Source of the DNA: Clostridia bacterium
GTDB taxonomy: Bacteria; Bacillota; Clostridia; Oscillospirales; CAG-272
Length of the DNA stretch: 64,000 nt
NCBI GenBank assembly: GCA_017937845.1
Contig: JAGBCV010000016.1
Coordinates: 26,299 to 90,298 of the forward strand
Reading direction: 5' to 3'
Shown here: one piece after another, positions 1 to 64,000 of the stretch
Layout of the letters: every line of letters starts with the position of its first letter
Position numbering within the stretch: position 1 is the stretch's first letter
The notes under the pieces: model-generated
The model's database searches: none
The model's input: only the letters and a program-made list of their open reading frames with translations
What the model was told of the DNA's origin: nothing
Position numbers and translations under genes: made by a program

Positions 1-3000
1 ATCGTTCAAGAATCTTGGGGAAGACGACAAGCTCCATCTCTCCGAGACGGTCTTCCACGGTGAGAAACGCCATCGGCGCGCCTGCCCGCGTTTGCTTGTT
101 TACGCGGGCGGTGATGATGCCCGCAATGGTGAGCTTTTGATGATCCTTGTAGGTGTCGGATTCTCCGTCTTCTTCAAAGGCGGAAAGGATATCCCCGATG
201 GGGACGGCGTGAAAATATTTGGCGTGCGCCTCGAAATCATCAAACGGATGACCCGAAAAATACATACCCATGCTTTCTTTTTCTTGGCGCAGACGCTCTT
301 TTGTCGGAAGCTCTTCCATCTCGGGGTAAACGTAATCCGTTTCGGGATAATCGTCCGCTACGGAGATATTGCCGATGGAGAAAAGGTCGAGCTGACCGTC
401 GGAGCGGTTGCGCTCCTTTTTGAGATAGATATCGATGATGCGCTCGTATTCAGATAGAAGCTGAGAACGCTTTGTGCCGAGAGAATCAAACGCACCGCTT
501 TTGATGAGAGATTCCACTTGGCGCTTATTGAGGTCGCGTCCGCTCATACGGGAAACGAAATTTTCAAAGGACGTGAACTTTCCTGAATTTCGTTCAAAAA
601 CGACTTCCGCAAGGAAATTTTTGCCGACGTTTTTGATGCCGAGAAGTCCGAAGCGAATGGCGCGCTTGCCACCGTATTTGACCACGGTATAGGTGTCGCG
701 GCTTTCGTTGATATCGGGACCGAGCACGGCGATCCTCATTTTTTGCGCTTGATCGACATAAACGGCAGTCTTGCCCATATTGCCGAGGACGGACGTGAGC
801 AGGGAGGCGAGATATTCGCAGGGGTAATGCGCTTTCAGATACGCGGTGCGATAGGAGGTGTAAGCGTATGCGGTCGCGTGGGATTTATTGAAGGCGTAAG
901 CGGCGAAGGAGGACATGGTATCAAAGATTTCGGTCGCAATTTCTTCGGAAATGCCTGCGGAAACGGCACCGTGACAGATGACCTTGCCGTTTTCGTCCTT
1001 TTCACCGAAAATGAAGGCTTGGCGTTCGTTTTCCATTTCTTTTGCCTTCTTTTTCGACATGGCGCGGCGAATGATATCCGCTCTGCCGTAGGAAAAGCCT
1101 GCGATATCGCGGCAGATATTCATGACCTGCTCTTGATACAGGATACAGCCCGAGGTCTCGTCTAAGATTTTCGCAAGCTGTGGGCAGGAATATTGGATAT
1201 TTTCGGGATGCAGACGGTTTTCGAGGAATTGCGGAATGGAATCCATCGGACCCGGGCGATAGATGGAGATGGCGAGAATGATATCCTCCAGACACGCGGG
1301 GCGCATCTGCATGAGCATTTTTCGCATACCGCCCGATTCGAGCTGGAAAATGCCGTCTGTTTTGCCCGAGGAGATCAGCTCATAGGTCTTTTCATCGTCA
1401 AAGGGGACGCGGCGAAGATCAAAATCCGGCTCGGAAAGGCGGATCTGCTTTTCCGTATCGGACATGATGGTGAGATATCGCAGACCCAAAAAGTCGAATT
1501 TGAGAAGTCCGAGCTTGGCGACGGTATCCATCGGAAATTGGGTGAGCGTCATTTCATCGTTGACCGCGATGGGGACGTATTCATGGACGGGGCGGTCTGT
1601 GATGACGATGCCTGCGGCGTGCGCGGAGGCATGACGGGGCATACCCTCGAGCGCTTTGGAGATATCGATCAGACGGCGAATGGATTCGTTATCGCGGTAC
1701 ATATCGCCGAGCGCGCCTTCGAGCGCCTTTTCGATGGTGATATGCAAATCGTTTGGGACGGCTTTTGCGACGGCGTCCACGTCGTTATAGCTCATGCCAA
1801 GCACGCGCCCGACGTCACGAATGACAGCCTTTGCCGCGAGCGTCCCAAAGGTGGAGATGCCGCAGACGTGATCTCTGCCGTATTTTTCGGAAACATATTC
1901 GATGACCTCGCCGCGGCGGTCATAGCAGAAGTCCGTATCAAAGTCGGGCATACTGACGCGCTCGGGGTTTAAGAATCGCTCGAACATTAAATTGTAATGA
2001 ATGGAGTCCACGTCCGTGATGCCGACGAGATACGCCACAAGGCTTCCCGCGCCCGAGCCTCGTCCGGGACCGACGGGGATATTCTTGCTTTTCGCAAAGC
2101 GGATGAAGTCCGCGACGATGAGATAATATTCCGCATAGCCCATCTTGATGATAACGGAAAGCTCATATTCGATGCGTTCGCGGTAAACGGCTTCCGTGTG
2201 TTCTTCATTGAAAAGAATCTCACCGCTTTTGATTTTTGCTTCAAAGCTTTCCATCGCAAGACGGCGAAGGTACATATCGGGGGCTTCGCCCGTTTCGGGG
2301 TGAAAACGGGGAAGATAGAGATTGTCAAAGCAAAAATCAAAGTTGCAGAGGTCGGCAATCTTTTGTGTGTTTTCGAGAGCGCCCTCGTAAGCACCGAAAA
2401 GCGTTTTCATTTCCTCTTCGCTTTTCATGTAAAATTCATCGGTTTCAAAGCCGAACGGTCTGCCGTCGGCGATCTTATTGCCCGTTTGGATGCACATGAG
2501 AACGGCTTGCGTGTCGGAATCGTTTCGTCTGAGATAGTGTACGTCGTTCGTTGCGACGAGCGGGATTCCCGTATCCTCGGAAAGGCGGAGAAGCTCACGG
2601 TTTACTTCCTTTTGCTCCTCGATACCGTGGTCCTGTATTTCAAGATAGTAGCTGTCCTCTCCGAAAAGGGAACGCATGAAAAGGGCATGCTCCTTGGCTT
2701 TTTCATAGTCGCCGCCGATCAAAAGCTTTGGGATATAGCCTGCCAGACACGCGGAAAGGCAGATGAGCCCCTCGTGATGCTCGGTGAGCAATTCCATATC
2801 GATGCGGGGCTTGGTATAGAAGCCCTCGGTGTAGGCTTTGGAGACCATATAGCAAAGATTTTTGTAGCCCGTTTCGTTCTTGCAAAGTAGGACGAGATGA
2901 TAGCGCGTGCTGTCCGTTTCGTGGCGTTTATCGAAGCGTGAGCCTGCCGCCACGTAGACCTCGCACCCGATGATGGGCTTGACACCCTCGTTTTTGCAAG

Positions 3001-3157
3001 CGCGGTAAAAATCGACGACGCCGTACATCGCGCCGTGGTCTGTGATGGCGACGGCAGTCTGCCCGAGCTCGCGTGCGCGGCGCGGAATATCGGTGACACG
3101 GCAGGCACCGTCAAGAAGGCTGTATTCGCTATGCAAATGGAGATGGACGAACGGCAT
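1..3157 (-). CDS. dnaE: DNA polymerase III subunit alpha (partial, runs off window start)
   Basis: Manual translation from ATG at 3157 gives MPFVHLHLHSEYSLLDGA, the PHP-domain start of DnaE. Absent from the ORF track, consistent with no stop codon inside the window. Confidence 0.95.
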   Translation of the reverse strand, partial: MPFVHLHLHSEYSLLDGACRVTDIPRRARELGQTAVAITDHGAMYGVVDFYRACKNEGVKPIIGCEVYVAAGSRFDKRHETDSTRYHLVLLCKNETGYKNLCYMVSKAYTEGFYTKPRIDMELLTEHHEGLICLSACLAGYIPKLLIGGDYEKAKEHALFMRSLFGEDSYYLEIQDHGIEEQKEVNRELLRLSEDTGIPLVATNDVHYLRRNDSDTQAVLMCIQTGNKIADGRPFGFETDEFYMKSEEEMKTLFGAYEGALENTQKIADLCNFDFCFDNLYLPRFHPETGEAPDMYLRRLAMESFEAKIKSGEILFNEEHTEAVYRERIEYELSVIIKMGYAEYYLIVADFIRFAKSKNIPVGPGRGSGAGSLVAYLVGITDVDSIHYNLMFERFLNPERVSMPDFDTDFCYDRRGEVIEYVSEKYGRDHVCGISTFGTLAAKAVIRDVGRVLGMSYNDVDAVAKAVPNDLHITIEKALEGALGDMYRDNESIRRLIDISKALEGMPRHASAHAAGIVITDRPVHEYVPIAVNDEMTLTQFPMDTVAKLGLLKFDFLGLRYLTIMSDTEKQIRLSEPDFDLRRVPFDDEKTYELISSGKTDGIFQLESGGMRKMLMQMRPACLEDIILAISIYRPGPMDSIPQFLENRLHPENIQYSCPQLAKILDETSGCILYQEQVMNICRDIAGFSYGRADIIRRAMSKKKAKEMENERQAFIFGEKDENGKVICHGAVSAGISEEIATEIFDTMSSFAAYAFNKSHATAYAYTSYRTAYLKAHYPCEYLASLLTSVLGNMGKTAVYVDQAQKMRIAVLGPDINESRDTYTVVKYGGKRAIRFGLLGIKNVGKNFLAEVVFERNSGKFTSFENFVSRMSGRDLNKRQVESLIKSGAFDSLGTKRSQLLSEYERIIDIYLKKERNRSDGQLDLFSIGNISVADDYPETDYVYPEMEELPTKERLRQEKESMGMYFSGHPFDDFEAHAKYFHAVPIGDILSAFEEDGESDTYKDHQKLTIAGIITARVNKQTRAGAPMAFLTVEDRLGEMELVVFPKILER

Positions 3158-3176
3158 GTTTTCGCTTCCTTTCGGT

Positions 3177-4064
3177 TTATAATTTGGCTTCGGTTTGCTT
3201 GTTTTCTTCGTAAAAATGGTATATCTTTTGCAAGCGCTTGCTTACTTGCGATTTGGAGATGGGTGGTTCCTCCATATCGGCAAGCTCCTGCAAGGTGAGC
3301 GTATCGTTATCGACGCGGTTTTGCGCCGTCGTGCGAAGCTCCGCGGGGAGCTTTTCAAAATCTCCGCTTTCCATCAGCGCGCGAATGGCGTCGACGTAAA
3401 TACCCGCGGCGTTGACGGTCTTCGTGAGGTTTGCCATATCGAAATTTTGCTTGCGGTTGACCTCATTGTTTTTTTCGCGGAGCATTTTCGCGTTGATGAC
3501 CTCAAAGGCTTCCTTTTTTGCGCCTATATAAGAGAGGAAATAATGTACGCTTTCCGCGTCGCGGAAATAGATGATCTGATTGCCGCGGCGAACGGAGAGC
3601 TTTGGCAAACGGAAATGGAGCGTCAGCGCCGTTGCGGCATCGCAAGCGAGGTCGGGGCTTGCCGTGGAAAGCTCAAGACGCGGCTTTTCGGGCGGATTGA
3701 CGAAGCCCGAAACGAGAAACGCACCGCGGAAAAAATGGTCATCGCATTTGGAGCAGCGGAAGATATCCTTGAGGTTTTCGCCGTACTGCATGACGATATC
3801 GTAAACGGCCTTGAAATCCTCGCCTGAGAGGGTATTTTTGTAGACGGTTCCTACCTTTTTTGTCACGACCGTTGCGCCTGCGATCTCCTTAAAAAGACGG
3901 GCGTAGGCTTCGGATACCTCGATGGTCTCCGTTTGAAAAACACAGGTGTTTTCATCCGTGAACGTGGAAAAACGGAACATGCCCGCGAGCATGGCGTGAC
4001 GGCAGCAGTCCTTGCCGGGGGCTTTTTCGGCAAGCTTGATTTTGGTTTCACTGGAAAATGACAT
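3177..4064 (-). CDS. whiA: DNA-binding protein WhiA
   Basis: MSFSSETK start, FFRGAFLVSG..P....LEL, VNR..NFDMANL.KT and C-terminal HTH (PPISKSQVSKRL) typical of WhiA. Confidence 0.9.
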   Translation of the reverse strand: MSFSSETKIKLAEKAPGKDCCRHAMLAGMFRFSTFTDENTCVFQTETIEVSEAYARLFKEIAGATVVTKKVGTVYKNTLSGEDFKAVYDIVMQYGENLKDIFRCSKCDDHFFRGAFLVSGFVNPPEKPRLELSTASPDLACDAATALTLHFRLPKLSVRRGNQIIYFRDAESVHYFLSYIGAKKEAFEVINAKMLREKNNEVNRKQNFDMANLTKTVNAAGIYVDAIRALMESGDFEKLPAELRTTAQNRVDNDTLTLQELADMEEPPISKSQVSKRLQKIYHFYEENKQTEAKL

Positions 4065-4131
4065 TTTGATTTTTTACCTGTTTCTATGTTAAAGATGTTG
4101 GATTTTATGATTGGCAGAGGGCGACCGTCAA

Positions 4132-4158
4132 CGGGATGTCGAGGCGCCGTCCCCTACA
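4132..4158 (-). repeat. REP-like (GTAG-type) palindrome
   Basis: Minus strand reads TGTAGGGGACGGCGCCTCGACATCCCG: GTAG head followed by an imperfect GC-rich stem, in the murB-whiA intergenic gap. Confidence 0.55.
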
Positions 4159-4194
4159 AACGAACGATTTTATTTGGTCAAACGACGTAAGGGG

Positions 4195-5091
4195 TCAAGG
4201 TCTTTCGGAAACGTGAATGATTTCCGTTTCAAGATACACGCCGAACGTTTTCATGACCTCGGCGCGGATATGTTCGATGAGAGAAAGCACGTCATGTGAG
4301 GTCGCGCCGCCGCGGTTAACGATGAAGCCTGCGTGCTTTTCGGAGACCTCAGCGCCGCCGATGCGGTAGCCCTTGAGCCCGCATTTTTCGATGAGAGCGC
4401 CTGCAAAGTGTCCCTCGGGACGCTTAAAGACGCTTCCTGCGCTCGGAAATTCGAGCGGTTGCTTTTCTTTTCTTGCCTTCATGCGGTCTTCACAGAGCTT
4501 TTGAAGCTCCTCGGCATTCCCCTTTTGCAGGGAAAAACGCGCGGAAAGAATGATATCTCCGCTTGTCTGATAGACGCTTTTTCGGTAGCCGTAGGCGTGG
4601 TCGGCAAGGGGACGGGTGCGGATATGCTCGCCGTCAAAATAGGTGCTTTCGGTGAGAATACGGGAGATCTCCGCCTCGTATGCGCCTGCGTTCATATAGA
4701 CCGCGCCGCCAACGGTGGCGGGAATACCGTATGCAAATTCGAGTCCCGAAAGTCCGCGACGCACCGCTTCTCCCGCGATGGCGGTGAGCGATGCGCCTGC
4801 CTCCGCTTCGACGAAATCTTCGCCCCAGATAACGCGCTTCAGTGCGGTCGTGAAGACGATAAGTCCGCGAAAGCCCGCGTCGTCAAAGAGCATATTGGTG
4901 GCGTTGCCGACGACGAGCGTCTTGATGTTTTCTTGTTTGGCAAGGGCGACGAGGGAAGCAAGCTCCTCCTTCGTGCGCGGAAATGCCGCAAGGTCGGCGC
5001 ATCCTCCGATCTTGAAGGAGGAATGCTTGGCAAGGGGAAGGTCCTCTTGGATGATGGTGCTGAAATTTTCTTTGATGGTCTGCATAGGCAT
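4195..5091 (-). CDS. murB: UDP-N-acetylmuramate dehydrogenase
   Basis: SFKIGG, GIPATVGGAVYMNAGAY, QPLEFPSAGSVFKRP, SEKHAGFIVN motifs; start chosen after GGAG. Confidence 0.95.
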   Translation of the reverse strand: MPMQTIKENFSTIIQEDLPLAKHSSFKIGGCADLAAFPRTKEELASLVALAKQENIKTLVVGNATNMLFDDAGFRGLIVFTTALKRVIWGEDFVEAEAGASLTAIAGEAVRRGLSGLEFAYGIPATVGGAVYMNAGAYEAEISRILTESTYFDGEHIRTRPLADHAYGYRKSVYQTSGDIILSARFSLQKGNAEELQKLCEDRMKARKEKQPLEFPSAGSVFKRPEGHFAGALIEKCGLKGYRIGGAEVSEKHAGFIVNRGGATSHDVLSLIEHIRAEVMKTFGVYLETEIIHVSERP

Positions 5092-5176
5092 ACTACTCCA
5101 TTTTATCATTCTCATATCATTATAACAAATTTTTATGAAAAAAGATAGAGATTTTATGTTTTTTATGAAAAAATTC

Positions 5177-5226
5177 TTGACTTTTTACGGTGTGAATGTT
5201 ACAATGAAAGTGTTCCAAACGGAACA
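5177..5226 (+). promoter_or_regulatory. sigma-A promoter plus palindromic operator
   Basis: TTGACT-17-TACAAT with extended TG; TGTTCC-AAAC-GGAACA palindrome at 5211-5226. Confidence 0.65.
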
Positions 5227-5251
5227 GTTTTATGAAAGGCGTGGTGATGGT

Positions 5252-5914
5252 ATGGACGTGCAGGGCGAAATGCGCGAAGTGCTTTGCAAAACCGATATCT
5301 TTCGCGGAATGTCCGCGCAAACGGAGAACGTTTTGCTTTCGCTTCCTGTTTCCTCGTTTTCGGCGGGCGATACGATCGCAAACGAAAAGGGGACGGTATC
5401 CCTCGGCGTTTTGCTTGCGGGAAAGGCTTCCATCTACGGACGCAGCGGCGGAAACCGTGTGCTTCTGAACCGTCTGGAGCGCGCCTCGGTCTTTGATGCG
5501 GCGACGGTCTTCTTCTCCGAAAACGAAACGGTCAGCACGGTCGTTGCCAAAACAAAATGCCGCGTTTTGTTCATAGAACGCCCCGTTTTGGAAACAATAA
5601 TCGAAAACGACCCCAAGGTCGCGCACGATTATATTCTCTTTCTTTCCGACAAGATCGGCTTTCTGAACCGAAAGATCATCGCCTTTACTGCGAAAAACGC
5701 AGACGCGGCGCTCGCCGGTTATCTGCTCGACAACGCGGGGGAGGACGGCTTGCTTTCGGTCAATATGACGCGCATCGCGTCGATCCTCGATATCGGCAGA
5801 ACGACGCTTTACCGCGCCGTGGATGCGCTCGAAAAGGACGGCTGTATCGCTTACGACGGAAAGGAAATGCGGATCTTAGACCGCGAAACGCTCGAATCCA
5901 GAGCAAAAAATTGA
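5252..5914 (+). CDS. Crp/Fnr family transcriptional regulator
   Basis: cNMP-binding-like N-terminal domain and C-terminal HTH (MTRIASILDIGRTTLYRAVDALEKDG). Confidence 0.85.
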   Translation: MDVQGEMREVLCKTDIFRGMSAQTENVLLSLPVSSFSAGDTIANEKGTVSLGVLLAGKASIYGRSGGNRVLLNRLERASVFDAATVFFSENETVSTVVAKTKCRVLFIERPVLETIIENDPKVAHDYILFLSDKIGFLNRKIIAFTAKNADAALAGYLLDNAGEDGLLSVNMTRIASILDIGRTTLYRAVDALEKDGCIAYDGKEMRILDRETLESRAKN

Positions 5915-5943
5915 ACTTTTTTTGAAAAGAAAGGAACGACATC

Positions 5944-6927
5944 ATGAAAAAAATCCTTGCACTTGTTCTCGCGCTTTGCATGATCTTCGCGCTTGTTTCC
6001 TGCAACGATACCCCCGAAAACCCCGACGTTACCGTTCGCGCAACCGTCATGAAGGGTCCGACCGGTATGGGTATGTCCAAGCTTATGAAGGACGATGCAA
6101 ACGGCACCTCTCAAAACGATTATGAATTTACCGTTGCAGCTTCTCCCGATGAAGCAAGAAACGCGCTCATTTCCGGTACGACCGATATCGCGGCGCTTCC
6201 CGTAAACCTTGCGGCGGTCCTTTACAATAAGGGCGTTGACATCAGCTTCGTCGGCATCAACACCCTCGGCGTTCTCTATATCCTTGAAAACGGCAATACG
6301 ATCACTTCTGTGGAAGACCTCCGCGGCAAGACCATCTACGCGACAGGTCAGGGCTCGACTCCGCAGTATATCCTCGAATACCTTCTCACAAAGAACGGCA
6401 TCGACCTTGAAAACGATATCACCATCGAATATATCGCAGAGCACGCTGAGCTTGCGACAAAGCTCGCAACGGGCGACGCTGCGATCGGCATTTTGCCCGA
6501 ACCCAACGTGACCTCCGCGCTTTCCGCGGCAACACAGAACGGCAACACCGCTCTCCGCATCGCGCTTGACGTGACCGAGGAATGGGAAAAATTCGGTGAA
6601 GGCGAGCTTTGCCAAGGCTGTATCGTCGTGACCAATCAGTTCAAAAACGAGCATCCCGAGCAGTATGCGAAATTCCTCAAAGAATACGCGGCTTCTGCGG
6701 AATACGTTGTGACCGAGGTCGACGAAGCGTCGAAGATCATCGAGGAATTTGGTATCATTCCGAAGGCTCCTCTTGCGAAAAAGGCGATTCCGAACGCAAA
6801 CATCTGCTTCATCGACGGCGACGACGGCATTGCCTATATGCAGAGCGTTTTGAACGTGCTTTACACCGCGAACCCCTCCTCCGTCGGCGGTAAGCTTCCC
6901 GACGATGCTTTCTATGGTAAAAAATAA
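5944..6927 (+). CDS. ABC transporter substrate-binding lipoprotein (NitT/TauT/SsuA-like)
   Basis: Lipobox LVSC; GPTGMG, DLRGKTI and LPEP motifs. Confidence 0.85.
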   Translation: MKKILALVLALCMIFALVSCNDTPENPDVTVRATVMKGPTGMGMSKLMKDDANGTSQNDYEFTVAASPDEARNALISGTTDIAALPVNLAAVLYNKGVDISFVGINTLGVLYILENGNTITSVEDLRGKTIYATGQGSTPQYILEYLLTKNGIDLENDITIEYIAEHAELATKLATGDAAIGILPEPNVTSALSAATQNGNTALRIALDVTEEWEKFGEGELCQGCIVVTNQFKNEHPEQYAKFLKEYAASAEYVVTEVDEASKIIEEFGIIPKAPLAKKAIPNANICFIDGDDGIAYMQSVLNVLYTANPSSVGGKLPDDAFYGKK

Positions 6928-7693
6928 AACGATCAAGGCTTTCATCCGAGGCGCGATATGCTTCGCGTTTTGGATGGCGGTCTGGTATATCCTTTCGGCG
7001 GCGCTCGGACGCGCACTCGTGCTTCCGACGCCGTTTGCCGTATTCGGAAGACTGCTCTCTCTTTTGCCGACGGCGGATTTCTGGCTTGCCTGTCTTGGGT
7101 CTGTTCTGCGTATCTTCGTGGGACTTATCGCGGGCATTTTGACGGGTGTTTTGCTTGCGTCGCTTTGCGCGGTGAGCAAGCTCATGGAGGCGATCTTCGA
7201 GCCTCTCGTCACCGTCATCAAGGCAACGCCCGTGGCATCCATCATCATTCTCATGCTGTTTATCATGGCGAAGAGCGCTGTGCCGATGGTGGCGGCGCTT
7301 CTCATGGTCATTCCCATTGTATTCGGCAACGTCAAAAAGGGTATCACGTCCGTCCCCGTCGATCTTTCTGAGGTCGCGGAGATGTATGACTTCGGTTTTG
7401 GCAAACGCATGAAATATCTCGTTTTGCCGTCTGTGCTTCCGTATTTTTCGGCGGCTTGCCGTTCTGCGCTCGGACTCGCATGGAAGGCGGGAATCGCGGC
7501 GGAGGTCATCTGCTATCCCAAGTATTCCATCGGCGCGAACCTCAACAACGCGAAGGTCTATCTCGAAAGCGAGGAGCTTTACGCTTGGACCATCGTCGTC
7601 ATCGTCATCAGCGTTCTGATCGAAAAGGGTGTGGTCTCGCTCCTTGACCTTGTGATGAAAAAGGGAGGTGTTTCGCGTGCTGAAGCTCTCTGA
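6914..7693 (+). CDS. ABC transporter permease (NitT/TauT type)
   Basis: Multiple TM segments, LPTP and AWKAGIAAEV motifs. Confidence 0.85.
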   Translation: MVKNKTIKAFIRGAICFAFWMAVWYILSAALGRALVLPTPFAVFGRLLSLLPTADFWLACLGSVLRIFVGLIAGILTGVLLASLCAVSKLMEAIFEPLVTVIKATPVASIIILMLFIMAKSAVPMVAALLMVIPIVFGNVKKGITSVPVDLSEVAEMYDFGFGKRMKYLVLPSVLPYFSAACRSALGLAWKAGIAAEVICYPKYSIGANLNNAKVYLESEELYAWTIVVIVISVLIEKGVVSLLDLVMKKGGVSRAEAL

Positions 7694-8285
7694 TATTACG
7701 AAATCCTTTGGTGAAAGATGTGTGCTTTCGGGCGTTTCGCTCTCTCTTGAAAAGGGCGACGTGGCGGTGCTTTCGGGCATATCGGGCGGCGGCAAAACGA
7801 CGCTTCTCCGCATCGCGGCGGGACTTGAAAAAGCGGACAGCGGTTTTGTGGAAAAGGACGGAACGGTCGCCGTCGTTTTTGCGGAAGCAAGACTTTTTCC
7901 CTCGGTCAGCGTGCTTGAAAACGTCACCTGCGTGATGCGCGGCGACAAAAGGGAAAACGTCAAAAGGGCGGAAAAGCTCCTTTCCATGCTCGGTCTTTCC
8001 GATGCAAAGGATCTGTATCCGCGCGAAATATCGAGCGGCATGGCGGCGCGTGTTTCCATTGCCCGCGCGCTCGCGTATGATGCGGATATCTATCTTCTTG
8101 ACGAGCCTCTCAAAAGTCTTGATGAGGCACTTAAAATGCAGGTCATGCAAGACCTCAAGGAATTTTTTAAGACCAAGGCGGTGCTGATCATCAGCCACGA
8201 CGAGGCGGAAGCGGAAATGCTTGCGACGGTCCGCTATCGGCTTTGCGATTCCGTTTTGATGAAAATCGAAAAAGACGAACCTTGA
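7677..8285 (+). CDS. ABC transporter ATP-binding protein
   Basis: Walker A GISGGGKTT, signature ISSGM, Walker B LLDEP, H-loop ISHD. Confidence 0.9.
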   Translation: MLKLSDITKSFGERCVLSGVSLSLEKGDVAVLSGISGGGKTTLLRIAAGLEKADSGFVEKDGTVAVVFAEARLFPSVSVLENVTCVMRGDKRENVKRAEKLLSMLGLSDAKDLYPREISSGMAARVSIARALAYDADIYLLDEPLKSLDEALKMQVMQDLKEFFKTKAVLIISHDEAEAEMLATVRYRLCDSVLMKIEKDEP

Positions 8286-8354
8286 CTTTGGGTTCGTCTT
8301 TTTGCTTTGTATTAAAAAATTTCAGAAATCGGTTCAGAAAATAAAGGTTTAGGG

Positions 8355-8383
8355 TTGCTTTTTTTTAGATATTATTATATAAT
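8355..8383 (+). promoter_or_regulatory. putative sigma-A promoter of glg operon
   Basis: TTGCTT-17-TATAAT. Confidence 0.45.
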
Positions 8384-8718
8384 TATATTAACAGAACTAT
8401 ACCTTTCTCGCACATACTCCAAAAAACGATGGCAAAGATCCCAAAACATTGCCGAGAACGTGTGTTTTCGGCGATTTTATCGTTTGGAAAGGTGTATTTT
8501 TGAGAAGCGGACGCTTTTTCAAAGAAAAGCTTGCAGCTTGCATTCCGCACGGGTTTCGCGGTGTTTCGCATATTCGTGAGAGAACGTGCGTTTGGTGAGC
8601 CCCGCAAAACAAGAGTGAAAATCCCTACGTATACCACTTTTTTATCCAAAGCATTTTTATTTCATAGGTCAAGTACGCAAATACATTTTTACATAGAAAA
8701 CGAAAGGCAGGAATTCTT

Positions 8719-9921
8719 ATGCTCAAGAAAAAAGAATGTATCGCAATGCTTCTTGCAGGCGGCCAAGGCAGCCGTCTGTATACCCTCACGGAAAAGACGG
8801 CAAAGCCCGCGGTTCCTTTTGGGGGTAAATACCGTATCATCGACTTCCCGATGTCAAACTGTGTGAACTCCGGCATTGATACGGTCGGTGTTTTGACCCA
8901 GTATCAACCTCTTGTTTTGAACGAATATATCGGCAACGGTCAGCCGTGGGATCTTGACCGTACGCATGGCGGTGTTACCGTTCTTTCCCCTTACGAGGCT
9001 AAGGGCGGCAAGGACTGGTATCGCGGTACAGCCAATGCGATCTATCAGAACCTCACCTTCATCGAACGCTATTCTCCCGAATATACGCTCATCCTCGGCG
9101 GCGACCATATCTACAAGATGGATTACAGCAAGATGCTCGCTGAACACAAGAAGAACGGCGCGGATTGCACCATCGCGGTCCTCGAGGTTCCCATGGAGGA
9201 AGCAAGCCGCTTCGGTATCCTCAATACCGACGAAAACAACAGAATTTACGAGTTTGAAGAAAAGCCCAAGCAGCCCAAGAGCAACAAGGCTTCCATGGGT
9301 ATCTACATCTTCACGACAGAGGTCCTCAAGAAGTACCTCATCGAAGACGAAGCAGACCCCAATTCTTCCAACGACTTCGGTAAGAATATCATCCCCAATA
9401 TGCTGAACGACGGCATGAAGATGTATTCCTACACGTTCGACGGCTACTGGAAAGACGTCGGTACGCTCACCAGCCTTTGGGAAGCGAACATGGATATCCT
9501 CGGCAAAAATCCCACATTCAATCTTTACGACCGCAAGTTCCGTATCTTCTACCGCCACAATGCTTTGCCGCCGCACCGCGTTGGCGAAGACGCTAAGGTG
9601 AAGAACTCGATGCTCACAGAGGGCTGTGTCATCGACGGTACGGTTGAAAACTCCGTTCTTTCCAATGGCGTTATCGTGGAAAGAGGTGCTGTCGTTAAGG
9701 ATTCCGTTATCATGAGCGGCGCGAAGATCTGCGCGGGCGCAAAGGTCGAATACGCCATCATCGACAGCGATACCGTTGTCGGCGCGGGCTGCCAGCTCGG
9801 CGAAGCAAAGGAAACGCAGAAGCTTCTCGTTCTCGGCGGCGGCATGAATATCCCCGCGGGAACAACACTTGGCGGCGGTGACGTTATCGACGCCAAAAAC
9901 CTCAAAGATTATATCGGTTAA
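8719..9921 (+). CDS. glgC: glucose-1-phosphate adenylyltransferase
   Basis: [38 protein letters not shown]. Confidence 0.97.
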
Positions 9922-9936
9922 GGGAGGACACGGACA

Positions 9937-11070
9937 ATGAAAGTAGATGGAATTATTTTCTCGAATATTCACGATCACAATATCTCGGAGCTTACCAGAA
10001 TCCGCACGCTCGCATCCGTTCCGTTCGGATGCCGTTACCGTCTGATCGACTTCCCGCTCTCCAATATGGTCAACTCCAACATCACGAATGTGAATATCAT
10101 CACCCATTACAATTACCATTCTCTGATGGACCATATCGGTACCGGTAAAGACTGGGATCTCGCTCGCCGCTCGGGCGGTGTGAAGATCCTCCCCCCCTAC
10201 ATCACGGGCTACGCAAACCCCACCAATACGCTTTACAACACCAGACTCGAAGCGCTCAAGAGCGTGAACTATTCGATCTCTCAGATGACCTCCGATTACG
10301 TCGTCATGTCCGACTGTAACGTCATTTGCAACATCGACCTCAACGATATGATCAAGGACCACGTCGACAGCGGCGCGGACGTCACCATGGCGGTCAAGCG
10401 TATGGAGCTCACTCCTGCTTTCGCAAAGGAAAACACACTCGTATTTTCCAGCCGTGAGGGCAGAATCACAGACCTTCTTCCGTATCCGACCAACTTCTTT
10501 GGCAGTGCGGACGTAAACCTTAACATCCTCGTTATCAACCGTCAGTATTTGCAGGAGATCACCCGCGACGCCGTTGCTCACGGCTACACCAGCATGACCC
10601 GCGACGTTTTCGTGAAGAACCTCCCGCACAGAAACTTCCGTACTTACAGATACGACGGTTACTTCGCTTGCATCTCTTCCTTCGAGGATTACTTCAAGCA
10701 CAATCTTCAGCTTATCGAAGATAAGGATATGTTCAATTCTCTCTTCAACGTGGAGGACAGACCGATCTTCACAAAGGTTCGTAACTCTGCTCCGACCTAT
10801 TACAGTGAGACCTCTAACGTGAAAAACTCCCTGATTGCGGACGGCTGTACCATCGAAGGTACGGTTGAAAACAGTATTCTCTTCCGCGGTGTCAAGGTTG
10901 GCAAGGGCGCTGTCGTTAAGAACAGCATCCTCTTCCAGGATACCATCATCGGCGAAAACGGTTCCGTAAACTACACCCTCTGCGATAAGAACGTTGTCAT
11001 TCGTGATAACGTCACGATCTCCGGACATACAACGCTTCCGCTTTATGTGGATAAGGGCAAGATGGTTTAA
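9937..11070 (+). CDS. glgD: glucose-1-phosphate adenylyltransferase subunit GlgD
   Basis: ASVPFGCRYRLIDFPLSN, GKDWDLAR; follows glgC. Confidence 0.93.
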   Translation: MKVDGIIFSNIHDHNISELTRIRTLASVPFGCRYRLIDFPLSNMVNSNITNVNIITHYNYHSLMDHIGTGKDWDLARRSGGVKILPPYITGYANPTNTLYNTRLEALKSVNYSISQMTSDYVVMSDCNVICNIDLNDMIKDHVDSGADVTMAVKRMELTPAFAKENTLVFSSREGRITDLLPYPTNFFGSADVNLNILVINRQYLQEITRDAVAHGYTSMTRDVFVKNLPHRNFRTYRYDGYFACISSFEDYFKHNLQLIEDKDMFNSLFNVEDRPIFTKVRNSAPTYYSETSNVKNSLIADGCTIEGTVENSILFRGVKVGKGAVVKNSILFQDTIIGENGSVNYTLCDKNVVIRDNVTISGHTTLPLYVDKGKMV

Positions 11071-11197
11071 GAAGATCTCAAAGCAAGGCTGGATGGCGGT
11101 TTGCCATTCAACCTTGCGTTTGTGTTGAGGACACAGATATCCTCACCAAAAATCCAATACGATTTTGTAAATATTCAGAAAGGAAAGGACATATACT

Positions 11198-12625
11198 ATG
11201 AAAAAGATTCTCTATGCAGGCGCAGAAGTCATGCCTTTTGCCGCAACAGGCGGACTTGGAGACGTGCTTGGTTCTCTCCCCGCAGCGGTAAAACGTAAAA
11301 ATCCCGATTGCGACGTTCGCGTTGTCATGCCCCTTTACGGACAGATCAAGGCGGAATGGCGCGATAAGATGACGTTTGTGAAATATTTGATGGTCCCGCT
11401 CGCTTGGCGCAGCCTTTACTGCGGTATCTTTTCTATCGAAAAGGACGGCGTGACCTTCTATTTCCTCGATAACGAATATTACTTCAAGAGAAACGCGCTT
11501 TATGGTAGCTACGACGATGCGGAACGTTTTGCATTCTTCTCCGTTGCCATTCTCGAAATGATGCGCGTGCTGAATTTCTATCCCGACGTTCTTCACGCCA
11601 ACGACTGGCAGACCGCGCTCACCGTGATCAAGCTGAAGCGCGCTTACGCAGAGCGTCCCGATTACAAGAACATCAAGGCTGTTTACACCATTCATAACAT
11701 TGAATATCAGGGCGTTTACAGCAAGGAGATCCTCGGTGACGTTTTTGACCTCCGCGGCGAAGACGCGAACATCGTGGATTACAACGGTGCGCTCAACCTC
11801 ACCAAGGGCGCTGTCGTTTGCGCGGACTACGTAACGACCGTAAGCCCGAATTACGCAAAGGAGATCCAGACGGAGACTTACTCCTGCGGTCTTCACCATA
11901 TTCTCCGCGAATATGCGTATAAGATCGACGGTATCGTAAACGGTATTGACTACGATTACTACAACCCGCAGGAAGACCCCGATATCCCCAACGCCTTCTA
12001 TTGGAGAGCGCTTTCCGGCAAGAAGAAGAACAAGGAAGCGCTTCAGAAGCAGTTCGGTCTTGACGTGAACCCCGACGTTCCCGTCATTGCCATGATCTCC
12101 AGAATGGCTTCCCACAAGGGCTTTGACCTCGTTCTCTCCATCTTCGACGAGCTCATGCAGGACGACGTTCAGTTCATCCTCCTTGGTACGGGCGAGCCTC
12201 AGTATGAAGCGTTCTTTGCGGAATCCGCAAAACGCTACCCCGGCAAGGCATCCATCAATCTTACATACAACCGTGCGCTTTCCAAGATCATCTACGCGGG
12301 CTCGGATATCTTCCTTATGCCCTCCAAGAGCGAGGCTTGCGGCCTTTCTCAGATGATCGCATCCCGTTACGGTTCCGTTCCGGTCGTTCGTGAAACAGGC
12401 GGTCTTTTCGACACCATCAAGCCTTACGGCGTTGACCGCAGCGGTAACGGTTTCACCTTTGCTTCGTATAATGCTCATGATATGCTCCATGTCATCCGCG
12501 AAGCAGAAACACTTTTCCGAGATAAGGATAATTGGAAGACTCTCGTGAAAAAGGTCATGCGCGTAGACTTCTCTTGGGATGGCTCCGCAGACAAATATAT
12601 CGCTTGCTACAACAAACTTCTGTAA
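11198..12625 (+). CDS. glgA: glycogen synthase
   Basis: TGGLGDV, HANDWQT, MPSKSEACGLSQM, TGGLFDT. Confidence 0.96.
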   Translation: MKKILYAGAEVMPFAATGGLGDVLGSLPAAVKRKNPDCDVRVVMPLYGQIKAEWRDKMTFVKYLMVPLAWRSLYCGIFSIEKDGVTFYFLDNEYYFKRNALYGSYDDAERFAFFSVAILEMMRVLNFYPDVLHANDWQTALTVIKLKRAYAERPDYKNIKAVYTIHNIEYQGVYSKEILGDVFDLRGEDANIVDYNGALNLTKGAVVCADYVTTVSPNYAKEIQTETYSCGLHHILREYAYKIDGIVNGIDYDYYNPQEDPDIPNAFYWRALSGKKKNKEALQKQFGLDVNPDVPVIAMISRMASHKGFDLVLSIFDELMQDDVQFILLGTGEPQYEAFFAESAKRYPGKASINLTYNRALSKIIYAGSDIFLMPSKSEACGLSQMIASRYGSVPVVRETGGLFDTIKPYGVDRSGNGFTFASYNAHDMLHVIREAETLFRDKDNWKTLVKKVMRVDFSWDGSADKYIACYNKLL

Positions 12626-12707
12626 GTCTATCCCGAGCGGGTAGGCACGAGTATGGTATGCAGGCGTATACCAATCTACTCATTCACAATCAAAAAGGAA
12701 ATTCAAA

Positions 12708-15152
12708 ATGGATCAGTTCACATACAACAGAAACTTTACTCATGAGGACGTAAAGGAAATTCTGGAGAGCAAGATTTCCAGATACTTTGGCGTCCGCCCC
12801 GAAGAAGCGACAAAAACTCAGATTTATAAAGCGGTCATCCTGACAGTCAAGGATATTTTGACAGAGAAACGTTCCGCTTTCCGCCGCTCCGCAAAGAAAC
12901 AGAGCGCAAAACGTGTATATTACATGTGCATGGAATTTTTGATCGGACCTTCTTTGAAAAATAACCTCCGCAACCTCGGTCTTGAAGATGCGTATGCCGA
13001 AGCCGTCAAAGAGCTTGGCTGCGATATCAACGACCTTTACGAAGCAGAACCCAATCCGGGTCTTGGCAACGGCGGTCTTGGCCGTCTTGCCGCTTGCTTC
13101 ATGGATTCCTTGACAACTCTCGATTACAACGCGACAGGCTTCTCCCTTTGCTACGAATACGGTCTTTTCAAGCAGAAGATCATCGAAGGCAACCAGGTAG
13201 AAATGCCCGATGTTTGGATCCCCGGCTCCGAAGGCTGGCTCGTTCCCCGTACCGATAAGACATTCTCCGTTCGTTTCGGCGGCAGAATCAACGAGGAATG
13301 GGATAACGGCAGCCTTAGAATCACACACGTCGATTACGACGAGGTGCAGGCGGTTCCTTACGATATCATGATCTCCGGTTACAGCTGCGAAGCGGTCAAC
13401 AACCTCCGCCTCTGGAAAGCACAGGATATCATGAACTTCAATATGAAGCTCTTTACACAGGGTCAGTATATGCGGGCGGTCGAGCAGAACACGAACGCGG
13501 AATCTCTTACCAAGCTTCTTTACCCCTCCGACGACCATATGGAAGGTAAGATCCTCCGTCTCAGCCAGCAGTATCTCCTCGTTTCCGCATCTTTGCAGAA
13601 CATCATTGCAGACCACCTCTCACAGTACGGCTCTCTTGCAAACTTCGGCGAAAAGAACTGCATCCACATCAACGATACACATCCTGCGCTTTGCATCCCC
13701 GAGCTTATGAGAATCTTTATGGATACTTACTCCTTCTCTTGGGAAGCTGCATGGGAAATGGTGACCAAGGTCGTTTCTTACACCAACCACACCGTTATGC
13801 CCGAGGCGCTCGAATGCTGGAACGAGGACCTCTTCCGTCTTCGTTTGCCCAGAATCCACAACATCGTTTGCGAGATCAACAGACGCTTCTGCGCTGACCT
13901 TTGGAACCTTTACCCCGGCGACTGGGATAGAATCTCCCGTATGTCCGTTATCGGTAACGGTCAGGTTCGTATGGCGAACCTCAGCGTTGTCGGCTCTCAT
14001 ACCGTCAACGGCGTGGCTAAGATCCACTCCGAAATCCTGAAAGAGACCATCTTCCACGATTTCTACAAGGCAGAGCCCGAAAAGTTCACGAACGTCACAA
14101 ACGGTATCGCTCACAGACGTTGGCTTTGCTACTCCAACCCCGAACTTGCGAAGCTCCTTGACGAAACCATCACACCCGCATACCGCAAGAACCCCGAAAC
14201 ACTTTCCGAGTTTGCAAAATACGCAACGGACGCGCAGGTCGTTGAAACCGTTCGCGCCATCAAGCATAATAATAAGGAAAGATTCGCAAAATGGCTCGAA
14301 AACCGCGCAGGTGTGAAGCTCGATACACACTCTATCTTTGATACGCAGGTCAAGCGTATCCACGAATACAAGCGTCAGCTCTTGAACGTTCTCAAGATCG
14401 TGGCTCTTTACGACGAGATCAAGACGAACCCGAACGCAGATATCGCGCCCCAGACCTTCATCTTCGGCGGTAAGGCTGCTTCCGGTTATTATATGGCAAA
14501 GGATATCATCCGCCTCATCTGGAACCTCGGCAAGGAGATCGAAAACGACCCCGTTGCCCGCGAAAAGATCCGCGTTGTCTTCCTCGAAGACTACAACGTA
14601 AGCACCGCTGAAATCCTCATGCCCGCGACCGATATCTCTGAGCAGATCTCTCTCGCAGGTAAGGAAGCGAGCGGTACGGGTTGCATGAAGTTCATGATCA
14701 ACGGCGCGATGACCATCGGTACGCTCGACGGCGCAAACGTCGAAATGGCTGCCGCTGTCGGCAAGGAAAACATCTATATCTTCGGTCTTACCGTAAAAGA
14801 AGTGGAAGACCTTTGGAAGAGCGGCTACTCTGCAACTTCCTATTATAATAGCAATGCGAAGCTCAAGGCGGTCATCGACCGTATCGCAAGAGGCTTCAAC
14901 GGTGAAAGCTTTGCGAATATCGCAAACTACTTCCTCACCGGTAATTACAGCGTGGCTGACCCCTATATGTGCCTTGCTGACTTTGACTCTTATTACAGAA
15001 CCTATCAGACCTGCATCGCAGATTACAAGGACCGCGCGGCTTGGACCTCCAGAGCAATCAAGAACATTGCAGCCGCAGGCTACTTTGCATCTGACCGCAG
15101 TATCCGTGAATATGCGGAAAATATTTGGAATCTTGAACAAGTAACGGAGTAA
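12708..15152 (+). CDS. glgP: glycogen phosphorylase
   Basis: GLGNGGLGRLAACF, KRIHEYKRQ, EASGTGCMKF. Confidence 0.97.
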   Translation: MDQFTYNRNFTHEDVKEILESKISRYFGVRPEEATKTQIYKAVILTVKDILTEKRSAFRRSAKKQSAKRVYYMCMEFLIGPSLKNNLRNLGLEDAYAEAVKELGCDINDLYEAEPNPGLGNGGLGRLAACFMDSLTTLDYNATGFSLCYEYGLFKQKIIEGNQVEMPDVWIPGSEGWLVPRTDKTFSVRFGGRINEEWDNGSLRITHVDYDEVQAVPYDIMISGYSCEAVNNLRLWKAQDIMNFNMKLFTQGQYMRAVEQNTNAESLTKLLYPSDDHMEGKILRLSQQYLLVSASLQNIIADHLSQYGSLANFGEKNCIHINDTHPALCIPELMRIFMDTYSFSWEAAWEMVTKVVSYTNHTVMPEALECWNEDLFRLRLPRIHNIVCEINRRFCADLWNLYPGDWDRISRMSVIGNGQVRMANLSVVGSHTVNGVAKIHSEILKETIFHDFYKAEPEKFTNVTNGIAHRRWLCYSNPELAKLLDETITPAYRKNPETLSEFAKYATDAQVVETVRAIKHNNKERFAKWLENRAGVKLDTHSIFDTQVKRIHEYKRQLLNVLKIVALYDEIKTNPNADIAPQTFIFGGKAASGYYMAKDIIRLIWNLGKEIENDPVAREKIRVVFLEDYNVSTAEILMPATDISEQISLAGKEASGTGCMKFMINGAMTIGTLDGANVEMAAAVGKENIYIFGLTVKEVEDLWKSGYSATSYYNSNAKLKAVIDRIARGFNGESFANIANYFLTGNYSVADPYMCLADFDSYYRTYQTCIADYKDRAAWTSRAIKNIAAAGYFASDRSIREYAENIWNLEQVTE

Positions 15153-15159
15153 GACCTTT

Positions 15160-17088
15160 ATGGCTGGATTTTCGCGATTCGGAGCCGCGTGCAAGCGGCT
15201 GGAAGAAAAATATTTGAACGGAACTTGCGTTACGGAGCGCAGTGCCTTTGAGTTCCGCGACTCTGTGGAGTTTGTGATTACGGTTCCGGACACGACAATC
15301 GGCGCAGTTATGGAAGTGGTTTCCGACGACACGGGGGAGGTCAAGCGCTTTCCCCTCGGTCGTCACGGCGAACGCTTTTCGGTTGTGATCCCCATGACGG
15401 CGATTTGCGACGGGGAGGGACACGGGCTTTATTATTATAAGTACCGTATCTTTACCGATATGGGATATTTCGATTTCTTGCACCGTGACGATTTTTCACA
15501 ATGCTGGGGCGCGTCGAGCAGTAAGCGCGGCGATTTTCAGCTTTTGGTCTATCAAAAGCGAGATAAGCTCCCGACGTGGTTATACGGCGGTATCTTCTAT
15601 CAGGTCTTTCCCGACCGTTTTTTCAGCGCGGGAAAGAATCCTGTCAAGGAAAACGCCATTCTGTGCAAGGATGCGGAAAAATTCCCGGATCTGATGCGTG
15701 TAAAGACAAACAACGATAAAAACAACTTGTTTTACGGCGGAGATCTGCAAGGCGTTGCGGCAAAGCTCGATTACCTTGCTTCTCTCGGCGTTTCCTGCCT
15801 GTATCTGAATCCGATCTTTGAATCGAATTCCAATCATAAGTACAATACCGCGGATTATTCCCGCATCGATGAGATGCTCGGCGGTGAGGAAGCCTTCAAA
15901 ACGCTCCTTGCTGAGGCAAAAAAGCGCGGTATGGCGGTGATTTTGGACGGCGTTTTCAATCATACGGGCAGCGACAGCATCTATTTTAATAAAAACGGAA
16001 ATTATCCTTGCGTCGGCGCGATGCAATCCGAAAAATCACGGTACTCCAAATGGTTTACGTTTTTTCATTATCCCGATTCCTATGAATCGTGGTGGGGCAT
16101 CGATACGCTTCCTCGTGTTCGCTCGGATGAAGCATCCTACCGCGAATTTCTCTTTGGCGAGAGAGGTATCGTGAGAAAATACACCCGTATGGGCATCGAC
16201 GGCTGGCGTCTTGACGTTGCCGACGAGCTTTCGGATGCGTTTCTTTCCGAGCTTTCCGCGGCCGTTTTGGAGGAGAATCCTCACGCGGTCGTCATCGGTG
16301 AGGTTTGGGAGGATGCGACGACGAAGGTTTCTTACGGCATCCGCAAAAAATATTTCCATGGCGGTGAGCTTGACGCAGTCATGAATTACCCCATGCAAAA
16401 GGCGATCATCAAGTATCTGACAAACGGCGATCATCGTTATTTTGCGCGGACGCTCGAATCCATCTACGGCAATTATCCGCCCGAGATGGCGAATGCGCTG
16501 ATGAATCTCCTCGGCACGCACGACACGGAGAGAATCCTCACGATGCTCGGCGATACGGAGGTCGCAAAGCTTCCGTATGAAAAGCGCGCGGGCTACCGTA
16601 TGCCTCCCGCGGCGCGCGCGAAGGCTGTAAAGCGTCTTCGTCTTGCCGTGGCGATCCAGATGTCCATTCCCGGCGTACCGAGCATCTACTACGGTGATGA
16701 AGCCGGACTTGAGGGATACAAGGATCCGTTTTGCCGTTTGCCCTATCCTTGGGGCAAGGAGGACACGGCGATCCTCGATTTTTATCGCGCCATCACCAAG
16801 GCGCGCCGCGAAGAAAAGATCTTTGCGGACGGTACGGTATCGTTTGTCTACGCGGATGCGGATATCCTCTGCTATGAACGTCGCAGACGCGGCGAGATGG
16901 TCGTGGTGCTGATCAACCGCGGTCATGATATTTACGAGTTTCACGCGGATTGCAAGGGAAAAGACCTTGTGAGCGGCGCGGAAAGCCGTGAATTTATGCT
17001 CGGCGCGGAGTCGTTTATTTGGATCAAGCTTCCCGACGGCGTGGATTATAACGTATTCGTTACCATTCAAAAGAATAAGATCAAATGA
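15160..17088 (+). CDS. GH13 neopullulanase/cyclomaltodextrinase-like glycosidase
   Basis: YQVFPDRF, LDGVFNH, GWRLDVADE, GEVWE, LGTHDTER. Confidence 0.9.
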   Translation: MAGFSRFGAACKRLEEKYLNGTCVTERSAFEFRDSVEFVITVPDTTIGAVMEVVSDDTGEVKRFPLGRHGERFSVVIPMTAICDGEGHGLYYYKYRIFTDMGYFDFLHRDDFSQCWGASSSKRGDFQLLVYQKRDKLPTWLYGGIFYQVFPDRFFSAGKNPVKENAILCKDAEKFPDLMRVKTNNDKNNLFYGGDLQGVAAKLDYLASLGVSCLYLNPIFESNSNHKYNTADYSRIDEMLGGEEAFKTLLAEAKKRGMAVILDGVFNHTGSDSIYFNKNGNYPCVGAMQSEKSRYSKWFTFFHYPDSYESWWGIDTLPRVRSDEASYREFLFGERGIVRKYTRMGIDGWRLDVADELSDAFLSELSAAVLEENPHAVVIGEVWEDATTKVSYGIRKKYFHGGELDAVMNYPMQKAIIKYLTNGDHRYFARTLESIYGNYPPEMANALMNLLGTHDTERILTMLGDTEVAKLPYEKRAGYRMPPAARAKAVKRLRLAVAIQMSIPGVPSIYYGDEAGLEGYKDPFCRLPYPWGKEDTAILDFYRAITKARREEKIFADGTVSFVYADADILCYERRRRGEMVVVLINRGHDIYEFHADCKGKDLVSGAESREFMLGAESFIWIKLPDGVDYNVFVTIQKNKIK

Positions 17089-17393
17089 AAAAACGATATA
17101 TCGTGATGATGGCGGTCGCGCTACTGTTTTCGTCCTGCGCGAGAAGCGATGATTTTATCATCGACCTCGGCGCGGAAACGGAGGCGGTTTCCCATGAGGA
17201 GAGCGGCATTTCCGTTATCATCAATAAACATTCGCAGACCTTTCACCTTGACGGGGATTGCTCGTATCTTTCACGCATGAAGGAAGAGAATCGTCTGGAG
17301 CTTTCGGTGGAGTCTGCGGAAATGCTTCTGCGATACGGATACCATCCGTGCAGCAGATGCGCCAAAACGACAGAACAAAACGTTTTACCATGA
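17085..17393 (+). CDS. small lipoprotein with Ada-like metal-binding motif
   Basis: Lipobox FSSC; FH...C and GYHPCSRC. Confidence 0.6.
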   Translation: MKKRYIVMMAVALLFSSCARSDDFIIDLGAETEAVSHEESGISVIINKHSQTFHLDGDCSYLSRMKEENRLELSVESAEMLLRYGYHPCSRCAKTTEQNVLP

Positions 17394-17420
17394 CTTTGTA
17401 ATCAGAAAGGAATGTTAAAC

Positions 17421-19646
17421 ATGATCAAAGAATTTACTTTCGGCGGTAAAAAGGTCCGCTTGACCGCTTACGCTGACCGCATTGTTCGCGTTCACGCAGG
17501 CGAAACGCTTACGGAATCTCTTTTTGACCGCTACAATCTTTTGCGTAAGCCCGATGAAACCGTGGGCGCTGACATCGAAAACGGTATCGCCGTTGACGGT
17601 CTTTCCGTAACCTTTGCTGATGGCGTCGTTACCTTTAAGACCGACCGCGTGACTCGTACCGTTGACCTTGCAACACCCGAAACGGAAGCGATCAAGGAAT
17701 ATTTCAATACCAAGCTTGGCGGTATGCGTCCTTCTCCGAAGCAGATCATCGGCGAAGATGCAAAACGCAGCTACGGCACTGTGGATTTCCAGAAAAATCC
17801 CAAGTATTTCACCGTTCGCGGTATTGAAGACGAGCGCTTCTACGGTCTTGGCGCGGCGAATACCGACCGCCTTGTTTTGAATGGCAAGACGTACCTTCAG
17901 CGTGTCGTATACCAGAGCAACGAAATGCCCGTTCCGTTCGTCATGACAAAGGCAGGCTACGGCATTCTCTGTAACTCTACGTGGTGGCACGGCGTTGACG
18001 TTTGCGCGAAGAACGCAGACGAGATCGTTTGGTATCTTCCCGACGGCGACGTGGACTTCTTCCTCTTTGCGGGCGATAGCCTTAGCGATCTTTTGGAACG
18101 CTTTACGTACATCACGGGCCGTCCCGCGCTTCTTCCGAAGTGGGCTCACGGTCTTGCATTCCTTGACCAGTACACCGCTGACCAGTACGAGGTGATGAGA
18201 AACGCGGCTGAGTTCCGCAAGCAGGGTCTTCCTTGCGACTCCATCAGTTTGGAACCCGGTTGGATGGAAAAACGCTACGACTTCTCTGTCAATAAGAAAT
18301 GGAGCAACGGTCCTCGCGGTAAGTTCCTCATCGAAGAATGGGCAAGAAGCAAGGAATACGGCAACGTCAACCCGAATTTCTTCACCGCGGCGCTCGAACG
18401 CTACGGCTTTAAGCTTCATCTCTGGCTCTGCTGTGAGCATGACTTCACCGCAGAAGAAGAACGCAGAATCGGTAACGAGGTCGCTCCCGAAATCCCCGAC
18501 TGGTTTGACCACCTCAAGGCGTTCATGAACGACGGCGCTTCCTCCTTCAAGCTCGACCCCTGTCACACCGTTGACAACGCCGACGAAGGCAGAATCTACG
18601 CAAACGGCAAGGGCGACCCCGAAATGCACAACCTCATTCAGACCATCTTCATGCGTGATATGGCGAGAGGTTCCTCCGAATACACGGGCAAACGTGCAAT
18701 GCACCACTACTGCGGCGGTTATACGGGTGCAGGTGCTTACTGTGCTTCCAATACGGGCGACAACGGCGGCGGTCTTTCCACCCTTGCTTGGACGCTCAGC
18801 TGCGGTATGTCCGGTATCTCCAACCTCACCTGCGATATGGATATCTTCAAGAAGGACGGTCTTCACTATTGCTTCTTCACCGCTTGGTGTCAGCTCAATA
18901 GCTGGTACGGCTTCTCCCATCCTTGGTGGGCAGGCGAAGAAATGGAACCCATCTTTGCGTTCTATGATAAGCTTCGTTACCGTTTGCTTCCTTATATATA
19001 TAGCACCGCGATCAAGGCAAACATGACGGGTATGCCCGTTTGCCGCGCAATGCCTCTTATCTGCGAAGATGAAGAGGTTCAGGACTCCATCTGCCAGTAT
19101 ATGTTCGGTGAGAACTTCCTCGTTGGCGCTTTCTCCGATGAGATCTATCTCCCCGCAGGCAGCACGTGGATCGATTACTGGACGGGTAAGGTCTACGCAG
19201 GCGGTCAGACGATGAAGGTCGATATCCCTGCAAACCGCGGCGGCTCTCTCTTCGTTCGCGGCGGCGCAATCATCCCGACCGACGAGCCCAAGCAGCATAC
19301 GACACCCGGCGATACCAAGCATATCATCCTTGAAATGTATCCGAGCGGCGCTTCCTACTACGATTTCTACGAGGACGACGGCGAAACGCTTGAATACAAG
19401 GACGGCAAGCGCGCACTCACCAGAATTTCCATGGTTGAGGGCGACGGTGTTTGCGATATCGGCATTACAGAGCGCGAAGGCGACTTCAAGGGTATCGGTG
19501 AACGTGTTTATACCGCTCGCGTATTCGCGGAAAAAGCGCCGAAGAGCGTTTCCGTTGCAGGCGCACCCGTTGAATTTGAATACGACGGTCAGTACGTAAC
19601 CTTTGAACTCGGAGATGAAAAAGAGGCTTCGATCGTTCTCGGTTGA
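17421..19646 (+). CDS. GH31 glycoside hydrolase
   Basis: TGRPALLPKWAHG, FKLD nucleophile region, TGD acid/base, LRYRLLPYIYS, QYMFG, FYEDDG. Confidence 0.88.
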   Translation: MIKEFTFGGKKVRLTAYADRIVRVHAGETLTESLFDRYNLLRKPDETVGADIENGIAVDGLSVTFADGVVTFKTDRVTRTVDLATPETEAIKEYFNTKLGGMRPSPKQIIGEDAKRSYGTVDFQKNPKYFTVRGIEDERFYGLGAANTDRLVLNGKTYLQRVVYQSNEMPVPFVMTKAGYGILCNSTWWHGVDVCAKNADEIVWYLPDGDVDFFLFAGDSLSDLLERFTYITGRPALLPKWAHGLAFLDQYTADQYEVMRNAAEFRKQGLPCDSISLEPGWMEKRYDFSVNKKWSNGPRGKFLIEEWARSKEYGNVNPNFFTAALERYGFKLHLWLCCEHDFTAEEERRIGNEVAPEIPDWFDHLKAFMNDGASSFKLDPCHTVDNADEGRIYANGKGDPEMHNLIQTIFMRDMARGSSEYTGKRAMHHYCGGYTGAGAYCASNTGDNGGGLSTLAWTLSCGMSGISNLTCDMDIFKKDGLHYCFFTAWCQLNSWYGFSHPWWAGEEMEPIFAFYDKLRYRLLPYIYSTAIKANMTGMPVCRAMPLICEDEEVQDSICQYMFGENFLVGAFSDEIYLPAGSTWIDYWTGKVYAGGQTMKVDIPANRGGSLFVRGGAIIPTDEPKQHTTPGDTKHIILEMYPSGASYYDFYEDDGETLEYKDGKRALTRISMVEGDGVCDIGITEREGDFKGIGERVYTARVFAEKAPKSVSVAGAPVEFEYDGQYVTFELGDEKEASIVLG

Positions 19647-19666
19647 TTTTTGAAAGGATAGGTAAC

Positions 19667-20302
19667 ATGATAGAGCTTACGAAAACCAGCGTTATGAATT
19701 TGGAAAACGCCATCCGCGGCGCACGAAATCCGATGAACAGCTGGGCGAAAAGCGACAGCGCGTATGACGAGGACGGAAATTACGTCCTCGGAGAAAACGA
19801 CGTCGGTCTTGGTATGCGTCTTTGCCGCGCGGGAAGCGACCACCGCAAATTTATCAGACAGATTTTCGTCAGTGTTGATATTTTGGCTCCGCTTTATTGG
19901 TGGAAGGAATTTGATACCTATAAGGTGGGGACGGTTGCCAATTCCACAAGTACGATGCACAAGATTCAAGCGAAATCTTTTTCCAGAGACGATTTTTCTC
20001 ATGACCATATGAGCAAGACAGCGCTTTGCTGTCTTGACTCGGTCATCGCGTGCCTGGAAGAACAAAGACAGCGTTTCCTTGAAACCAAGGATAAGGCTTA
20101 TTGGTATGATATGATCCAGCTTTTGCCCTCGAGCTACAACCAAATGAGAACGGTCACGCTCAATTATGAGGTTCTTACGAACATCTATTATGCAAGACGC
20201 TTTCATAAGCTCGATGAATGGCATACGCTTTGCGATTGGATCGAATCGCTTCCTTATGCAAAAGAATTTATTCTCTCTCTTGATGAAAAGGGCAGAGATT
20301 GA
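19667..20302 (+). CDS. ThyX-like (flavin-dependent thymidylate synthase-related) hypothetical protein
   Basis: AIRGARNPMNSW, HRKFIRQI, APLYWWKEFDTYKVGT..NSTSTMH, RRFHKLDEW; canonical RHR motif absent. Confidence 0.55.
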   Translation: MIELTKTSVMNLENAIRGARNPMNSWAKSDSAYDEDGNYVLGENDVGLGMRLCRAGSDHRKFIRQIFVSVDILAPLYWWKEFDTYKVGTVANSTSTMHKIQAKSFSRDDFSHDHMSKTALCCLDSVIACLEEQRQRFLETKDKAYWYDMIQLLPSSYNQMRTVTLNYEVLTNIYYARRFHKLDEWHTLCDWIESLPYAKEFILSLDEKGRD

Positions 20303-20324
20303 TTGCCAAGAAAGGTAAATCGAT

Positions 20325-21641
20325 ATGGAAAACAGAATCACAGGCGAAGAATATCTTGCGTTTACAAAAGCAAGCAAGGATCGCCGTATGGAATGGTTCC
20401 GAAACGCTCGTTTCGGTATGTTCATTCATTATGGACTTTTTTCTTCCCACGGTATGGGCGAATGGGCTCAGGTCTGGGAAAATATTAAAATTTCCGATTA
20501 TGAAAAGCTCGCGTCTGCGTTTTGCCCGAAGGAGGGCTGTGCAGATGAATGGTGTCGTCTTGCAAAAGAGGCGGGCGCAAAATACGCCGTTCTCACAACA
20601 CGCCACCACGAAGGCTTTTCTCTCTGGGATTCCAAGGTGAATCCCTTCAACTCCGTCAACTACGGTCCTCACCGTGATATCGTTCGTGAATTTGTTGACG
20701 CATGCCGTAAATACGACCTTAGAATCGGTCTGTATTCCTCTCTCATGGATTGGCATCATCCCGATGCGTGGAAATGTATGACGGATGAAGATGCGCGCGC
20801 GCGTTTTACAAAATACATTGAAGATATGAACGTTGAGCTTCTCACGAACTACGGCAAGATCGATATCCTTTGGTACGATATGCCGTGGCCGCGCATGAGC
20901 GCAAGAAATTGGGATTCCGTGAACCGCAACTATAAGCTCAGACAGCTTCAGCCCGATATCCTCATCAACAACCGCAGCCGTATGGCAGAGGATTTCTTCA
21001 CACCCGAAGATGCCATCAAGTCGGAGGACGATGCGGATTGGGAAGCTTGCATGACCTTCAACGGTTTTTCGTGGGGTTATGTAGATGAAGATCAGATCGT
21101 TCCGTATTCTTATTCGGCAAATCAGATCATTCGTATGCTCCGTAAGTGCGCGGGCGCAGGCGGTAATCTGCTTCTCAACATCGGTCCGAAGGCAGACGGT
21201 ACGGTCCCTGCGGAAGCGCTCGATCCCTTGAAGCGCGTCGGCGGCTGGCTTTCTGAAAACGGGGAAGCAGCGTACGGACTCAAAAAGAAGTTCAGCGGTT
21301 GGTATTGCGGCGCAAACAACGTAACGGAATGTACCGTTTCCACAGATGACAAAACGGTCTATGCGTGGAACTACATCTGGCCCTCCTCGGGTGAGATGGT
21401 GTTTGGCGGTTACATCAACGCGCCGAAGAAGATCACGCTTCTTTCCACCGGGGAAGAGATCGCATTCCGTCACGAGGGTCATCGCATCGTGATGACGGGA
21501 CTTCCCAAAAAATCGCCCGATAGCAATATGGGCATTGCGGTCATCAAAATGGAATTTGATGAACCGTTCCGCTATCAGTATGGTAGCTATTATCCTCAGG
21601 TTTCCGAGGGTGTAGATTATTCCGAAGGACAGGGTAACTGA
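20325..21641 (+). CDS. alpha-L-fucosidase (GH29)
   Basis: WFRNARFGMFIHYG, TTRHHEGFSLW, ILWYD, GNLLLNIGP. Confidence 0.92.
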   Translation: MENRITGEEYLAFTKASKDRRMEWFRNARFGMFIHYGLFSSHGMGEWAQVWENIKISDYEKLASAFCPKEGCADEWCRLAKEAGAKYAVLTTRHHEGFSLWDSKVNPFNSVNYGPHRDIVREFVDACRKYDLRIGLYSSLMDWHHPDAWKCMTDEDARARFTKYIEDMNVELLTNYGKIDILWYDMPWPRMSARNWDSVNRNYKLRQLQPDILINNRSRMAEDFFTPEDAIKSEDDADWEACMTFNGFSWGYVDEDQIVPYSYSANQIIRMLRKCAGAGGNLLLNIGPKADGTVPAEALDPLKRVGGWLSENGEAAYGLKKKFSGWYCGANNVTECTVSTDDKTVYAWNYIWPSSGEMVFGGYINAPKKITLLSTGEEIAFRHEGHRIVMTGLPKKSPDSNMGIAVIKMEFDEPFRYQYGSYYPQVSEGVDYSEGQGN

Positions 21642-22828
21642 TGAAATACGATTTTGAAACACTTGTTCCGCGATATGGAAAGGGCTCCTTCAAATGGGAG
21701 GAGCTTCGTTCCGAGGATCCGAATATCCCCGATGATATCGTTCCGCTGTCCGTTGCCGATATGGAATTTAAGACAGCGCCCGCCATCGTGGAAGGACTCA
21801 AAAAATATTTGGACGAAACGTCTCTCGGTTATACGCGTGCGACGGATGCTTATTACGAGGCGGTCATCGATTGGATGCGCCGCCGACATGGCTTTGAACC
21901 CAAGCGCGAATGGTTCGTGCAATTCAGCGGTATCGTTCCCGCGCTTCGCCATATCATCGGCGTTTTTACAAAACCCGGTGATGGGGTTCTCATTATGACA
22001 CCTGTTTATCATCAGTTTCGCATGGTCGCAGAGCATAACGGCTGTGAGATCGTCGAAAGCGAACTGCTTCTGAAAGACGGTAAATACGAAATTGATTTTG
22101 AAGATTTTGCGGCAAAGGCAGCAAGAGATGACGTGAAGCTCTGTATCCTTTGCAGTCCGCATAATCCTGTCGGTCGTGTTTGGACAAAGGAAGAGCTTTG
22201 CAAGATTGCGGATATTTGTCTGGAAAACAACGTATATCTTTTGGATGATGAGATCCATTCCGATCTTATCATGCCCGGATATCATCATGTGCCGATGCTT
22301 TCTCTTGATGAGAAATATCACGATAATCTGCTTGTTTGCACCTCGCCCGGCAAGACGTTCAACCTTGCGGGTATGCAGGCATCCAATATTTTCGTTCCGA
22401 ATGCGGAACGACGCGAAGCCATCGAAAAAGCGCGCGGTCATTTTTCTCTCAATGCTCTCAGTTATAAGGCTGTGGAATTTGCATATCGAGATTCTGAGGA
22501 ATGGCTCGACGAGGCGATCGCATATATTGACGGCAACCGTAAATTTGCGATCGAATTTTTCCGTAAGCATTATCCCGACGTGTTCATTTCGGAGATGGAA
22601 GGGACGTACCTGCTTTGGGTAGATCTTCACTCCTTTGGCATGACGATGGAGGAGCAGGAAAAATTGCTCCGCGAAAAGGCGCTTCTTTACGTTGACGAGG
22701 GCTATATCTTCGGCAAGGGCGGGGAAGGATTTGAGAGAATCAATATCGCTTGTCCGCGCCATGTGCTGGAAGCGGCACTTGTTCGTTTGAAGACTGCGCT
22801 GGATGAATATGTAAAAAACAAAGCGTAA
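21641..22828 (+). CDS. MalY/PatB family PLP-dependent C-S lyase
   Basis: PLSVADMEF, CSPHNPVGRVW, DEIHSD, SPGKTFNLAG. Confidence 0.93.
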   Translation: MKYDFETLVPRYGKGSFKWEELRSEDPNIPDDIVPLSVADMEFKTAPAIVEGLKKYLDETSLGYTRATDAYYEAVIDWMRRRHGFEPKREWFVQFSGIVPALRHIIGVFTKPGDGVLIMTPVYHQFRMVAEHNGCEIVESELLLKDGKYEIDFEDFAAKAARDDVKLCILCSPHNPVGRVWTKEELCKIADICLENNVYLLDDEIHSDLIMPGYHHVPMLSLDEKYHDNLLVCTSPGKTFNLAGMQASNIFVPNAERREAIEKARGHFSLNALSYKAVEFAYRDSEEWLDEAIAYIDGNRKFAIEFFRKHYPDVFISEMEGTYLLWVDLHSFGMTMEEQEKLLREKALLYVDEGYIFGKGGEGFERINIACPRHVLEAALVRLKTALDEYVKNKA

Positions 22829-22836
22829 TATAACGA

Positions 22837-22860
22837 AACCCCCGACGAAAGTCGGGGGTT
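22837..22860. terminator. hairpin between convergent genes
   Basis: AACCCCCGAC-GAAA-GTCGGGGGTT. Confidence 0.7.
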
Positions 22861-22865
22861 GGTGT

Positions 22866-23549
22866 TTATAGAGCAAGAATCTTTTTTACCGTCAAAATAT
22901 TTTCATTTACGGTGAAGTGGACCTCGATGCTACCGAACGCCATCATATAGATGCGCTCGGGGTCATGCTGATAACCCGGTCGAGGATCTTCGCGGAGCAG
23001 GGCGATCACGCCGTCATAAAGATGCGGTGGAATTTGTGCTTTCAGATCGTCTGTGATTTCAACGGTGAGCGAGCCTTCGCCTGGACCTTTTGCAAAACCG
23101 CCTTGGGCTTCGGGGTGGGAGTCCGTATAGGCGAGGTAGGGCTTGACATCATAGATCGGCGTGCCGTCGAGGATATCTGCGCCTGTAACGTAAAGCACAG
23201 GACCTTCGGGCGTGTGCAGATCGATGCCGACGAGCTTCACGGAGGAAAGTCCAATGGGGTTCGGTCGGAACGGGGAGCGTGTGGCGAAAACGCCCATGCG
23301 TTTATTGCCGCCGAGTCTTGGCGGGCGGACGGTGGGTGACCATTCGTCGCGGACGGCTTCTGAAAATTGCCAGATGAGCCAAAGGTGGGAATATCCTTCG
23401 ATGCCGCGGAAGGCGTCGGAGTTTCGGTATTCGGGTTCAAAAACGATTTTTGACGTGATGGTATCGACAAGTCCGCTTTGGCGTGGGATGCCGAACTTGG
23501 CGGTAAAGTCGTTTCGGATGTGGGCGATGACGGAAAGGGAATGGGTCAT
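22866..23549 (-). CDS. tsaA: tRNA m6t6A37 methyltransferase TrmO/TsaA
   Basis: KFGIPRQSGL, GVFATRSPFRPNPIGLS, DGTPIYDVKPY; GGAGG RBS before ATG 23549. Confidence 0.93.
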   Translation of the reverse strand: MTHSLSVIAHIRNDFTAKFGIPRQSGLVDTITSKIVFEPEYRNSDAFRGIEGYSHLWLIWQFSEAVRDEWSPTVRPPRLGGNKRMGVFATRSPFRPNPIGLSSVKLVGIDLHTPEGPVLYVTGADILDGTPIYDVKPYLAYTDSHPEAQGGFAKGPGEGSLTVEITDDLKAQIPPHLYDGVIALLREDPRPGYQHDPERIYMMAFGSIEVHFTVNENILTVKKILAL

Positions 23550-23570
23550 GGAAACCTCCGAGAAAAGTGG

Positions 23571-23956
23571 AATGATATATTCGCTCCGCGAATATGATAT
23601 ACGGCTTACGCCGTATGATATACCTCGCGTTGCTCGGTATGATATAATATCCGTTCCCACATATGCCGAAGGCATATATCATCCGCGAAGCGGGATATCA
23701 TATCGAAGATATATCACCCGTTCCGCAAGGAACGGATATCATTGCAAAAAGAGATTTGTTTTTGTTGTGAAAAAATGATATATTCGCTCCGCGAATATGA
23801 TATACGGCTTGCGCCGTATGATATACCTCGCGTTGCTCGGTATGATATAATATCCGTTCCCACATATGCCGAAGGCATATATCATCCGCGAAGCGGGATA
23901 TCATATCGAAGATATATCACCCGTTCTGAGAGGAACGGATATCATTGCAAAAAGAG
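23571..23956. repeat. tandem duplicate of ~180-bp multi-hairpin element (23571-23753, 23774-23956)
   Basis: Two near-identical copies, each bounded by AATGATAT...ATATCATT and made of short hairpins. Confidence 0.9.
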
Positions 23957-23987
23957 CATTTGTCAAAAGACAAATGCTCTTTTTGCA
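23946..23987. terminator. tRNA-Arg terminator
   Basis: Perfect 19-bp inverted repeat TGCAAAAAGAGCATTTGTC-AAAA-GACAAATGCTCTTTTTGCA directly 3' of the tRNA. Confidence 0.85.
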
Positions 23988-24064
23988 TGGCGCACCGGAC
24001 AGGATTCGAACCCGCGACCTACAGAATCGGAATCTGTCGCTCTATCCAGCTGAGCTACCGGAGC
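23988..24064 (-). tRNA. tRNA-Arg(CCG)
   Basis: GCTCCGGTAGCTCAGCTGGATAGAGCG ACAGA-TTCCGAT-TCTGT ...GGTTCGAATCC...GCCA. Confidence 0.93.
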
Positions 24065-24178
24065 ATGATATAAAGAGAAAGGGATCATGAAAAGAGAAAA
24101 GAAAAGGTGCAAAAGCTCCGCTTTTGTTCATTTTATGATATATTAAGGAGAGCGGAGCTTTTGCGAATTTTGGAGGGC

Positions 24179-24436
24179 TTATTTTGCGAGGGCTTCTTCG
24201 AGCGCCTTTGCGAGCTGGTCGGGGCAGGAGGTGCCGCGTCCTCTGCAATCGGTGCCTTTTACTCTTGCGATCACGTCTTCGGCTTTCATACCTTTGACAA
24301 GCTTGGAGATGCCCTGTGTGTTACCATGGCAACCGCCGACAAATTCTGCGGATTCGATGGTGTTGTCGTCTGCAAGGGTGATCTTGATCTGACGGGAGCA
24401 GGTGCCTTTTGTGGTGTATTCGATACTCTTTGCCAT
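24179..24436 (-). CDS. TSCPD domain protein (TIGR03905-like)
   Basis: GTCSRQI, FVGGCHGN, TSCPDQLA. Confidence 0.9.
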   Translation of the reverse strand: MAKSIEYTTKGTCSRQIKITLADDNTIESAEFVGGCHGNTQGISKLVKGMKAEDVIARVKGTDCRGRGTSCPDQLAKALEEALAK

Positions 24437-24632
24437 AATGATGTTTCCTTTGTTTTATTTTTGGTATATAGACTATTATAGCATAGATTTTTGGAAAATG
24501 CGCCTCTTTTTGATAAAAAAATGAAATTTGTGAATAATGACTAAAAATACTGTCTATAATTTTATCACGCTTGTGCAGGGTGGAAAAATCAAAGAAAATG
24601 TGAAAAAATCAGGAAAAATTGAGAAAAAACTA

Positions 24633-24661
24633 TTGACAAAAGGCTTGATTTGTTGTATACT
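24633..24661 (+). promoter_or_regulatory. S10 operon sigma-A promoter
   Basis: TTGACA-17-TATACT with A-rich upstream element. Confidence 0.8.
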
Positions 24662-24667
24662 AAGGGA

Positions 24668-24966
24668 GCTTGATGTGCGATGAAGCGAGAGGTTGCCGCA
24701 AAGAAAGCGGGTAATTTTCGCAGAGTATGTCCGATAAACGGGCGCCAGTTTAAGGCGAACGATATGAGTGTTTGGGATATTGCAGTCGCGTGCGATTGTC
24801 AATCCAAACGAAACAAGCGCGAGTACCAGCCGATGAAAATCGGCATTTTACACGGGCTACAGGAAACGCCCGGTGAGGTGTTCGCTACAAACTGAGTCAA
24901 AATCACAACTTCCTGTGTGTTGTGAACTCGCCGCCAACAGCAAAATATTATAGGAGGCAAAATCAA
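24668..24966 (+). promoter_or_regulatory. long rpsJ 5' leader (candidate r-protein leader RNA)
   Basis: ~300-nt leader beginning GATGAAGCGAGAGGTTG, resembling Bacillota rpsJ leaders as I recall them. Confidence 0.5.
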
Positions 24967-25278
24967 GTGGCAGTTAGTGAAAAAATCAGAATCAGACTGA
25001 AAAGCTACGATCACACATTGATCGATGCAGCAGCGGAAAAAATCGTTGAAACAGCGAAGAGAAACGGCGCTACCGTTTCCGGTCCCATTCCGCTTCCGAC
25101 TGAAAAGGAGATCATCACCATTCTCCGCGCTGTACACAAGTACAAAGACAGCCGTGAACAGTTTGAATACAGAACTCACAAGAGATTGATTGATGTAATC
25201 AAACCTTCTCAGAAAACCATCGAAGCTCTCACAGCTCTCGAACTTCCGGCCGGCGTCGAAATCGAAATCAAGCTTTAA
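24967..25278 (+). CDS. rpsJ: 30S ribosomal protein S10
   Basis: GTG start; [29 protein letters not shown]. Confidence 0.98.
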
Positions 25279-25422
25279 TCTCTACCATATATCATATACG
25301 GATTAAAGACATTCGACTCGAGGCATGTGCGGAAAGATAGATTCCCGTGCATCCGGTTCGGTCATGTTGACCCGCCTGCGCGACGCAGTGGTCAACCAAT
25401 AACCTAAACAAGGAGATAGAAA

Positions 25423-26055
25423 ATGAAAAAGGCTATTATCGGTAAGAAAATCGGTATGACACAGATTTTCGACGAAGTTGGCAACGTAATCCCGGTTACC
25501 ATCATTGAAGCCGGTCCTTGCGTTGTAGCACAGAAGAAGACCGTTGAAACCGACGGCTATTCCAGTGTTCAGCTCGGCTTTGAAGACATCGCCGACAAGA
25601 AACTCAACAAAGCAGTTAAGGGTCATTTCGCAAAAGCAAACGTTGCTGCGAAGAGACACCTCAAAGAATTCAGACTTGATGACGCAGCAAGCATGAACGT
25701 TGGCGATATCGTTTCCGCTGACACATTCGTTGCAGGTGACAGAGTTGACGTAACAGGCACCTCCAAGGGCCACGGCTTCTCCGGCGTAATCAAGAGATGG
25801 AACTGCCACAAGCTCCGCATGACACACGGCGTAGGCCCTGTTCATCGTCAGCCCGGTTCCATGGGCGCGAACTCCTCCCCCTCCAGAATCTTCAAGAACA
25901 AGAAGATGGCTGGTCAGTACGGTAACGAACAGGTTACTGTTCAGAACCTCGACGTAGTTCGCGTTGACGCAGACAAAAATCTTATCGCCGTTAAGGGCGC
26001 TATTCCCGGCGCTAAGGGCGGCATCGTGTTCGTTCGCAACACGGTAAAAGCGTGA
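25423..26055 (+). CDS. rplC: 50S ribosomal protein L3
   Basis: [18 protein letters not shown]; operon order. Confidence 0.98.
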
Positions 26056-26072
26056 GAAGGAGGAATTAGAAA

Positions 26073-26696
26073 ATGGCTAACATGAAAGTATTTGACATGG
26101 CCGGCAAGGAAGTTGGTACAATCGAACTTGCTGATTCCGTATTCGCTGTTGCTGTTAACGCAGCAGTTCTTCACGCAGCTGTAAGAGCTTACCTTCTCAA
26201 CCAGAGACAGGGTACACAGTCCACACTTACCAGAACCGAAGTTTCCGGTGGCGGCAGAAAGCCTTGGAGACAGAAGGGTACCGGTCGTGCAAGACAGGGT
26301 TCCACACGTTCTCCTCAGTGGACACACGGTGGTGTAGCTCTCGGTCCGAAGCCCAGAACCTACAAAACCGACCTCAACAAGAAGGTTAAGAGACTTGCTC
26401 TCAAGAGCGCGCTCTCTTCCAAGGTTGCTGACGATTCTCTCGTAATCGTAAACGCAATCGTAGCTACCGAATACAAGACAAAGGTTATGGCAAACATGCT
26501 TAACGCTCTCGGTGCTACCGGCAAGACTCTCGTAGTTCTTTCCGAAAAGAATGACATGGTTGTTAAGAGCCTTGGCAATATCGCAGGCGTTAAGACAGCT
26601 TATGTCAACACCATCAACGTATATGACATCCTCAACTGCGACAAGCTCGTGATCGTTGAGGCTGCAGCTAAGAAAATCGAGGAGGTATACGCATAA
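26073..26696 (+). CDS. rplD: 50S ribosomal protein L4
   Basis: [18 protein letters not shown]. Confidence 0.98.
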
Positions 26697-26989
26697 TGAA
26701 GTTCGCTCATGATATTATCGTAAGACCCCTTATCACAGAAAAGAGCCTTTCCGCTACAAGCGAAAAGAGATATACTTTTGAAGTATTGAAAACCGCAACA
26801 AAGCCCGAAATCGCAGCAGCTGTTGAAGAAGTTTTCGGCGTTAAGGTTGCAGACGTAAACACAATGATCATGAAGAAGAAACCCGCAAGAATGGGTGTTC
26901 ACGCAGGTTACAAGAAAGCTTGGAAGAAAGCGATCGTAACCCTCACTGAAGATTCCAAGACCATCGAGTTCTTCGACGGCATGATCTGA
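26696..26989 (+). CDS. rplW: 50S ribosomal protein L23
   Basis: [16 protein letters not shown]. Confidence 0.98.
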
Positions 26990-27005
26990 TAAGGAGGAGT
27001 AAAAA

Positions 27006-27839
27006 ATGGCTACTATCAAGTATAAACCGACGACTCCTGCCAGACGTAATATGTCTGTGCCGGACTTCGCGGAAATCACGAAGTTCTCCCCCGAAAAGAG
27101 TCTTCTCACTGTTAAGAAAAAACACGCCGGCAGAAACAGCTACGGCAAGATCACTGTTCGTCACATCGGTGGCGGTAACAGACAGAAATACAGAATCATC
27201 GACTTCAAGCGCGCAGCTACAACTGAAGTTGCAACTGTTATCGGTATCGAATACGATCCTAACAGAACCGCTTACATCGCACTTCTCCAGTACGAAGATG
27301 GTTCCAAGAAGTACATCATCGCTCCTGTAGGTCTTACAGACGGTGACAAGGTTTACTCCGGTGAACACGCCGACATTAAACCCGGTAACACACTTCCCAT
27401 CGCCAACATCCCCGTTGGTACTCTCATCTACAACATCGAGCTTTATCCCGGTAAGGGCGGTCAGCTCGTTCGTTCCGCCGGCACTTTCGCTCAGCTCATG
27501 GCTAAGGAAAATGACATGGCACAGGTAAGACTTCCTTCCGGCGAAGTTCGTCTTATCAGACTTGACTGCAAGGCAACAATCGGTCAGGTTTCCAACATCG
27601 ACCACGAAAACGTTAAGATCGGTAAAGCAGGTAAGACTCGCCACCGCGGCATCCGTCCTACCGTTCGCGGTTCCGTTATGAACCCCTGCGACCACCCGCA
27701 CGGTGGTGGTGAAGGACGTTCTCCGATCGGTCGTCCGTCTCCTGTAACTCCTTGGGGTAAACCCGCACTTGGTTACAAGACAAGAAACAAGAAATCCAGA
27801 ACTGAACAGTTCATCGTAAAACACAGAAACGGTAAATAA
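27006..27839 (+). CDS. rplB: 50S ribosomal protein L2
   Basis: [21 protein letters not shown]. Confidence 0.98.
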
Positions 27840-27854
27840 GGAGGAGGCATAAAA

Positions 27855-28136
27855 ATGAGCAGAAGCCTTAAAAAAGGACCTTTTGTCGAAGAAAAGCTCT
27901 ACACAAGAGTTTGCGCTATGAACGACAAAGGCGAGAAAAAGGTATTGAAGACCTGGTCTCGTGCTTCCGTAATTTTCCCCGAATTTGTCGGTCATACGAT
28001 TGCGGTTCACGACGGTAGAAAACACGTTCCGGTATATGTAACAGAAGACATGGTTGGTCACAAACTCGGTGAGTTTGCTCCCACCAGAACCTTCAAGGGT
28101 CATGCCGGTTCCAAAACATCCAACAACGGTAAATAA
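27855..28136 (+). CDS. rpsS: 30S ribosomal protein S19
   Basis: [21 protein letters not shown]. Confidence 0.98.
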
Positions 28137-28166
28137 TCTCGCACCAAGCGAAGGGAGGAACTACAA

Positions 28167-28502
28167 ATGGAATCTAGAGCATATCTCAAATATGCAAGAA
28201 TTTCCCCGCGCAAAGTACAGATCGTGCTTGACCTCATCAGAGGTAAGGATGCGGGAACAGCAATGGCAATTCTTAAAAACACTCCTAAATCTGCGAGTGA
28301 ATACCTCATCAAGTTGCTCAAGAGTGCAATCGCAAACGCTGAGCACAACTATGGCATGGACGTAAGCAAGCTTTACGTTTCCGAATGCTTCGTTTGCCCG
28401 GGTCCGACTCTCAAGAGAATCATGCCCCGCGCAAAAGGCAGCGCAGACAGAATCCTGAAGAGAACAAGCCATGTAACGCTCGCTCTCAAGGAAAGAGCTT
28501 AA
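28167..28502 (+). CDS. rplV: 50S ribosomal protein L22
   Basis: RISPRKV, KRTSHVT. Confidence 0.98.
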
Positions 28503-28517
28503 TGGAGGTATCGAAGA

Positions 28518-29312
28518 ATGGGTCAGAAAGTTAATCCTCACGGTCTCCGTGTAGGTGTTATCAAAGATTGGGACTCGAGATGGTTCGCAAAAGACGCTGA
28601 TTTCGGCGACACTCTCGTTTCCGACTATAAAATCAGAAAATATCTGAAAGAAAAACTCAAAGTCGCAGGCGTTCCGAAGATTGAAATCGAACGCAGCAAT
28701 GCCGGCGTAAAGGTCGTTATTCACTGCGCAAAACCCGGTGTTGTAATCGGTCGCGGCGGCGCTGAGATCGAAAAGCTCCGTGTTTCTCTTGAAAAAATGA
28801 CAGGCACCTCCGTCAGCGTAAACGTTGCTGAGGTTAAGAGCCCTGACATGAACGCACAGCTCGTTGCTGAATCCATCGCAGAACAGCTCGAAAAGAGAGT
28901 TGCGTTCCGTCGTGCGATGAAGCAGGCTATCGGCAGAACCATGCGTCTTGGCGCAAAGGGTATCAAGATCACCCTTTCCGGCCGTCTTGGCGGTGCCGAA
29001 ATCGCAAGAAGCGAACACTATCATGAAGGTACAATCCCGCTTCAGACAATCAGAGCCGACATCGAATACGGTTTCTGGGAAGCAAATACAACTTACGGTA
29101 AGATCGGCGTAAAAGTTTGGATCTACAAGGGCGAAGTCCTCTCCGGCAGAACAGGCGCAGCTCAGGCTGAAGCTCCTGCTGAAAGACGCGACAGAAGAAA
29201 CGACCGTCGTGGCGATCGCCGCGGCGATAGAAGAAACGCAAACGGTAGAACCGGTGCTCCGAGACAGACCAGAGAAGGAGGCAGAAGAAATGTTGTTGCC
29301 AAAGAGAGTTAA
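28518..29312 (+). CDS. rpsC: 30S ribosomal protein S3
   Basis: [30 protein letters not shown]. Confidence 0.98.
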
Positions 29313-29712
29313 ATACAGACGCCAGCAGCGCGGCCGCCTCAAGGGCACAGCCAGCAGAGGCAACACGATCACATACGGTTCCTACGGCCTTGTAGCAACA
29401 GAACCCGCATGGATCACAAGCAACCAGATCGAAGCTGCCCGTATCGCTATGACACGTTACATCAAACGTGGCGGTCAGGTTTGGATCAAGATTTTCCCCG
29501 ACAAGCCGATCACCGAAAAGCCTGCTGAAACTCGAATGGGTTCCGGTAAGGGTTCTCCCGAATACTGGGTAGCGGTTGTAAAACCCGGCCGTGTTATGTT
29601 TGAAATGGACGGCGTTGCAGAGGACGTAGCAAGAGAAGCTATGCGTCTTGCATCCCACAAGCTCCCGATCAAATGTAAATTCATGAAAAAAGAAGAAGCA
29701 GAGGAGGAATAA
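29290..29712 (+). CDS. rplP: 50S ribosomal protein L16
   Basis: [17 protein letters not shown]. Confidence 0.98.
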
Positions 29713-29716
29713 TACA

Positions 29717-29908
29717 GTGAAAGCAGCTGAACTTAAAAACATGACTTCCGCTGAACTCACCTCTAAGCTCAAGGAATTGAAGAGTGAACTCTTCAAGCTC
29801 CGCTTCCAGAATGAGATCAATCAGCTTGACAACCCCCACAAGATCGCTGATGTCAAGAAGGACATCGCAAGAGTTATGACAGCCCTTCGTGCGAAGGACG
29901 CTGAGTAA
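29717..29908 (+). CDS. rpmC: 50S ribosomal protein L29
   Basis: [16 protein letters not shown]. Confidence 0.97.
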
Positions 29909-29930
29909 GTCATAGAGAGGAGTAAATGTC

Positions 29931-30188
29931 ATGGAAGAAAGAAATCTCAGAAAGACCAGAGTCGGCAAGGTCGTAAGCAATAAGATGGATAAGACCATCG
30001 TTGTTGCCATCGAAGACAGCGTTAAGCATCCTAAGTATGGCAAAGTCATCAAAAGAACGGTAAAATTTAAGGCACACGACGAAAACAATGTGTGCAACGA
30101 AGGCGACACCGTAAAGATCATGGAAACAAGACCCCTCTCCAAGGATAAGAGATGGAGACTTGTTGAAGTTATCGAAGAAGCAAAATAA
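29931..30188 (+). CDS. rpsQ: 30S ribosomal protein S17
   Basis: [18 protein letters not shown]. Confidence 0.98.
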
Positions 30189-30256
30189 TATCATAGTGCA
30201 AGGTTAGAGCGCAAGTCGCAACCTGTGAGATGTGAATATTTAAGGAGGAAAACACA

Positions 30257-30625
30257 ATGATTCAACAGCAGTCATTGATGAAAGTCGCTGATAACACCGG
30301 CGCGAAGGAACTCATGTGCATCAGAGTTCTCGGCGGCACCGGCAGAAGATATGCAAACATTGGCGACGTTGTTGTTTGCAGCGTTAAGAAGGCAGCGCCC
30401 GGCGGCACTGCTAAAAAGGGTGAAGTTGTTAAAGCTGTTATCGTTCGCTCCGTTAAGGGCGTAAAGAGAGCAGACGGCTCCTACCTCAAGTTCGATGAAA
30501 ACGCAGCAGTTATCATCAAAGAAGATAATACACCCAGAGGCACACGTATTTTTGGCCCGGTAGCAAGAGAACTTCGTGATAAAGACTTTATCAAGATTCT
30601 CTCCCTCGCTCCCGAAGTACTTTAA
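30257..30625 (+). CDS. rplN: 50S ribosomal protein L14
   Basis: [20 protein letters not shown]. Confidence 0.98.
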
Positions 30626-30640
30626 TGGAGGAATCAATCG

Positions 30641-30955
30641 ATGAATAAGCTTCATGTAAAAAGAGATGATACCGTTATCGTAATCTCCGGCGACGACAAA
30701 GGCGTAAAGGGTAAGGTTATCGCGGTATCCCCCGACGAACACAAGGTTATCGTTGAGGGCGCAAACATCCAGACAAAACATATGAAACCCAGAAGACAGG
30801 GTGAAACCGGCGGCATCGTCAAAGTTGAAGGCGCTATGCACGCTGATAAGGTTGCTCTCTACTGCTCCAAGTGCGGTAAGGGCGTTCGCTCCACCATCAA
30901 GGTTGAGGGCGACAAGAAGGTTCGCGTTTGCAGCAAATGCGGACAGAAGATTTGA
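30641..30955 (+). CDS. rplX: 50S ribosomal protein L24
   Basis: KOW motif DTVIVISGDDKG. Confidence 0.97.
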   Translation: MNKLHVKRDDTVIVISGDDKGVKGKVIAVSPDEHKVIVEGANIQTKHMKPRRQGETGGIVKVEGAMHADKVALYCSKCGKGVRSTIKVEGDKKVRVCSKCGQKI

Positions 30956-30972
30956 TGCGGAGGTAAAGAGAA

Positions 30973-31512
30973 ATGGCAAGACTTAAAGACTTATACAAAT
31001 CTGAAGTTGCTCCCGCATTGATGAAGAAATTCGCTTACAAGAGCCCCATGCAGATCCCGCGCCTTGACAAGATCGTCATCAACGTTGGCGCAGGCGACGC
31101 AAAGGACAATGCGAAAGTAATTGACAAGATCATCGAAGAAATCACACTCATCACCGGTCAGAAGGCAGTTCCGACTTACGCAAGAAAGTCCGTTGCTAAC
31201 TTCAAGCTCCGTCAGGGCATGAAGATCGGTGTTAAGGTAACACTTCGCGGCGATAGAATGTTCGAGTTCATGGACAGACTCTTCAATATCGCTCTCCCCC
31301 GTGTACGCGACTTCAAGGGTATCAACCCCAACGCGTTCGACGGTCGTGGTAACTACTCCCTCGGTCTCAAGGAACAGCTCATTTTCCCTGAAATCGAATA
31401 CGATAAGGTTGAAAAGTTCAGAGGCATGGATATCGCTTTTGTAACAACTGCAACCAATGACGAAGAAGCAAAAGAGCTCCTCACTCTCATGGGTGCTCCT
31501 TTCGCTAAATAA
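30973..31512 (+). CDS. rplE: 50S ribosomal protein L5
   Basis: [16 protein letters not shown]. Confidence 0.98.
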
Positions 31513-31530
31513 TTATAGGAGGTAAGAATC

Positions 31531-31716
31531 ATGGCAAAGACTTCTATGAAAGTTAAGCAGCAGAGAGAACAGAAATTCTCCACAAGAGAATACAACCGCT
31601 GCAAGATTTGTGGTAGACCTCACGGCTATCTCCGCAAATTCGGCATTTGCCGTATCTGCTTCCGCGAGCTTGCTTACAAGGGTCAGATCCCCGGCGTTAA
31701 GAAAGCCAGCTGGTAA
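31531..31716 (+). CDS. rpsN: 30S ribosomal protein S14 type Z (zinc-binding)
   Basis: RCKICGR...CRICFRE. Confidence 0.98.
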
Positions 31717-31893
31717 TTTTGTTTGGTAAGAGCCAAAGGCTCTCATCATAAAACGCTCCAATCTTGTCGAAAGGAAAGCGCATCGCTTTAACCATCGGCT
31801 CGCCGCCGGCGAAAAGCCGGCAGCAAGGATTAGGCGGCGGGAGAAAAGCTCTCCCATAACCCAAAACAACTTGCATAAAGGAGGAAAACAACA

Positions 31894-32292
31894 ATGCAAA
31901 TTTCAGACGTTATTGCAGACATGCTGACTCGTATCAGAAACGCAAACAACGCAAAACACGAAACCGTTGACGTTCCCGCTTCCAACATGAAGAAGGCTAT
32001 CGCTGATATCCTCAAAGAAGAAGGCTATATCGCAGGCTATCAGATCGTTGAAGACGGCAAACAGGGCGTTATCCGCATCACACTCAAATATGGTCGCGGC
32101 AAGCAGAGAGTGATTCAGGGTCTCCGTAGAATCTCTAAGCCCGGTCTTCGTATCTATTCCAACTGCGAAGATATGCCCAAGGTTATGAACGGCCTCGGCA
32201 TCGCTATCGTATCCACATCTAAGGGTATCATGACCGACAAAAAGGCTCGTGAACTCAACGTAGGCGGCGAAGTTCTCGCCTTTGTATGGTAA
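31894..32292 (+). CDS. rpsH: 30S ribosomal protein S8
   Basis: [19 protein letters not shown]. Confidence 0.98.
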
Positions 32293-32308
32293 TTAGGAGG
32301 TAAACGAA

Positions 32309-32848
32309 ATGTCCAGAATTGGTAGACAGACAATCACCGTTCCTGCTGGCGTAACCGTTACCGTTAACGAAGAAAACCTCGTTACCGTTAAAGGCGCAAA
32401 GGGAACACTCACCACTCAGATCAACAATAAAATCACAGTTTCCGTTGACGGCGCAGTTATCTCCGTAGCTCGCGCAGACGACGAACGCGAAACAAGATCC
32501 CTCCACGGTCTTTCCAGAACCCTCATCGCAAACATGATCGAGGGCGTTACCAAAGGTTATTCCAAGACTCTTGAAATCGTTGGTGTTGGTTACAAGGCTG
32601 CAAAATCCGGTAAGACTTTGACCCTTAACCTCGGTCATTCTCACCCGATCGTGTTCGAAGAAAAGGACGGCATCACATTTGACGTTCCCAACTCGACAAC
32701 AGTTGTTGTAAACGGTATCGACAAGCAGACTGTCGGTCAGATCGCCGCACAGATCCGCGAAAAGAGACCCCCGGAACCCTATCTTGGTAAGGGCGTTAAG
32801 TATGTTGGCGAACACATTCGCCGCAAAGCTGGTAAAACCGGTAAATAA
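32309..32848 (+). CDS. rplF: 50S ribosomal protein L6
   Basis: MSRIGR, PEPYLGKG. Confidence 0.98.
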   Translation: MSRIGRQTITVPAGVTVTVNEENLVTVKGAKGTLTTQINNKITVSVDGAVISVARADDERETRSLHGLSRTLIANMIEGVTKGYSKTLEIVGVGYKAAKSGKTLTLNLGHSHPIVFEEKDGITFDVPNSTTVVVNGIDKQTVGQIAAQIREKRPPEPYLGKGVKYVGEHIRRKAGKTGK

Positions 32849-32866
32849 TGAAAGGAGTGGAGTAAA

Positions 32867-33226
32867 ATGGTATCCAGAAAAGACAGCAATCAGGCTCGTC
32901 TCGCTCGTCATAAGAGAGTTCGCGCAAAGATCTCCGGTACCCCCGAAAGACCTCGTCTCTGCGTTTATCGCTCTCTCGCAAACATCAATGCTCAGATCAT
33001 TGACGACGTAAACGGCGTAACACTTGCATCCGCTTCCACCCTCGAAAAAGCTTTTGAAGGTAACGGCGGCAACAAAGACGCAGCTAAGAAAATCGGCTTG
33101 ACAATCGCAGAAAGAGCCCTCGCTAAGGGTATCACCGAAGTCGTATTCGACCGTGGTGGTTATGTTTACGAAGGCAGAGTAAAAGAACTTGCAGAAGGCG
33201 CCCGCGAAGGCGGACTTAAGTTCTGA
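32867..33226 (+). CDS. rplR: 50S ribosomal protein L18
   Basis: [17 protein letters not shown]. Confidence 0.98.
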
Positions 33227-33240
33227 GGAGGAGGAATAAC

Positions 33241-33741
33241 ATGGCTAAAAGAATTGATCCGGCAACTCTCGAACTCAAAGAAGTTACCGTTGCTACAAAC
33301 CGTGTTTCCAAAACCGTAAAGGGCGGTCGTATCGCACGCCAGACTGCAATCATGGTTGTCGGTGACGAAAACGGTCACGTAGGCTACGGTCTTGGAAAAG
33401 CATCCGAATATCCCGAAGCGATCCGCAAGGGTATCGAAGATGCAAAGAAAAATATTATCGAAGTATCCCTCAAGGGTACAACAATCCCGCACGAAGTTAT
33501 CGGTGAATACGGCGCAGCAAGAGTTATCTTGAAGCCCGCTGCTCCCGGTACCGGTGTCATCGCAGGTGGTACTGTTCGTGCAGTTGTTCAGATGGCAGGC
33601 ATCAAGGACATTCGTGCAAAATGCCTCCGTTCCAGCAACCCTTCCAACGTTGTAAAGGCAACATTTGAAGGTCTCAAGGCTCTCCGCACTGCTGAAGAAG
33701 TTGCAGCAATGCGCGGCGTTGACAAAGAAACATTGAAATAA
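33241..33741 (+). CDS. rpsE: 30S ribosomal protein S5
   Basis: [19 protein letters not shown]. Confidence 0.98.
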
Positions 33742-33755
33742 GGAGGCTAACTGAG

Positions 33756-33935
33756 ATGGAACAGATCAAAATCACACTCACAGGAAGCCTTATCGGTTCT
33801 AGCCCTAAGCAGAAGGCTGTTGCTAAGTCTCTCGGTCTTGCAAAGATCGGTGATACCACCGTTCAGGCAAACGACGCTTGCGTTATGGGTAAAGTTAAAC
33901 TTGTTGCTCACCTTGTTAAGGTGGAAAATGTATAA
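33756..33935 (+). CDS. rpmD: 50S ribosomal protein L30
   Basis: Manual translation MEQIKITLTGSLIG...SLGLAKIG...VAHLVKVENV (59 aa, below ORF cutoff). Confidence 0.95.
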   Translation: MEQIKITLTGSLIGSSPKQKAVAKSLGLAKIGDTTVQANDACVMGKVKLVAHLVKVENV

Positions 33936-33947
33936 TCTCGTTATACA

Positions 33948-33976
33948 TTGAAAATTATCGAAAGTATTGTTAAAAT
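33948..33976 (+). promoter_or_regulatory. internal promoter upstream of rplO-secY
   Basis: TTGAAA-17-TAAAAT with extended TG. Confidence 0.55.
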
Positions 33977-34000
33977 TCACAGTATAAGGAGGATACAGAA

Positions 34001-34441
34001 ATGAAGCTTCATGAACTTTCTCCCGCAGAAGGCTCCGCAAAAGCCGCTTGGCGTAAGGGTAGAGGTGCAGGCTCCGGTAACGGCAAGACTGCCGGCAAGG
34101 GCCACAAGGGTCAGAACGCTCGTTCCGGCGGCGGTGTAAGACTCGGTTTTGAAGGCGGTCAGATCCCGCTTTACAGAAGACTTCCCAAGAGAGGTTTCAC
34201 AAACGTTTTCGCTACAACATACGCAATCGTGAATGTTGAAGCATTGAACGCTTTCGAAGACGGTGCTGTTGTTAACGCAGAAGCACTTCTCGAAAAAGGT
34301 ATTATCAAGAAAGCACTTGACGGCGTTAAGATTCTCGGCCGTGGTGAACTCACCAAGAAAGTAACTGTTCAGGCTGCAATTTTCTCTGCAAGCGCAAAAG
34401 AGAAGATTGAATCCGTAGGCGGAAAGTGCGAGGTGGTATAA
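34001..34441 (+). CDS. rplO: 50S ribosomal protein L15
   Basis: [18 protein letters not shown]. Confidence 0.98.
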
Positions 34442-35803
34442 GTGTTCAAAACACTGAGAAACGCGTGGGCAATTCCCGAACTTAGACGTAAGCTTTTGTT
34501 CACACTTTTCATCGTTTTCTTATACCGCGTAGGCGCAGCTATCCCGATTCCCTTTATTGACTATGCTGCTATGCAGCAGACAGCCGCTTGGTATAGCGAA
34601 GGTATTTTCTCTTACCTCAATATCCTTTCCGGCTATGCCTTTTCTCAGGCAACCTTACTTGCTCTCTCCGTAACACCGTATATCAACGCGTCCATCATTA
34701 TGCAGCTTCTCACGATCGCGCTCCCGCCTCTTGAAAAGCTCGCTAAGAATGGCGAAGAAGGCAAGAAGAAAATCGAAAAAATCACCCGTTACGTAACGAT
34801 CGCAATCGCGCTCATTACATCTTACGGTTACTACACCATTCTCGGTTCCGAAGCAGTTACCGGTGTTGCCGGCGGCTTCCTCGTTTATACCGAGGGCGCA
34901 GCTAAATGGTTCTCTATGATCGTTATGGTTGCGTGCTACACAGCAGGCGCTTGCCTCGTTATGTGGCTCGGCGAAAGAATCGACGAACAGGGTATCGGCA
35001 ACGGTATCTCCATGATCCTTTTCGCCAACATCGTATCCGGCTTGCCGAGTACATTCTCTACTTTCGCTCAGAACCTCAACAACGTCAACCACGGTTCCTT
35101 CATCTACAAGGGTCAGGTTATCCCGGTTTGGCTCCAGATCATCCTCTGGGTTGCGGTTATCGCGATCATGGTAGGTTCTCTCGTATTCGTGACTTATATG
35201 TCCGATGCAGAAAGAAGAATTCCGATCCAGTATGCAAAACGCACCGTTGGCAGAAAGCAGTACGGTGGTCAGAGCTCCAATCTCCCGATCAAGCTCAATA
35301 TGTCCGGTGTTATGCCGATCATCTTTGCGAGCACGATCATCTCTCTCCCCCTCACCATCATGCAGTTTGCAGGTGTTAAGAGCACGAACTTCTTCTACAA
35401 GGTATTCTCTCCCGCAGGCAGCTTCTGGAGCCTTATCTATGTAGTATTGCTCTTCGCTCTTATCATTGCGTTTGCTTACTTCTATATCTCTATTTCCTTC
35501 AATCCTGTTGAGGTTTCCAATAACCTTATGCAGCAGGGCGGCTCGATCCCCGGCATTCGTCCCGGCAGACCGACAGCCCTTTACATTAAGAAGGTCCTCA
35601 ATAAGATTGTTCTTATGGGTGCGCTCTTCCTCGGCCTTGTCGCTTGTCTCCCGCTTCTCCTCAACATCTTCACAGGCGGTCTTTTGAACGTTGTTTCTTT
35701 CAGCGGTTCTACCCTCCTCATCGTTGTAGGTGTAATCCTCGAGACGGTACGCGAAATGGAAGCGCAGATGACCATGCGTCATTACAAAGGCTTCCTTGAT
35801 TAA
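34442..35803 (+). CDS. secY: preprotein translocase subunit SecY
   Basis: PYINASII, GIGNGIS, IPGIRPG; multiple TM segments. Confidence 0.98.
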   Translation: MFKTLRNAWAIPELRRKLLFTLFIVFLYRVGAAIPIPFIDYAAMQQTAAWYSEGIFSYLNILSGYAFSQATLLALSVTPYINASIIMQLLTIALPPLEKLAKNGEEGKKKIEKITRYVTIAIALITSYGYYTILGSEAVTGVAGGFLVYTEGAAKWFSMIVMVACYTAGACLVMWLGERIDEQGIGNGISMILFANIVSGLPSTFSTFAQNLNNVNHGSFIYKGQVIPVWLQIILWVAVIAIMVGSLVFVTYMSDAERRIPIQYAKRTVGRKQYGGQSSNLPIKLNMSGVMPIIFASTIISLPLTIMQFAGVKSTNFFYKVFSPAGSFWSLIYVVLLFALIIAFAYFYISISFNPVEVSNNLMQQGGSIPGIRPGRPTALYIKKVLNKIVLMGALFLGLVACLPLLLNIFTGGLLNVVSFSGSTLLIVVGVILETVREMEAQMTMRHYKGFLD

Positions 35804-35884
35804 GATATGAACTCCGACGGCACCCGCCACTCTCGGCGGATGTCCGTCCAACAAAAACCTTCACTTTGAAAGGAGACCCATAGT

Positions 35885-36526
35885 ATGAAACTTATGTTTC
35901 TTGGCGCTCCCGGCGCAGGAAAAGGTACACAGGCAGAAGTAGTTTCCGAACGTTACGAGATCCCCGCGATCTCCACAGGCGCGCTTCTTCGTGAAGCGAT
36001 GGCTGCGGGAACCGAATTCGGCCTCAAAGCGAAAAGCTATATCGACGGCGGTGCGCTCGTTCCCGATGAAGTCGTAATCGGCATCATCAAGGAAAGACTT
36101 GTCGCTGACGATTGCAAAAACGGATTTATTCTTGATGGTTTCCCGAGAACCGTTGCTCAGGCAAAGGCGCTCGACGAAATGGGCATCAAGATGGATGGCG
36201 TTATCAGCATCGAAGTTGAAGATGACGCGATCATTCGCAGACTTGGCGGACGCAGACTTTGCTCCAAATGCGGTTCGTCCTACCACGTCGAATACAAACC
36301 GACCGCGGTTGAAGGCAAGTGCGACAAATGCGACGGCGACCTTATGATTCGTTCCGATGATAAGCCCGAAGTTATCAAGAGCCGCCTTGACGTTTACCAC
36401 GATCAGACTGAGCCGCTGAAAGATTTCTATGCAGCAAAAGGCGTTTTGAAAACAGTTATCGGTCAGGAACAGATCGAAGATACGACTGCTCTTACAATCG
36501 CTGCGATTGAAAGCATCAGAGGTTAA
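35885..36526 (+). CDS. adk: adenylate kinase
   Basis: GAPGAGKGTQ, LDGFPRT, zinc lid CxxC. Confidence 0.98.
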   Translation: MKLMFLGAPGAGKGTQAEVVSERYEIPAISTGALLREAMAAGTEFGLKAKSYIDGGALVPDEVVIGIIKERLVADDCKNGFILDGFPRTVAQAKALDEMGIKMDGVISIEVEDDAIIRRLGGRRLCSKCGSSYHVEYKPTAVEGKCDKCDGDLMIRSDDKPEVIKSRLDVYHDQTEPLKDFYAAKGVLKTVIGQEQIEDTTALTIAAIESIRG

Positions 36527-36532
36527 TTACCG

Positions 36533-37285
36533 ATGGTTCAGGTCAAAAACAGCGAACAGTTGGCGAGTATGCGTAAAGCGGGAAGAATCACCGGTGAGGC
36601 GATTCTTGTGGCACGGGATCATATAAAAGAGGGGATCAGTACCAAAGAGCTTGATACGATCATCCGAAATTATATTGAAAAGTGCGGCGCAAAACCCTCG
36701 TTTCTCGGATACGGCGGTTTTCCCGGAAGTGCTTGCATCAGTATCAACAACGAAGTGATACACGGCATTCCGAGTGCCAAAAGATTCCTCGAAGAAGGCG
36801 ATATCGTCAAGATCGATGTCGGCGCTTATATCGGTGGTTTCCACGGAGACAGCGCGAACACCTTCGGTGTCGGAAAAATCAGCGCGGAAGCGCAAAAGCT
36901 CATAGATGTAACGCGTGAAAGTTTTTATCGCGGTGTGAAGATGGCTGTCAGCGGCAAGCGAGTCGGAGATATCGGTTCTGCGATCGCAAGCTACGCGGAG
37001 GGGCTCGGGTATGGAGTCGTCCGCAAGTTTGTAGGCCATGGCGTCGGAAAGAATTTGCACGAAGACCCTGAGGTTCCGAATTTCGGAACGGCGGGCAGAG
37101 GTGCAAGGCTCTATTCCGGTATGACCATTGCTGTCGAACCGATGATAAACTGTGGCACTCGAGAGGTCAAGGTGCTTGACGACGAGTGGACAGTCGTAAC
37201 GGCAGACGGATCGCTTTCAGCGCATTATGAACACACGATCGCCATTGCAGACGGTGAGCCGTTGCTGCTGACGTTTGTTGAATGA
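36533..37285 (+). CDS. map: methionine aminopeptidase type I
   Basis: HGIP, GHGVG..LHEDP, SAHYEHT. Confidence 0.97.
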   Translation: MVQVKNSEQLASMRKAGRITGEAILVARDHIKEGISTKELDTIIRNYIEKCGAKPSFLGYGGFPGSACISINNEVIHGIPSAKRFLEEGDIVKIDVGAYIGGFHGDSANTFGVGKISAEAQKLIDVTRESFYRGVKMAVSGKRVGDIGSAIASYAEGLGYGVVRKFVGHGVGKNLHEDPEVPNFGTAGRGARLYSGMTIAVEPMINCGTREVKVLDDEWTVVTADGSLSAHYEHTIAIADGEPLLLTFVE

Positions 37286-37292
37286 TTTCGAT

Positions 37293-37616
37293 ATGAAGAA
37301 AAAACGGCAAAAAGATCAGATATCTTCCGTCGCTCCCGACTATCGGGACGCGCGGGTCGGAGATGTCGCGGTTTCCACGGCTGGCCACGATGCGGGACTT
37401 CTCCTTGTGGTCGTGGCGGGAATAGATGATAAGTATGTCCTTGTCGCCGATGGAAAACACCGCAAGCTTATCGCACCGAAGAAAAAGCAGATGCAGCATT
37501 TAAGCATTCTTACGAAACTTAGCAAAGAGGACAAGGAAAAGCTCATGGCGCGAGAAGTCAATGACAGCTTTCTCCGCAAAAAGCTTTCCTCCCTCGACCT
37601 TGCTGGTTTCACCTAA
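37293..37616 (+). CDS. KOW-domain RNA-binding protein (L14e-like)
   Basis: STAGHDAG, ADGKHRKL..PKKK..HL; usual position between map and infA. Confidence 0.85.
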   Translation: MKKKRQKDQISSVAPDYRDARVGDVAVSTAGHDAGLLLVVVAGIDDKYVLVADGKHRKLIAPKKKQMQHLSILTKLSKEDKEKLMAREVNDSFLRKKLSSLDLAGFT

Positions 37617-37657
37617 GTTAAATTTACGAATAACATTCCGAATTTAAGGAGGGGCTT

Positions 37658-37882
37658 ATGCCAAAGGACGATGTTATGGAATTTGAAGGTACGGTTGTAG
37701 AGGCAATGCCCGGCGCTACCTTCAAAGTGAAGCTTCCCAACGGACATATCGTTTTGTCCCAGATTTCCGGTAAGCTTCGTATGAATTCAATTCAGATCGT
37801 TCCGGGTGACAGAGTTACCGTTGAAGTTTCCATTTATGACCTGAACAAGGGTCGTATCACATGGAGACTCCGCGAAAGCTGA
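37658..37882 (+). CDS. infA: translation initiation factor IF-1
   Basis: [23 protein letters not shown]. Confidence 0.97.
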
Positions 37883-37938
37883 TCACTTGGGATCTTACTT
37901 CTAAAAATCAATCTAATGAAAGGAACGGTGTAATACAC

Positions 37939-38052
37939 ATGAAAGTTAAACCTTCCGTTAAAAAGATTTGCAATAAATGCAAAATTATCAAGAGAAAAGG
38001 CCATGTTATGGTAATTTGCGAAAACCCCAAGCACAAGCAGAAACAGGGTTAA
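37939..38052 (+). CDS. rpmJ: 50S ribosomal protein L36
   Basis: [14 protein letters not shown]...HKQKQG. Confidence 0.98.
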
Positions 38053-38085
38053 CGCACAGTTGGAAAAGGGAGGTGTATTTCCAGA

Positions 38086-38454
38086 ATGGCACGTATAGCT
38101 GGTGTTGAAATTCCGAATCAGAAGAGAGTTGAAATCGGTCTTACCTATATTTACGGTATCGGCAGAACAACCTCTAACAAAATCCTTGAAAAGACCGGTA
38201 TCAATCCTGATACTCGTTGCAAGGATCTCACAGAAGATGACGTTTCCAAGCTCCGTGATGAAATCGAAAACTACCACGTTGTAGAGGGTGACCTCCGTCG
38301 TGACGTTGCGATCGACATCAAGAGAATGGTAGAAATCGGTTGCTACCGCGGTGTAAGACATAGAAAAGGTCTTCCTGTTCGCGGTCAGAGAACCAAAACC
38401 AATGCAAGAACCAGAAAAGGTCCTGCAAAGACAATCGCTAATAAGAAGAAATAA
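38086..38454 (+). CDS. rpsM: 30S ribosomal protein S13
   Basis: [24 protein letters not shown]. Confidence 0.98.
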
Positions 38455-38475
38455 TTAAGGAGTGATAGATAAGCA

Positions 38476-38874
38476 ATGGCTAAGGTTACAGCAAAAAAAG
38501 TAGTCAGAAAACGCCGCGAACGTAAAAACGTCGAAAAAGGCGCTGCACACATCCGTGCGACTTATAACAACACGATCGTTACTATCACTGATGTAAACGG
38601 CAACGCAGTTTCTTGGGCTTCCGCAGGTGAACTCGGCTTCAAGGGCTCCAGAAAATCCACTGCATTCGCAGCTCAGATGGCAGCTGAAACTGCTGCTAAG
38701 ATCGCAGTTGACAACGGTATGAAGACTGTTGAAGTTTACGTAAAGGGTCCCGGTCAGGGCAGAGAATCCGCTATCCGCGCACTTCAGACTCAGGGTCTTG
38801 AAATCACGGTTATCCGCGACGTAACTCCTGTTCCTCACAACGGTTGCAGACCGCCCAAAATCAGACGCGTATAA
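38476..38874 (+). CDS. rpsK: 30S ribosomal protein S11
   Basis: [18 protein letters not shown]. Confidence 0.98.
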
Positions 38875-38889
38875 TTTAGGAGGCTTATT

Positions 38890-39519
38890 ATGGCAAGATA
38901 TACAGGTCCTGTATGTAGAATGTGCCGTAGAGAAGGCACTAAGCTCTACCTCAAAGGTGAGCGTTGCTTGACAGACAAATGCCCCGTTGCTCGCCGCGGT
39001 ACAGTTCCCGGTCAGCATGGCGCAGCTCAGTCCAGAAAGCAGAAAGAATATTGGATGCAGCTTCGTGAAAAACAGAAAGCTAAGAGATACTACGGCGTTC
39101 TCGAAAAACAGTTCGCTAACTATTTTGAAATCGCCGACAAAAAAGAAGGTCAGACCGGTGAAAACCTCCTCTGCCTCCTTGAAAGAAGATTTGACAACGT
39201 TGTTTACAGAATGGGTCTTGCAGAAAGCCGCAAGGAAGCAAGACAGCTTGTAACACACGGTCACTTCACCATCAACGGTAAGAAAGCAAACATTCCTTCG
39301 ATCATCATCAAGCAGGGTGATGTAGTTGCTCTCGCTGAATCCAGCCGTGATTCCGAAAAGTTCAAAACACTTCTCGAACTCATGGAAACCAAGGTTGCTC
39401 CCAAGTGGCTTGAAGTGGATAAGGCAAAGGCTTCCGCTAAGGTAATCGCTCTTCCCGGCAGAGAAGACGTTGACTTCCCGTTCGAAGAACACCTCATCGT
39501 CGAGTTGTACTCCAAATAA
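38890..39519 (+). CDS. rpsD: 30S ribosomal protein S4
   Basis: [25 protein letters not shown]. Confidence 0.98.
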
Positions 39520-39658
39520 TAACCCCCGAGGGTTGCCCCCAAGGTATCCCCGATGCGTGTTTGCTCTCGGTGGGGTTTTTGGTAACTCCCGAGCGCTGTG
39601 CATCAGACATAATGCAAAATTCTTTTTGTATTCTACTATTAGAAGGAGGGTTAGTTAG

Positions 39659-40624
39659 ATGATTGAAATTGAAAGACCGAATATTACTGCCGTAGAAACG
39701 GACGAAAACTCCAAGAAGGGTACGTTTGTACTGGAACCTCTCGAAAGAGGTTATGGCGTTACACTTGGTAACTCCCTCAGAAGAGTGCTTCTCAGCTCTC
39801 TCCCCGGCGTTGCTGTTGTCAGCATCAAGATCGATGGCTGCGACAAGGACGTTCTTCATGAGTTCTCGACGGTTCCCGGCGTAAAAGAAGATGTCTGCGA
39901 AATCGTTTTGAACGTAAAGGGTATCACCGCGAAGCTTTATGCTTCCTCCGCAAAGACCGTCGTCATCGACATAACCGGTCAGAAGGACGTTAAGGCGGGC
40001 GATATCATTTGCGATGCCGATATTGAAATTTTGAACCCCGACCACCATATCGCAACCGTTTCCGAAGGCGTTCGCTTCCGTATGGAGCTTACCTTTGACC
40101 ACGGCCGCGGCTATGTTTCTCAGGACAAAAACAAACAGACCTATTCCGCAGGTCAGATCGGCGTAATTTTTGTAGATTCTATATTCACCCCTGTTTACAA
40201 TGTAAGCTATAAGGTGGATCCCACCCGTGTCGGCAACGTTGTCGACTACGATAAGCTGACACTTGATGTTTTGACGAACGGTACTCTCTCTGCAAGAGAA
40301 GCGGTATCGCTCGGAGCCAAGATACTCAACGAACATCTCAACCTCTTTGTTGAACTTTCCGATGAAGCAAAGAGTGCAGAGATCATGGTTGAAAGAGAAG
40401 AAACCAAGAAAGAAAAAGTCCTTGAGATGACCATTGAGGAGCTTGATCTGTCTGTCCGCAGTTTCAACTGCTTGAAACGCGCAGGCATTGATACTGTTGA
40501 AGATCTTACATTGAGCTCTGAGGCGGATATGATGAAAGTCAGAAACCTCGGTAAAAAATCGCTTGATGAGGTTATCCAGAAACTCCACTCGCTTGGACTG
40601 AGTCTGAAAAAAGATGAAGACTGA
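39659..40624 (+). CDS. rpoA: RNA polymerase subunit alpha
   Basis: [29 protein letters not shown]. Confidence 0.98.
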
Positions 40625-40701
40625 GTCTTCGGTGGAAACATCAACAAACAGAAATTTTTCGGTGAATCCTTTATAAATTCAGGCAAAGGAGGAAAAGTAT
40701 A

Positions 40702-41043
40702 ATGCCCGGAACCAGAAAACTCGGCAGACCTACTGCCCACAGAATGGCTATGCTCAGAGGCATGGTAACATTGCTTCTCGAAAACGGTTCGATTGAAACA
40801 ACCGCTACCAGAGCAAAGGAAGTAAAAGCTTTGGCAGATAAAATGATTACTCTCGGCAAGAAGAACACACTTGCTTCTCGTCGTGAAGCTCTTTCCTTTA
40901 TCACAAAGGAAGACGTTGTTAAAAAACTTTTCGATGAAATCGCTCCTGCTTACGCAGAAAGAAACGGCGGTTACACAGCTGTTTACAAGACAGGTCCCCG
41001 TCGCGGCGACGCTGCTGAAATGGCAATCGTTAAGCTTATCTAA
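40702..41043 (+). CDS. rplQ: 50S ribosomal protein L17
   Basis: RKLGR, RNGGYT, RRGDAA. Confidence 0.98.
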
Positions 41044-41057
41044 TTTAAGTGCATAAC

Positions 41058-41098
41058 AAAAACCGAAAGCGTATTCGCGAGACGCTTTCGGTTTTTTT
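41058..41098. terminator. bidirectional intrinsic terminator
   Basis: AAAAACCGAAAGCGT...ACGCTTTCGGTTTTT between convergent rplQ and araC-like genes. Confidence 0.85.
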
Positions 41099-41101
41099 GT
41101 A

Positions 41102-41983
41102 TCAATCGCTCTCGTCGTTTTGCCGTGCTTGTACGTGCGGAAGATCGGCGATGGGCGATATTCGCTTTTTTGTGGAGGTCGGTGCCATGCTGAAATGCTT
41201 TTTATAAAGACGGAAAAAGGATGAATAATCACGGAAGCCGCAGGAAAGCGCGGCTGTTTGTGCGCTTTCGCCGTTTGCGATCATCTCGCGCGCAAGGATC
41301 ATGCGCTTGAGCAGGATATAATGATAGACGGAGGAGCCTGTGGATTCTTTGAAAATGCGATTGATTTGGGAAGGGCTCATGTGGATATATGCGGATAACG
41401 ATGTCAAGGAAAGGTCGGAAAGAAGATTTTCGTTGATGTAGGTGATCAGTTCATTGCCGATCTTTGTATATTTCGGGGTCACGACGTTTCCTTTTCGGAC
41501 AAATGCGACATTGATGGAACAAAGCAGGGAGGCGAGATTGGCAAGCAGAACCTCTTTTTTTGGCAGCAATTTCGCTTCTTCGCAAATTTTGCGAAAGCAG
41601 ACGCTCGCATCGATCCCTTCAAGCTCTGATGGAAGATACAGATTGTGTGCGCCAAGAGGTCTATCGTAAAACGGACGTAAAAGCGAGGTGGAAAACCCCG
41701 TTTTTTCAAAAAGCTCTTGATGAAAATTCAGTGTGAAGCGTTCATAGCGATCAAGTCCGCCTAAAACAAGCGTGTGTGATTCCGACGGGCGCATCAGAAG
41801 CAATGCTCCCGGAAAAAGCTCATAAACAGTTCCTTCTACCATATAACGTGCATTGCCTGAAACAAAACAGACAATTTCATAATTATCATGCATGTGCATA
41901 AAATAATCTGTTGTTTTCGGTGGATCATCGATTGCATGATACAACCAAAAATGATCTCCCACACATTCGTTGACGATTGGCAT
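41102..41983 (-). CDS. AraC family transcriptional regulator
   Basis: Cupin HMHDNYE; C-terminal CGFRDYSSFFRLYKK. Confidence 0.92.
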   Translation of the reverse strand: MPIVNECVGDHFWLYHAIDDPPKTTDYFMHMHDNYEIVCFVSGNARYMVEGTVYELFPGALLLMRPSESHTLVLGGLDRYERFTLNFHQELFEKTGFSTSLLRPFYDRPLGAHNLYLPSELEGIDASVCFRKICEEAKLLPKKEVLLANLASLLCSINVAFVRKGNVVTPKYTKIGNELITYINENLLSDLSLTSLSAYIHMSPSQINRIFKESTGSSVYHYILLKRMILAREMIANGESAQTAALSCGFRDYSSFFRLYKKHFSMAPTSTKKRISPIADLPHVQARQNDESD

Positions 41984-42130
41984 ACGTTTCTCCCCCTTTC
42001 GTTTTTGTATGTATATTTTATCGCATTATGCGCGAAAATACAATATAAATTTTCAAAATTGCAATTTCATTGTAAAAGAAAACATGGTATACTATATATA
42101 TCATAGAAAACGAAAAGGAGTTCTTGGCTT

Positions 42131-42967
42131 ATGAAACTATGTGCATTTGCGGATGAGGCTTCTCCGAGTCTTGCGGGGCAGATCGCGGCGCTTTCCCGAA
42201 ACGGCATTTCTTCTCTTGAGATTCGCGGCGTAAACGGGAAAAACATCAAGGATATCACCGTATGCGAAGCAAAGGATATCCAAAATACGCTGGAGGCGAA
42301 CGGCATTTCCGTTTGGTCTATGGGTTCTCCGATCGGAAAGATCGCGCTGGACGGCGATTTTGAGGCGCATCTTGACGATTTCAAGCGCATCTTGGAAACG
42401 GCGGATATCTTCGGTGCGAAGCATATTCGTATGTTCAGCTTTTTCCCTGTGGAGGGTATGGAGCAGGAGAAAACGAAAGCCCTTGTCTTTGAAAGGATAG
42501 AACGTCTTCTTTCCGTAACGCCTGAGCATATCCTGCTTTGCCATGAAAATGAAAAGGATATTTTCGGAGAAAATGCGGAAAACTGTCTTGCGCTTCATGA
42601 AGCGTTTCCGCGGCTTCGCGCGGTCTTTGACCCTGCGAATTTCGTGCAGTGCGGTGTGGATACCAAAAAGGCATGGAAAGTCTTAAAAAATTACGTGGAA
42701 TATCTCCATATCAAGGATGCCGTCTTGGACGGAACGGTCGTGCCTGCGGGCAGAGGACTTGGCAATGTGCCGTATATCGTCAAGGAATATCTTTCACGCG
42801 GCGGAGAGGTCATGACGCTCGAACCGCACCTCTTTGATTTCACGGGGCTTTCCGCCTTGGAAAACGGCAAAGTCACAAGCCTTGGCATTTCACATTATCG
42901 GGATAACGACGAAGCGTTTGATGCGGCGTCAGAGGCTCTCAAAACAATTTTAAGCGAAATAAAGTGA
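42131..42967 (+). CDS. sugar phosphate isomerase/epimerase (xylose-isomerase-like TIM barrel)
   Basis: FADE, HENEK, FDPANF, HIKD, LEPHL. Confidence 0.88.
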   Translation: MKLCAFADEASPSLAGQIAALSRNGISSLEIRGVNGKNIKDITVCEAKDIQNTLEANGISVWSMGSPIGKIALDGDFEAHLDDFKRILETADIFGAKHIRMFSFFPVEGMEQEKTKALVFERIERLLSVTPEHILLCHENEKDIFGENAENCLALHEAFPRLRAVFDPANFVQCGVDTKKAWKVLKNYVEYLHIKDAVLDGTVVPAGRGLGNVPYIVKEYLSRGGEVMTLEPHLFDFTGLSALENGKVTSLGISHYRDNDEAFDAASEALKTILSEIK

Positions 42968-42978
42968 GGAATCAAAAA

Positions 42979-43746
42979 ATGGTTATTGGCGCTCAGCTTT
43001 TTACAGTACGCGATTTTGCGAAGGATCTCAACGGTTTTTCCGAAACGCTCAAAAGAGTGGCGGATATCGGATATACGACCGTTCAAGTATCGGGAACCTG
43101 CGATTATGAAGCGGAATGGCTCCGCGACGAGCTTAATAAGAATGGTCTTGCCTGCGTTTTGACGCATACGAAGCCGCAAGAGATCATCGAAAACACCGAA
43201 ACCGTCTGCAAAAATCACGATGTGTTTGCCTGTCCCTATATCGGGCTTGGAGCAATGCCCGGCGGCGGTAAGGTGACAGATGAGATCTATGAAAAATTCG
43301 TTCATGACTTCAAGCCTGCGGCGGAAATCATCAAGGCAAACGGACACAAACTCTTTTATCATAACCATGCGTTTGAGTTTACCAAGAGCGCGGACGGCAA
43401 GCTCTTTATGGATAAGCTTTTGGAAGAATTTCCGCCCGAGCTGCTCGGCGTTACCTTTGATACGTATTGGGCGCAGTTCGCCGGCGCGGACGTTTGCGAC
43501 TGGCTTGCAAAGCTCAAGGACCGCGTGGAATGTCTGCATCTCAAGGATATGACGGCGACCTTTAACAACAAGAATCGCATGGCACCCGTTGGACACGGCA
43601 ATATGAATTTTGAAAAGATCATCGCATCGGCAGACAGCGCGGGCGCGAAATATCTTCTCGTGGAGCAGGACGATTGCTACGAGGAGGACCCGTTCGACTG
43701 CCTCAAAAAAAGTTATGATTATCTCATTTCTCTCGGCTTGAGATGA
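42979..43746 (+). CDS. sugar phosphate isomerase/epimerase
   Basis: GAQLFTVR, YHNHAFEF, DTYW, HLKD, VEQD. Confidence 0.88.
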   Translation: MVIGAQLFTVRDFAKDLNGFSETLKRVADIGYTTVQVSGTCDYEAEWLRDELNKNGLACVLTHTKPQEIIENTETVCKNHDVFACPYIGLGAMPGGGKVTDEIYEKFVHDFKPAAEIIKANGHKLFYHNHAFEFTKSADGKLFMDKLLEEFPPELLGVTFDTYWAQFAGADVCDWLAKLKDRVECLHLKDMTATFNNKNRMAPVGHGNMNFEKIIASADSAGAKYLLVEQDDCYEEDPFDCLKKSYDYLISLGLR

Positions 43747-43761
43747 AGAAAGGATTTACAT

Positions 43762-44931
43762 ATGGAAAAAATCAGACTTGGAATTTTAGGTGTTGGTAAC
43801 ATCGGCGGCGACCACGTGAAGCGCATCGTGAATGGAGAATGTCCCGAAATCACACTCGGTGCTGTTTGCGATCTGAAGCCCGAGCGACTTGCATGGGCAA
43901 AGGAAACGGCAGGGGAGGCGCTCCCGACCTTTGCCGATGCGAGGGAAATGATCGAAAGCGGTCTTATCGATTCGCTTCTCGTTGCCGTCCCGCATTACGA
44001 CCACCCGAAATATGCGATGATGGCGATGGAAGCAGGTCTTCACGTTCTCATCGAAAAGCCCGCAGGTGTTTATACCAAGCAGGTTCTCGAAATGAACGAA
44101 TGTGCCAAAAAGCATGACGTGGTCTTTGGTATCATGATGAATCAGAGAACGAACTGCATTTATCGTAAGATGCGAGAGATCGTCAAAAGCGGTGAACTTG
44201 GCGCCATCAAGCGCACGAACTGGCTCATTACCAACTGGTATCGCGCACAGGCGTATTATGATTCCGGCGATTGGCGCGCCACTTGGAGCGGCGAGGGCGG
44301 CGGTGTTCTGCTGAATCAGTGTCCGCATAATCTTGACCTTTGGCAGTGGATATGCGGTATGCCGAAAAAGGTTCACGCGCATTTGCATTTCGGTAAATGG
44401 CATGATATCGAGGTCGAGGACGACGTAACGGCATACGTGGAATATGAAAACGGCGCGACGGGCGTTTTCATTACGACCACAGGCGACGCGCCCGGTACGA
44501 ACCGCTTTGAAATTTCGATGGAAAAGGGTAAGCTGGTTGCAGAGGATAACCGTCTTACGATGTGGAAATCCGAGATCAGCGAGCCTGAATTTTCCGCGAC
44601 GAACAAAAACCCCTTCGGTCAGCCGAAATTCCAGAAGACGGAAGTGGAGACCGACGGCGAAAATCCGCAGCATAAGGGCGTGATGAATGCGTTTGCTTCG
44701 GCGATTTTGCATGGTACGCCGCTCGTTGCCGAGGGCATCGAGGGTATCAACGGGCTTTCCATCTCCAATGCGATGCACCTTTCCGCATGGATGGGAAAAA
44801 CGATCTCGATCGATGACTTTGACCACGACGGTTATTACGAGGAGCTGATGAAGCGCGTTGTAACGTCGAGAAGAAAAACAAACGTTACGGAAACGATTGC
44901 CGCCGATATGAGTGATACGTTTGGCTCTTGA
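43762..44931 (+). CDS. Gfo/Idh/MocA oxidoreductase
   Basis: GVGNIG, EKP, GGGVLLNQCPH. Confidence 0.92.
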   Translation: MEKIRLGILGVGNIGGDHVKRIVNGECPEITLGAVCDLKPERLAWAKETAGEALPTFADAREMIESGLIDSLLVAVPHYDHPKYAMMAMEAGLHVLIEKPAGVYTKQVLEMNECAKKHDVVFGIMMNQRTNCIYRKMREIVKSGELGAIKRTNWLITNWYRAQAYYDSGDWRATWSGEGGGVLLNQCPHNLDLWQWICGMPKKVHAHLHFGKWHDIEVEDDVTAYVEYENGATGVFITTTGDAPGTNRFEISMEKGKLVAEDNRLTMWKSEISEPEFSATNKNPFGQPKFQKTEVETDGENPQHKGVMNAFASAILHGTPLVAEGIEGINGLSISNAMHLSAWMGKTISIDDFDHDGYYEELMKRVVTSRRKTNVTETIAADMSDTFGS

Positions 44932-44932
44932 T

Positions 44933-46105
44933 ATGAAGGAAGATTTGAAGATCGGTATCATCGGTGTCGGCAATATCGGTTCGGCACACGCCGCGGCGAT
45001 CTCCCGCGGCGACGTAAAGGGTATGACGCTTTCCGCGCTTTGCGATAACAATCCGAAAAGACGTGAGGAGATACGAGCGCTCTATCCCGATATCCCCGTT
45101 TTTGAGGATGCAGATGCGCTTCTCGCAAGCGGTCTTGCGGAGGCGGTCATCGTTGCGACGCCACACTATTTCCATCCGCCTATCGCGCAAAAAGCCTTTG
45201 CGGCAGGGCTTCACGTGTTGACGGAAAAGCCTGCGGGTGTCTATTGTCTTGCCGTTCGTGAGATGATGCGCTCGGCAAAGGAAAGCGGAAAAGCGTTCGG
45301 CGTGATGTTCAATCAGCGTACGAATACGCTTTTTAGAAAAGCCCGTGAGATCGTTTCCTCGGGTGAGCTTGGCGAGCTGAAGCGCGTTGTTTGGATCATC
45401 ACGAATTGGTATCGCAAGCAAAGCTATTATGATTCCGGCTCATGGCGCGCCACATGGAGCGGTGAGGGCGGCGGTGTTCTCATCAACCAAGCGCCGCATA
45501 ATTTGGATATCCTGCAATGGATCTGCGGTATGCCTTGCGCGATCTATGCGAAATGCGACGGGGGAAAATATCATCAGATCGAGGTCGATGACGACGTCAG
45601 TCTGTTTGCAAGGTACGAAAACGGCGCGACAGCGGTCTTTCTCACCTCGACGGGGGAATATCCCGGTACGAATCGCTTGGAGATCGCAGGCACGAAAGGC
45701 AAGCTCGTCGTTGAGAATGGCAAGCTGACGCATACAAAGCTTGCGATGGACGAAAGGGAATACCGCTATTCTGAGGAATCCGTTCAAAATAAACTGACGA
45801 TCACGGAATATGCGGAAGAAAAGCGAAATGGTCATATCGCAATTTTAGAAAATTTTGCGGCGCATATTTTGCGTGGAGAAGCGCTGATCGCGTCGGGATA
45901 TGAAGCCATTCACGAATTGACGATCTCCAACGCGGCGTATCTTTCCGCATGGCTGGGGAAAGAGATCGTATTGCCGATGGACGACGCTCTTTTTGAAACG
46001 ATGCTCCGCGAAAGGGCGGACGCGGAAAAATCACACATACGCACCGAAACGAGAGAACGGGTGCAGTTTGCGTATAAATCCCGTTGGGATACGCAATGGA
46101 CGTAA
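44933..46105 (+). CDS. Gfo/Idh/MocA oxidoreductase (paralog)
   Basis: GVGNIG, EKP, GGGVLINQAPH. Confidence 0.92.
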   Translation: MKEDLKIGIIGVGNIGSAHAAAISRGDVKGMTLSALCDNNPKRREEIRALYPDIPVFEDADALLASGLAEAVIVATPHYFHPPIAQKAFAAGLHVLTEKPAGVYCLAVREMMRSAKESGKAFGVMFNQRTNTLFRKAREIVSSGELGELKRVVWIITNWYRKQSYYDSGSWRATWSGEGGGVLINQAPHNLDILQWICGMPCAIYAKCDGGKYHQIEVDDDVSLFARYENGATAVFLTSTGEYPGTNRLEIAGTKGKLVVENGKLTHTKLAMDEREYRYSEESVQNKLTITEYAEEKRNGHIAILENFAAHILRGEALIASGYEAIHELTISNAAYLSAWLGKEIVLPMDDALFETMLRERADAEKSHIRTETRERVQFAYKSRWDTQWT

Positions 46106-46122
46106 AATCACGATAAAACAGA

Positions 46123-46149
46123 AAACCTCCGTTATCAAAACGGAGGTTT
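46123..46149. terminator. intrinsic terminator between convergent genes
   Basis: AAACCTCCGTT-ATCAA-AACGGAGGTTT. Confidence 0.75.
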
Positions 46150-46168
46150 GTGTTTTTATCTTATTTCA

Positions 46169-46351
46169 TTAGTGATTGAGAAGCTCCATCAAGCTGAAAA
46201 AGTCGTCCTCGCCCTCAAAACCATTACCCAAAAGTTTATTAAACGGACTCAAACCGCTTGTGGTCAAAATGTCTTCTGTATCAAATGTTATTACTTCAAT
46301 TTTTGCAGGTTCAAAAATTGTTTTTTCATAAATTGTATTCATATCATTCAC
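46169..46351 (-). CDS. small protein with leader-peptide-like motif
   Basis: FEPAKIEVITFDTEDILTTSG; RBS AAAGG; TTGATT-16-TATAAT upstream. Confidence 0.6.
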   Translation of the reverse strand: MNDMNTIYEKTIFEPAKIEVITFDTEDILTTSGLSPFNKLLGNGFEGEDDFFSLMELLNH

Positions 46352-46616
46352 CCTTTCGTGTGCTTTGGGATAGTACTTGATTTTTACAATATTATTATAT
46401 CATAAATATACTATAAATCAAGGGCTTTTTGAAAAATTATATATAAAATTTTTCCAGGAAAAACTGTGCAATCTGCCCCAAGGTTTGAGAGATCATGACG
46501 AATTTTGTATAAATTGCTGAAAAGAAAGGGAACAGCTTACGCTGTCCCTCTCTTAAAGGAGTCGAGTATATGAAGAAACTTTTAGCCTGATTGGTAAAGA
46601 TACGATCTATGCTTGA

Positions 46617-47165
46617 TTATTTGCCGAAGTATCTTTCGAGAAGACCCTGGAAAGCTCTGCCGTGACGAGCTTCGTCCTTAGCCATTTCATGAACAGTGTC
46701 ATGGATAGCATCGAGATTTGCAGCCTTAGCGCGTTTTGCGAGGTCGAATTTACCTGCGGTTGCGCCGTTTTCAGCGTCAACTCTCATTTCGAGGTTCTTC
46801 TTGGTGCTGGGTGTTACAACTTCGCCGAGGATTTCAGCGAATTTAGCAGCGTGTTCTGCTTCTTCAAAAGCAGCCTTTTCCCAGTAAAGACCGATTTCGG
46901 GGTAGCCTTCACGGAAAGCAACTCTGGACATAGCGAGATACATACCAACCTCGGAGCATTCGCCGTTGAAGTTAGCGCGGAGATCGTTGATGATATCTTC
47001 GGAAACGCCTTCGGTGATACCAACAACGTGTTCGGTAGCCCAAGTCATTGCTTTTTCTTCCATCTTTGTGAATTTGTCAGCGGGAACGCCACACTGGGGG
47101 CATCTTGCGGGAGCCGCGTCGCCTTCATGAATATAACCACAAACTTTGCATACGAATTTTGCCAT
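46617..47165 (-). CDS. reverse rubrerythrin / NADH peroxidase
   Basis: N-terminal rubredoxin CKVCGY..CPQC followed by ferritin-like EEAEHA/DEARHG. Confidence 0.93.
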
Positions 47166-47251
47166 AATAATAATCCTCCAAAAATATAAGTAAAAATTTT
47201 TTAGTTTTTCAAATTGTGTAAAGTACCTTGGGAAAGCGAGAGTGTCTCGCT

Positions 47252-47620
47252 TTATTCAAGGCAATTACGGCATTTGCCGTAAAAAGTGTTGCTCGCGTAA
47301 TGAATTTCTGCGCCAAGTGCATCTTCAATGGATTTGATATCCAGGAAAACATCCAAATCGTAAATCTGTTTACAGTACTGACAGAAGAAATGGGAATGGG
47401 GATGCGTGTGACCGTCATAATGTTCCTTGCCATCGTCCGAAGTACCGACTTTGATAATATCACCAACCTCACAAAGGAGCGCAAGATTGCGGTAAACGGT
47501 TCCGAGACTGATATGGGGAAAATCTTCTCTCAAGCTATTGTAAACCATTTCTGCCGTGGGGTGATCATAACGCCCGCGCAGGTTTTCCAAAACAGCATCG
47601 CGTTGTTTAGAATGTTTCAT
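47252..47620 (-). CDS. perR: Fur family regulator (PerR-like)
   Basis: [27 protein letters not shown]; upstream of rubrerythrin. Confidence 0.85.
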
Positions 47621-47650
47621 AGGAAGGACACCGTCCTTTCAATTTGATTT

Positions 47651-47733
47651 AGGAATCATTCTTGATTTCATTATACCACAAAAAACGGATTTGTCAAGAG
47701 GTTTTGCGAAAAAACAGGAATGATTTTTGATTT
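47651..47733 (-). promoter_or_regulatory. perR promoter flanked by two Fur/Per-like boxes
   Basis: Minus-strand TTGACA-16-TATAAT (47697-47670); AGGAATCATTCTTGATTT (47651) and AGGAATGATTTTTGATTT (47716). Confidence 0.55.
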
Positions 47734-47785
47734 TTTGCAAAAATGAAATTTATCCAAAAAAATCAAAAAAACTTTGGAAAAGGTA

Positions 47786-47814
47786 TTGACAAATCCATAT
47801 CTTTATGATAGAAT
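47786..47814 (+). promoter_or_regulatory. tRNA-Ser promoter
   Basis: TTGACA-17-TAGAAT with extended TG. Confidence 0.8.
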
Positions 47815-47850
47815 GGTTAAGCCGTCAAGCGAGAGGGCACAAAAGAATAT

Positions 47851-47941
47851 GGAGAAGTCGCCTAGTTGGTCGAGGGCGCACGACTGGAAATCGTGTAACC
47901 GGTAAAACGGTTCGAGAGTTCGAATCTCTCCTTCTCCGCCA
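47851..47941 (+). tRNA. tRNA-Ser(GGA)
   Basis: GGAGAAG acceptor, CACGA-CTGGAAA-TCGTG anticodon arm, long variable arm, GTTCGAATC, GCCA. Confidence 0.96.
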
Positions 47942-47943
47942 GA
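47915..47943 (+). repeat. attL core
   Basis: AGAGTTCGAATCTCTCCTTCTCCGCCAGA, repeated at 62335-62363 with one mismatch. Confidence 0.92.
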
Positions 47944-47964
47944 GCTTCAAAAGCTCAAAAAGTT

Positions 47965-47994
47965 AGGCATCACCTAAAAACATAGGTGGTGCCT
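47965..47994 (+). terminator. element-supplied hairpin after tRNA-Ser
   Basis: AGGCATCACCTA-AAAACA-TAGGTGGTGCCT followed by T-rich tract. Confidence 0.7.
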
Positions 47995-48059
47995 ATATTT
48001 TTTGCGTTTTCCATGTTCTCGGATTCTCACGGATTTTCTTATATTTATCTTATTTTTTG

Positions 48060-48110
48060 GGTGTCAAAACGGGTGTCTTTTTCCGTTTTGGTGTCAAATT
48101 TGGTGTCAAT
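48060..48110 (+). repeat. integrase arm-type direct repeats (left)
   Basis: GGTGTC(AAA) at 48060, 48072, 48090, 48102. Confidence 0.75.
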
Positions 48111-48894
48111 AAATCTGATATTTTTCGTACAATGACGGGAGAAGTTTTCTCCGTCATTTCTCTTTATATAAACGGGCAACGTTCCCCTGCAAATATGAAA
48201 ACATCTGAGCTTACTACACTACGCTCGGAAGCACTACAACACGACTTTTGGCGCAACGCACTATATCTTAGAAGTACACTTGGCACACTGCGCTATGCGT
48301 TGGAAATCGTGGAAAACGCTGTACATGTCAGCAGATAGGCGAAAAAGGGAATGGCGTTTACCACCATTCCCAACGTAAGACTTTGAAACGCGCTCTATGG
48401 AAAACATGAGTTTACCACAGGGCGCGTTTGGTTTCTACTACTGCTATCACTTTTTCTATTCTTTTTTTGAAAAAAGAAAGGTTCATGTTTTGCTTGGGTT
48501 TCCGACCGGGGAACGTCGGCGGTCATCCGTCCGCTCCGCGTGCCTTGGCGGTGTTCTGCGCGCCTTGCTCCGTTTCGTTTGGCTCGATGTCTGTTTTGCA
48601 AACTCCCTTTTGTATCCTGGTGCGTTCCATGTACGTTCCAGTTTGCTACGTTGCACCGTTTTTGGGCGAAAATCTGAAGGGAAGAAAAGGCTTGGAAAGG
48701 TGTGCCGTATGATGTAAACTTAAAAATCTACTGTTTGCTTCTCGCTCTTATTTCGGCGAAAATTTGGAGGTATGGCGAAAGCACGTGGTTAGCTTAGCGA
48801 AATACCGAAGCATGGAGAAAACGCTCCATGTCGTGCAGACTTGTTCAGTTCCACGCCCCTTCGGGTGCTTACACGTCCTCGACGGACGTGGGGG

Positions 48895-49866
48895 TTAAAA
48901 TAGATCGTCAAACGAAAAGGGTGTATTGGTTGTTTGTGGCGGTTCAGCAGTCTGATCAGACACAGGTTCATCGACCGACAGCGTGGATGCAAAAGCTTCA
49001 TCTAATTTAGGGTTCTCAATCAGATCCGAAAGAAAATAATTAAACGACATCACGGATGCAGAGTCTTCAGCGTGTTCGGGATCCTTGGAAACGGGAGGTT
49101 CGGGGACATTGTCGAACAGATCTGTGAGAGGATCGGCAGGAGCTGGAGCAGGATCCTGTTTTCTGTTCTTCTTTTTCTTCTGCTTTTTAAGCGCTTTGAT
49201 AGGAACGGGCGGTTCTGTGATATAGAAGTCGGGAAGCTCAGTGTCGATACTGAATGAGTTAAACATCTTGAAGAGCTTGCGACCTTTGAATTTGTATTTA
49301 GAGAAAGGAACGAAGTCATAGGCATCGATGATCTGACGTGTATTCTTATCGATTGAGATACTTTTCTTGATACATCTGATATAGAATTTTTTCGTTATGA
49401 AATTGAAAAAAGTACGAGATACAAGATAGTAACGTTGAGAGAGCCTGCGAACAGTGATATCGATATCATCATAAGCTTGGGAAGCAAACCACATTTCACA
49501 ACGATAATGTCTATGGGTTTTCAAGTACTTTATCTTGTCGGCGGTTAGCTCCATAAACTTACGGCTGTTGACGTCAATACCTGCTTCATCAATAAGCACA
49601 ACAGAATTTCTGAAATTATATTTTCCTATATCATCCCACTTAATCGGTATCGTTCCTTTACAATCGAAATTGGCATAGATACGGTATTTCTTTTTTGAGT
49701 AATGCGCGACCAACAGTGCAAGCGTGGTAGTCTTGCCACAGCCGGGGGGCGCGAACAACGTAAAAATACAATCTCGTTTGATTCGTGCAGGATCATTGAT
49801 GAAGTGCATCGTGATTTTGAAGATTATCATGATCTGAACCGCAAAAAATATCAACACATATAACAT
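48895..49866 (-). CDS. Zot-like / inovirus pI morphogenesis ATPase
   Basis: N-terminal TM helix, Walker A APPGCGKT, IYANF, Walker B VVLIDEAG, HRHY, ASQ...ID..VR. Confidence 0.85.
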   Translation of the reverse strand: MLYVLIFFAVQIMIIFKITMHFINDPARIKRDCIFTLFAPPGCGKTTTLALLVAHYSKKKYRIYANFDCKGTIPIKWDDIGKYNFRNSVVLIDEAGIDVNSRKFMELTADKIKYLKTHRHYRCEMWFASQAYDDIDITVRRLSQRYYLVSRTFFNFITKKFYIRCIKKSISIDKNTRQIIDAYDFVPFSKYKFKGRKLFKMFNSFSIDTELPDFYITEPPVPIKALKKQKKKKNRKQDPAPAPADPLTDLFDNVPEPPVSKDPEHAEDSASVMSFNYFLSDLIENPKLDEAFASTLSVDEPVSDQTAEPPQTTNTPFSFDDLF

Positions 49867-49920
49867 TTCTTTTTTTCTTCCTTTTCTCTTATTTCTTTAT
49901 TTTTTTCATTCATGGAACAC

Positions 49921-49948
49921 AAAAGCCGCCGCAGTACCCGCGGCGGCT
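49921..49948 (-). terminator. intrinsic terminator after coat genes
   Basis: AGCCGCCGC/GCGGCGGCT stem followed by TTTTGTG on the minus strand. Confidence 0.7.
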
Positions 49949-49971
49949 CTCGTGTTCTTTTTTTTTCCTTT

Positions 49972-50532
49972 TTATGTGCGTTCCTTGAGGCGGATGAGAA
50001 AGCCTACGCCCAAAGAGCAGACGGGCAAACCGATAACAAACAGAAGCATCAAAGCATTTTCGCTGATGATTTTGGAAAAATCGGTTACAACGCCAAAGAT
50101 CATTTCAGAAAAATTATGAACATAAGCCAATACATTAGCATCACGAATCGGAACAAGGTCATAAATAGCGGTATCATCGGTCAAATAAATAGTTATATAT
50201 TCATCATCTTCCGAGCCGAAATATACATATTCGCCTGTCGCACGATTAAAAAAATGATCAACATAAGCATAAGCATGATCTTCAATCTTTAAATAATCCG
50301 CCGAAGAAGTATCAAATACTATTACACGTTCCCGATAAAACTGCACACTATATCTTTTGCCTGCAGCAGAATCAAATGCATACGAAAAATCAATATTCCC
50401 ATCATGATAAGCAAGTGATCCTGCTCTCAAAGTTACTTTGGCAGCAGATGCCGTCACCGAAAGAATAACGGTCAAAGAAACCACACACAAAAAGATACTC
50501 AGAATCTTACGAAACTTCTTTCTTTTACACAC
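49972..50532 (-). CDS. signal peptide + passenger domain + major-coat-like C-terminus
   Basis: Signal peptide ending TASA; C-terminus LPVCSLGVGFLIRL matches LPVISFGVGLLIRV of the adjacent 56-aa ORF. Confidence 0.75.
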   Translation of the reverse strand: MCKRKKFRKILSIFLCVVSLTVILSVTASAAKVTLRAGSLAYHDGNIDFSYAFDSAAGKRYSVQFYRERVIVFDTSSADYLKIEDHAYAYVDHFFNRATGEYVYFGSEDDEYITIYLTDDTAIYDLVPIRDANVLAYVHNFSEMIFGVVTDFSKIISENALMLLFVIGLPVCSLGVGFLIRLKERT

Positions 50533-50568
50533 AAAACATCACTCCCCTCGGAATAAGCCGAGAGAAGC

Positions 50569-50739
50569 TTATGCTCTGTGCATAACGCGAATCAGAAGAC
50601 CCACGCCGAAAGAAATCACAGGGAGCGCCACAGCGGTCAAAGTGAGAAGAGGTGTAGAGGTAATTGTAGTCGCAGTCGTAGTGAGGACGGAACCGATAGT
50701 CGTCATGACGTCAGTAACGCCGGTAAGCAATTCAGCCAT
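50569..50739 (-). CDS. putative major coat protein (pVIII-like), 56 aa
   Basis: Manual translation MAELLTGVTDVMTTIGSVLTTTATTITSTPLLTLTAVALPVISFGVGLLIRVMHRA; AAGGA RBS; amphipathic helix, TM, basic tail. Confidence 0.75.
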   Translation of the reverse strand: MAELLTGVTDVMTTIGSVLTTTATTITSTPLLTLTAVALPVISFGVGLLIRVMHRA

Positions 50740-50850
50740 AATTAAAATCCTTCTTTCTTCTTATTTTTTTGTTTTCTTAATTTTTTCATCCCTCCAAGGA
50801 GCGACCTTGAATATTGAACGTTCATAGGATGATATTAAGGCTTCGGAGCC

Positions 50851-50952
50851 TTAAACTTGAAAAGCCCCGAAGCAAATCGAAAGGAAAAGAGTGATAAGCA
50901 AGATATAAATAAACGGCGAAGATGATGCGCAAAGCGCGATAATTGTCAGCAC
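50851..50952 (-). CDS. small hydrophobic protein (pVII/pIX-like), 33 aa
   Basis: GTG after GGAGG; MLTIIALCASSSPFIYILLITLFLSICFGAFQV. Confidence 0.55.
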   Translation of the reverse strand: MLTIIALCASSSPFIYILLITLFLSICFGAFQV

Positions 50953-50956
50953 GGTA

Positions 50957-51100
50957 TCACCTCCGACTTTTCACAAACGTGAAGATGATAGACACGGCGA
51001 ATAGTGCCACGATCAGCGCGATCAGCTCGATAGAAAGATGCTCGGCAGCTTGCTCGAGGTCATCCACGATAACAGGACCCAATACAGACAAATGGTTCAA
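50957..51100 (-). CDS. small single-TM protein (minor coat candidate), 47 aa
   Basis: TTG after GGAGG; MNHLSVLGPVIVDDLEQAAEHLSIELIALIVALFAVSIIFTFVKSRR. Confidence 0.6.
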   Translation of the reverse strand: MNHLSVLGPVIVDDLEQAAEHLSIELIALIVALFAVSIIFTFVKSRR

Positions 51101-51105
51101 TCATA

Positions 51106-51276
51106 TCACCTCCGGGCAAATGCGCGGACGATGCCGAACAGACCGACGAAGACAACGCCAACGATGGCGGCACTCGCGAGCCATTGGAAGTCGATTCCTT
51201 GGAAGTGGGAGCCTTCGACAGCGATAGGTTCCCACTCGCCGATTATTTCAATCAATAATTGTTTGATGTTGGTCAT
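51106..51276 (-). CDS. small single-TM protein (minor coat candidate), 56 aa
   Basis: ATGA overlap with upstream gene; ...IDFQWLASAAIVGVVFVGLFGIVRAFARR. Confidence 0.65.
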   Translation of the reverse strand: MTNIKQLLIEIIGEWEPIAVEGSHFQGIDFQWLASAAIVGVVFVGLFGIVRAFARR

Positions 51277-51542
51277 GATTTGTTAGCATTGGCGAACGCG
51301 ATCACGTCAGCAAGGCGCATAACTTCTTGCACGTTCTTTTTGAAATCCATGGAGAGGATAACTTCCTCTTTTTCGTTAAGCTTCGGGTCATTTGCGAGGG
51401 GATAATATTTCTTGGCGGTTTCTGTTCCCATACCTTCTTCCGCAGGGAACGGAGAAGCGAAATGATATTCTTTCGCGCGGACAGGCTTGCCATCCTTTTC
51501 ATAATCGATAAATCTGCAACCGCATACTTTCCATAATCTCAT
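51273..51542 (-). CDS. putative ssDNA-binding protein (pV-like)
   Basis: ~89 aa, beta-rich with aromatic/basic hairpin (IDYEKDGKPVR); sits before the small coat genes; GGAGG RBS. Confidence 0.55.
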   Translation of the reverse strand: MRLWKVCGCRFIDYEKDGKPVRAKEYHFASPFPAEEGMGTETAKKYYPLANDPKLNEKEEVILSMDFKKNVQEVMRLADVIAFANANKS

Positions 51543-51756
51543 TTTTTCTTTTACCTCCATTTTTTATTTTTTATCGGTAATTCTAAAATAACACAAATAC
51601 ATTCAAATGTAAATATGATGTTTTGAATCGAAACACGATGTTTTGAATCAAAACCATAATGAATGTATTTTTATTCTTGGATTCAAAAATATTTATACAA
51701 CATTCTCGCCTGCAGAGCGCTGATCACGCCTACCTGCAGGTGATTTCGAGGAATAA

Positions 51757-51789
51757 AAATGCACTCGACCCGAAAGTCAAGTGCTTTTT
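51757..51789 (-). terminator. intrinsic terminator
   Basis: Minus strand GCACTTGAC-TTTCGG-GTCGAGTGC-ATTTTT. Confidence 0.65.
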
Positions 51790-51790
51790 A

Positions 51791-51931
51791 TCAAAGTCGG
51801 TAAATTAAATAACAAAAAATACCTAAAACAAGAGCGAAAGACATTGTACTTGATATCAAATCAAGCATTCTAGTTCCAAGACCAGAAAGAGGCATTTGCC
51901 ACCATGACAAATTACTTATAATTTCATTCAT
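51791..51931 (-). CDS. small single-TM protein, 46 aa
   Basis: AGGAG RBS; MNEIISNLSWWQMPLSGLGTRMLDLISSTMSFALVLGIFCYLIYRL. Confidence 0.6.
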   Translation of the reverse strand: MNEIISNLSWWQMPLSGLGTRMLDLISSTMSFALVLGIFCYLIYRL

Positions 51932-51943
51932 TTAAATTTCTCC

Positions 51944-52810
51944 TTAACCATGTAAAACCTTAAAAACAACCAATGCCGCTACAATAGAGAAAAAAACCCC
52001 CCATTGAACAATTATATTCGACGCAATAGCTTGAGGGAGCCAAGAAACATAAGCTCTAATATCAATAGCGGAAACAACATCATCAAAAATGCTTTGAAAT
52101 CTCTGAATCATATTACCTTCATAGTCATAAAAACCTTGAATGTGGATTTCCGAACAGTAATAATACATATTAGCGTCAGCAAAATCATCCCAGTCATTCG
52201 AGCTTTCGTAAATCAACATAACAGAGGGGTCATTATACCATCCACTCCCAATTTGTCGAGTAAACATAATCGGATTGGATAAATCTTTTTGAAGCGAATA
52301 CATTTTCTCAAACATATCAAGCCAGTCCTCTATTTGCTTATATGCCTCCCAAGTAAAAGCATAACGCAAAAGTCCAAATCTAGCATTTTCGCCACGTATG
52401 TATAGAGACATCAAAGAACGTACCGCTTCAATCATATCAAACTCAGCACTCAAACTTGCTTTTTGAACAATCATGGAACGCCAAGATTGAATATTTTCAA
52501 TCGTAATATAATCACGTCCAACGTCAGAATTATAAAGCAAAACAGCCAAAAAAGAATCCAAATTATCGGTAAAAACAACTTCGGGATCCTGTCCATCATC
52601 ATTTTTATCATACAAAGAATATTTTTGATAATATCCGTCATATTCTTCAAAGTCTTTCCAAGAAGAATCATTTTCACAGTAAACATAAATAAGCCCATTC
52701 AAAGAAACTTGAAATTCGTCATTCGCAGCCGACACTGTTACTGGTAAAAACAACATTACCACAAACATCGCTATCACAAACACACTAAATATACGTTTGA
52801 TACAAAACAC
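51944..52810 (-). CDS. exported protein with C-terminal TM anchor (minor virion protein candidate)
   Basis: Signal peptide ending VSA; C-terminal WLP...WGVFFSIVAALVVFKVLHG. Confidence 0.7.
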   Translation of the reverse strand: MFCIKRIFSVFVIAMFVVMLFLPVTVSAANDEFQVSLNGLIYVYCENDSSWKDFEEYDGYYQKYSLYDKNDDGQDPEVVFTDNLDSFLAVLLYNSDVGRDYITIENIQSWRSMIVQKASLSAEFDMIEAVRSLMSLYIRGENARFGLLRYAFTWEAYKQIEDWLDMFEKMYSLQKDLSNPIMFTRQIGSGWYNDPSVMLIYESSNDWDDFADANMYYYCSEIHIQGFYDYEGNMIQRFQSIFDDVVSAIDIRAYVSWLPQAIASNIIVQWGVFFSIVAALVVFKVLHG

Positions 52811-52815
52811 TTCCT

Positions 52816-54669
52816 TTATTTATTACGTCTTTTGATTATATCGCCACTATGTTTATTTCGATAAACGACTTCCCAACGGGATTCTTTTTTCGCCGAAGAA
52901 GCATCACGTTCTTCACGTTTGCCATAATGATTACCGCCCCGAGTACTAAACACAGCGCCCGAAGGGATTACAATAATGCAGATGAGCGGTATAATAATAG
53001 TTATCACGAAACTCGTACAGAGAAACATCCAAAGTGATATGCCTAATATTTGAATTGAATCAAGCATATCAACAAGATCATCCATAATCACGCCCATTGC
53101 GTAAAAAGCGCCGAACTTATCATGTTCAAACTTGGAATAATAAGCCAAAGACTCTGACTCAATTTTACCATACTTGTTTTCAACTGTCAAGGTATAATTA
53201 TAAAGTCCGCCATCACTCAAATTTATCTCATAAATATCCGGTCTAAGGGCATACGTACCGGATATGATATTTTCAACAATGGTTCTTCCATTCTGCTGAA
53301 TAGACCCGACTGCTCTTGTACCGCTAAACTTATAATGAAGCAAGTTTTCCTCAAGGTAAAATTCTTCAATGACTGGCGCAGCTGCCGTCCAAAAGATGCC
53401 GTTGGAACGTTCCGAAGACGTTGTATAGCGGTCGTAGGTGACGAAGGCTTGTACGAAGATAGTAACCTCTCCCACTTTGTCAACCACGTCATACGGCGCA
53501 AACTCGAAAATTCCATGCGGTATGCTTCTGATCTGCTCCGTTCCATCGGGATATTTGATGATAGCGCGATAGTAGGCATCCTCATCAACGGAACTGAATT
53601 TGATGGTATCGCTCGTTTCATCGTAACGGATAACAGGCGCAAGAAGCGCTTTTTCATAAACGTAGACGGAATAAACGTGCGTGTCGGTCACAAAATTGTT
53701 GAGTTCAATTTCAAACGGCAAAGAACCCTCGGGAATATACGCGCTGTTATGCTCGAGCATGGCATCTGATATGTAACTGTTACATTCGAGCGGAAATGTG
53801 AAAAACGGTTCTTCATGACCGACGACCCAAAGCGCCGTCTTGGTGAACTCCAAAAGCGTCCCCGATGGCAAAGAAAACTCCTCGATACACATATTCATAT
53901 CTTTGTCGGGGTAATACAGTTCGAGCAAAACTTCATCGTTGTCAACGTCGCCGTTTCCAAGATAATTGTATACGCTGAAATAGCTTGCAGTACCGTCAAG
54001 CTCGAACTCATACGGCAGGGAGAACGTCGGAACTGTCGCGGAGTAATATTCGCGCACGGTATCACCTATGGCGAGAGAATCGCACGCTGGATACGTTACA
54101 AGCTCATTGCCGTTGGCAAAGATACCGAACGGCTCGACCGTTATTAGATCACCGACCGCAAGCGTGAACGAGCTTTGAACCATCGCCCCGGTGCTATCGG
54201 GATACGAGAGATTGAAATACCACGTTTCGGCGTTATCGTCTATGATAGGATCGTAAACGATAACGTAGAGAGATTCAGAGCTGATTATAGCCGGGAGCGT
54301 TCCACTGGTGGACGGATTGACGCTGTCAGACGAACCATTCAAGACAGACCAATCGGTCGTGTATCTGCGATACGTCTGACCGAACGAGCAGACGATCTGA
54401 CCGTCAAACACAACGTAATTTGCATTGATGGTAATATCCTTATAAGCTTCTCCATCATCCGTTACGGGGTCGATTTGGAATGAATATGTAGCCCATGAAC
54501 CATCACCTGCGGGATAATATACGTCATAAGTTTGTAAATCGATCGCGTGAACCTTGACCGCTGATATACCACAAGCGACGAGGATCGCCACGAGCGCACC
54601 AAGCAAAATCAGTATAATATTACTGTTCTTCGGTTTTTGAAGCATTGTTTTCACCTTCCTTTTCTTCAA
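52816..54669 (-). CDS. pIII-like attachment protein candidate with internal repeats
   Basis: Signal peptide (VHA), three ~90-aa repeats, two FN3/Ig-like modules, TM helix, basic tail; start uncertain. Confidence 0.65.
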   Translation of the reverse strand: MKKRKVKTMLQKPKNSNIILILLGALVAILVACGISAVKVHAIDLQTYDVYYPAGDGSWATYSFQIDPVTDDGEAYKDITINANYVVFDGQIVCSFGQTYRRYTTDWSVLNGSSDSVNPSTSGTLPAIISSESLYVIVYDPIIDDNAETWYFNLSYPDSTGAMVQSSFTLAVGDLITVEPFGIFANGNELVTYPACDSLAIGDTVREYYSATVPTFSLPYEFELDGTASYFSVYNYLGNGDVDNDEVLLELYYPDKDMNMCIEEFSLPSGTLLEFTKTALWVVGHEEPFFTFPLECNSYISDAMLEHNSAYIPEGSLPFEIELNNFVTDTHVYSVYVYEKALLAPVIRYDETSDTIKFSSVDEDAYYRAIIKYPDGTEQIRSIPHGIFEFAPYDVVDKVGEVTIFVQAFVTYDRYTTSSERSNGIFWTAAAPVIEEFYLEENLLHYKFSGTRAVGSIQQNGRTIVENIISGTYALRPDIYEINLSDGGLYNYTLTVENKYGKIESESLAYYSKFEHDKFGAFYAMGVIMDDLVDMLDSIQILGISLWMFLCTSFVITIIIPLICIIVIPSGAVFSTRGGNHYGKREERDASSAKKESRWEVVYRNKHSGDIIKRRNK

Positions 54670-54802
54670 CAGGTTCGCTCAGACACGGAAGCTGATTGAC
54701 ATGATTTTCGAGCTTTATAATGCGCTTAATCACATCAATGTAATTAAACGTAAGCGTTACCAAGGAAATACCCATCATGATAGATGCAATGATATCCAAC
54801 AT
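54620..54802 (-). CDS. small membrane protein
   Basis: GGAGG RBS, N-terminal TM. Confidence 0.6.
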   Translation of the reverse strand: MLDIIASIMMGISLVTLTFNYIDVIKRIIKLENHVNQLPCLSEPVEEKEGENNASKTEEQ

Positions 54803-55132
54803 TTATTTCACCTCCTCCACAAGCTCAATATATTTCTCATAGGTCATAGGCAGACCATCCGTGCCGAGCATGACGGTAAGACCACCTTTATAAGAACCAA
54901 CGTGCCATACATATAAAACATCTGTTACAGTATCTCTGTAAATATGAAACCCTGCACCGGCATTGGCAACCGAGACAAAACAACCACCAAACTTCGCATT
55001 ATTTATAGCAGCGATTTCCTGCTCAGCTTGAATCGATGAGTACGTAGCTTCATACGTTTCCTTATATTCAGAACAGGAAACTAACGAAAGAACCGTTATA
55101 AGCGCAAGAAAAATTAAAAGAACACGTTTCAT
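54803..55132 (-). CDS. lipoprotein, DUF6440-like
   Basis: Lipobox LVSC; DTVTDVLY...GGLTVMLGTDGLP. Confidence 0.65.
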   Translation of the reverse strand: MKRVLLIFLALITVLSLVSCSEYKETYEATYSSIQAEQEIAAINNAKFGGCFVSVANAGAGFHIYRDTVTDVLYVWHVGSYKGGLTVMLGTDGLPMTYEKYIELVEEVK

Positions 55133-55145
55133 TTTTATACCTCCA

Positions 55146-55550
55146 TCAAATCGAAAGCACGAACTTCAAGATATTCATTTGCACATGATTCAAAGCGCAG
55201 AGATCATGCTCAGGAAAGCCTTCGCCAAAGTCTTCGTAACATTCGCCACAGAAAAGAACGTCGCCGACAATAACCGCATCTAAATCAATACCGGAATAGA
55301 TATTCCACGCGAGAGGATTGACAGTCTTGCACTTGAGCAATCCCGATTCATCCACGAGCATCACGATGTTATATTTGCGGAATAGCACAGGATATACACA
55401 CTCGTAACAATCGCAGTTGATTGCTTTATGTACGAAATCATTGAATTTTTCGTCGGTGCAGTCAAAAAGCTCGCCGTTGGTATTATCGATTTCTTGAAGC
55501 TCGCCGTTGATTTTCAAAAGTAAGTATTTTCCGTAAAAGTGTTTATTCAT
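55146..55550 (-). CDS. DUF3846-like protein
   Basis: VDESGLLK...NPLA and IVGDVLF pattern; GGAGG RBS. Confidence 0.65.
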   Translation of the reverse strand: MNKHFYGKYLLLKINGELQEIDNTNGELFDCTDEKFNDFVHKAINCDCYECVYPVLFRKYNIVMLVDESGLLKCKTVNPLAWNIYSGIDLDAVIVGDVLFCGECYEDFGEGFPEHDLCALNHVQMNILKFVLSI

Positions 55551-55564
55551 GTCAAATCCTCCAA

Positions 55565-55813
55565 TCAATATCCATGTAAATCATGATCTGCGCAAGAACC
55601 CGAAACGATAGCACCGCAAACGGAACAAATACCATATGCATCTGCTTCAGCTCGACAATCATGAGCATCTGCTTGTTCGCCATCCCAATTGTTAACCATG
55701 CGATATTCATCTCGGCTCAAAGTCTTACGATAATCAGAGCTACCGTTTTCAAACATCTCTTTATTCCAACATTCCCAAAGATAATTTTGACGTTTAACAC
55801 TTATTATTTTCAT
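55565..55813 (-). CDS. hypothetical protein with C-terminal Cys/His cluster
   Basis: HDC...CSVCG...C.DH; RBS upstream of ATG 55813. Confidence 0.55.
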   Translation of the reverse strand: MKIISVKRQNYLWECWNKEMFENGSSDYRKTLSRDEYRMVNNWDGEQADAHDCRAEADAYGICSVCGAIVSGSCADHDLHGY

Positions 55814-57524
55814 TTTCCTTTTCCTCTTTACTTTCTTCATTTACTATAATTTCTCCCGTGACATGGTTCAACATTACGCCGAACTGACCGTTAAATACTT
55901 CTGTTTTATCAAGGACTTCCGCGGCGTGATTGATAAATTCATTCACGTTTTCTTTCGATTGCAACGAAGCGAGCAATCCTCTGTCTTGTCGTGCTTTTCG
56001 TCGGCGTAATTCTGCATATCCGTTATCGAAAAATTCAAATTGGGTACCGTCATCTTTGGGAGCAAACCCATAAAAATCGTTATCATTCAAATAACACAAC
56101 ACGTCTGATATATCTTCATGAAACGATCTTGCATCAACCGAACGTCGGCGCAGAATTTGCAAATGTGCGACGGAATTTTTGATTTTCCGTACAGTTTTCT
56201 TAATATCCGCGCCGATATCACGTTGACGGGTAAGAAGATCGTCGGAATCCACTCCCTCAATCTCACAGCTACGAATACGTTTCCACCAATCGAGATATTC
56301 AATTTCTTCCGTATCGGGGTTTTTGGGATTCTTGCGGTCCTTAACGAACGCTACCGTTTCCGTTGTCAAATATTCTTGGATACGTGCGCGAAGCGCGATC
56401 GTGGCATAAATCGGACGGAGCTGAGGCTCATCTTGGTACTCTTTGGGAATATGACATTCCCAATCCGCTACGTCACGCGCGATCTCGTTATAGAATTTTC
56501 GTTTTGTTTGAAACTCGATATTGAAAACAACGGTGTTTTTCGGAAGAACTCCGCGGAGTTCTTTTTCCAATTTTTCGTTATTATCGGAATCGATGTGATA
56601 TTTTTTCATCAAATCACGGAAACGTTCCTTCAGATCATCGTCATGACCGTATTCCAAATACCACGCCATACGACCGACGAGAATCCCCGTAGCGAACGAA
56701 GCACGTTCATAGGCGTATCGATAAACGTATCGGTCGTACTCAGAGATCAGACCGAGCTTATACCAACGCTCGATGAAATACGCTTTGCGACTTACTTGCA
56801 CTACTTCACGCCCTTTATCATAAGCACGAAAAAAAATACAGTTTGATCTACGATTACCAGCTGAAAAAGTTTCGATATTAATATCTTCACCAATTTCAAA
56901 ATATTTGTTTGCTTTACGAAAAACAGATTTGAAATGATGATTAAGTTGCTTATCGTTAAAATAGCGATTTGCATCTTGAATCAAATTCGTATGGTAGGCA
57001 TAGTCTACTCGGTTGATACCGACCTGCCACGCCGCGAGCTTATACTCGGAAAGAATCTTACCAACGTATTCAAACGAACGCTTGACCGCTTCATATGAAC
57101 CCCACTGAATCAAAGCGCGGGTACGAAGCTGAACCACGATGCGCGGCGTCTCTGACGTCGGTATGCTTTTGGCGATAAAGATATCAAACATTTCGGGCAG
57201 GGAAAGATGATATGCGTACAAGCTGAAGCCTGTCGGCTCGACCGCAAGCCCCATGAAATCAAGCTCGGCGTTCCAATCCTTGCGAACCTTGTCGCGGAGC
57301 AGGTCAAGGTCTATGACCAGTTTGTTGATATTAGGATTTCTATATCCTTGATCTTCAGCCGGGTCTTTTGCTTCCGGGCGGTCGCCCATAAGGCGAACGG
57401 AATAGTATAGGGTATCTATGTGGGAACGAACGCAATGTGCATTGATATCAAAATATTGAGTACGTTCTTCTTGAGTAAATTCGGCAAAAATTTGAGATGA
57501 CGCCGCGGATTTTGGAATACTCAT
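55794..57524 (-). CDS. rolling-circle replication initiator, Rep_trans family
   Basis: IDTLYYS, NRVDYAYH, TFSAGNRRSN..FRAYDKGRE (catalytic Tyr), NIEFQ. Confidence 0.75.
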   Translation of the reverse strand: MSIPKSAASSQIFAEFTQEERTQYFDINAHCVRSHIDTLYYSVRLMGDRPEAKDPAEDQGYRNPNINKLVIDLDLLRDKVRKDWNAELDFMGLAVEPTGFSLYAYHLSLPEMFDIFIAKSIPTSETPRIVVQLRTRALIQWGSYEAVKRSFEYVGKILSEYKLAAWQVGINRVDYAYHTNLIQDANRYFNDKQLNHHFKSVFRKANKYFEIGEDINIETFSAGNRRSNCIFFRAYDKGREVVQVSRKAYFIERWYKLGLISEYDRYVYRYAYERASFATGILVGRMAWYLEYGHDDDLKERFRDLMKKYHIDSDNNEKLEKELRGVLPKNTVVFNIEFQTKRKFYNEIARDVADWECHIPKEYQDEPQLRPIYATIALRARIQEYLTTETVAFVKDRKNPKNPDTEEIEYLDWWKRIRSCEIEGVDSDDLLTRQRDIGADIKKTVRKIKNSVAHLQILRRRSVDARSFHEDISDVLCYLNDNDFYGFAPKDDGTQFEFFDNGYAELRRRKARQDRGLLASLQSKENVNEFINHAAEVLDKTEVFNGQFGVMLNHVTGEIIVNEESKEEKENENNKC

Positions 57525-57619
57525 TCTTATCTCTCTTTCCTTAGAATTTAAGTGACTTTCGCACCTCAAAAAAAGTTAGTTTTTCTTAGGCGGGTGCTGG
57601 TTTTTTATGTTATTATGTG

Positions 57620-57663
57620 GGGGGCGTGTTACAGGTCTGCCCCCGACCGGATTTTCACCGGTC
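57620..57663 (-). promoter_or_regulatory. putative double-strand origin hairpins
   Basis: Minus strand GGGGGC-AGACCTGTAACAC-GCCCCC with adjacent GACCGG/CCGGTC hairpin, just upstream of rep. Confidence 0.5.
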
Positions 57664-57727
57664 TTTTTTTGTTTTTAGCGCGGAAAATGAAAGGTCATCT
57701 TCCGTCGAAAAAAGCGCCGACGTCGTC

Positions 57728-58054
57728 TTACGGGAGAAGCTCGTCCATCACCGGGCGAACGGTCAGATCCAAGACGAACACAGGCGATATATTGAAGCGC
57801 GAAAAAGGGAAGCCAAGGAACGACGGGTTCAGACGTTTGTTGGGATAAAGCGTGAACACGTCTTTATATTTGTTATAAAATCCACGAAAAACCGAAATCC
57901 ACGTTGGCGGCATATAGTCATTGAAGACCTCACTTGCGCGAATCATGTAGCAGGTTTCACCGTTTTTCCAAGGAATCTTTTCCGTGATTTCAAAGCGAAT
58001 TTTACCCGAATGACCATCGGGGGAGGTGTAAGGAAAACCAAAGTATTCACGCAT
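57728..58054 (-). CDS. hypothetical protein
   Basis: GGAGG RBS; overlaps upstream gene in the operon. Confidence 0.6.
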   Translation of the reverse strand: MREYFGFPYTSPDGHSGKIRFEITEKIPWKNGETCYMIRASEVFNDYMPPTWISVFRGFYNKYKDVFTLYPNKRLNPSFLGFPFSRFNISPVFVLDLTVRPVMDELLP

Positions 58055-58274
58055 CGGGAATCACCTCCAGGGAGGATGCAGGAACGTACACTGTGCGAAG
58101 AACAAAAGGACCGAATTGGTGCGGTTCAGAAAATGTGATTTTATAGCAATAGAACACGCCAGGGATATAGTCTGCAACAAGGACAGCTTCACCAATTACA
58201 CGTTCATTGTCGGCGATTGGCACAAGAACACGAGCGCAGGAGCCAACAGGAATGTATTTTGTATCACCAGTCAT
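58047..58274 (-). CDS. hypothetical protein
   Basis: GAGG RBS; operon packing. Confidence 0.6.
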   Translation of the reverse strand: MTGDTKYIPVGSCARVLVPIADNERVIGEAVLVADYIPGVFYCYKITFSEPHQFGPFVLRTVYVPASSLEVIPDA

Positions 58275-58283
58275 ATTATCACC

Positions 58284-58502
58284 TCAATCCATCACCCATT
58301 CACGCATATCATCGATTGAAAGACACTCAGAGGGACAGACGGAACAACCGAGCTGAAAGATAGCGCTGTTCAGAGCTTCCAAAACGTCGTCGGAACGGCT
58401 ATAAACCTTCGTATTGTCCGAAAGCGCATCATACAGGTCAAACATGGATTCCAAGGTTTCGATTGCTTTCTTAAAGTAGTCATCATAATTTTTGATTTTC
58501 AT
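58284..58502 (-). CDS. hypothetical protein
   Basis: GGAGG RBS; ATGA overlap. Confidence 0.6.
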   Translation of the reverse strand: MKIKNYDDYFKKAIETLESMFDLYDALSDNTKVYSRSDDVLEALNSAIFQLGCSVCPSECLSIDDMREWVMD

Positions 58503-58726
58503 CTTCTCTTTCCTCCTCCGATGCTGTTACGGCTCAGAGCCAAGGCATAACGCGCTTTGGAAATGCCAACGGGAGGGATATCCTCACCGGCGAAAAGCTT
58601 TCGTGTGGCTTCCCATGTGCGACCGATGCGACGGCTCAGCTCGCTCACTGTCAAAAATTTGTCATTGCCGAAGACTTCGGCAGCTTCCTCAAGCTCGAGG
58701 CGATAAAGTTCTGTTTCGCGTGCCAT
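58499..58726 (-). CDS. HTH protein, excisionase-like
   Basis: FLTVSELSRRIGRT...TRKLF; AAGGAGG RBS. Confidence 0.55.
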   Translation of the reverse strand: MARETELYRLELEEAAEVFGNDKFLTVSELSRRIGRTWEATRKLFAGEDIPPVGISKARYALALSRNSIGGGKRR

Positions 58727-58736
58727 AATAACCTCC

Positions 58737-58931
58737 TTACGCTTCATCTAAGAACAGATCAGCGACTGTGCAACGCAAGACACTCGCAAAAAGCAACGCC
58801 GTATAAACGTCGGGCGTATAATGACCGCTCTCATAGAGGGATACGGACGAACGCGAAAGGTTCATTTGATTAGCAAGGTCTTTTTGTGTCATTTTGTTTT
58901 TTTCTCTGTAATCTTTTATTCCGTTTTCCAT
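58737..58931 (-). CDS. XRE-family HTH regulator
   Basis: MTQKDLANQMNLSRSSVSLYESG..P. Confidence 0.88.
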   Translation of the reverse strand: MENGIKDYREKNKMTQKDLANQMNLSRSSVSLYESGHYTPDVYTALLFASVLRCTVADLFLDEA

Positions 58932-58958
58932 TTTTTCCTCCTTGCTGTATTTTGATTT

Positions 58959-59186
58959 TTAGGAAACGACTTCTTTTTCGTCTTTCAAAAGCTCGTCGAC
59001 GGTGCAACCGAGGACGGATGCGATTTTAATAAGTTTTTCTACCGAAGGATTTTTATGACCGTTTACAATTTTGGAAACCATCATTTCAGAAACACCAATC
59101 GCATGTGCGAGTTCTTTCTGAGAGATTTTCTTGTCATACATAATCATCATAACGTTTCTTCCAATTAGCATCTTTTCAACCTCCAT
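58959..59186 (-). CDS. Cro-like XRE HTH regulator
   Basis: ISQKELAHAIGVSEMMVSKIVNG.KNPS. Confidence 0.88.
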   Translation of the reverse strand: MEVEKMLIGRNVMMIMYDKKISQKELAHAIGVSEMMVSKIVNGHKNPSVEKLIKIASVLGCTVDELLKDEKEVVS

Positions 59187-59189
59187 ATA

Positions 59190-59274
59190 TTGACTTTTTC
59201 TTTATTTTCATGTTATAATGGTTTAGTAATAAACTAAGTGATTATATTATAACTTAAAACACTTAAAAAGTCAA
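59190..59274. promoter_or_regulatory. face-to-face promoter pair (genetic switch)
   Basis: Plus TTGACT(59190)-18-TATAAT(59214) with extended TG; minus TTGACT(59274)-17-TATAAT(59251). Confidence 0.65.
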
Positions 59275-59358
59275 TAAAGAATCACAAAATATTTTAAGTT
59301 TGTGAATTTCTTACAAATAAAGTGTTTTCAGTTCTTGCAGTTTTTACGGGAGGAAAAT

Positions 59359-59742
59359 ATGTTTAAGAAAAATTTTATCAGACTTTGCACATTAAAAGAT
59401 GAATCTCCAACATCCGTATGCAAGAAAATCGGTATTACGGCTGCCGCTTTTTCACAATGGAACGACAACACAATACCTCGAAAAATTACACAACAAAAAA
59501 TTGCGGATTATTTTGGAATAACAGTTGAAGAACTATTATCAGAAGATGATACTGCTATATCGTTCAATGTAAACAATGGAATTATTGGTAATGAAAACAA
59601 AAATAACGTTGTATCTGTCAGTATAGATTCTTCTTCCAACATTGGAGAATTTGAAAAAGAAATTCTGCACGTATGCAAAAGATTAGATACAAAAAAGAAA
59701 CACGCCCTTTTGACGAAGGCGTATGAATTACTAAACGAATGA
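59359..59742 (+). CDS. CI-like XRE repressor
   Basis: SPTSVCKKIGITAAAFSQW...P...QKIADYFGITVEELL; GGAGG RBS; divergent from cro-like genes. Confidence 0.85.
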   Translation: MFKKNFIRLCTLKDESPTSVCKKIGITAAAFSQWNDNTIPRKITQQKIADYFGITVEELLSEDDTAISFNVNNGIIGNENKNNVVSVSIDSSSNIGEFEKEILHVCKRLDTKKKHALLTKAYELLNE

Positions 59743-59763
59743 ACCTCAAGGAGATAAATTGAC

Positions 59764-61236
59764 ATGGGACTATTAGAAACATTGCTAATATGTGTCGCTC
59801 TTTGGGTCGTAATATTATTTGGCATTACGCTGATCTCGATAATTCGTGATGACACAATAAACTTAAAAACATTACTTGATTTTATAAAATCTTCTTTAGA
59901 ACGAAGAAAAGAAAAACATAAAAACAAAAAAACGGCAAACAAACCGAAGAAATTTTCTTTCTCTGAATTTACGAAAGACATATTTTCAGATTTAAGACCG
60001 TCAGAAAAGAAATTCGCGCTCGAAAGTTCGACAAAAGAAGAATGGCTTGCGGATAAAACTCTTGTATCACAAGAACTACAAAGAACAAGTTCCGCAAACA
60101 AAAGAATCATCAATAACATTTCCATAAAATCCAACGGAAAAACAACAAAGATTGATTTTGTACTTATCAATGAATACGGAATCTTTGTTGTCAACATTCA
60201 AAATTGCATTGGATTCGTCACAGGAAACCGAGAAGATCAAAAATGGGAACAAAGAGTTGGCTCTGCACGATATCACATTCCAAACTCCGTTATACAAAAC
60301 AAGTCTGAGATAGAAGCATTAAAAGATTTTTTGAGCGTAGGACATTTACCTCGATACAAATTTTTTTCTGTTGTTGTCTTTATACAAAACAACGCTAACG
60401 ACCTCTGTATAGAAAACGTTGTAAATTTTTGCGATTTAAGAAATTATATAAATTCTTTCAACATAAAAACACTTACCGTTCATGAGATTGACAGCGTATA
60501 CAAACAACTCGGCGGAAAAGAGCCACCGAAACCTCAAACACGGCCGAAACCTCAAGAGGAGCCGAGGCCTCAAACACGGCCGAAACCTCAAGAGGAGCCG
60601 AGGCCTCAAACACGGCCGAAACCTCAAGAGGAGCCGAAGCCTCAAGCACAACCGGAACCGCAGATGTATCCTATACCACGAAAATCATCTGCTCCTCAAA
60701 CACCTACGTTTGAACCGGGCATAAAAGGGGAATTGGGTGAATATCTTGTCGCCAGCAGACTTAGAGAAACAAAATCATCGGTCAAAAAAATAATCAACAA
60801 TATCGTCATCAAAACATCGGACGGTAGGACAAGTCAAATCGACCATATTTTGATAAACGAATTTGGTATTTTCGTAGTTGAAACGAAAAATTATAGCGGA
60901 AATATTTATGGTGGACTTACACATCAAAACTGGTTGCAATACATAGGGGATAGAAAAGAATCTTTTTATAACCCTGTCATGCAAAATGAAACGCATATAA
61001 AACGATTAAGAGAAGTTTTGTGTATTGAACATCTGTATCAATATAAAATTTATTCTATCGTTGTATTCGTTCAAAATAACGCCAATAAAATCGATATAGC
61101 AAACGTTATCAACCTATCCGACTTAATCCCTTATGTCAATTCTTTCAACGTAAAAACAATGACAACAAATGAAATTGAAAGTATTTATCATCAACTTTTG
61201 ACTATCAAAAATCAAAACTACATTCATCATCTGTAA
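59764..61236 (+). CDS. membrane-anchored tandem NERD-domain protein
   Basis: N-terminal TM; two homologous domains, the second with G.LGE, QIDHILI...GIFVVETKNYSG, NPVMQN. Confidence 0.85.
   Translation: MGLLETLLICVALWVVILFGITLISIIRDDTINLKTLLDFIKSSLERRKEKHKNKKTANKPKKFSFSEFTKDIFSDLRPSEKKFALESSTKEEWLADKTLVSQELQRTSSANKRIINNISIKSNGKTTKIDFVLINEYGIFVVNIQNCIGFVTGNREDQKWEQRVGSARYHIPNSVIQNKSEIEALKDFLSVGHLPRYKFFSVVVFIQNNANDLCIENVVNFCDLRNYINSFNIKTLTVHEIDSVYKQLGGKEPPKPQTRPKPQEEPRPQTRPKPQEEPRPQTRPKPQEEPKPQAQPEPQMYPIPRKSSAPQTPTFEPGIKGELGEYLVASRLRETKSSVKKIINNIVIKTSDGRTSQIDHILINEFGIFVVETKNYSGNIYGGLTHQNWLQYIGDRKESFYNPVMQNETHIKRLREVLCIEHLYQYKIYSIVVFVQNNANKIDIANVINLSDLIPYVNSFNVKTMTTNEIESIYHQLLTIKNQNYIHHL
60532..60639 (+). 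repeat. 3 x 36-bp coding tandem repeat (PQTRPKPQEEPR linker)
   Basis: CCTCAAACACGGCCGAAACCTCAAGAGGAGCCGAGG x3 (last copy has one change). Confidence 0.95.
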
Positions 61237-61247
61237 GGAGGTCTACT

Positions 61248-62279
61248 ATGTTCAAGCGCGCTGACGGACGTTGGTGCGAAAAAATATCAGAAAAGGGAAA
61301 GACACACTATATTTACGCAAATACCAAAAGGGAACTGTTGAAGAAAATTCAAGAGAAACAATTTTTCGTGGAACATGGCGAACCATTTGAAGACGTTGCC
61401 GCCGATTGGAAAGAAGAACATTTCGCTTCCATGAAGCCAAACAGCCGAAAGCCTTACAATGGAGCTTATAATCGAGCCATAGAGCATCTTTCGGGAATCT
61501 GCATCAACGATATTACAAAAAACGATATCGCACGAATTATCGATGATATGAAGCGTCAAGACTTCGCCAAAAAGACCGTTGCAACGCAGATCACCGTTTT
61601 GAATCTTATTTTCAAATGGGCAATGCAACGCGATCGCGCCGACAAGAACCCTTGCGAACTTATCGAAACACCGAAAAACCTGAAGCGGACAAAAAGAGAA
61701 ATGCCCTCCGAAGAGGACATTCAAAGGATTATGGATAACGTTGATTCAGATCCGTTCGGGCTTTTCGCTTATTTCCTATACTTCACCGGGTGTCGTTTCG
61801 GGGAAGCTCTTGCGCTTACGGGAAAGGATATTGACCTTGAGCGTGGAGAAATCCGAATTTCAAAATCTTTGTATTTCGACAACGGTCCGAAGATCGGAAC
61901 ACCTAAGACAGAGAGCGGAACGCGCACCGTACCGCTTCTTGACTGCCTAAGGGAGCATTTGCCGAAGCTGAAAAAGAATCAATACCTGTTTTCACATTTA
62001 GAGGACAGGAGCGAACCATTCACCCAAAAGCGAATCTTTACGCAGTGGAAGAAGTACCAAGAGCGTACCGGCGTGAGCTGCACACCCCATCAGCTACGGC
62101 ATGGCTTCGCTACGTTGCTATTCGACGCAGGTCTGACCGCAAAAGATGCACAGCCCATACTCGGACACGCTACCGCGGAAATGACGATTGATATCTATAC
62201 GCATATCACAAATTCACGCGCAAAAGGTAATGCCGACAAACTGAATACATTCGTAAACAACAGCCGAAAATCGAAATGA
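61248..62279 (+). CDS. tyrosine integrase
   Basis: TGCRFGE, PKT, HQLRHGFAT, LGHA, IYTH; adjacent to attR. Confidence 0.95.
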   Translation: MFKRADGRWCEKISEKGKTHYIYANTKRELLKKIQEKQFFVEHGEPFEDVAADWKEEHFASMKPNSRKPYNGAYNRAIEHLSGICINDITKNDIARIIDDMKRQDFAKKTVATQITVLNLIFKWAMQRDRADKNPCELIETPKNLKRTKREMPSEEDIQRIMDNVDSDPFGLFAYFLYFTGCRFGEALALTGKDIDLERGEIRISKSLYFDNGPKIGTPKTESGTRTVPLLDCLREHLPKLKKNQYLFSHLEDRSEPFTQKRIFTQWKKYQERTGVSCTPHQLRHGFATLLFDAGLTAKDAQPILGHATAEMTIDIYTHITNSRAKGNADKLNTFVNNSRKSK

Positions 62280-62280
62280 C

Positions 62281-62300
62281 GGTGTCAAAGTGGTGTCAAA
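62281..62300 (+). repeat. integrase arm-type direct repeats (right)
   Basis: GGTGTCAAA x2, same motif as 48060-48110. Confidence 0.75.
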
Positions 62301-62334
62301 GGCGCGAAAAGGTAGATGATTGCTGACTTGTTGA

Positions 62335-62363
62335 AGAGTTCAAATCTCTCCTTCTCCGCCAGA
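62335..62363 (+). repeat. attR core (duplicated tRNA-Ser 3' end)
   Basis: AGAGTTCAAATCTCTCCTTCTCCGCCAGA. Confidence 0.92.
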
Positions 62364-62398
62364 AAAAGCACACATTTTTTTCAAATGTGTGCTTTTTT
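62363..62398 (+). terminator. probable original tRNA-Ser terminator
   Basis: AAAAAGCACACATTT...AAATGTGTGCTTTTT immediately after attR. Confidence 0.8.
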
Positions 62399-62568
62399 AT
62401 TCCATAGGAAATTGCTCAACTCGACCTCGCCGTTTTGCTGTTTCCGTCAAAGAGAGAAGCTTGGATAGGCGAGCAATTTCCGGCGGGCGTTGCCCGCTTT
62501 TTTATAAAATTTGCCGGGTATTCAAAACATGGAGGAAATCCCTCAAAAATTGAAAGGAGATCAGCGCA

Positions 62569-63684
62569 ATGAAACAAATAGGCAGAGAGGTATGTTTTCT
62601 CAGAACAGGAAAATACAACCCCAGAAACGGAGAAAGTTCTTTCCTCAGACTTCGGGATGGGGGTATCATGTGCGTTTATACGAAGTATTACGGCGATGAT
62701 TGGACCGACCATTCCATTGCAAGACTTGAAGCGATTGATTCCTATGATGAAGGAGAAACCTGGTCAGAAAGTCGTATCTTGATTGAAAAAGATAAAGATG
62801 CGCTCAATCTCATGTCGGCAAGCCTGATCCGCCTTGAAAACGGTGATCTTGGCGTTTTATATCTTCGCAAATCGATGAAGGATGACAAGCTTTTGTGTAT
62901 GCCGTATTTCGTTCGCTCCTCAGATGAGGGGAAAACGTTCTCTGAGCCGATCCTTTGTGTAAACAAAGAAGGATATTACTGTGTGAATAACGACAGACTG
63001 ATCCGATTGAAAAACGGCAGAATTCTTTTTCCCGCAGCATATCACGGAGAATCCGGCAGACGGCTCTCCGCAGGAATGTTGACCGTGTGCTATTCGGATG
63101 ATGACGGCAGAACCTTTCACCAAATCGATGGCTTCGTGCGTTCTCCTTATCATGACAATACGCAACTTCAAGAACCGGGACTCTACGAGCTTCCCGACGA
63201 CAGACTTTGGATGTTTTGCCGAACTGCCTACGGGCATCAGTATCAATGCTTTTCTGATGACGGCGGTATCAGCTTTGGAGAGGTCACGCCGGCGTTCCGA
63301 TTTACGTCGCCCGATTCCCCTATGCAGGTTTCATCGGTTCATGGCAAAACGGTCGCTATTTTTAATCCGATCGGTTATCATTGTCTGAGAGAAGATTGCG
63401 AGGTTTGGAAAAGCCCCAAAAGAACGCCTTTCGTTCTGGCGGTCAGCGATGACGGAGGACTTTCTTTCGTTGATATGCGTTCTTCATTTCGTGACGGCGG
63501 ATATCTCCCCTTTTCTCTGAAATGCAGATTGCTGGAAAGCGATACGAAAAACAGCTATTGCTACCCTGCGGTCATCGAAACGAAAGATGGGTTCCTCGTT
63601 GCATATTATCATAGTGATGATACCACGATCTGTTTGAATGGGACAAAGATCACGAAGGTAGAGATCGGAGAATTGGATTTTTGA
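62569..63684 (+). CDS. BNR/Asp-box sialidase-like protein
   Basis: Five Asp-boxes (SYDEGETW, SSDEGKTF, SDDDGRTF, SDDGGISF, SDDGGLSF), QEP, YCYP. Confidence 0.85.
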   Translation: MKQIGREVCFLRTGKYNPRNGESSFLRLRDGGIMCVYTKYYGDDWTDHSIARLEAIDSYDEGETWSESRILIEKDKDALNLMSASLIRLENGDLGVLYLRKSMKDDKLLCMPYFVRSSDEGKTFSEPILCVNKEGYYCVNNDRLIRLKNGRILFPAAYHGESGRRLSAGMLTVCYSDDDGRTFHQIDGFVRSPYHDNTQLQEPGLYELPDDRLWMFCRTAYGHQYQCFSDDGGISFGEVTPAFRFTSPDSPMQVSSVHGKTVAIFNPIGYHCLREDCEVWKSPKRTPFVLAVSDDGGLSFVDMRSSFRDGGYLPFSLKCRLLESDTKNSYCYPAVIETKDGFLVAYYHSDDTTICLNGTKITKVEIGELDF

Positions 63685-63714
63685 TCATCGCATCAATACC
63701 CAAGGAGGACGCCA

Positions 63715-64000
63715 ATGCGTTATAAGCGTATTTTCAGCATAGATGACCCCGATATCCCATATTTGACCATGATTTTGAAGCTTCCCGAGGTCGCGCGCTT
63801 CATCAGCATTGACGAGAAAAACTATTGGCATTACGTAACGTCAAATGAAAACGTGTTTTATTTCAAAGCGTATGAACAAGGACGACTCGTTGGCGCAACG
63901 CATTGTGAGATCGTGGATCATATATTATATATGGATATTATGATCATTCCCGCGTATCAGAGGAAAGGTTTTGGCGAGATGATCTTGCAAGATATCCAAA
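63715..64000 (+). CDS. GNAT family acetyltransferase (partial)
   Basis: Manual translation MRYKRIF...IIPAYQRKGFG (acetyl-CoA motif A); AAGGAGG RBS. Confidence 0.8.
   Translation, partial: MRYKRIFSIDDPDIPYLTMILKLPEVARFISIDEKNYWHYVTSNENVFYFKAYEQGRLVGATHCEIVDHILYMDIMIIPAYQRKGFGEMILQDIQ

Follow-up and report, generated by a model that had tools for sequence, protein, structure and literature searches.

A probable filamentous-phage prophage at tRNA-Ser in an uncultured gut Clostridia, and its uncatalogued replication protein family

Within the 64-kb stretch of DNA analysed here (the window), the segment between positions 47944 and 62363 is very probably a temperate filamentous phage (Tubulavirales, inovirus-like) that has integrated into the chromosome of an uncultured gut Clostridia. 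A first-pass annotation had proposed an inovirus-like prophage here, and this reading is supported by a pI/Zot-type ATPase, a cluster of small transmembrane (TM) proteins and well-defined att boundaries. Filamentous-phage prophages are already known to be common; the uncatalogued part of this one is the family of its replication protein (Rep). The host is probably a member of the Oscillospiraceae/Ruminococcaceae; its assignment to the Clostridia is inferred from the named relatives of Rep and of a gene in the flank.

The integration target is a tRNA-Ser gene with anticodon GGA at 47851-47941 (+), identified by ARAGORN and Rfam (tRNA, 58 bits). The att repeats that had been reported at this gene form a 34-nt direct pair with 31 of 34 nt identical, attL at 47910-47943 and attR at 62330-62363, the last 21 nt of which (47923-47943 and 62343-62363) are identical; attL rebuilds the 3' end of the tRNA gene, while attR is a phage-borne tRNA-like 34-mer whose three mismatches precede the 21-nt core. 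In a genome of the same genus (G008) the site is empty, with the left flank (88.8% identity) abutting the right flank (96.2%) and the same tRNA intact, and since these flanks are joined without an insert, 47944-62363 is a discrete 14,420-bp insertion with exact boundaries, made by site-specific recombination in the 21-nt core at the 3' end of tRNA-Ser(GGA). Four copies of GGTGTCAAA are present in the window, all beside the att cores, with two at 48060-48098 (+) in the P' arm and two at 62281-62300 (+) in the P arm; the expected number is 0.53, four were reached in 0 of 100 shuffles, and these are candidate arm-type sites for the integrase. The element had been described as large, and its measured length stands, but 14.4 kb is not unusual for an inovirus, being inside the 5-20 kb stated in the discussion of Roux et al. 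(2019; PMC6813254), whose introduction gives approximately 5-15 kb.

The gene adjoining attR encodes the element's own tyrosine integrase, as had been annotated (343 aa, 61248-62279, +; Pfam Phage_integrase, E 6e-24; PHROG 1, E 1.5e-70), with the R...HxxR...H...Y catalytic residues readable in the translation. It is the last gene of a rightward lysogeny operon that begins with a CI-type HTH repressor (146 aa, 59302-59742, +; PHROG 8, E 2.9e-10), for which the Pfam HTH_26 match (E 2.4e-4, 21.7 bits) is slightly under the 22-bit cut-off and a faint similarity to RstR is sub-threshold (E 0.0034, 17.6 versus 80 bits). Opposed to it are two HTH_3 genes of 64 and 75 aa at 58737-59186 (-) (Pfam E 7.8e-14 and 2.4e-16; PHROG regulators), located at 58737-58931 and 58959-59186, the 75-aa gene being Cro-like and first in the leftward operon. 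The 115-nt gap between the Cro-like and repressor genes contains back-to-back promoter-like sites at 59190-59219 (+) and 59274-59246 (-), each a consensus match at 11 of 12 positions, and the repressor/cro switch proposed earlier is thus well founded. Between repressor and integrase lies a 490-aa membrane-anchored protein (59764-61236, +) with two NERD stretches (Pfam E 1.3e-51; PHROG 21557) split by a proline-rich tandem repeat (18 nt, seven copies); its likeness to PglW/MAD6 is confined to the NERD part, and it is cargo of the lysogeny operon with a possible role in defence or exclusion. Among Gram-negative hosts, the temperate filamentous phages CTXphi and the Pf type are lysogenic, have a repressor switch and use host XerCD/dif; the present element resembles them as a lysogenic filamentous phage with such a switch, but differs in having its own tyrosine integrase, a tRNA target, no secretin and a monoderm host.

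At the other end of the element is the assembly ATPase (323 aa, 48895-49866, -), with an N-terminal membrane helix (residues 1-24), the Walker A motif APPGCGKT and a disordered acidic, proline-rich tail. It matches PHROG 197 (Zot-like) at E 5.7e-10, although a direct search with the Pfam Zot model, as the annotation had suggested, gives only E 0.0075 (16.2 bits, under the 20.3-bit cut-off); 34 of 39 relatives do pass Pfam Zot at E <= 0.001, and the window protein matches a profile of the other 38 at E 1.9e-32. By tblastn it matches 52 phage records at E <= 1e-3 (best E 3e-22), all of them small gut inovirus genomes by name (28 bajarodino, 15 Inovirus, eight Dulem and one Bacteriophage), and the best 20 of these are 5.2-8.6 kb long with 19 annotated as Zot; its fold model finds Inoviridae Zot proteins at ranks 1, 2, 7 and 8 in BFVD. 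Whether the protein groups with pI or with VirB4/FtsK coupling proteins had been posed beforehand as decisive, and the outcome favours pI: PHROG, tblastn, the relatives' Pfam matches and fold all place it with Zot, and no FtsK_SpoIIIE, VirB4 or coupling-protein family is found in Pfam at E <= 0.01. A pI with an N-terminal TM domain is the 'atypical' variant described for 30% of inovirus species (PMC6813254). Peptide patterns revealed no near relative of this pI in our copy of IMG/VR, and the DNA of the element has no match among 50,697 phage records.

The run of tiny TM ORFs is also confirmed. The element has six small single-TM ORFs, and their cluster is unique in the window: only 10 of 1,252 frames of 1.4 kb contain at least four same-strand hydrophobic ORFs of 30-90 aa, and all are at 49901-52201 (-). 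The likely major coat protein, and the best candidate for it, is a 56-aa protein (50569-50739, -) that has one TM segment and ends in a basic stretch; it is 32% identical (E 1e-6) to a 65-aa protein preceding pI in the circular locus L074 and is followed immediately 3' by a terminator-like hairpin (50568-50541). Further candidate coat proteins are a 47-aa single-TM ORF with acidic N- and basic C-termini (50957-51100, -; GGAGGTGAT RBS) and a second ORF of 56 aa (51106-51276, -), also single-TM, which begins acidic, ends in RAFARR and has a start that overlaps the stop of a 95-aa ORF; candidate minor coat proteins are a 33-aa hydrophobic ORF (50851-50952, -; GGAGGTGAT RBS) and a 46-aa single-TM ORF (51791-51931, -; AAGGAG RBS). 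At 54620-54802 (-) lies a 60-aa ORF whose N-terminal segment is hydrophobic, with GGAGGAGGTGA as RBS. Three larger proteins are membrane-anchored: a candidate minor virion or assembly protein of 186 aa (49972-50532, -; RBS-like GGGGAGTGAT upstream) with a signal peptide or anchor and a C-terminal TM segment by hydropathy, a candidate minor virion protein of 288 aa (51944-52810, -), and a 617-aa protein (52816-54669, -; likely start ATG 54645, giving 609 aa), the latter two carrying both a signal peptide and a TM anchor at the C-terminus. By its architecture the 617-aa protein is pIII-like and a candidate adsorption protein; it matches the 569- and 583-aa proteins of loci L072 and L074 in position and architecture, with no sequence similarity to them. 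The 186- and 288-aa proteins match no family in Pfam or PHROG, and because no relatives of the three anchored proteins or of most small ORFs are detectable among 76 related loci, the roles proposed for them are based on architecture.

The replication protein is a 591-aa ORF at 55794-57569 (-), probably starting at ATG 57524 (576 aa), for which the AlphaFold2 model (pLDDT 84.8) suggests a rolling-circle initiator with a TBP-like, Rep_trans-type fold. The best six Foldseek matches are to 4cij, 4cwe and 4cwc (E 4.5e-9 to 1.3e-6), that is, RepSTK1 (4cij) and RepDE (4cwc/4cwe) of Gram-positive plasmids. Residues 42-441 of the model have the pseudo-twofold, TBP-like fold of these proteins, with VIA Z scores of 12.6 (222 residues aligned), 10.8 and 10.4 compared with 7.9 for TBP. 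At roughly double their length, the window protein has an inserted helical segment and a C-terminal helical extension of approximately 110 residues, and is only 14-16% identical to these proteins, under every Pfam PF02486 threshold. The Rep_trans assignment of the annotation is therefore upheld by fold but not by sequence: the protein has no Pfam, NCBIfam or PDB-sequence match, 13 of 35 relatives match Pfam Rep_trans weakly, and none of 14 viral or circular-contig homologues does so at E <= 0.1. The family carries no name in standard catalogues, and the window protein retains all 60 invariant positions of the family alignment. Rep_trans is said to be the commonest initiator in the Tubulavirales, according to PMC13595969. 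The SSB-like gene reported earlier corresponds to the 95-aa soluble protein (51273-51560, -), which offers a weak lead to a possible gene-V-like ssDNA-binding function: the named ESM-Atlas clusters closest to it are Putative_G5P (0.86) and CTX_RstB (0.85), both below the 0.9 level. The protein has no family match in Pfam or PHROG, nor does it resemble the 81-aa protein that follows Rep in L074.

The association of this Rep family with pI was examined in the related loci, which comprise 26 IMG/VR and 50 genome contigs. Every one of the 26 IMG/VR contigs has its Rep relative on the same strand as a pI gene, as do 18 of the 50 genome contigs; terminal overlaps of k-mer size in nine of the 52 loci that span whole contigs indicate circular assemblies (7.3-10.8 kb net), and all nine carry both genes. 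Two circular loci, L072 (from a Congzhengia sp. MAG, 7.5 kb) and L074 (roe-deer gut, 10.0 kb), have the gene order of the window element, namely Rep (31-33% identity, in the same family), a small soluble protein, an anchored protein of about 575 aa, small TM proteins and pI, with pI proteins that are the closest to that of the window (E 3e-35 and 3e-37) and a homologous coat-like protein of 55-65 aa directly before pI. They differ in lacking homologues of the integrase and the NERD gene, in having one large anchored protein rather than three, and in their shorter pI (196-227 aa), which has no TM segment by hydropathy scan, whereas the 323-aa window pI has a helix. No pI is detectable in the elements that house the closest Rep relatives (35-44% identity); the half for replication and lysogeny thus differs in nearest kin from the half for morphogenesis, and the element is mosaic.

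These pI-less loci bear on two other interpretations. The first is that a tRNA-targeting module of integrase, NERD gene and repressor captured an unrelated episomal inovirus, so that the 14.4 kb is not one mobile phage; this is improbable, although the integrase, repressor and Cro-like protein do have their best relatives in the pI-less L067, L049, L059 and L046 (E 1e-58 to 1e-74 for the integrase), and G+C content falls to 31-32% over 59000-60500 compared with 40-47% elsewhere. There is a single pair of att repeats, comparison with the empty site shows one clean insertion, a contig from another study (X6) spans attR beside the integrase, and the pI-less loci themselves join the integrase-repressor-Cro module to the Rep family in identical order, which indicates that lysogeny module and Rep are a standing unit. 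The second, and the least probable, is a non-viral integrative mobilizable or conjugative element with Rep as relaxase and the P-loop ATPase as DNA-transfer motor. In Tn916-type elements a Rep_trans-fold protein does act as relaxase, and the Rep family also occurs in small Clostridioides difficile plasmids and in pI-less elements that encode a 692-761-aa multi-TM Walker-A protein. However, the window ATPase groups with Zot rather than FtsK/VirB4/TraG, no type IV secretion, relaxase-accessory or coupling-protein family was found with Pfam and PHROG, and conjugation has no place for a series of small single-TM proteins, one of which has a coat-like homologue in L074. As the annotation had stated, the 24 ORFs of the element yielded nothing in Pfam or PHROG for terminases, portals, tails, lysins or conjugation, and nothing for capsids either; such names appear only as weak P-loop cross-matches of the ATPase.

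The inovirus-like prophages and circular contigs that Roux et al. (2019; PMC6813254) mined from genomes and metagenomes share with the element the pI-like ATPase marker, structural proteins of 30-90 aa with a single TM domain, tyrosine recombinases with att sites in tRNA genes, monoderm-host lineages and the pI variant with an N-terminal TM domain. The Enterocloster and Hungatella inoviruses (Burckhardt et al., 2023; PMC10061712) and the cultured Gram-positive inoviruses B5 and CAK1 are filamentous phages of gut Clostridia or other monoderms, secreted with no outer-membrane secretin; secretion of particles has been demonstrated for these phages, whereas the window element is known from its genes, and none of them is among the 52 phage records matching its pI at E <= 1e-3.

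Whether the prophage still makes virions is a separate question. The annotation had called it apparently intact, which is true insofar as all genes are open and the att cores identical, but excision or replication is not evident in assembled contigs: neither attP nor the empty-attB joint, the junctions it had proposed looking for, was found in those of four metagenome runs, although contigs cannot reveal rare forms. An inovirus-derived prophage past virion-making, whether a cryptic or domesticated relic retained for its cargo (NERD protein, lipoprotein) or one not yet decayed, is a minority possibility of some weight. It is favoured by the absence of a circular or excised form from the contigs, by a prophage depth in X1 (12.5-14.5) equal to that of the chromosomal flanks (15.6 and 14.4) with no excess, by mosaic strain variants in two other studies with segments replaced or absent at 49964-50506, 51729-52890 and 59282-59862, and by the lack of an SSB or excisionase identified with Pfam or PHROG. 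Against it, all 24 ORFs are open and tightly spaced with RBS-like sequences, the att cores have kept their identity, Rep retains its invariant positions and the integrase its catalytic residues. Chronic inoviruses, moreover, need not raise their copy number much.

For a functional temperate filamentous phage, the following cycle can be proposed. Once repression is lifted the element would excise, and Rep would nick a plus-strand origin that probably lies within or close to the rep gene or the structured region described below, yielding circular ssDNA of the window's minus strand. A coating protein, possibly the 95-aa one, would cover this DNA, which the pI ATPase would pass across the membrane as the small coat proteins assemble on it; the large anchored proteins would cap the filament and bind the receptor, and virions would exit without lysis, a secretin being unnecessary in a monoderm host.

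The structured region is an intergenic stretch of 951 nt (47944-48894, -) with no credible ORF and no Rfam family, containing hairpins and short repeats; folded as ssDNA, the minus strand of 47944-48895 has a z score of -4.76, with 0 of 20 shuffles as stable, and it is a candidate origin or packaging-signal region. The leftward operon that ends beside it runs from the Cro-like gene through small genes, the TBP-fold initiator, accessory genes and the anchored and single-TM proteins to the pI/Zot ATPase. Its small genes include four soluble ORFs (108, 75, 72 and 82 aa) between switch and Rep at 57728-58747 (-), with no significant family in Pfam or PHROG, of which the 82-aa ORF could encode an HTH/excisionase-type protein. 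Downstream of Rep are a 91-aa Cys-rich basic protein (55565-55840, -) and two accessory genes, one for a 140-aa DUF3846 protein (55146-55568, -; Pfam E 2.8e-6) and one for a 109-aa lipoprotein-like DUF6440 protein (54803-55132, -; Pfam E 2.9e-10) with similarity to a lipoprotein signal.

The 14,420-bp insert at 47944-62363 stands as an inovirus-like prophage, with clean boundaries and a complete gene set, in a monoderm anaerobe of the gut; it adds a new member to a kind of which thousands have already been catalogued. Its gene set of 24 ORFs, taken from the ORF lists, was scanned against Pfam and PHROGs (all 24) and NCBIfam (20 of the 24), and these scans returned no terminase, portal, capsid, tail, lysin, relaxase or type IV secretion family; the sole names of capsid, terminase, tail or lysis type are weak P-loop cross-matches of the ATPase. 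When the 24 ORFs were tested for the features of a conjugative or mobilizable element, neither an FtsK-, VirB4- or VirD4-type ATPase nor type IV secretion components were found at E <= 0.01. No excisionase was found among the element ORFs. The minus-strand genes run in the order of four small soluble ORFs, the 591-aa replication protein (Rep; 55794-57569), a Cys-rich 91-aa ORF, a DUF3846 protein, a DUF6440 lipoprotein and a 60-aa hydrophobic ORF, followed by proteins of 617 and 288 aa, ORFs of 46, 95, 56, 47, 33 and 56 aa, a 186-aa protein and the 323-aa P-loop protein (48895-49866). The first-pass annotation had read this region as an inovirus-like prophage, and both its observations and that main interpretation are upheld by the exact boundaries, the pI/Zot ATPase, the small transmembrane ORFs and the absence of other virion modules.

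The element lies at the 3' end of a plus-strand tRNA-Ser(GGA) gene at 47851-47941 (ARAGORN; Rfam tRNA match of 58 bits). A repeat search yielded a sole fitting long-range direct repeat, attL at 47910-47943 and attR at 62330-62363, with 31 of 34 positions identical; a three-way alignment places all three mismatches upstream of a 21 nt identical core (47923-47943 and 62343-62363). The right flank was sought in 16 same-genus genomes, and in one of them (G008) it adjoins a tRNA-Ser(GGA). BLAST comparison of that locus with the window aligns 46617-47943 at 88.8% identity and 62498-64000 at 96.2%, the two flank alignments overlapping by 29 nt at the att core with nothing between them. Since the tRNA of this empty site has the T-arm of the attL version, and the DNA downstream of it is that to the right of attR, attL is composed of host tRNA, core and phage DNA, and attR of a phage-borne tRNA-like arm, core and host DNA. 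Such an arrangement is the mark left in the sequence when an integrase inserts a circle, here one of 14,420 bp, and PCR or read-mapping assays can be drawn up directly from the exact reconstruction of attB and attP. The 64-kb window has four copies of the motif GGTGTCAAA, where 0.53 would be expected by chance and 0 of 100 shuffles reach four; one pair is found 117-155 nt inside attL and the other 43-62 nt ahead of the attR core, and we regard them as putative arm-type integrase sites.

Two further structures were seen close to the junctions. A strong terminator-like hairpin (13 pairs, then a T run) at 47964-47995 lies directly 3' of the tRNA-Ser gene and within phage DNA, so that in the lysogen the phage appears to supply the terminator of this tRNA. 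Just to the right of attR, at 62390-62505, is an interspersed repeat of about 113 nt, of which the host genome has more than 20 copies and other genomes of the genus many more, sometimes arranged in tandem; the G008 empty site lacks it, one contig of the metagenome run X5 skips it, and it looks MITE- or REP-like.

The assignment of the ATPase draws on several lines of evidence. The window protein falls below the cut-off for Pfam Zot (E 0.0075, 16.2 versus 20.3 bits) and matches PHROG 197 'Zot-like toxin' with E 5.7e-10. A tblastn search of 50,697 phage records matched 52, all at less than 60% identity and the best with E 3e-22, which by name are bajarodino virus (28), Inovirus sp. (15), Dulem virus (8) and Bacteriophage sp. 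(1); the best 20 of the 52 are 5.2-8.6 kb long, and in 19 of these the matched stretch is annotated as a Zot gene. Single-sequence phmmer with the window protein detects pI in just 9 of 76 related loci, and an iterated profile was needed to recover 45 ORFs in 44 loci. An alignment of 38 full-length ORFs and the window protein was built from these, and Pfam Zot is matched at E <= 0.001 by 34 of the 39 members (best 1.7e-24), the window protein being among the five that fail; against a profile of the other 38 it nevertheless scores E 1.9e-32. The HMM comparison with Zot suggested in the first-pass annotation thus succeeds for most of the relatives but not for the window protein itself. In the AlphaFold2 model a helix at residues 2-24 precedes a P-loop core (residues 30-150) with pLDDT of about 90, the tail is disordered and the mean is 67; searched in BFVD, the model retrieves 'Zonular occludens toxin [Inoviridae sp.]' at ranks 1, 2, 7 and 8 (best E 2.2e-15). 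The sole hydrophobic segment is N-terminal, a placement that a passage of Roux et al. (PMC6813254) reports for 30% of inovirus species. By sequence and predicted fold the protein is thus a pI-type ATPase of the Zot family within the FtsK-HerA superfamily, the type by which inovirus membership is judged. The earlier call of a pI-like protein, as opposed to one of VirB4/FtsK type, is borne out by PHROG, tblastn, the profile of relatives and the BFVD fold match; since the protein groups with Zot, the grouping with VirB4/FtsK that would count against an inovirus is not seen. An IMG/VR search by pI alone gave 203 pattern matches, 0 of them confirmed.

Near the ATPase gene are clustered six ORFs of 30-90 aa with a single transmembrane segment (50569-51931 and 54620-54802), as is characteristic of inoviruses. 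Among the run of small ORFs, those of 46, 56, 47, 33 and 56 aa each have one hydrophobic segment and most have a basic C-terminus, and the 95-aa ORF lacks such a segment. We scanned the window for 1.4-kb frames with at least four non-overlapping same-strand ORFs of 30-90 aa holding a strongly hydrophobic 19-mer; just 10 of 1,252 frames qualify, all at 49901-52201 on the minus strand, so that the run of tiny transmembrane ORFs noticed in the first-pass annotation is a cluster unique in the window. The 56-aa ORF at 50569-50739 has the layout expected of a major coat protein and matches no named coat family. It is homologous (E 1e-6) to the small protein preceding pI in L074, a 10.0 kb circular relative from roe-deer gut, and is followed by a terminator-like hairpin, and on these grounds it is taken as the likely candidate for the major coat protein. 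The 617-aa protein (with a probable start at ATG 54645, judging from an RBS-like sequence) and the 288-aa protein each have a signal peptide and a C-terminal anchor, and the 186-aa protein has a signal peptide and an anchor; none of these three large anchored proteins has a relative in the 76 related loci, and the 617-aa protein gives no significant alignment with the 583-aa protein of L074. An SSB-like gene had also been proposed, and for this the 95-aa ORF is a weak candidate: it has no family match in Pfam, PHROG or NCBIfam, but its nearest named ESM-Atlas clusters, Putative_G5P (0.86) and CTX_RstB (0.85), both below the level that the tool grades above a lead, are ssDNA-binding families of filamentous phages. 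It does not align with the 81-aa protein that follows Rep in L074.

The replication protein has no match in Pfam, PHROG or NCBIfam, no tblastn match among phage records, and nothing meaningful among PDB sequences when searched alone or as a profile. With start codons as called, neither this ORF nor that at 44912-46105 has an exact match in the protein collection; an RBS-like sequence indicates that Rep probably starts at ATG 57524. A word-indexed search finds 395 related proteins at E <= 0.001, with a Pfam domain in 0 of the 120 matches listed, and an exhaustive profile search of 1.84 billion cluster representatives finds 427, 299 and 215 at E <= 1e-3, 1e-10 and 1e-30 respectively. An alignment of 35 sequences has 60 invariant columns, with Tyr (Y55, Y118, Y250, Y304, Y400 and Y518 in ORF numbering), Asp and Glu residues among them, and yields an AlphaFold2 model with pLDDT 84.8. 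The top six Foldseek matches of this model in the PDB are Rep_trans initiators (four chains of 4cij, with 4cwe and 4cwc; E 4.5e-9 to 1.3e-6), and TATA-binding proteins (TBPs) rank next. In VIA-align the same set gives Z scores of 12.6, 10.8 and 10.4 over about 220 residues (rmsd 4.4-4.6 A), compared with 7.9 for the best TBP. Scanned singly, 13 of the 35 aligned proteins have a weak match to Pfam Rep_trans (best E 0.004), and other Pfam families recur in at most two of them; none of 14 homologues from viral or circular contigs matches Rep_trans at E <= 0.1, and the window protein has no match to PF02486 and so falls short of its gathering score. The earlier Rep_trans call thus holds by fold but not by sequence, and because the fold is accompanied by failure of the PF02486 sequence definition, the protein is best described, from its model, as belonging to a far-diverged sister family of Rep_trans that shares the TBP-like fold of RepD and RepSTK1. 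A section of a 2026 taxonomy paper (PMC13595969) names Rep_trans, with its TBP-like fold, as the commonest initiator in this virus group. The model would provide a functional label, that of a rolling-circle initiator, for a protein family of about 400 clusters left 'hypothetical' in the databases.

The lysogeny genes at the right end are read on the plus strand and include an HTH repressor of 146 aa (PHROG 8, E 2.9e-10) and a tyrosine integrase of 343 aa (Pfam Phage_integrase, E 6e-24 and 85.2 bits against a cut-off of 27.1; PHROG 1, E 1.5e-70). The R, HxxR, H and Y residues of the integrase are readable in its translation, in the motifs CRFGEAL, HQLRHGF and GHATAEMTIDIYTH, and the gene ends 51 nt before attR. 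Facing the repressor operon are two minus-strand HTH_3 genes of 75 and 64 aa, and the 115-nt gap between the opposed operons contains two back-to-back promoter matches (11/12 each), which we treat as consensus matches only, since promoter-like sites overall are no commoner than in shuffles (38 versus 34.1). Between the repressor and integrase genes, in the rightward operon, is a gene at 59764-61236 (plus strand) for a 490-aa protein with an N-terminal transmembrane segment and two NERD domains (Pfam E 1.3e-51), split by a proline-rich PKPQEEPRPQTR-type tandem repeat (18 nt x7, 60518-60697). It would be co-transcribed with the repressor and integrase genes, and the element thus points to a NERD-domain membrane protein as cargo expressed in lysogeny. 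Likeness to the PglW and MAD6 defence kinases is confined to the NERD part; PADLOC likewise matches only the NERD part of PglW/MkoA, and we do not call the protein part of a defence system.

The two halves of the element have different sets of relatives. The closest relatives of its Rep (35-44% identity; loci L043-L062) have no detectable pI (best pI-profile E >0.1). Four loci carrying Rep relatives (L046, L049, L059 and L067) share the window integrase with E 1e-58 to 1e-74, and in some of them the Cro-like gene or the repressor is shared as well, in conserved order. The leftward operon of these sister elements, which are an unclassified temperate element type, ends in a 692-761-aa protein with four to five N-terminal transmembrane segments, a Walker A motif in six loci, and no Pfam or PHROG match; hhalign of these ATPases of about 750 aa with the pI alignment aligned the Walker-A stretch alone (46 columns, probability 82%). 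The loci with this terminal protein are L046, L047 (10001-19791, for example), L050, L051, L052, L058 and L061, and it stands in the place of the small coat proteins and pI. Two small circular non-mobilizable plasmids of C. difficile also encode a Rep homologue, pCd1_4 (6,830 bp; E 1e-50) and NZ_ON887052.1 (E 2e-48); the ten annotated CDS of pCd1_4 are on one strand, all hypothetical and several of them TM-rich, and 0 of the ten match the pI profile. Rep homologues of 35-37% identity were also seen on contigs of 3.3-4.1 kb binned with a Methanobacteriaceae archaeon (L073, with a weak pI-profile match, E 1e-4) and a Coriobacteriaceae bacterium (L070); this binning is probably an artefact of small circular elements. 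As the Rep family is found in loci with pI, in elements that lack it and in plasmids, it is a cassette common to different replicons, in agreement with statements in PMC13595969 and PMC6668415 that the replication modules of the inovirus group are freely exchanged with plasmids. A bolder proposal, which we put forward with considerable doubt, is that TBP-fold Reps of 500-590 aa make up a so far uncatalogued sister of the Rep_trans family (427 clusters at 50% identity, matched by no Pfam model above threshold) that is shared by at least three kinds of Bacillota replicon, namely Zot-encoding filamentous phages, small plasmids and undescribed temperate elements with the terminal multi-TM Walker-A protein of about 750 aa, and that the window element is a recombinant of the lysogeny and replication half of the latter with an inovirus morphogenesis half. 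If so, it would be the founder of a new lineage at family level, made up of large (14 kb) filamentous phages of the Oscillospiraceae that carry cargo.

Words of the element occur in at least 20 runs from 10 studies, all of them gut or faecal metagenomes of animals, with no RNA run among the matches listed; four of the runs may be the source of the window. We compared the contigs of four runs (X1 and X2, possible sources, and X5 and X6, from other studies) with the locus; none has an attP or empty-attB joint, and as contigs break at the tRNA and att repeats, which is where those of X1 and X2 stop, they are uninformative on excision. The prophage depth of 12.5-14.5 in X1 equals that of its flanks (15.6 and 14.4). 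X5 and X6 contain diverged variants of the element with the same flanks, an X6 contig spanning attR (61599-62422), and with segments replaced or missing at 49964-50506, 51729-52890 and 59282-59862; related strains elsewhere thus carry the element integrated at this site, and it is mosaic. A pI relative is present in 5 of the 41 genomes searched (genome G000 counted in) and in 2 of 15 other same-genus genomes, both distant at 32% identity, and the element is sporadic within its host genus. The right-flank gene encodes a BNR/sialidase-type protein whose named relatives, 'Ruminococcaceae/Oscillospiraceae bacterium' (62% identity) and 'Clostridia bacterium' (54%), are consistent with the Clostridia host given in the first-pass annotation. 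What is known of filamentous phages in monoderm gut anaerobes comes mostly from sequence; a statement in PMC10061712 counts only two Gram-positive hosts as reported earlier and adds five species. In a literature search for inoviruses of rumen, Ruminococc- or Oscillospir- hosts, the word 'inovirus' was absent among the matches listed. The locus provides a cleanly bounded, gene-complete case in a ruminant-gut Clostridia lineage, and its new points are modest: the exact attB and attP, the family of about 400 clusters as TBP-fold initiators, the NERD cargo and the sister elements. Current understanding of inoviruses is unchanged by these results.

No phage record matches the whole element by megablast. 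The Rep alignment recovers 26 contigs from IMG/VR (4.4-11.8 kb) and a further 50 from species-representative genomes, most of the latter being MAGs of Eubacteriales, Oscillospiraceae and Clostridia; pI is on the Rep strand in 26 of the 26 and 18 of the 50 respectively. Among 52 whole-contig loci, nine (L020, L025, L027, L030, L038, L072, L074, L075 and L076; net 7.3-10.8 kb) overlap identically at their ends over 54-141 nt, as in circular assemblies, and all nine have both Rep and pI. The closest pI proteins are those of L072 (E 3e-35), a 7.5 kb circle from a Congzhengia sp. MAG, and L074 (E 3e-37), in which the order is Rep, an 81-aa soluble protein, a 569- or 583-aa protein with signal and anchor, TM proteins of 41-50 aa, one or more 55-65-aa TM proteins, and pI. 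The extra length of the window element comprises the lysogeny module with the NERD gene (about 3 kb), small genes flanking Rep (about 2 kb), two additional anchored proteins (about 1.4 kb) and a non-coding region of 0.95 kb; inovirus sizes are given in parts of PMC6813254 as ~5-15 kb to 5-20 kb. The non-coding region, 47944-48894, has no credible ORF and no Rfam match, and contains several perfect or near-perfect hairpins. Folded as ssDNA, the coding-sense strand of 47944-48895 is stabler than 20 of 20 shuffles (z -4.76). In filamentous phages the origins and the packaging signal lie in the intergenic region, and by analogy 47944-48894 is a candidate for the origin and packaging-signal region of this element.
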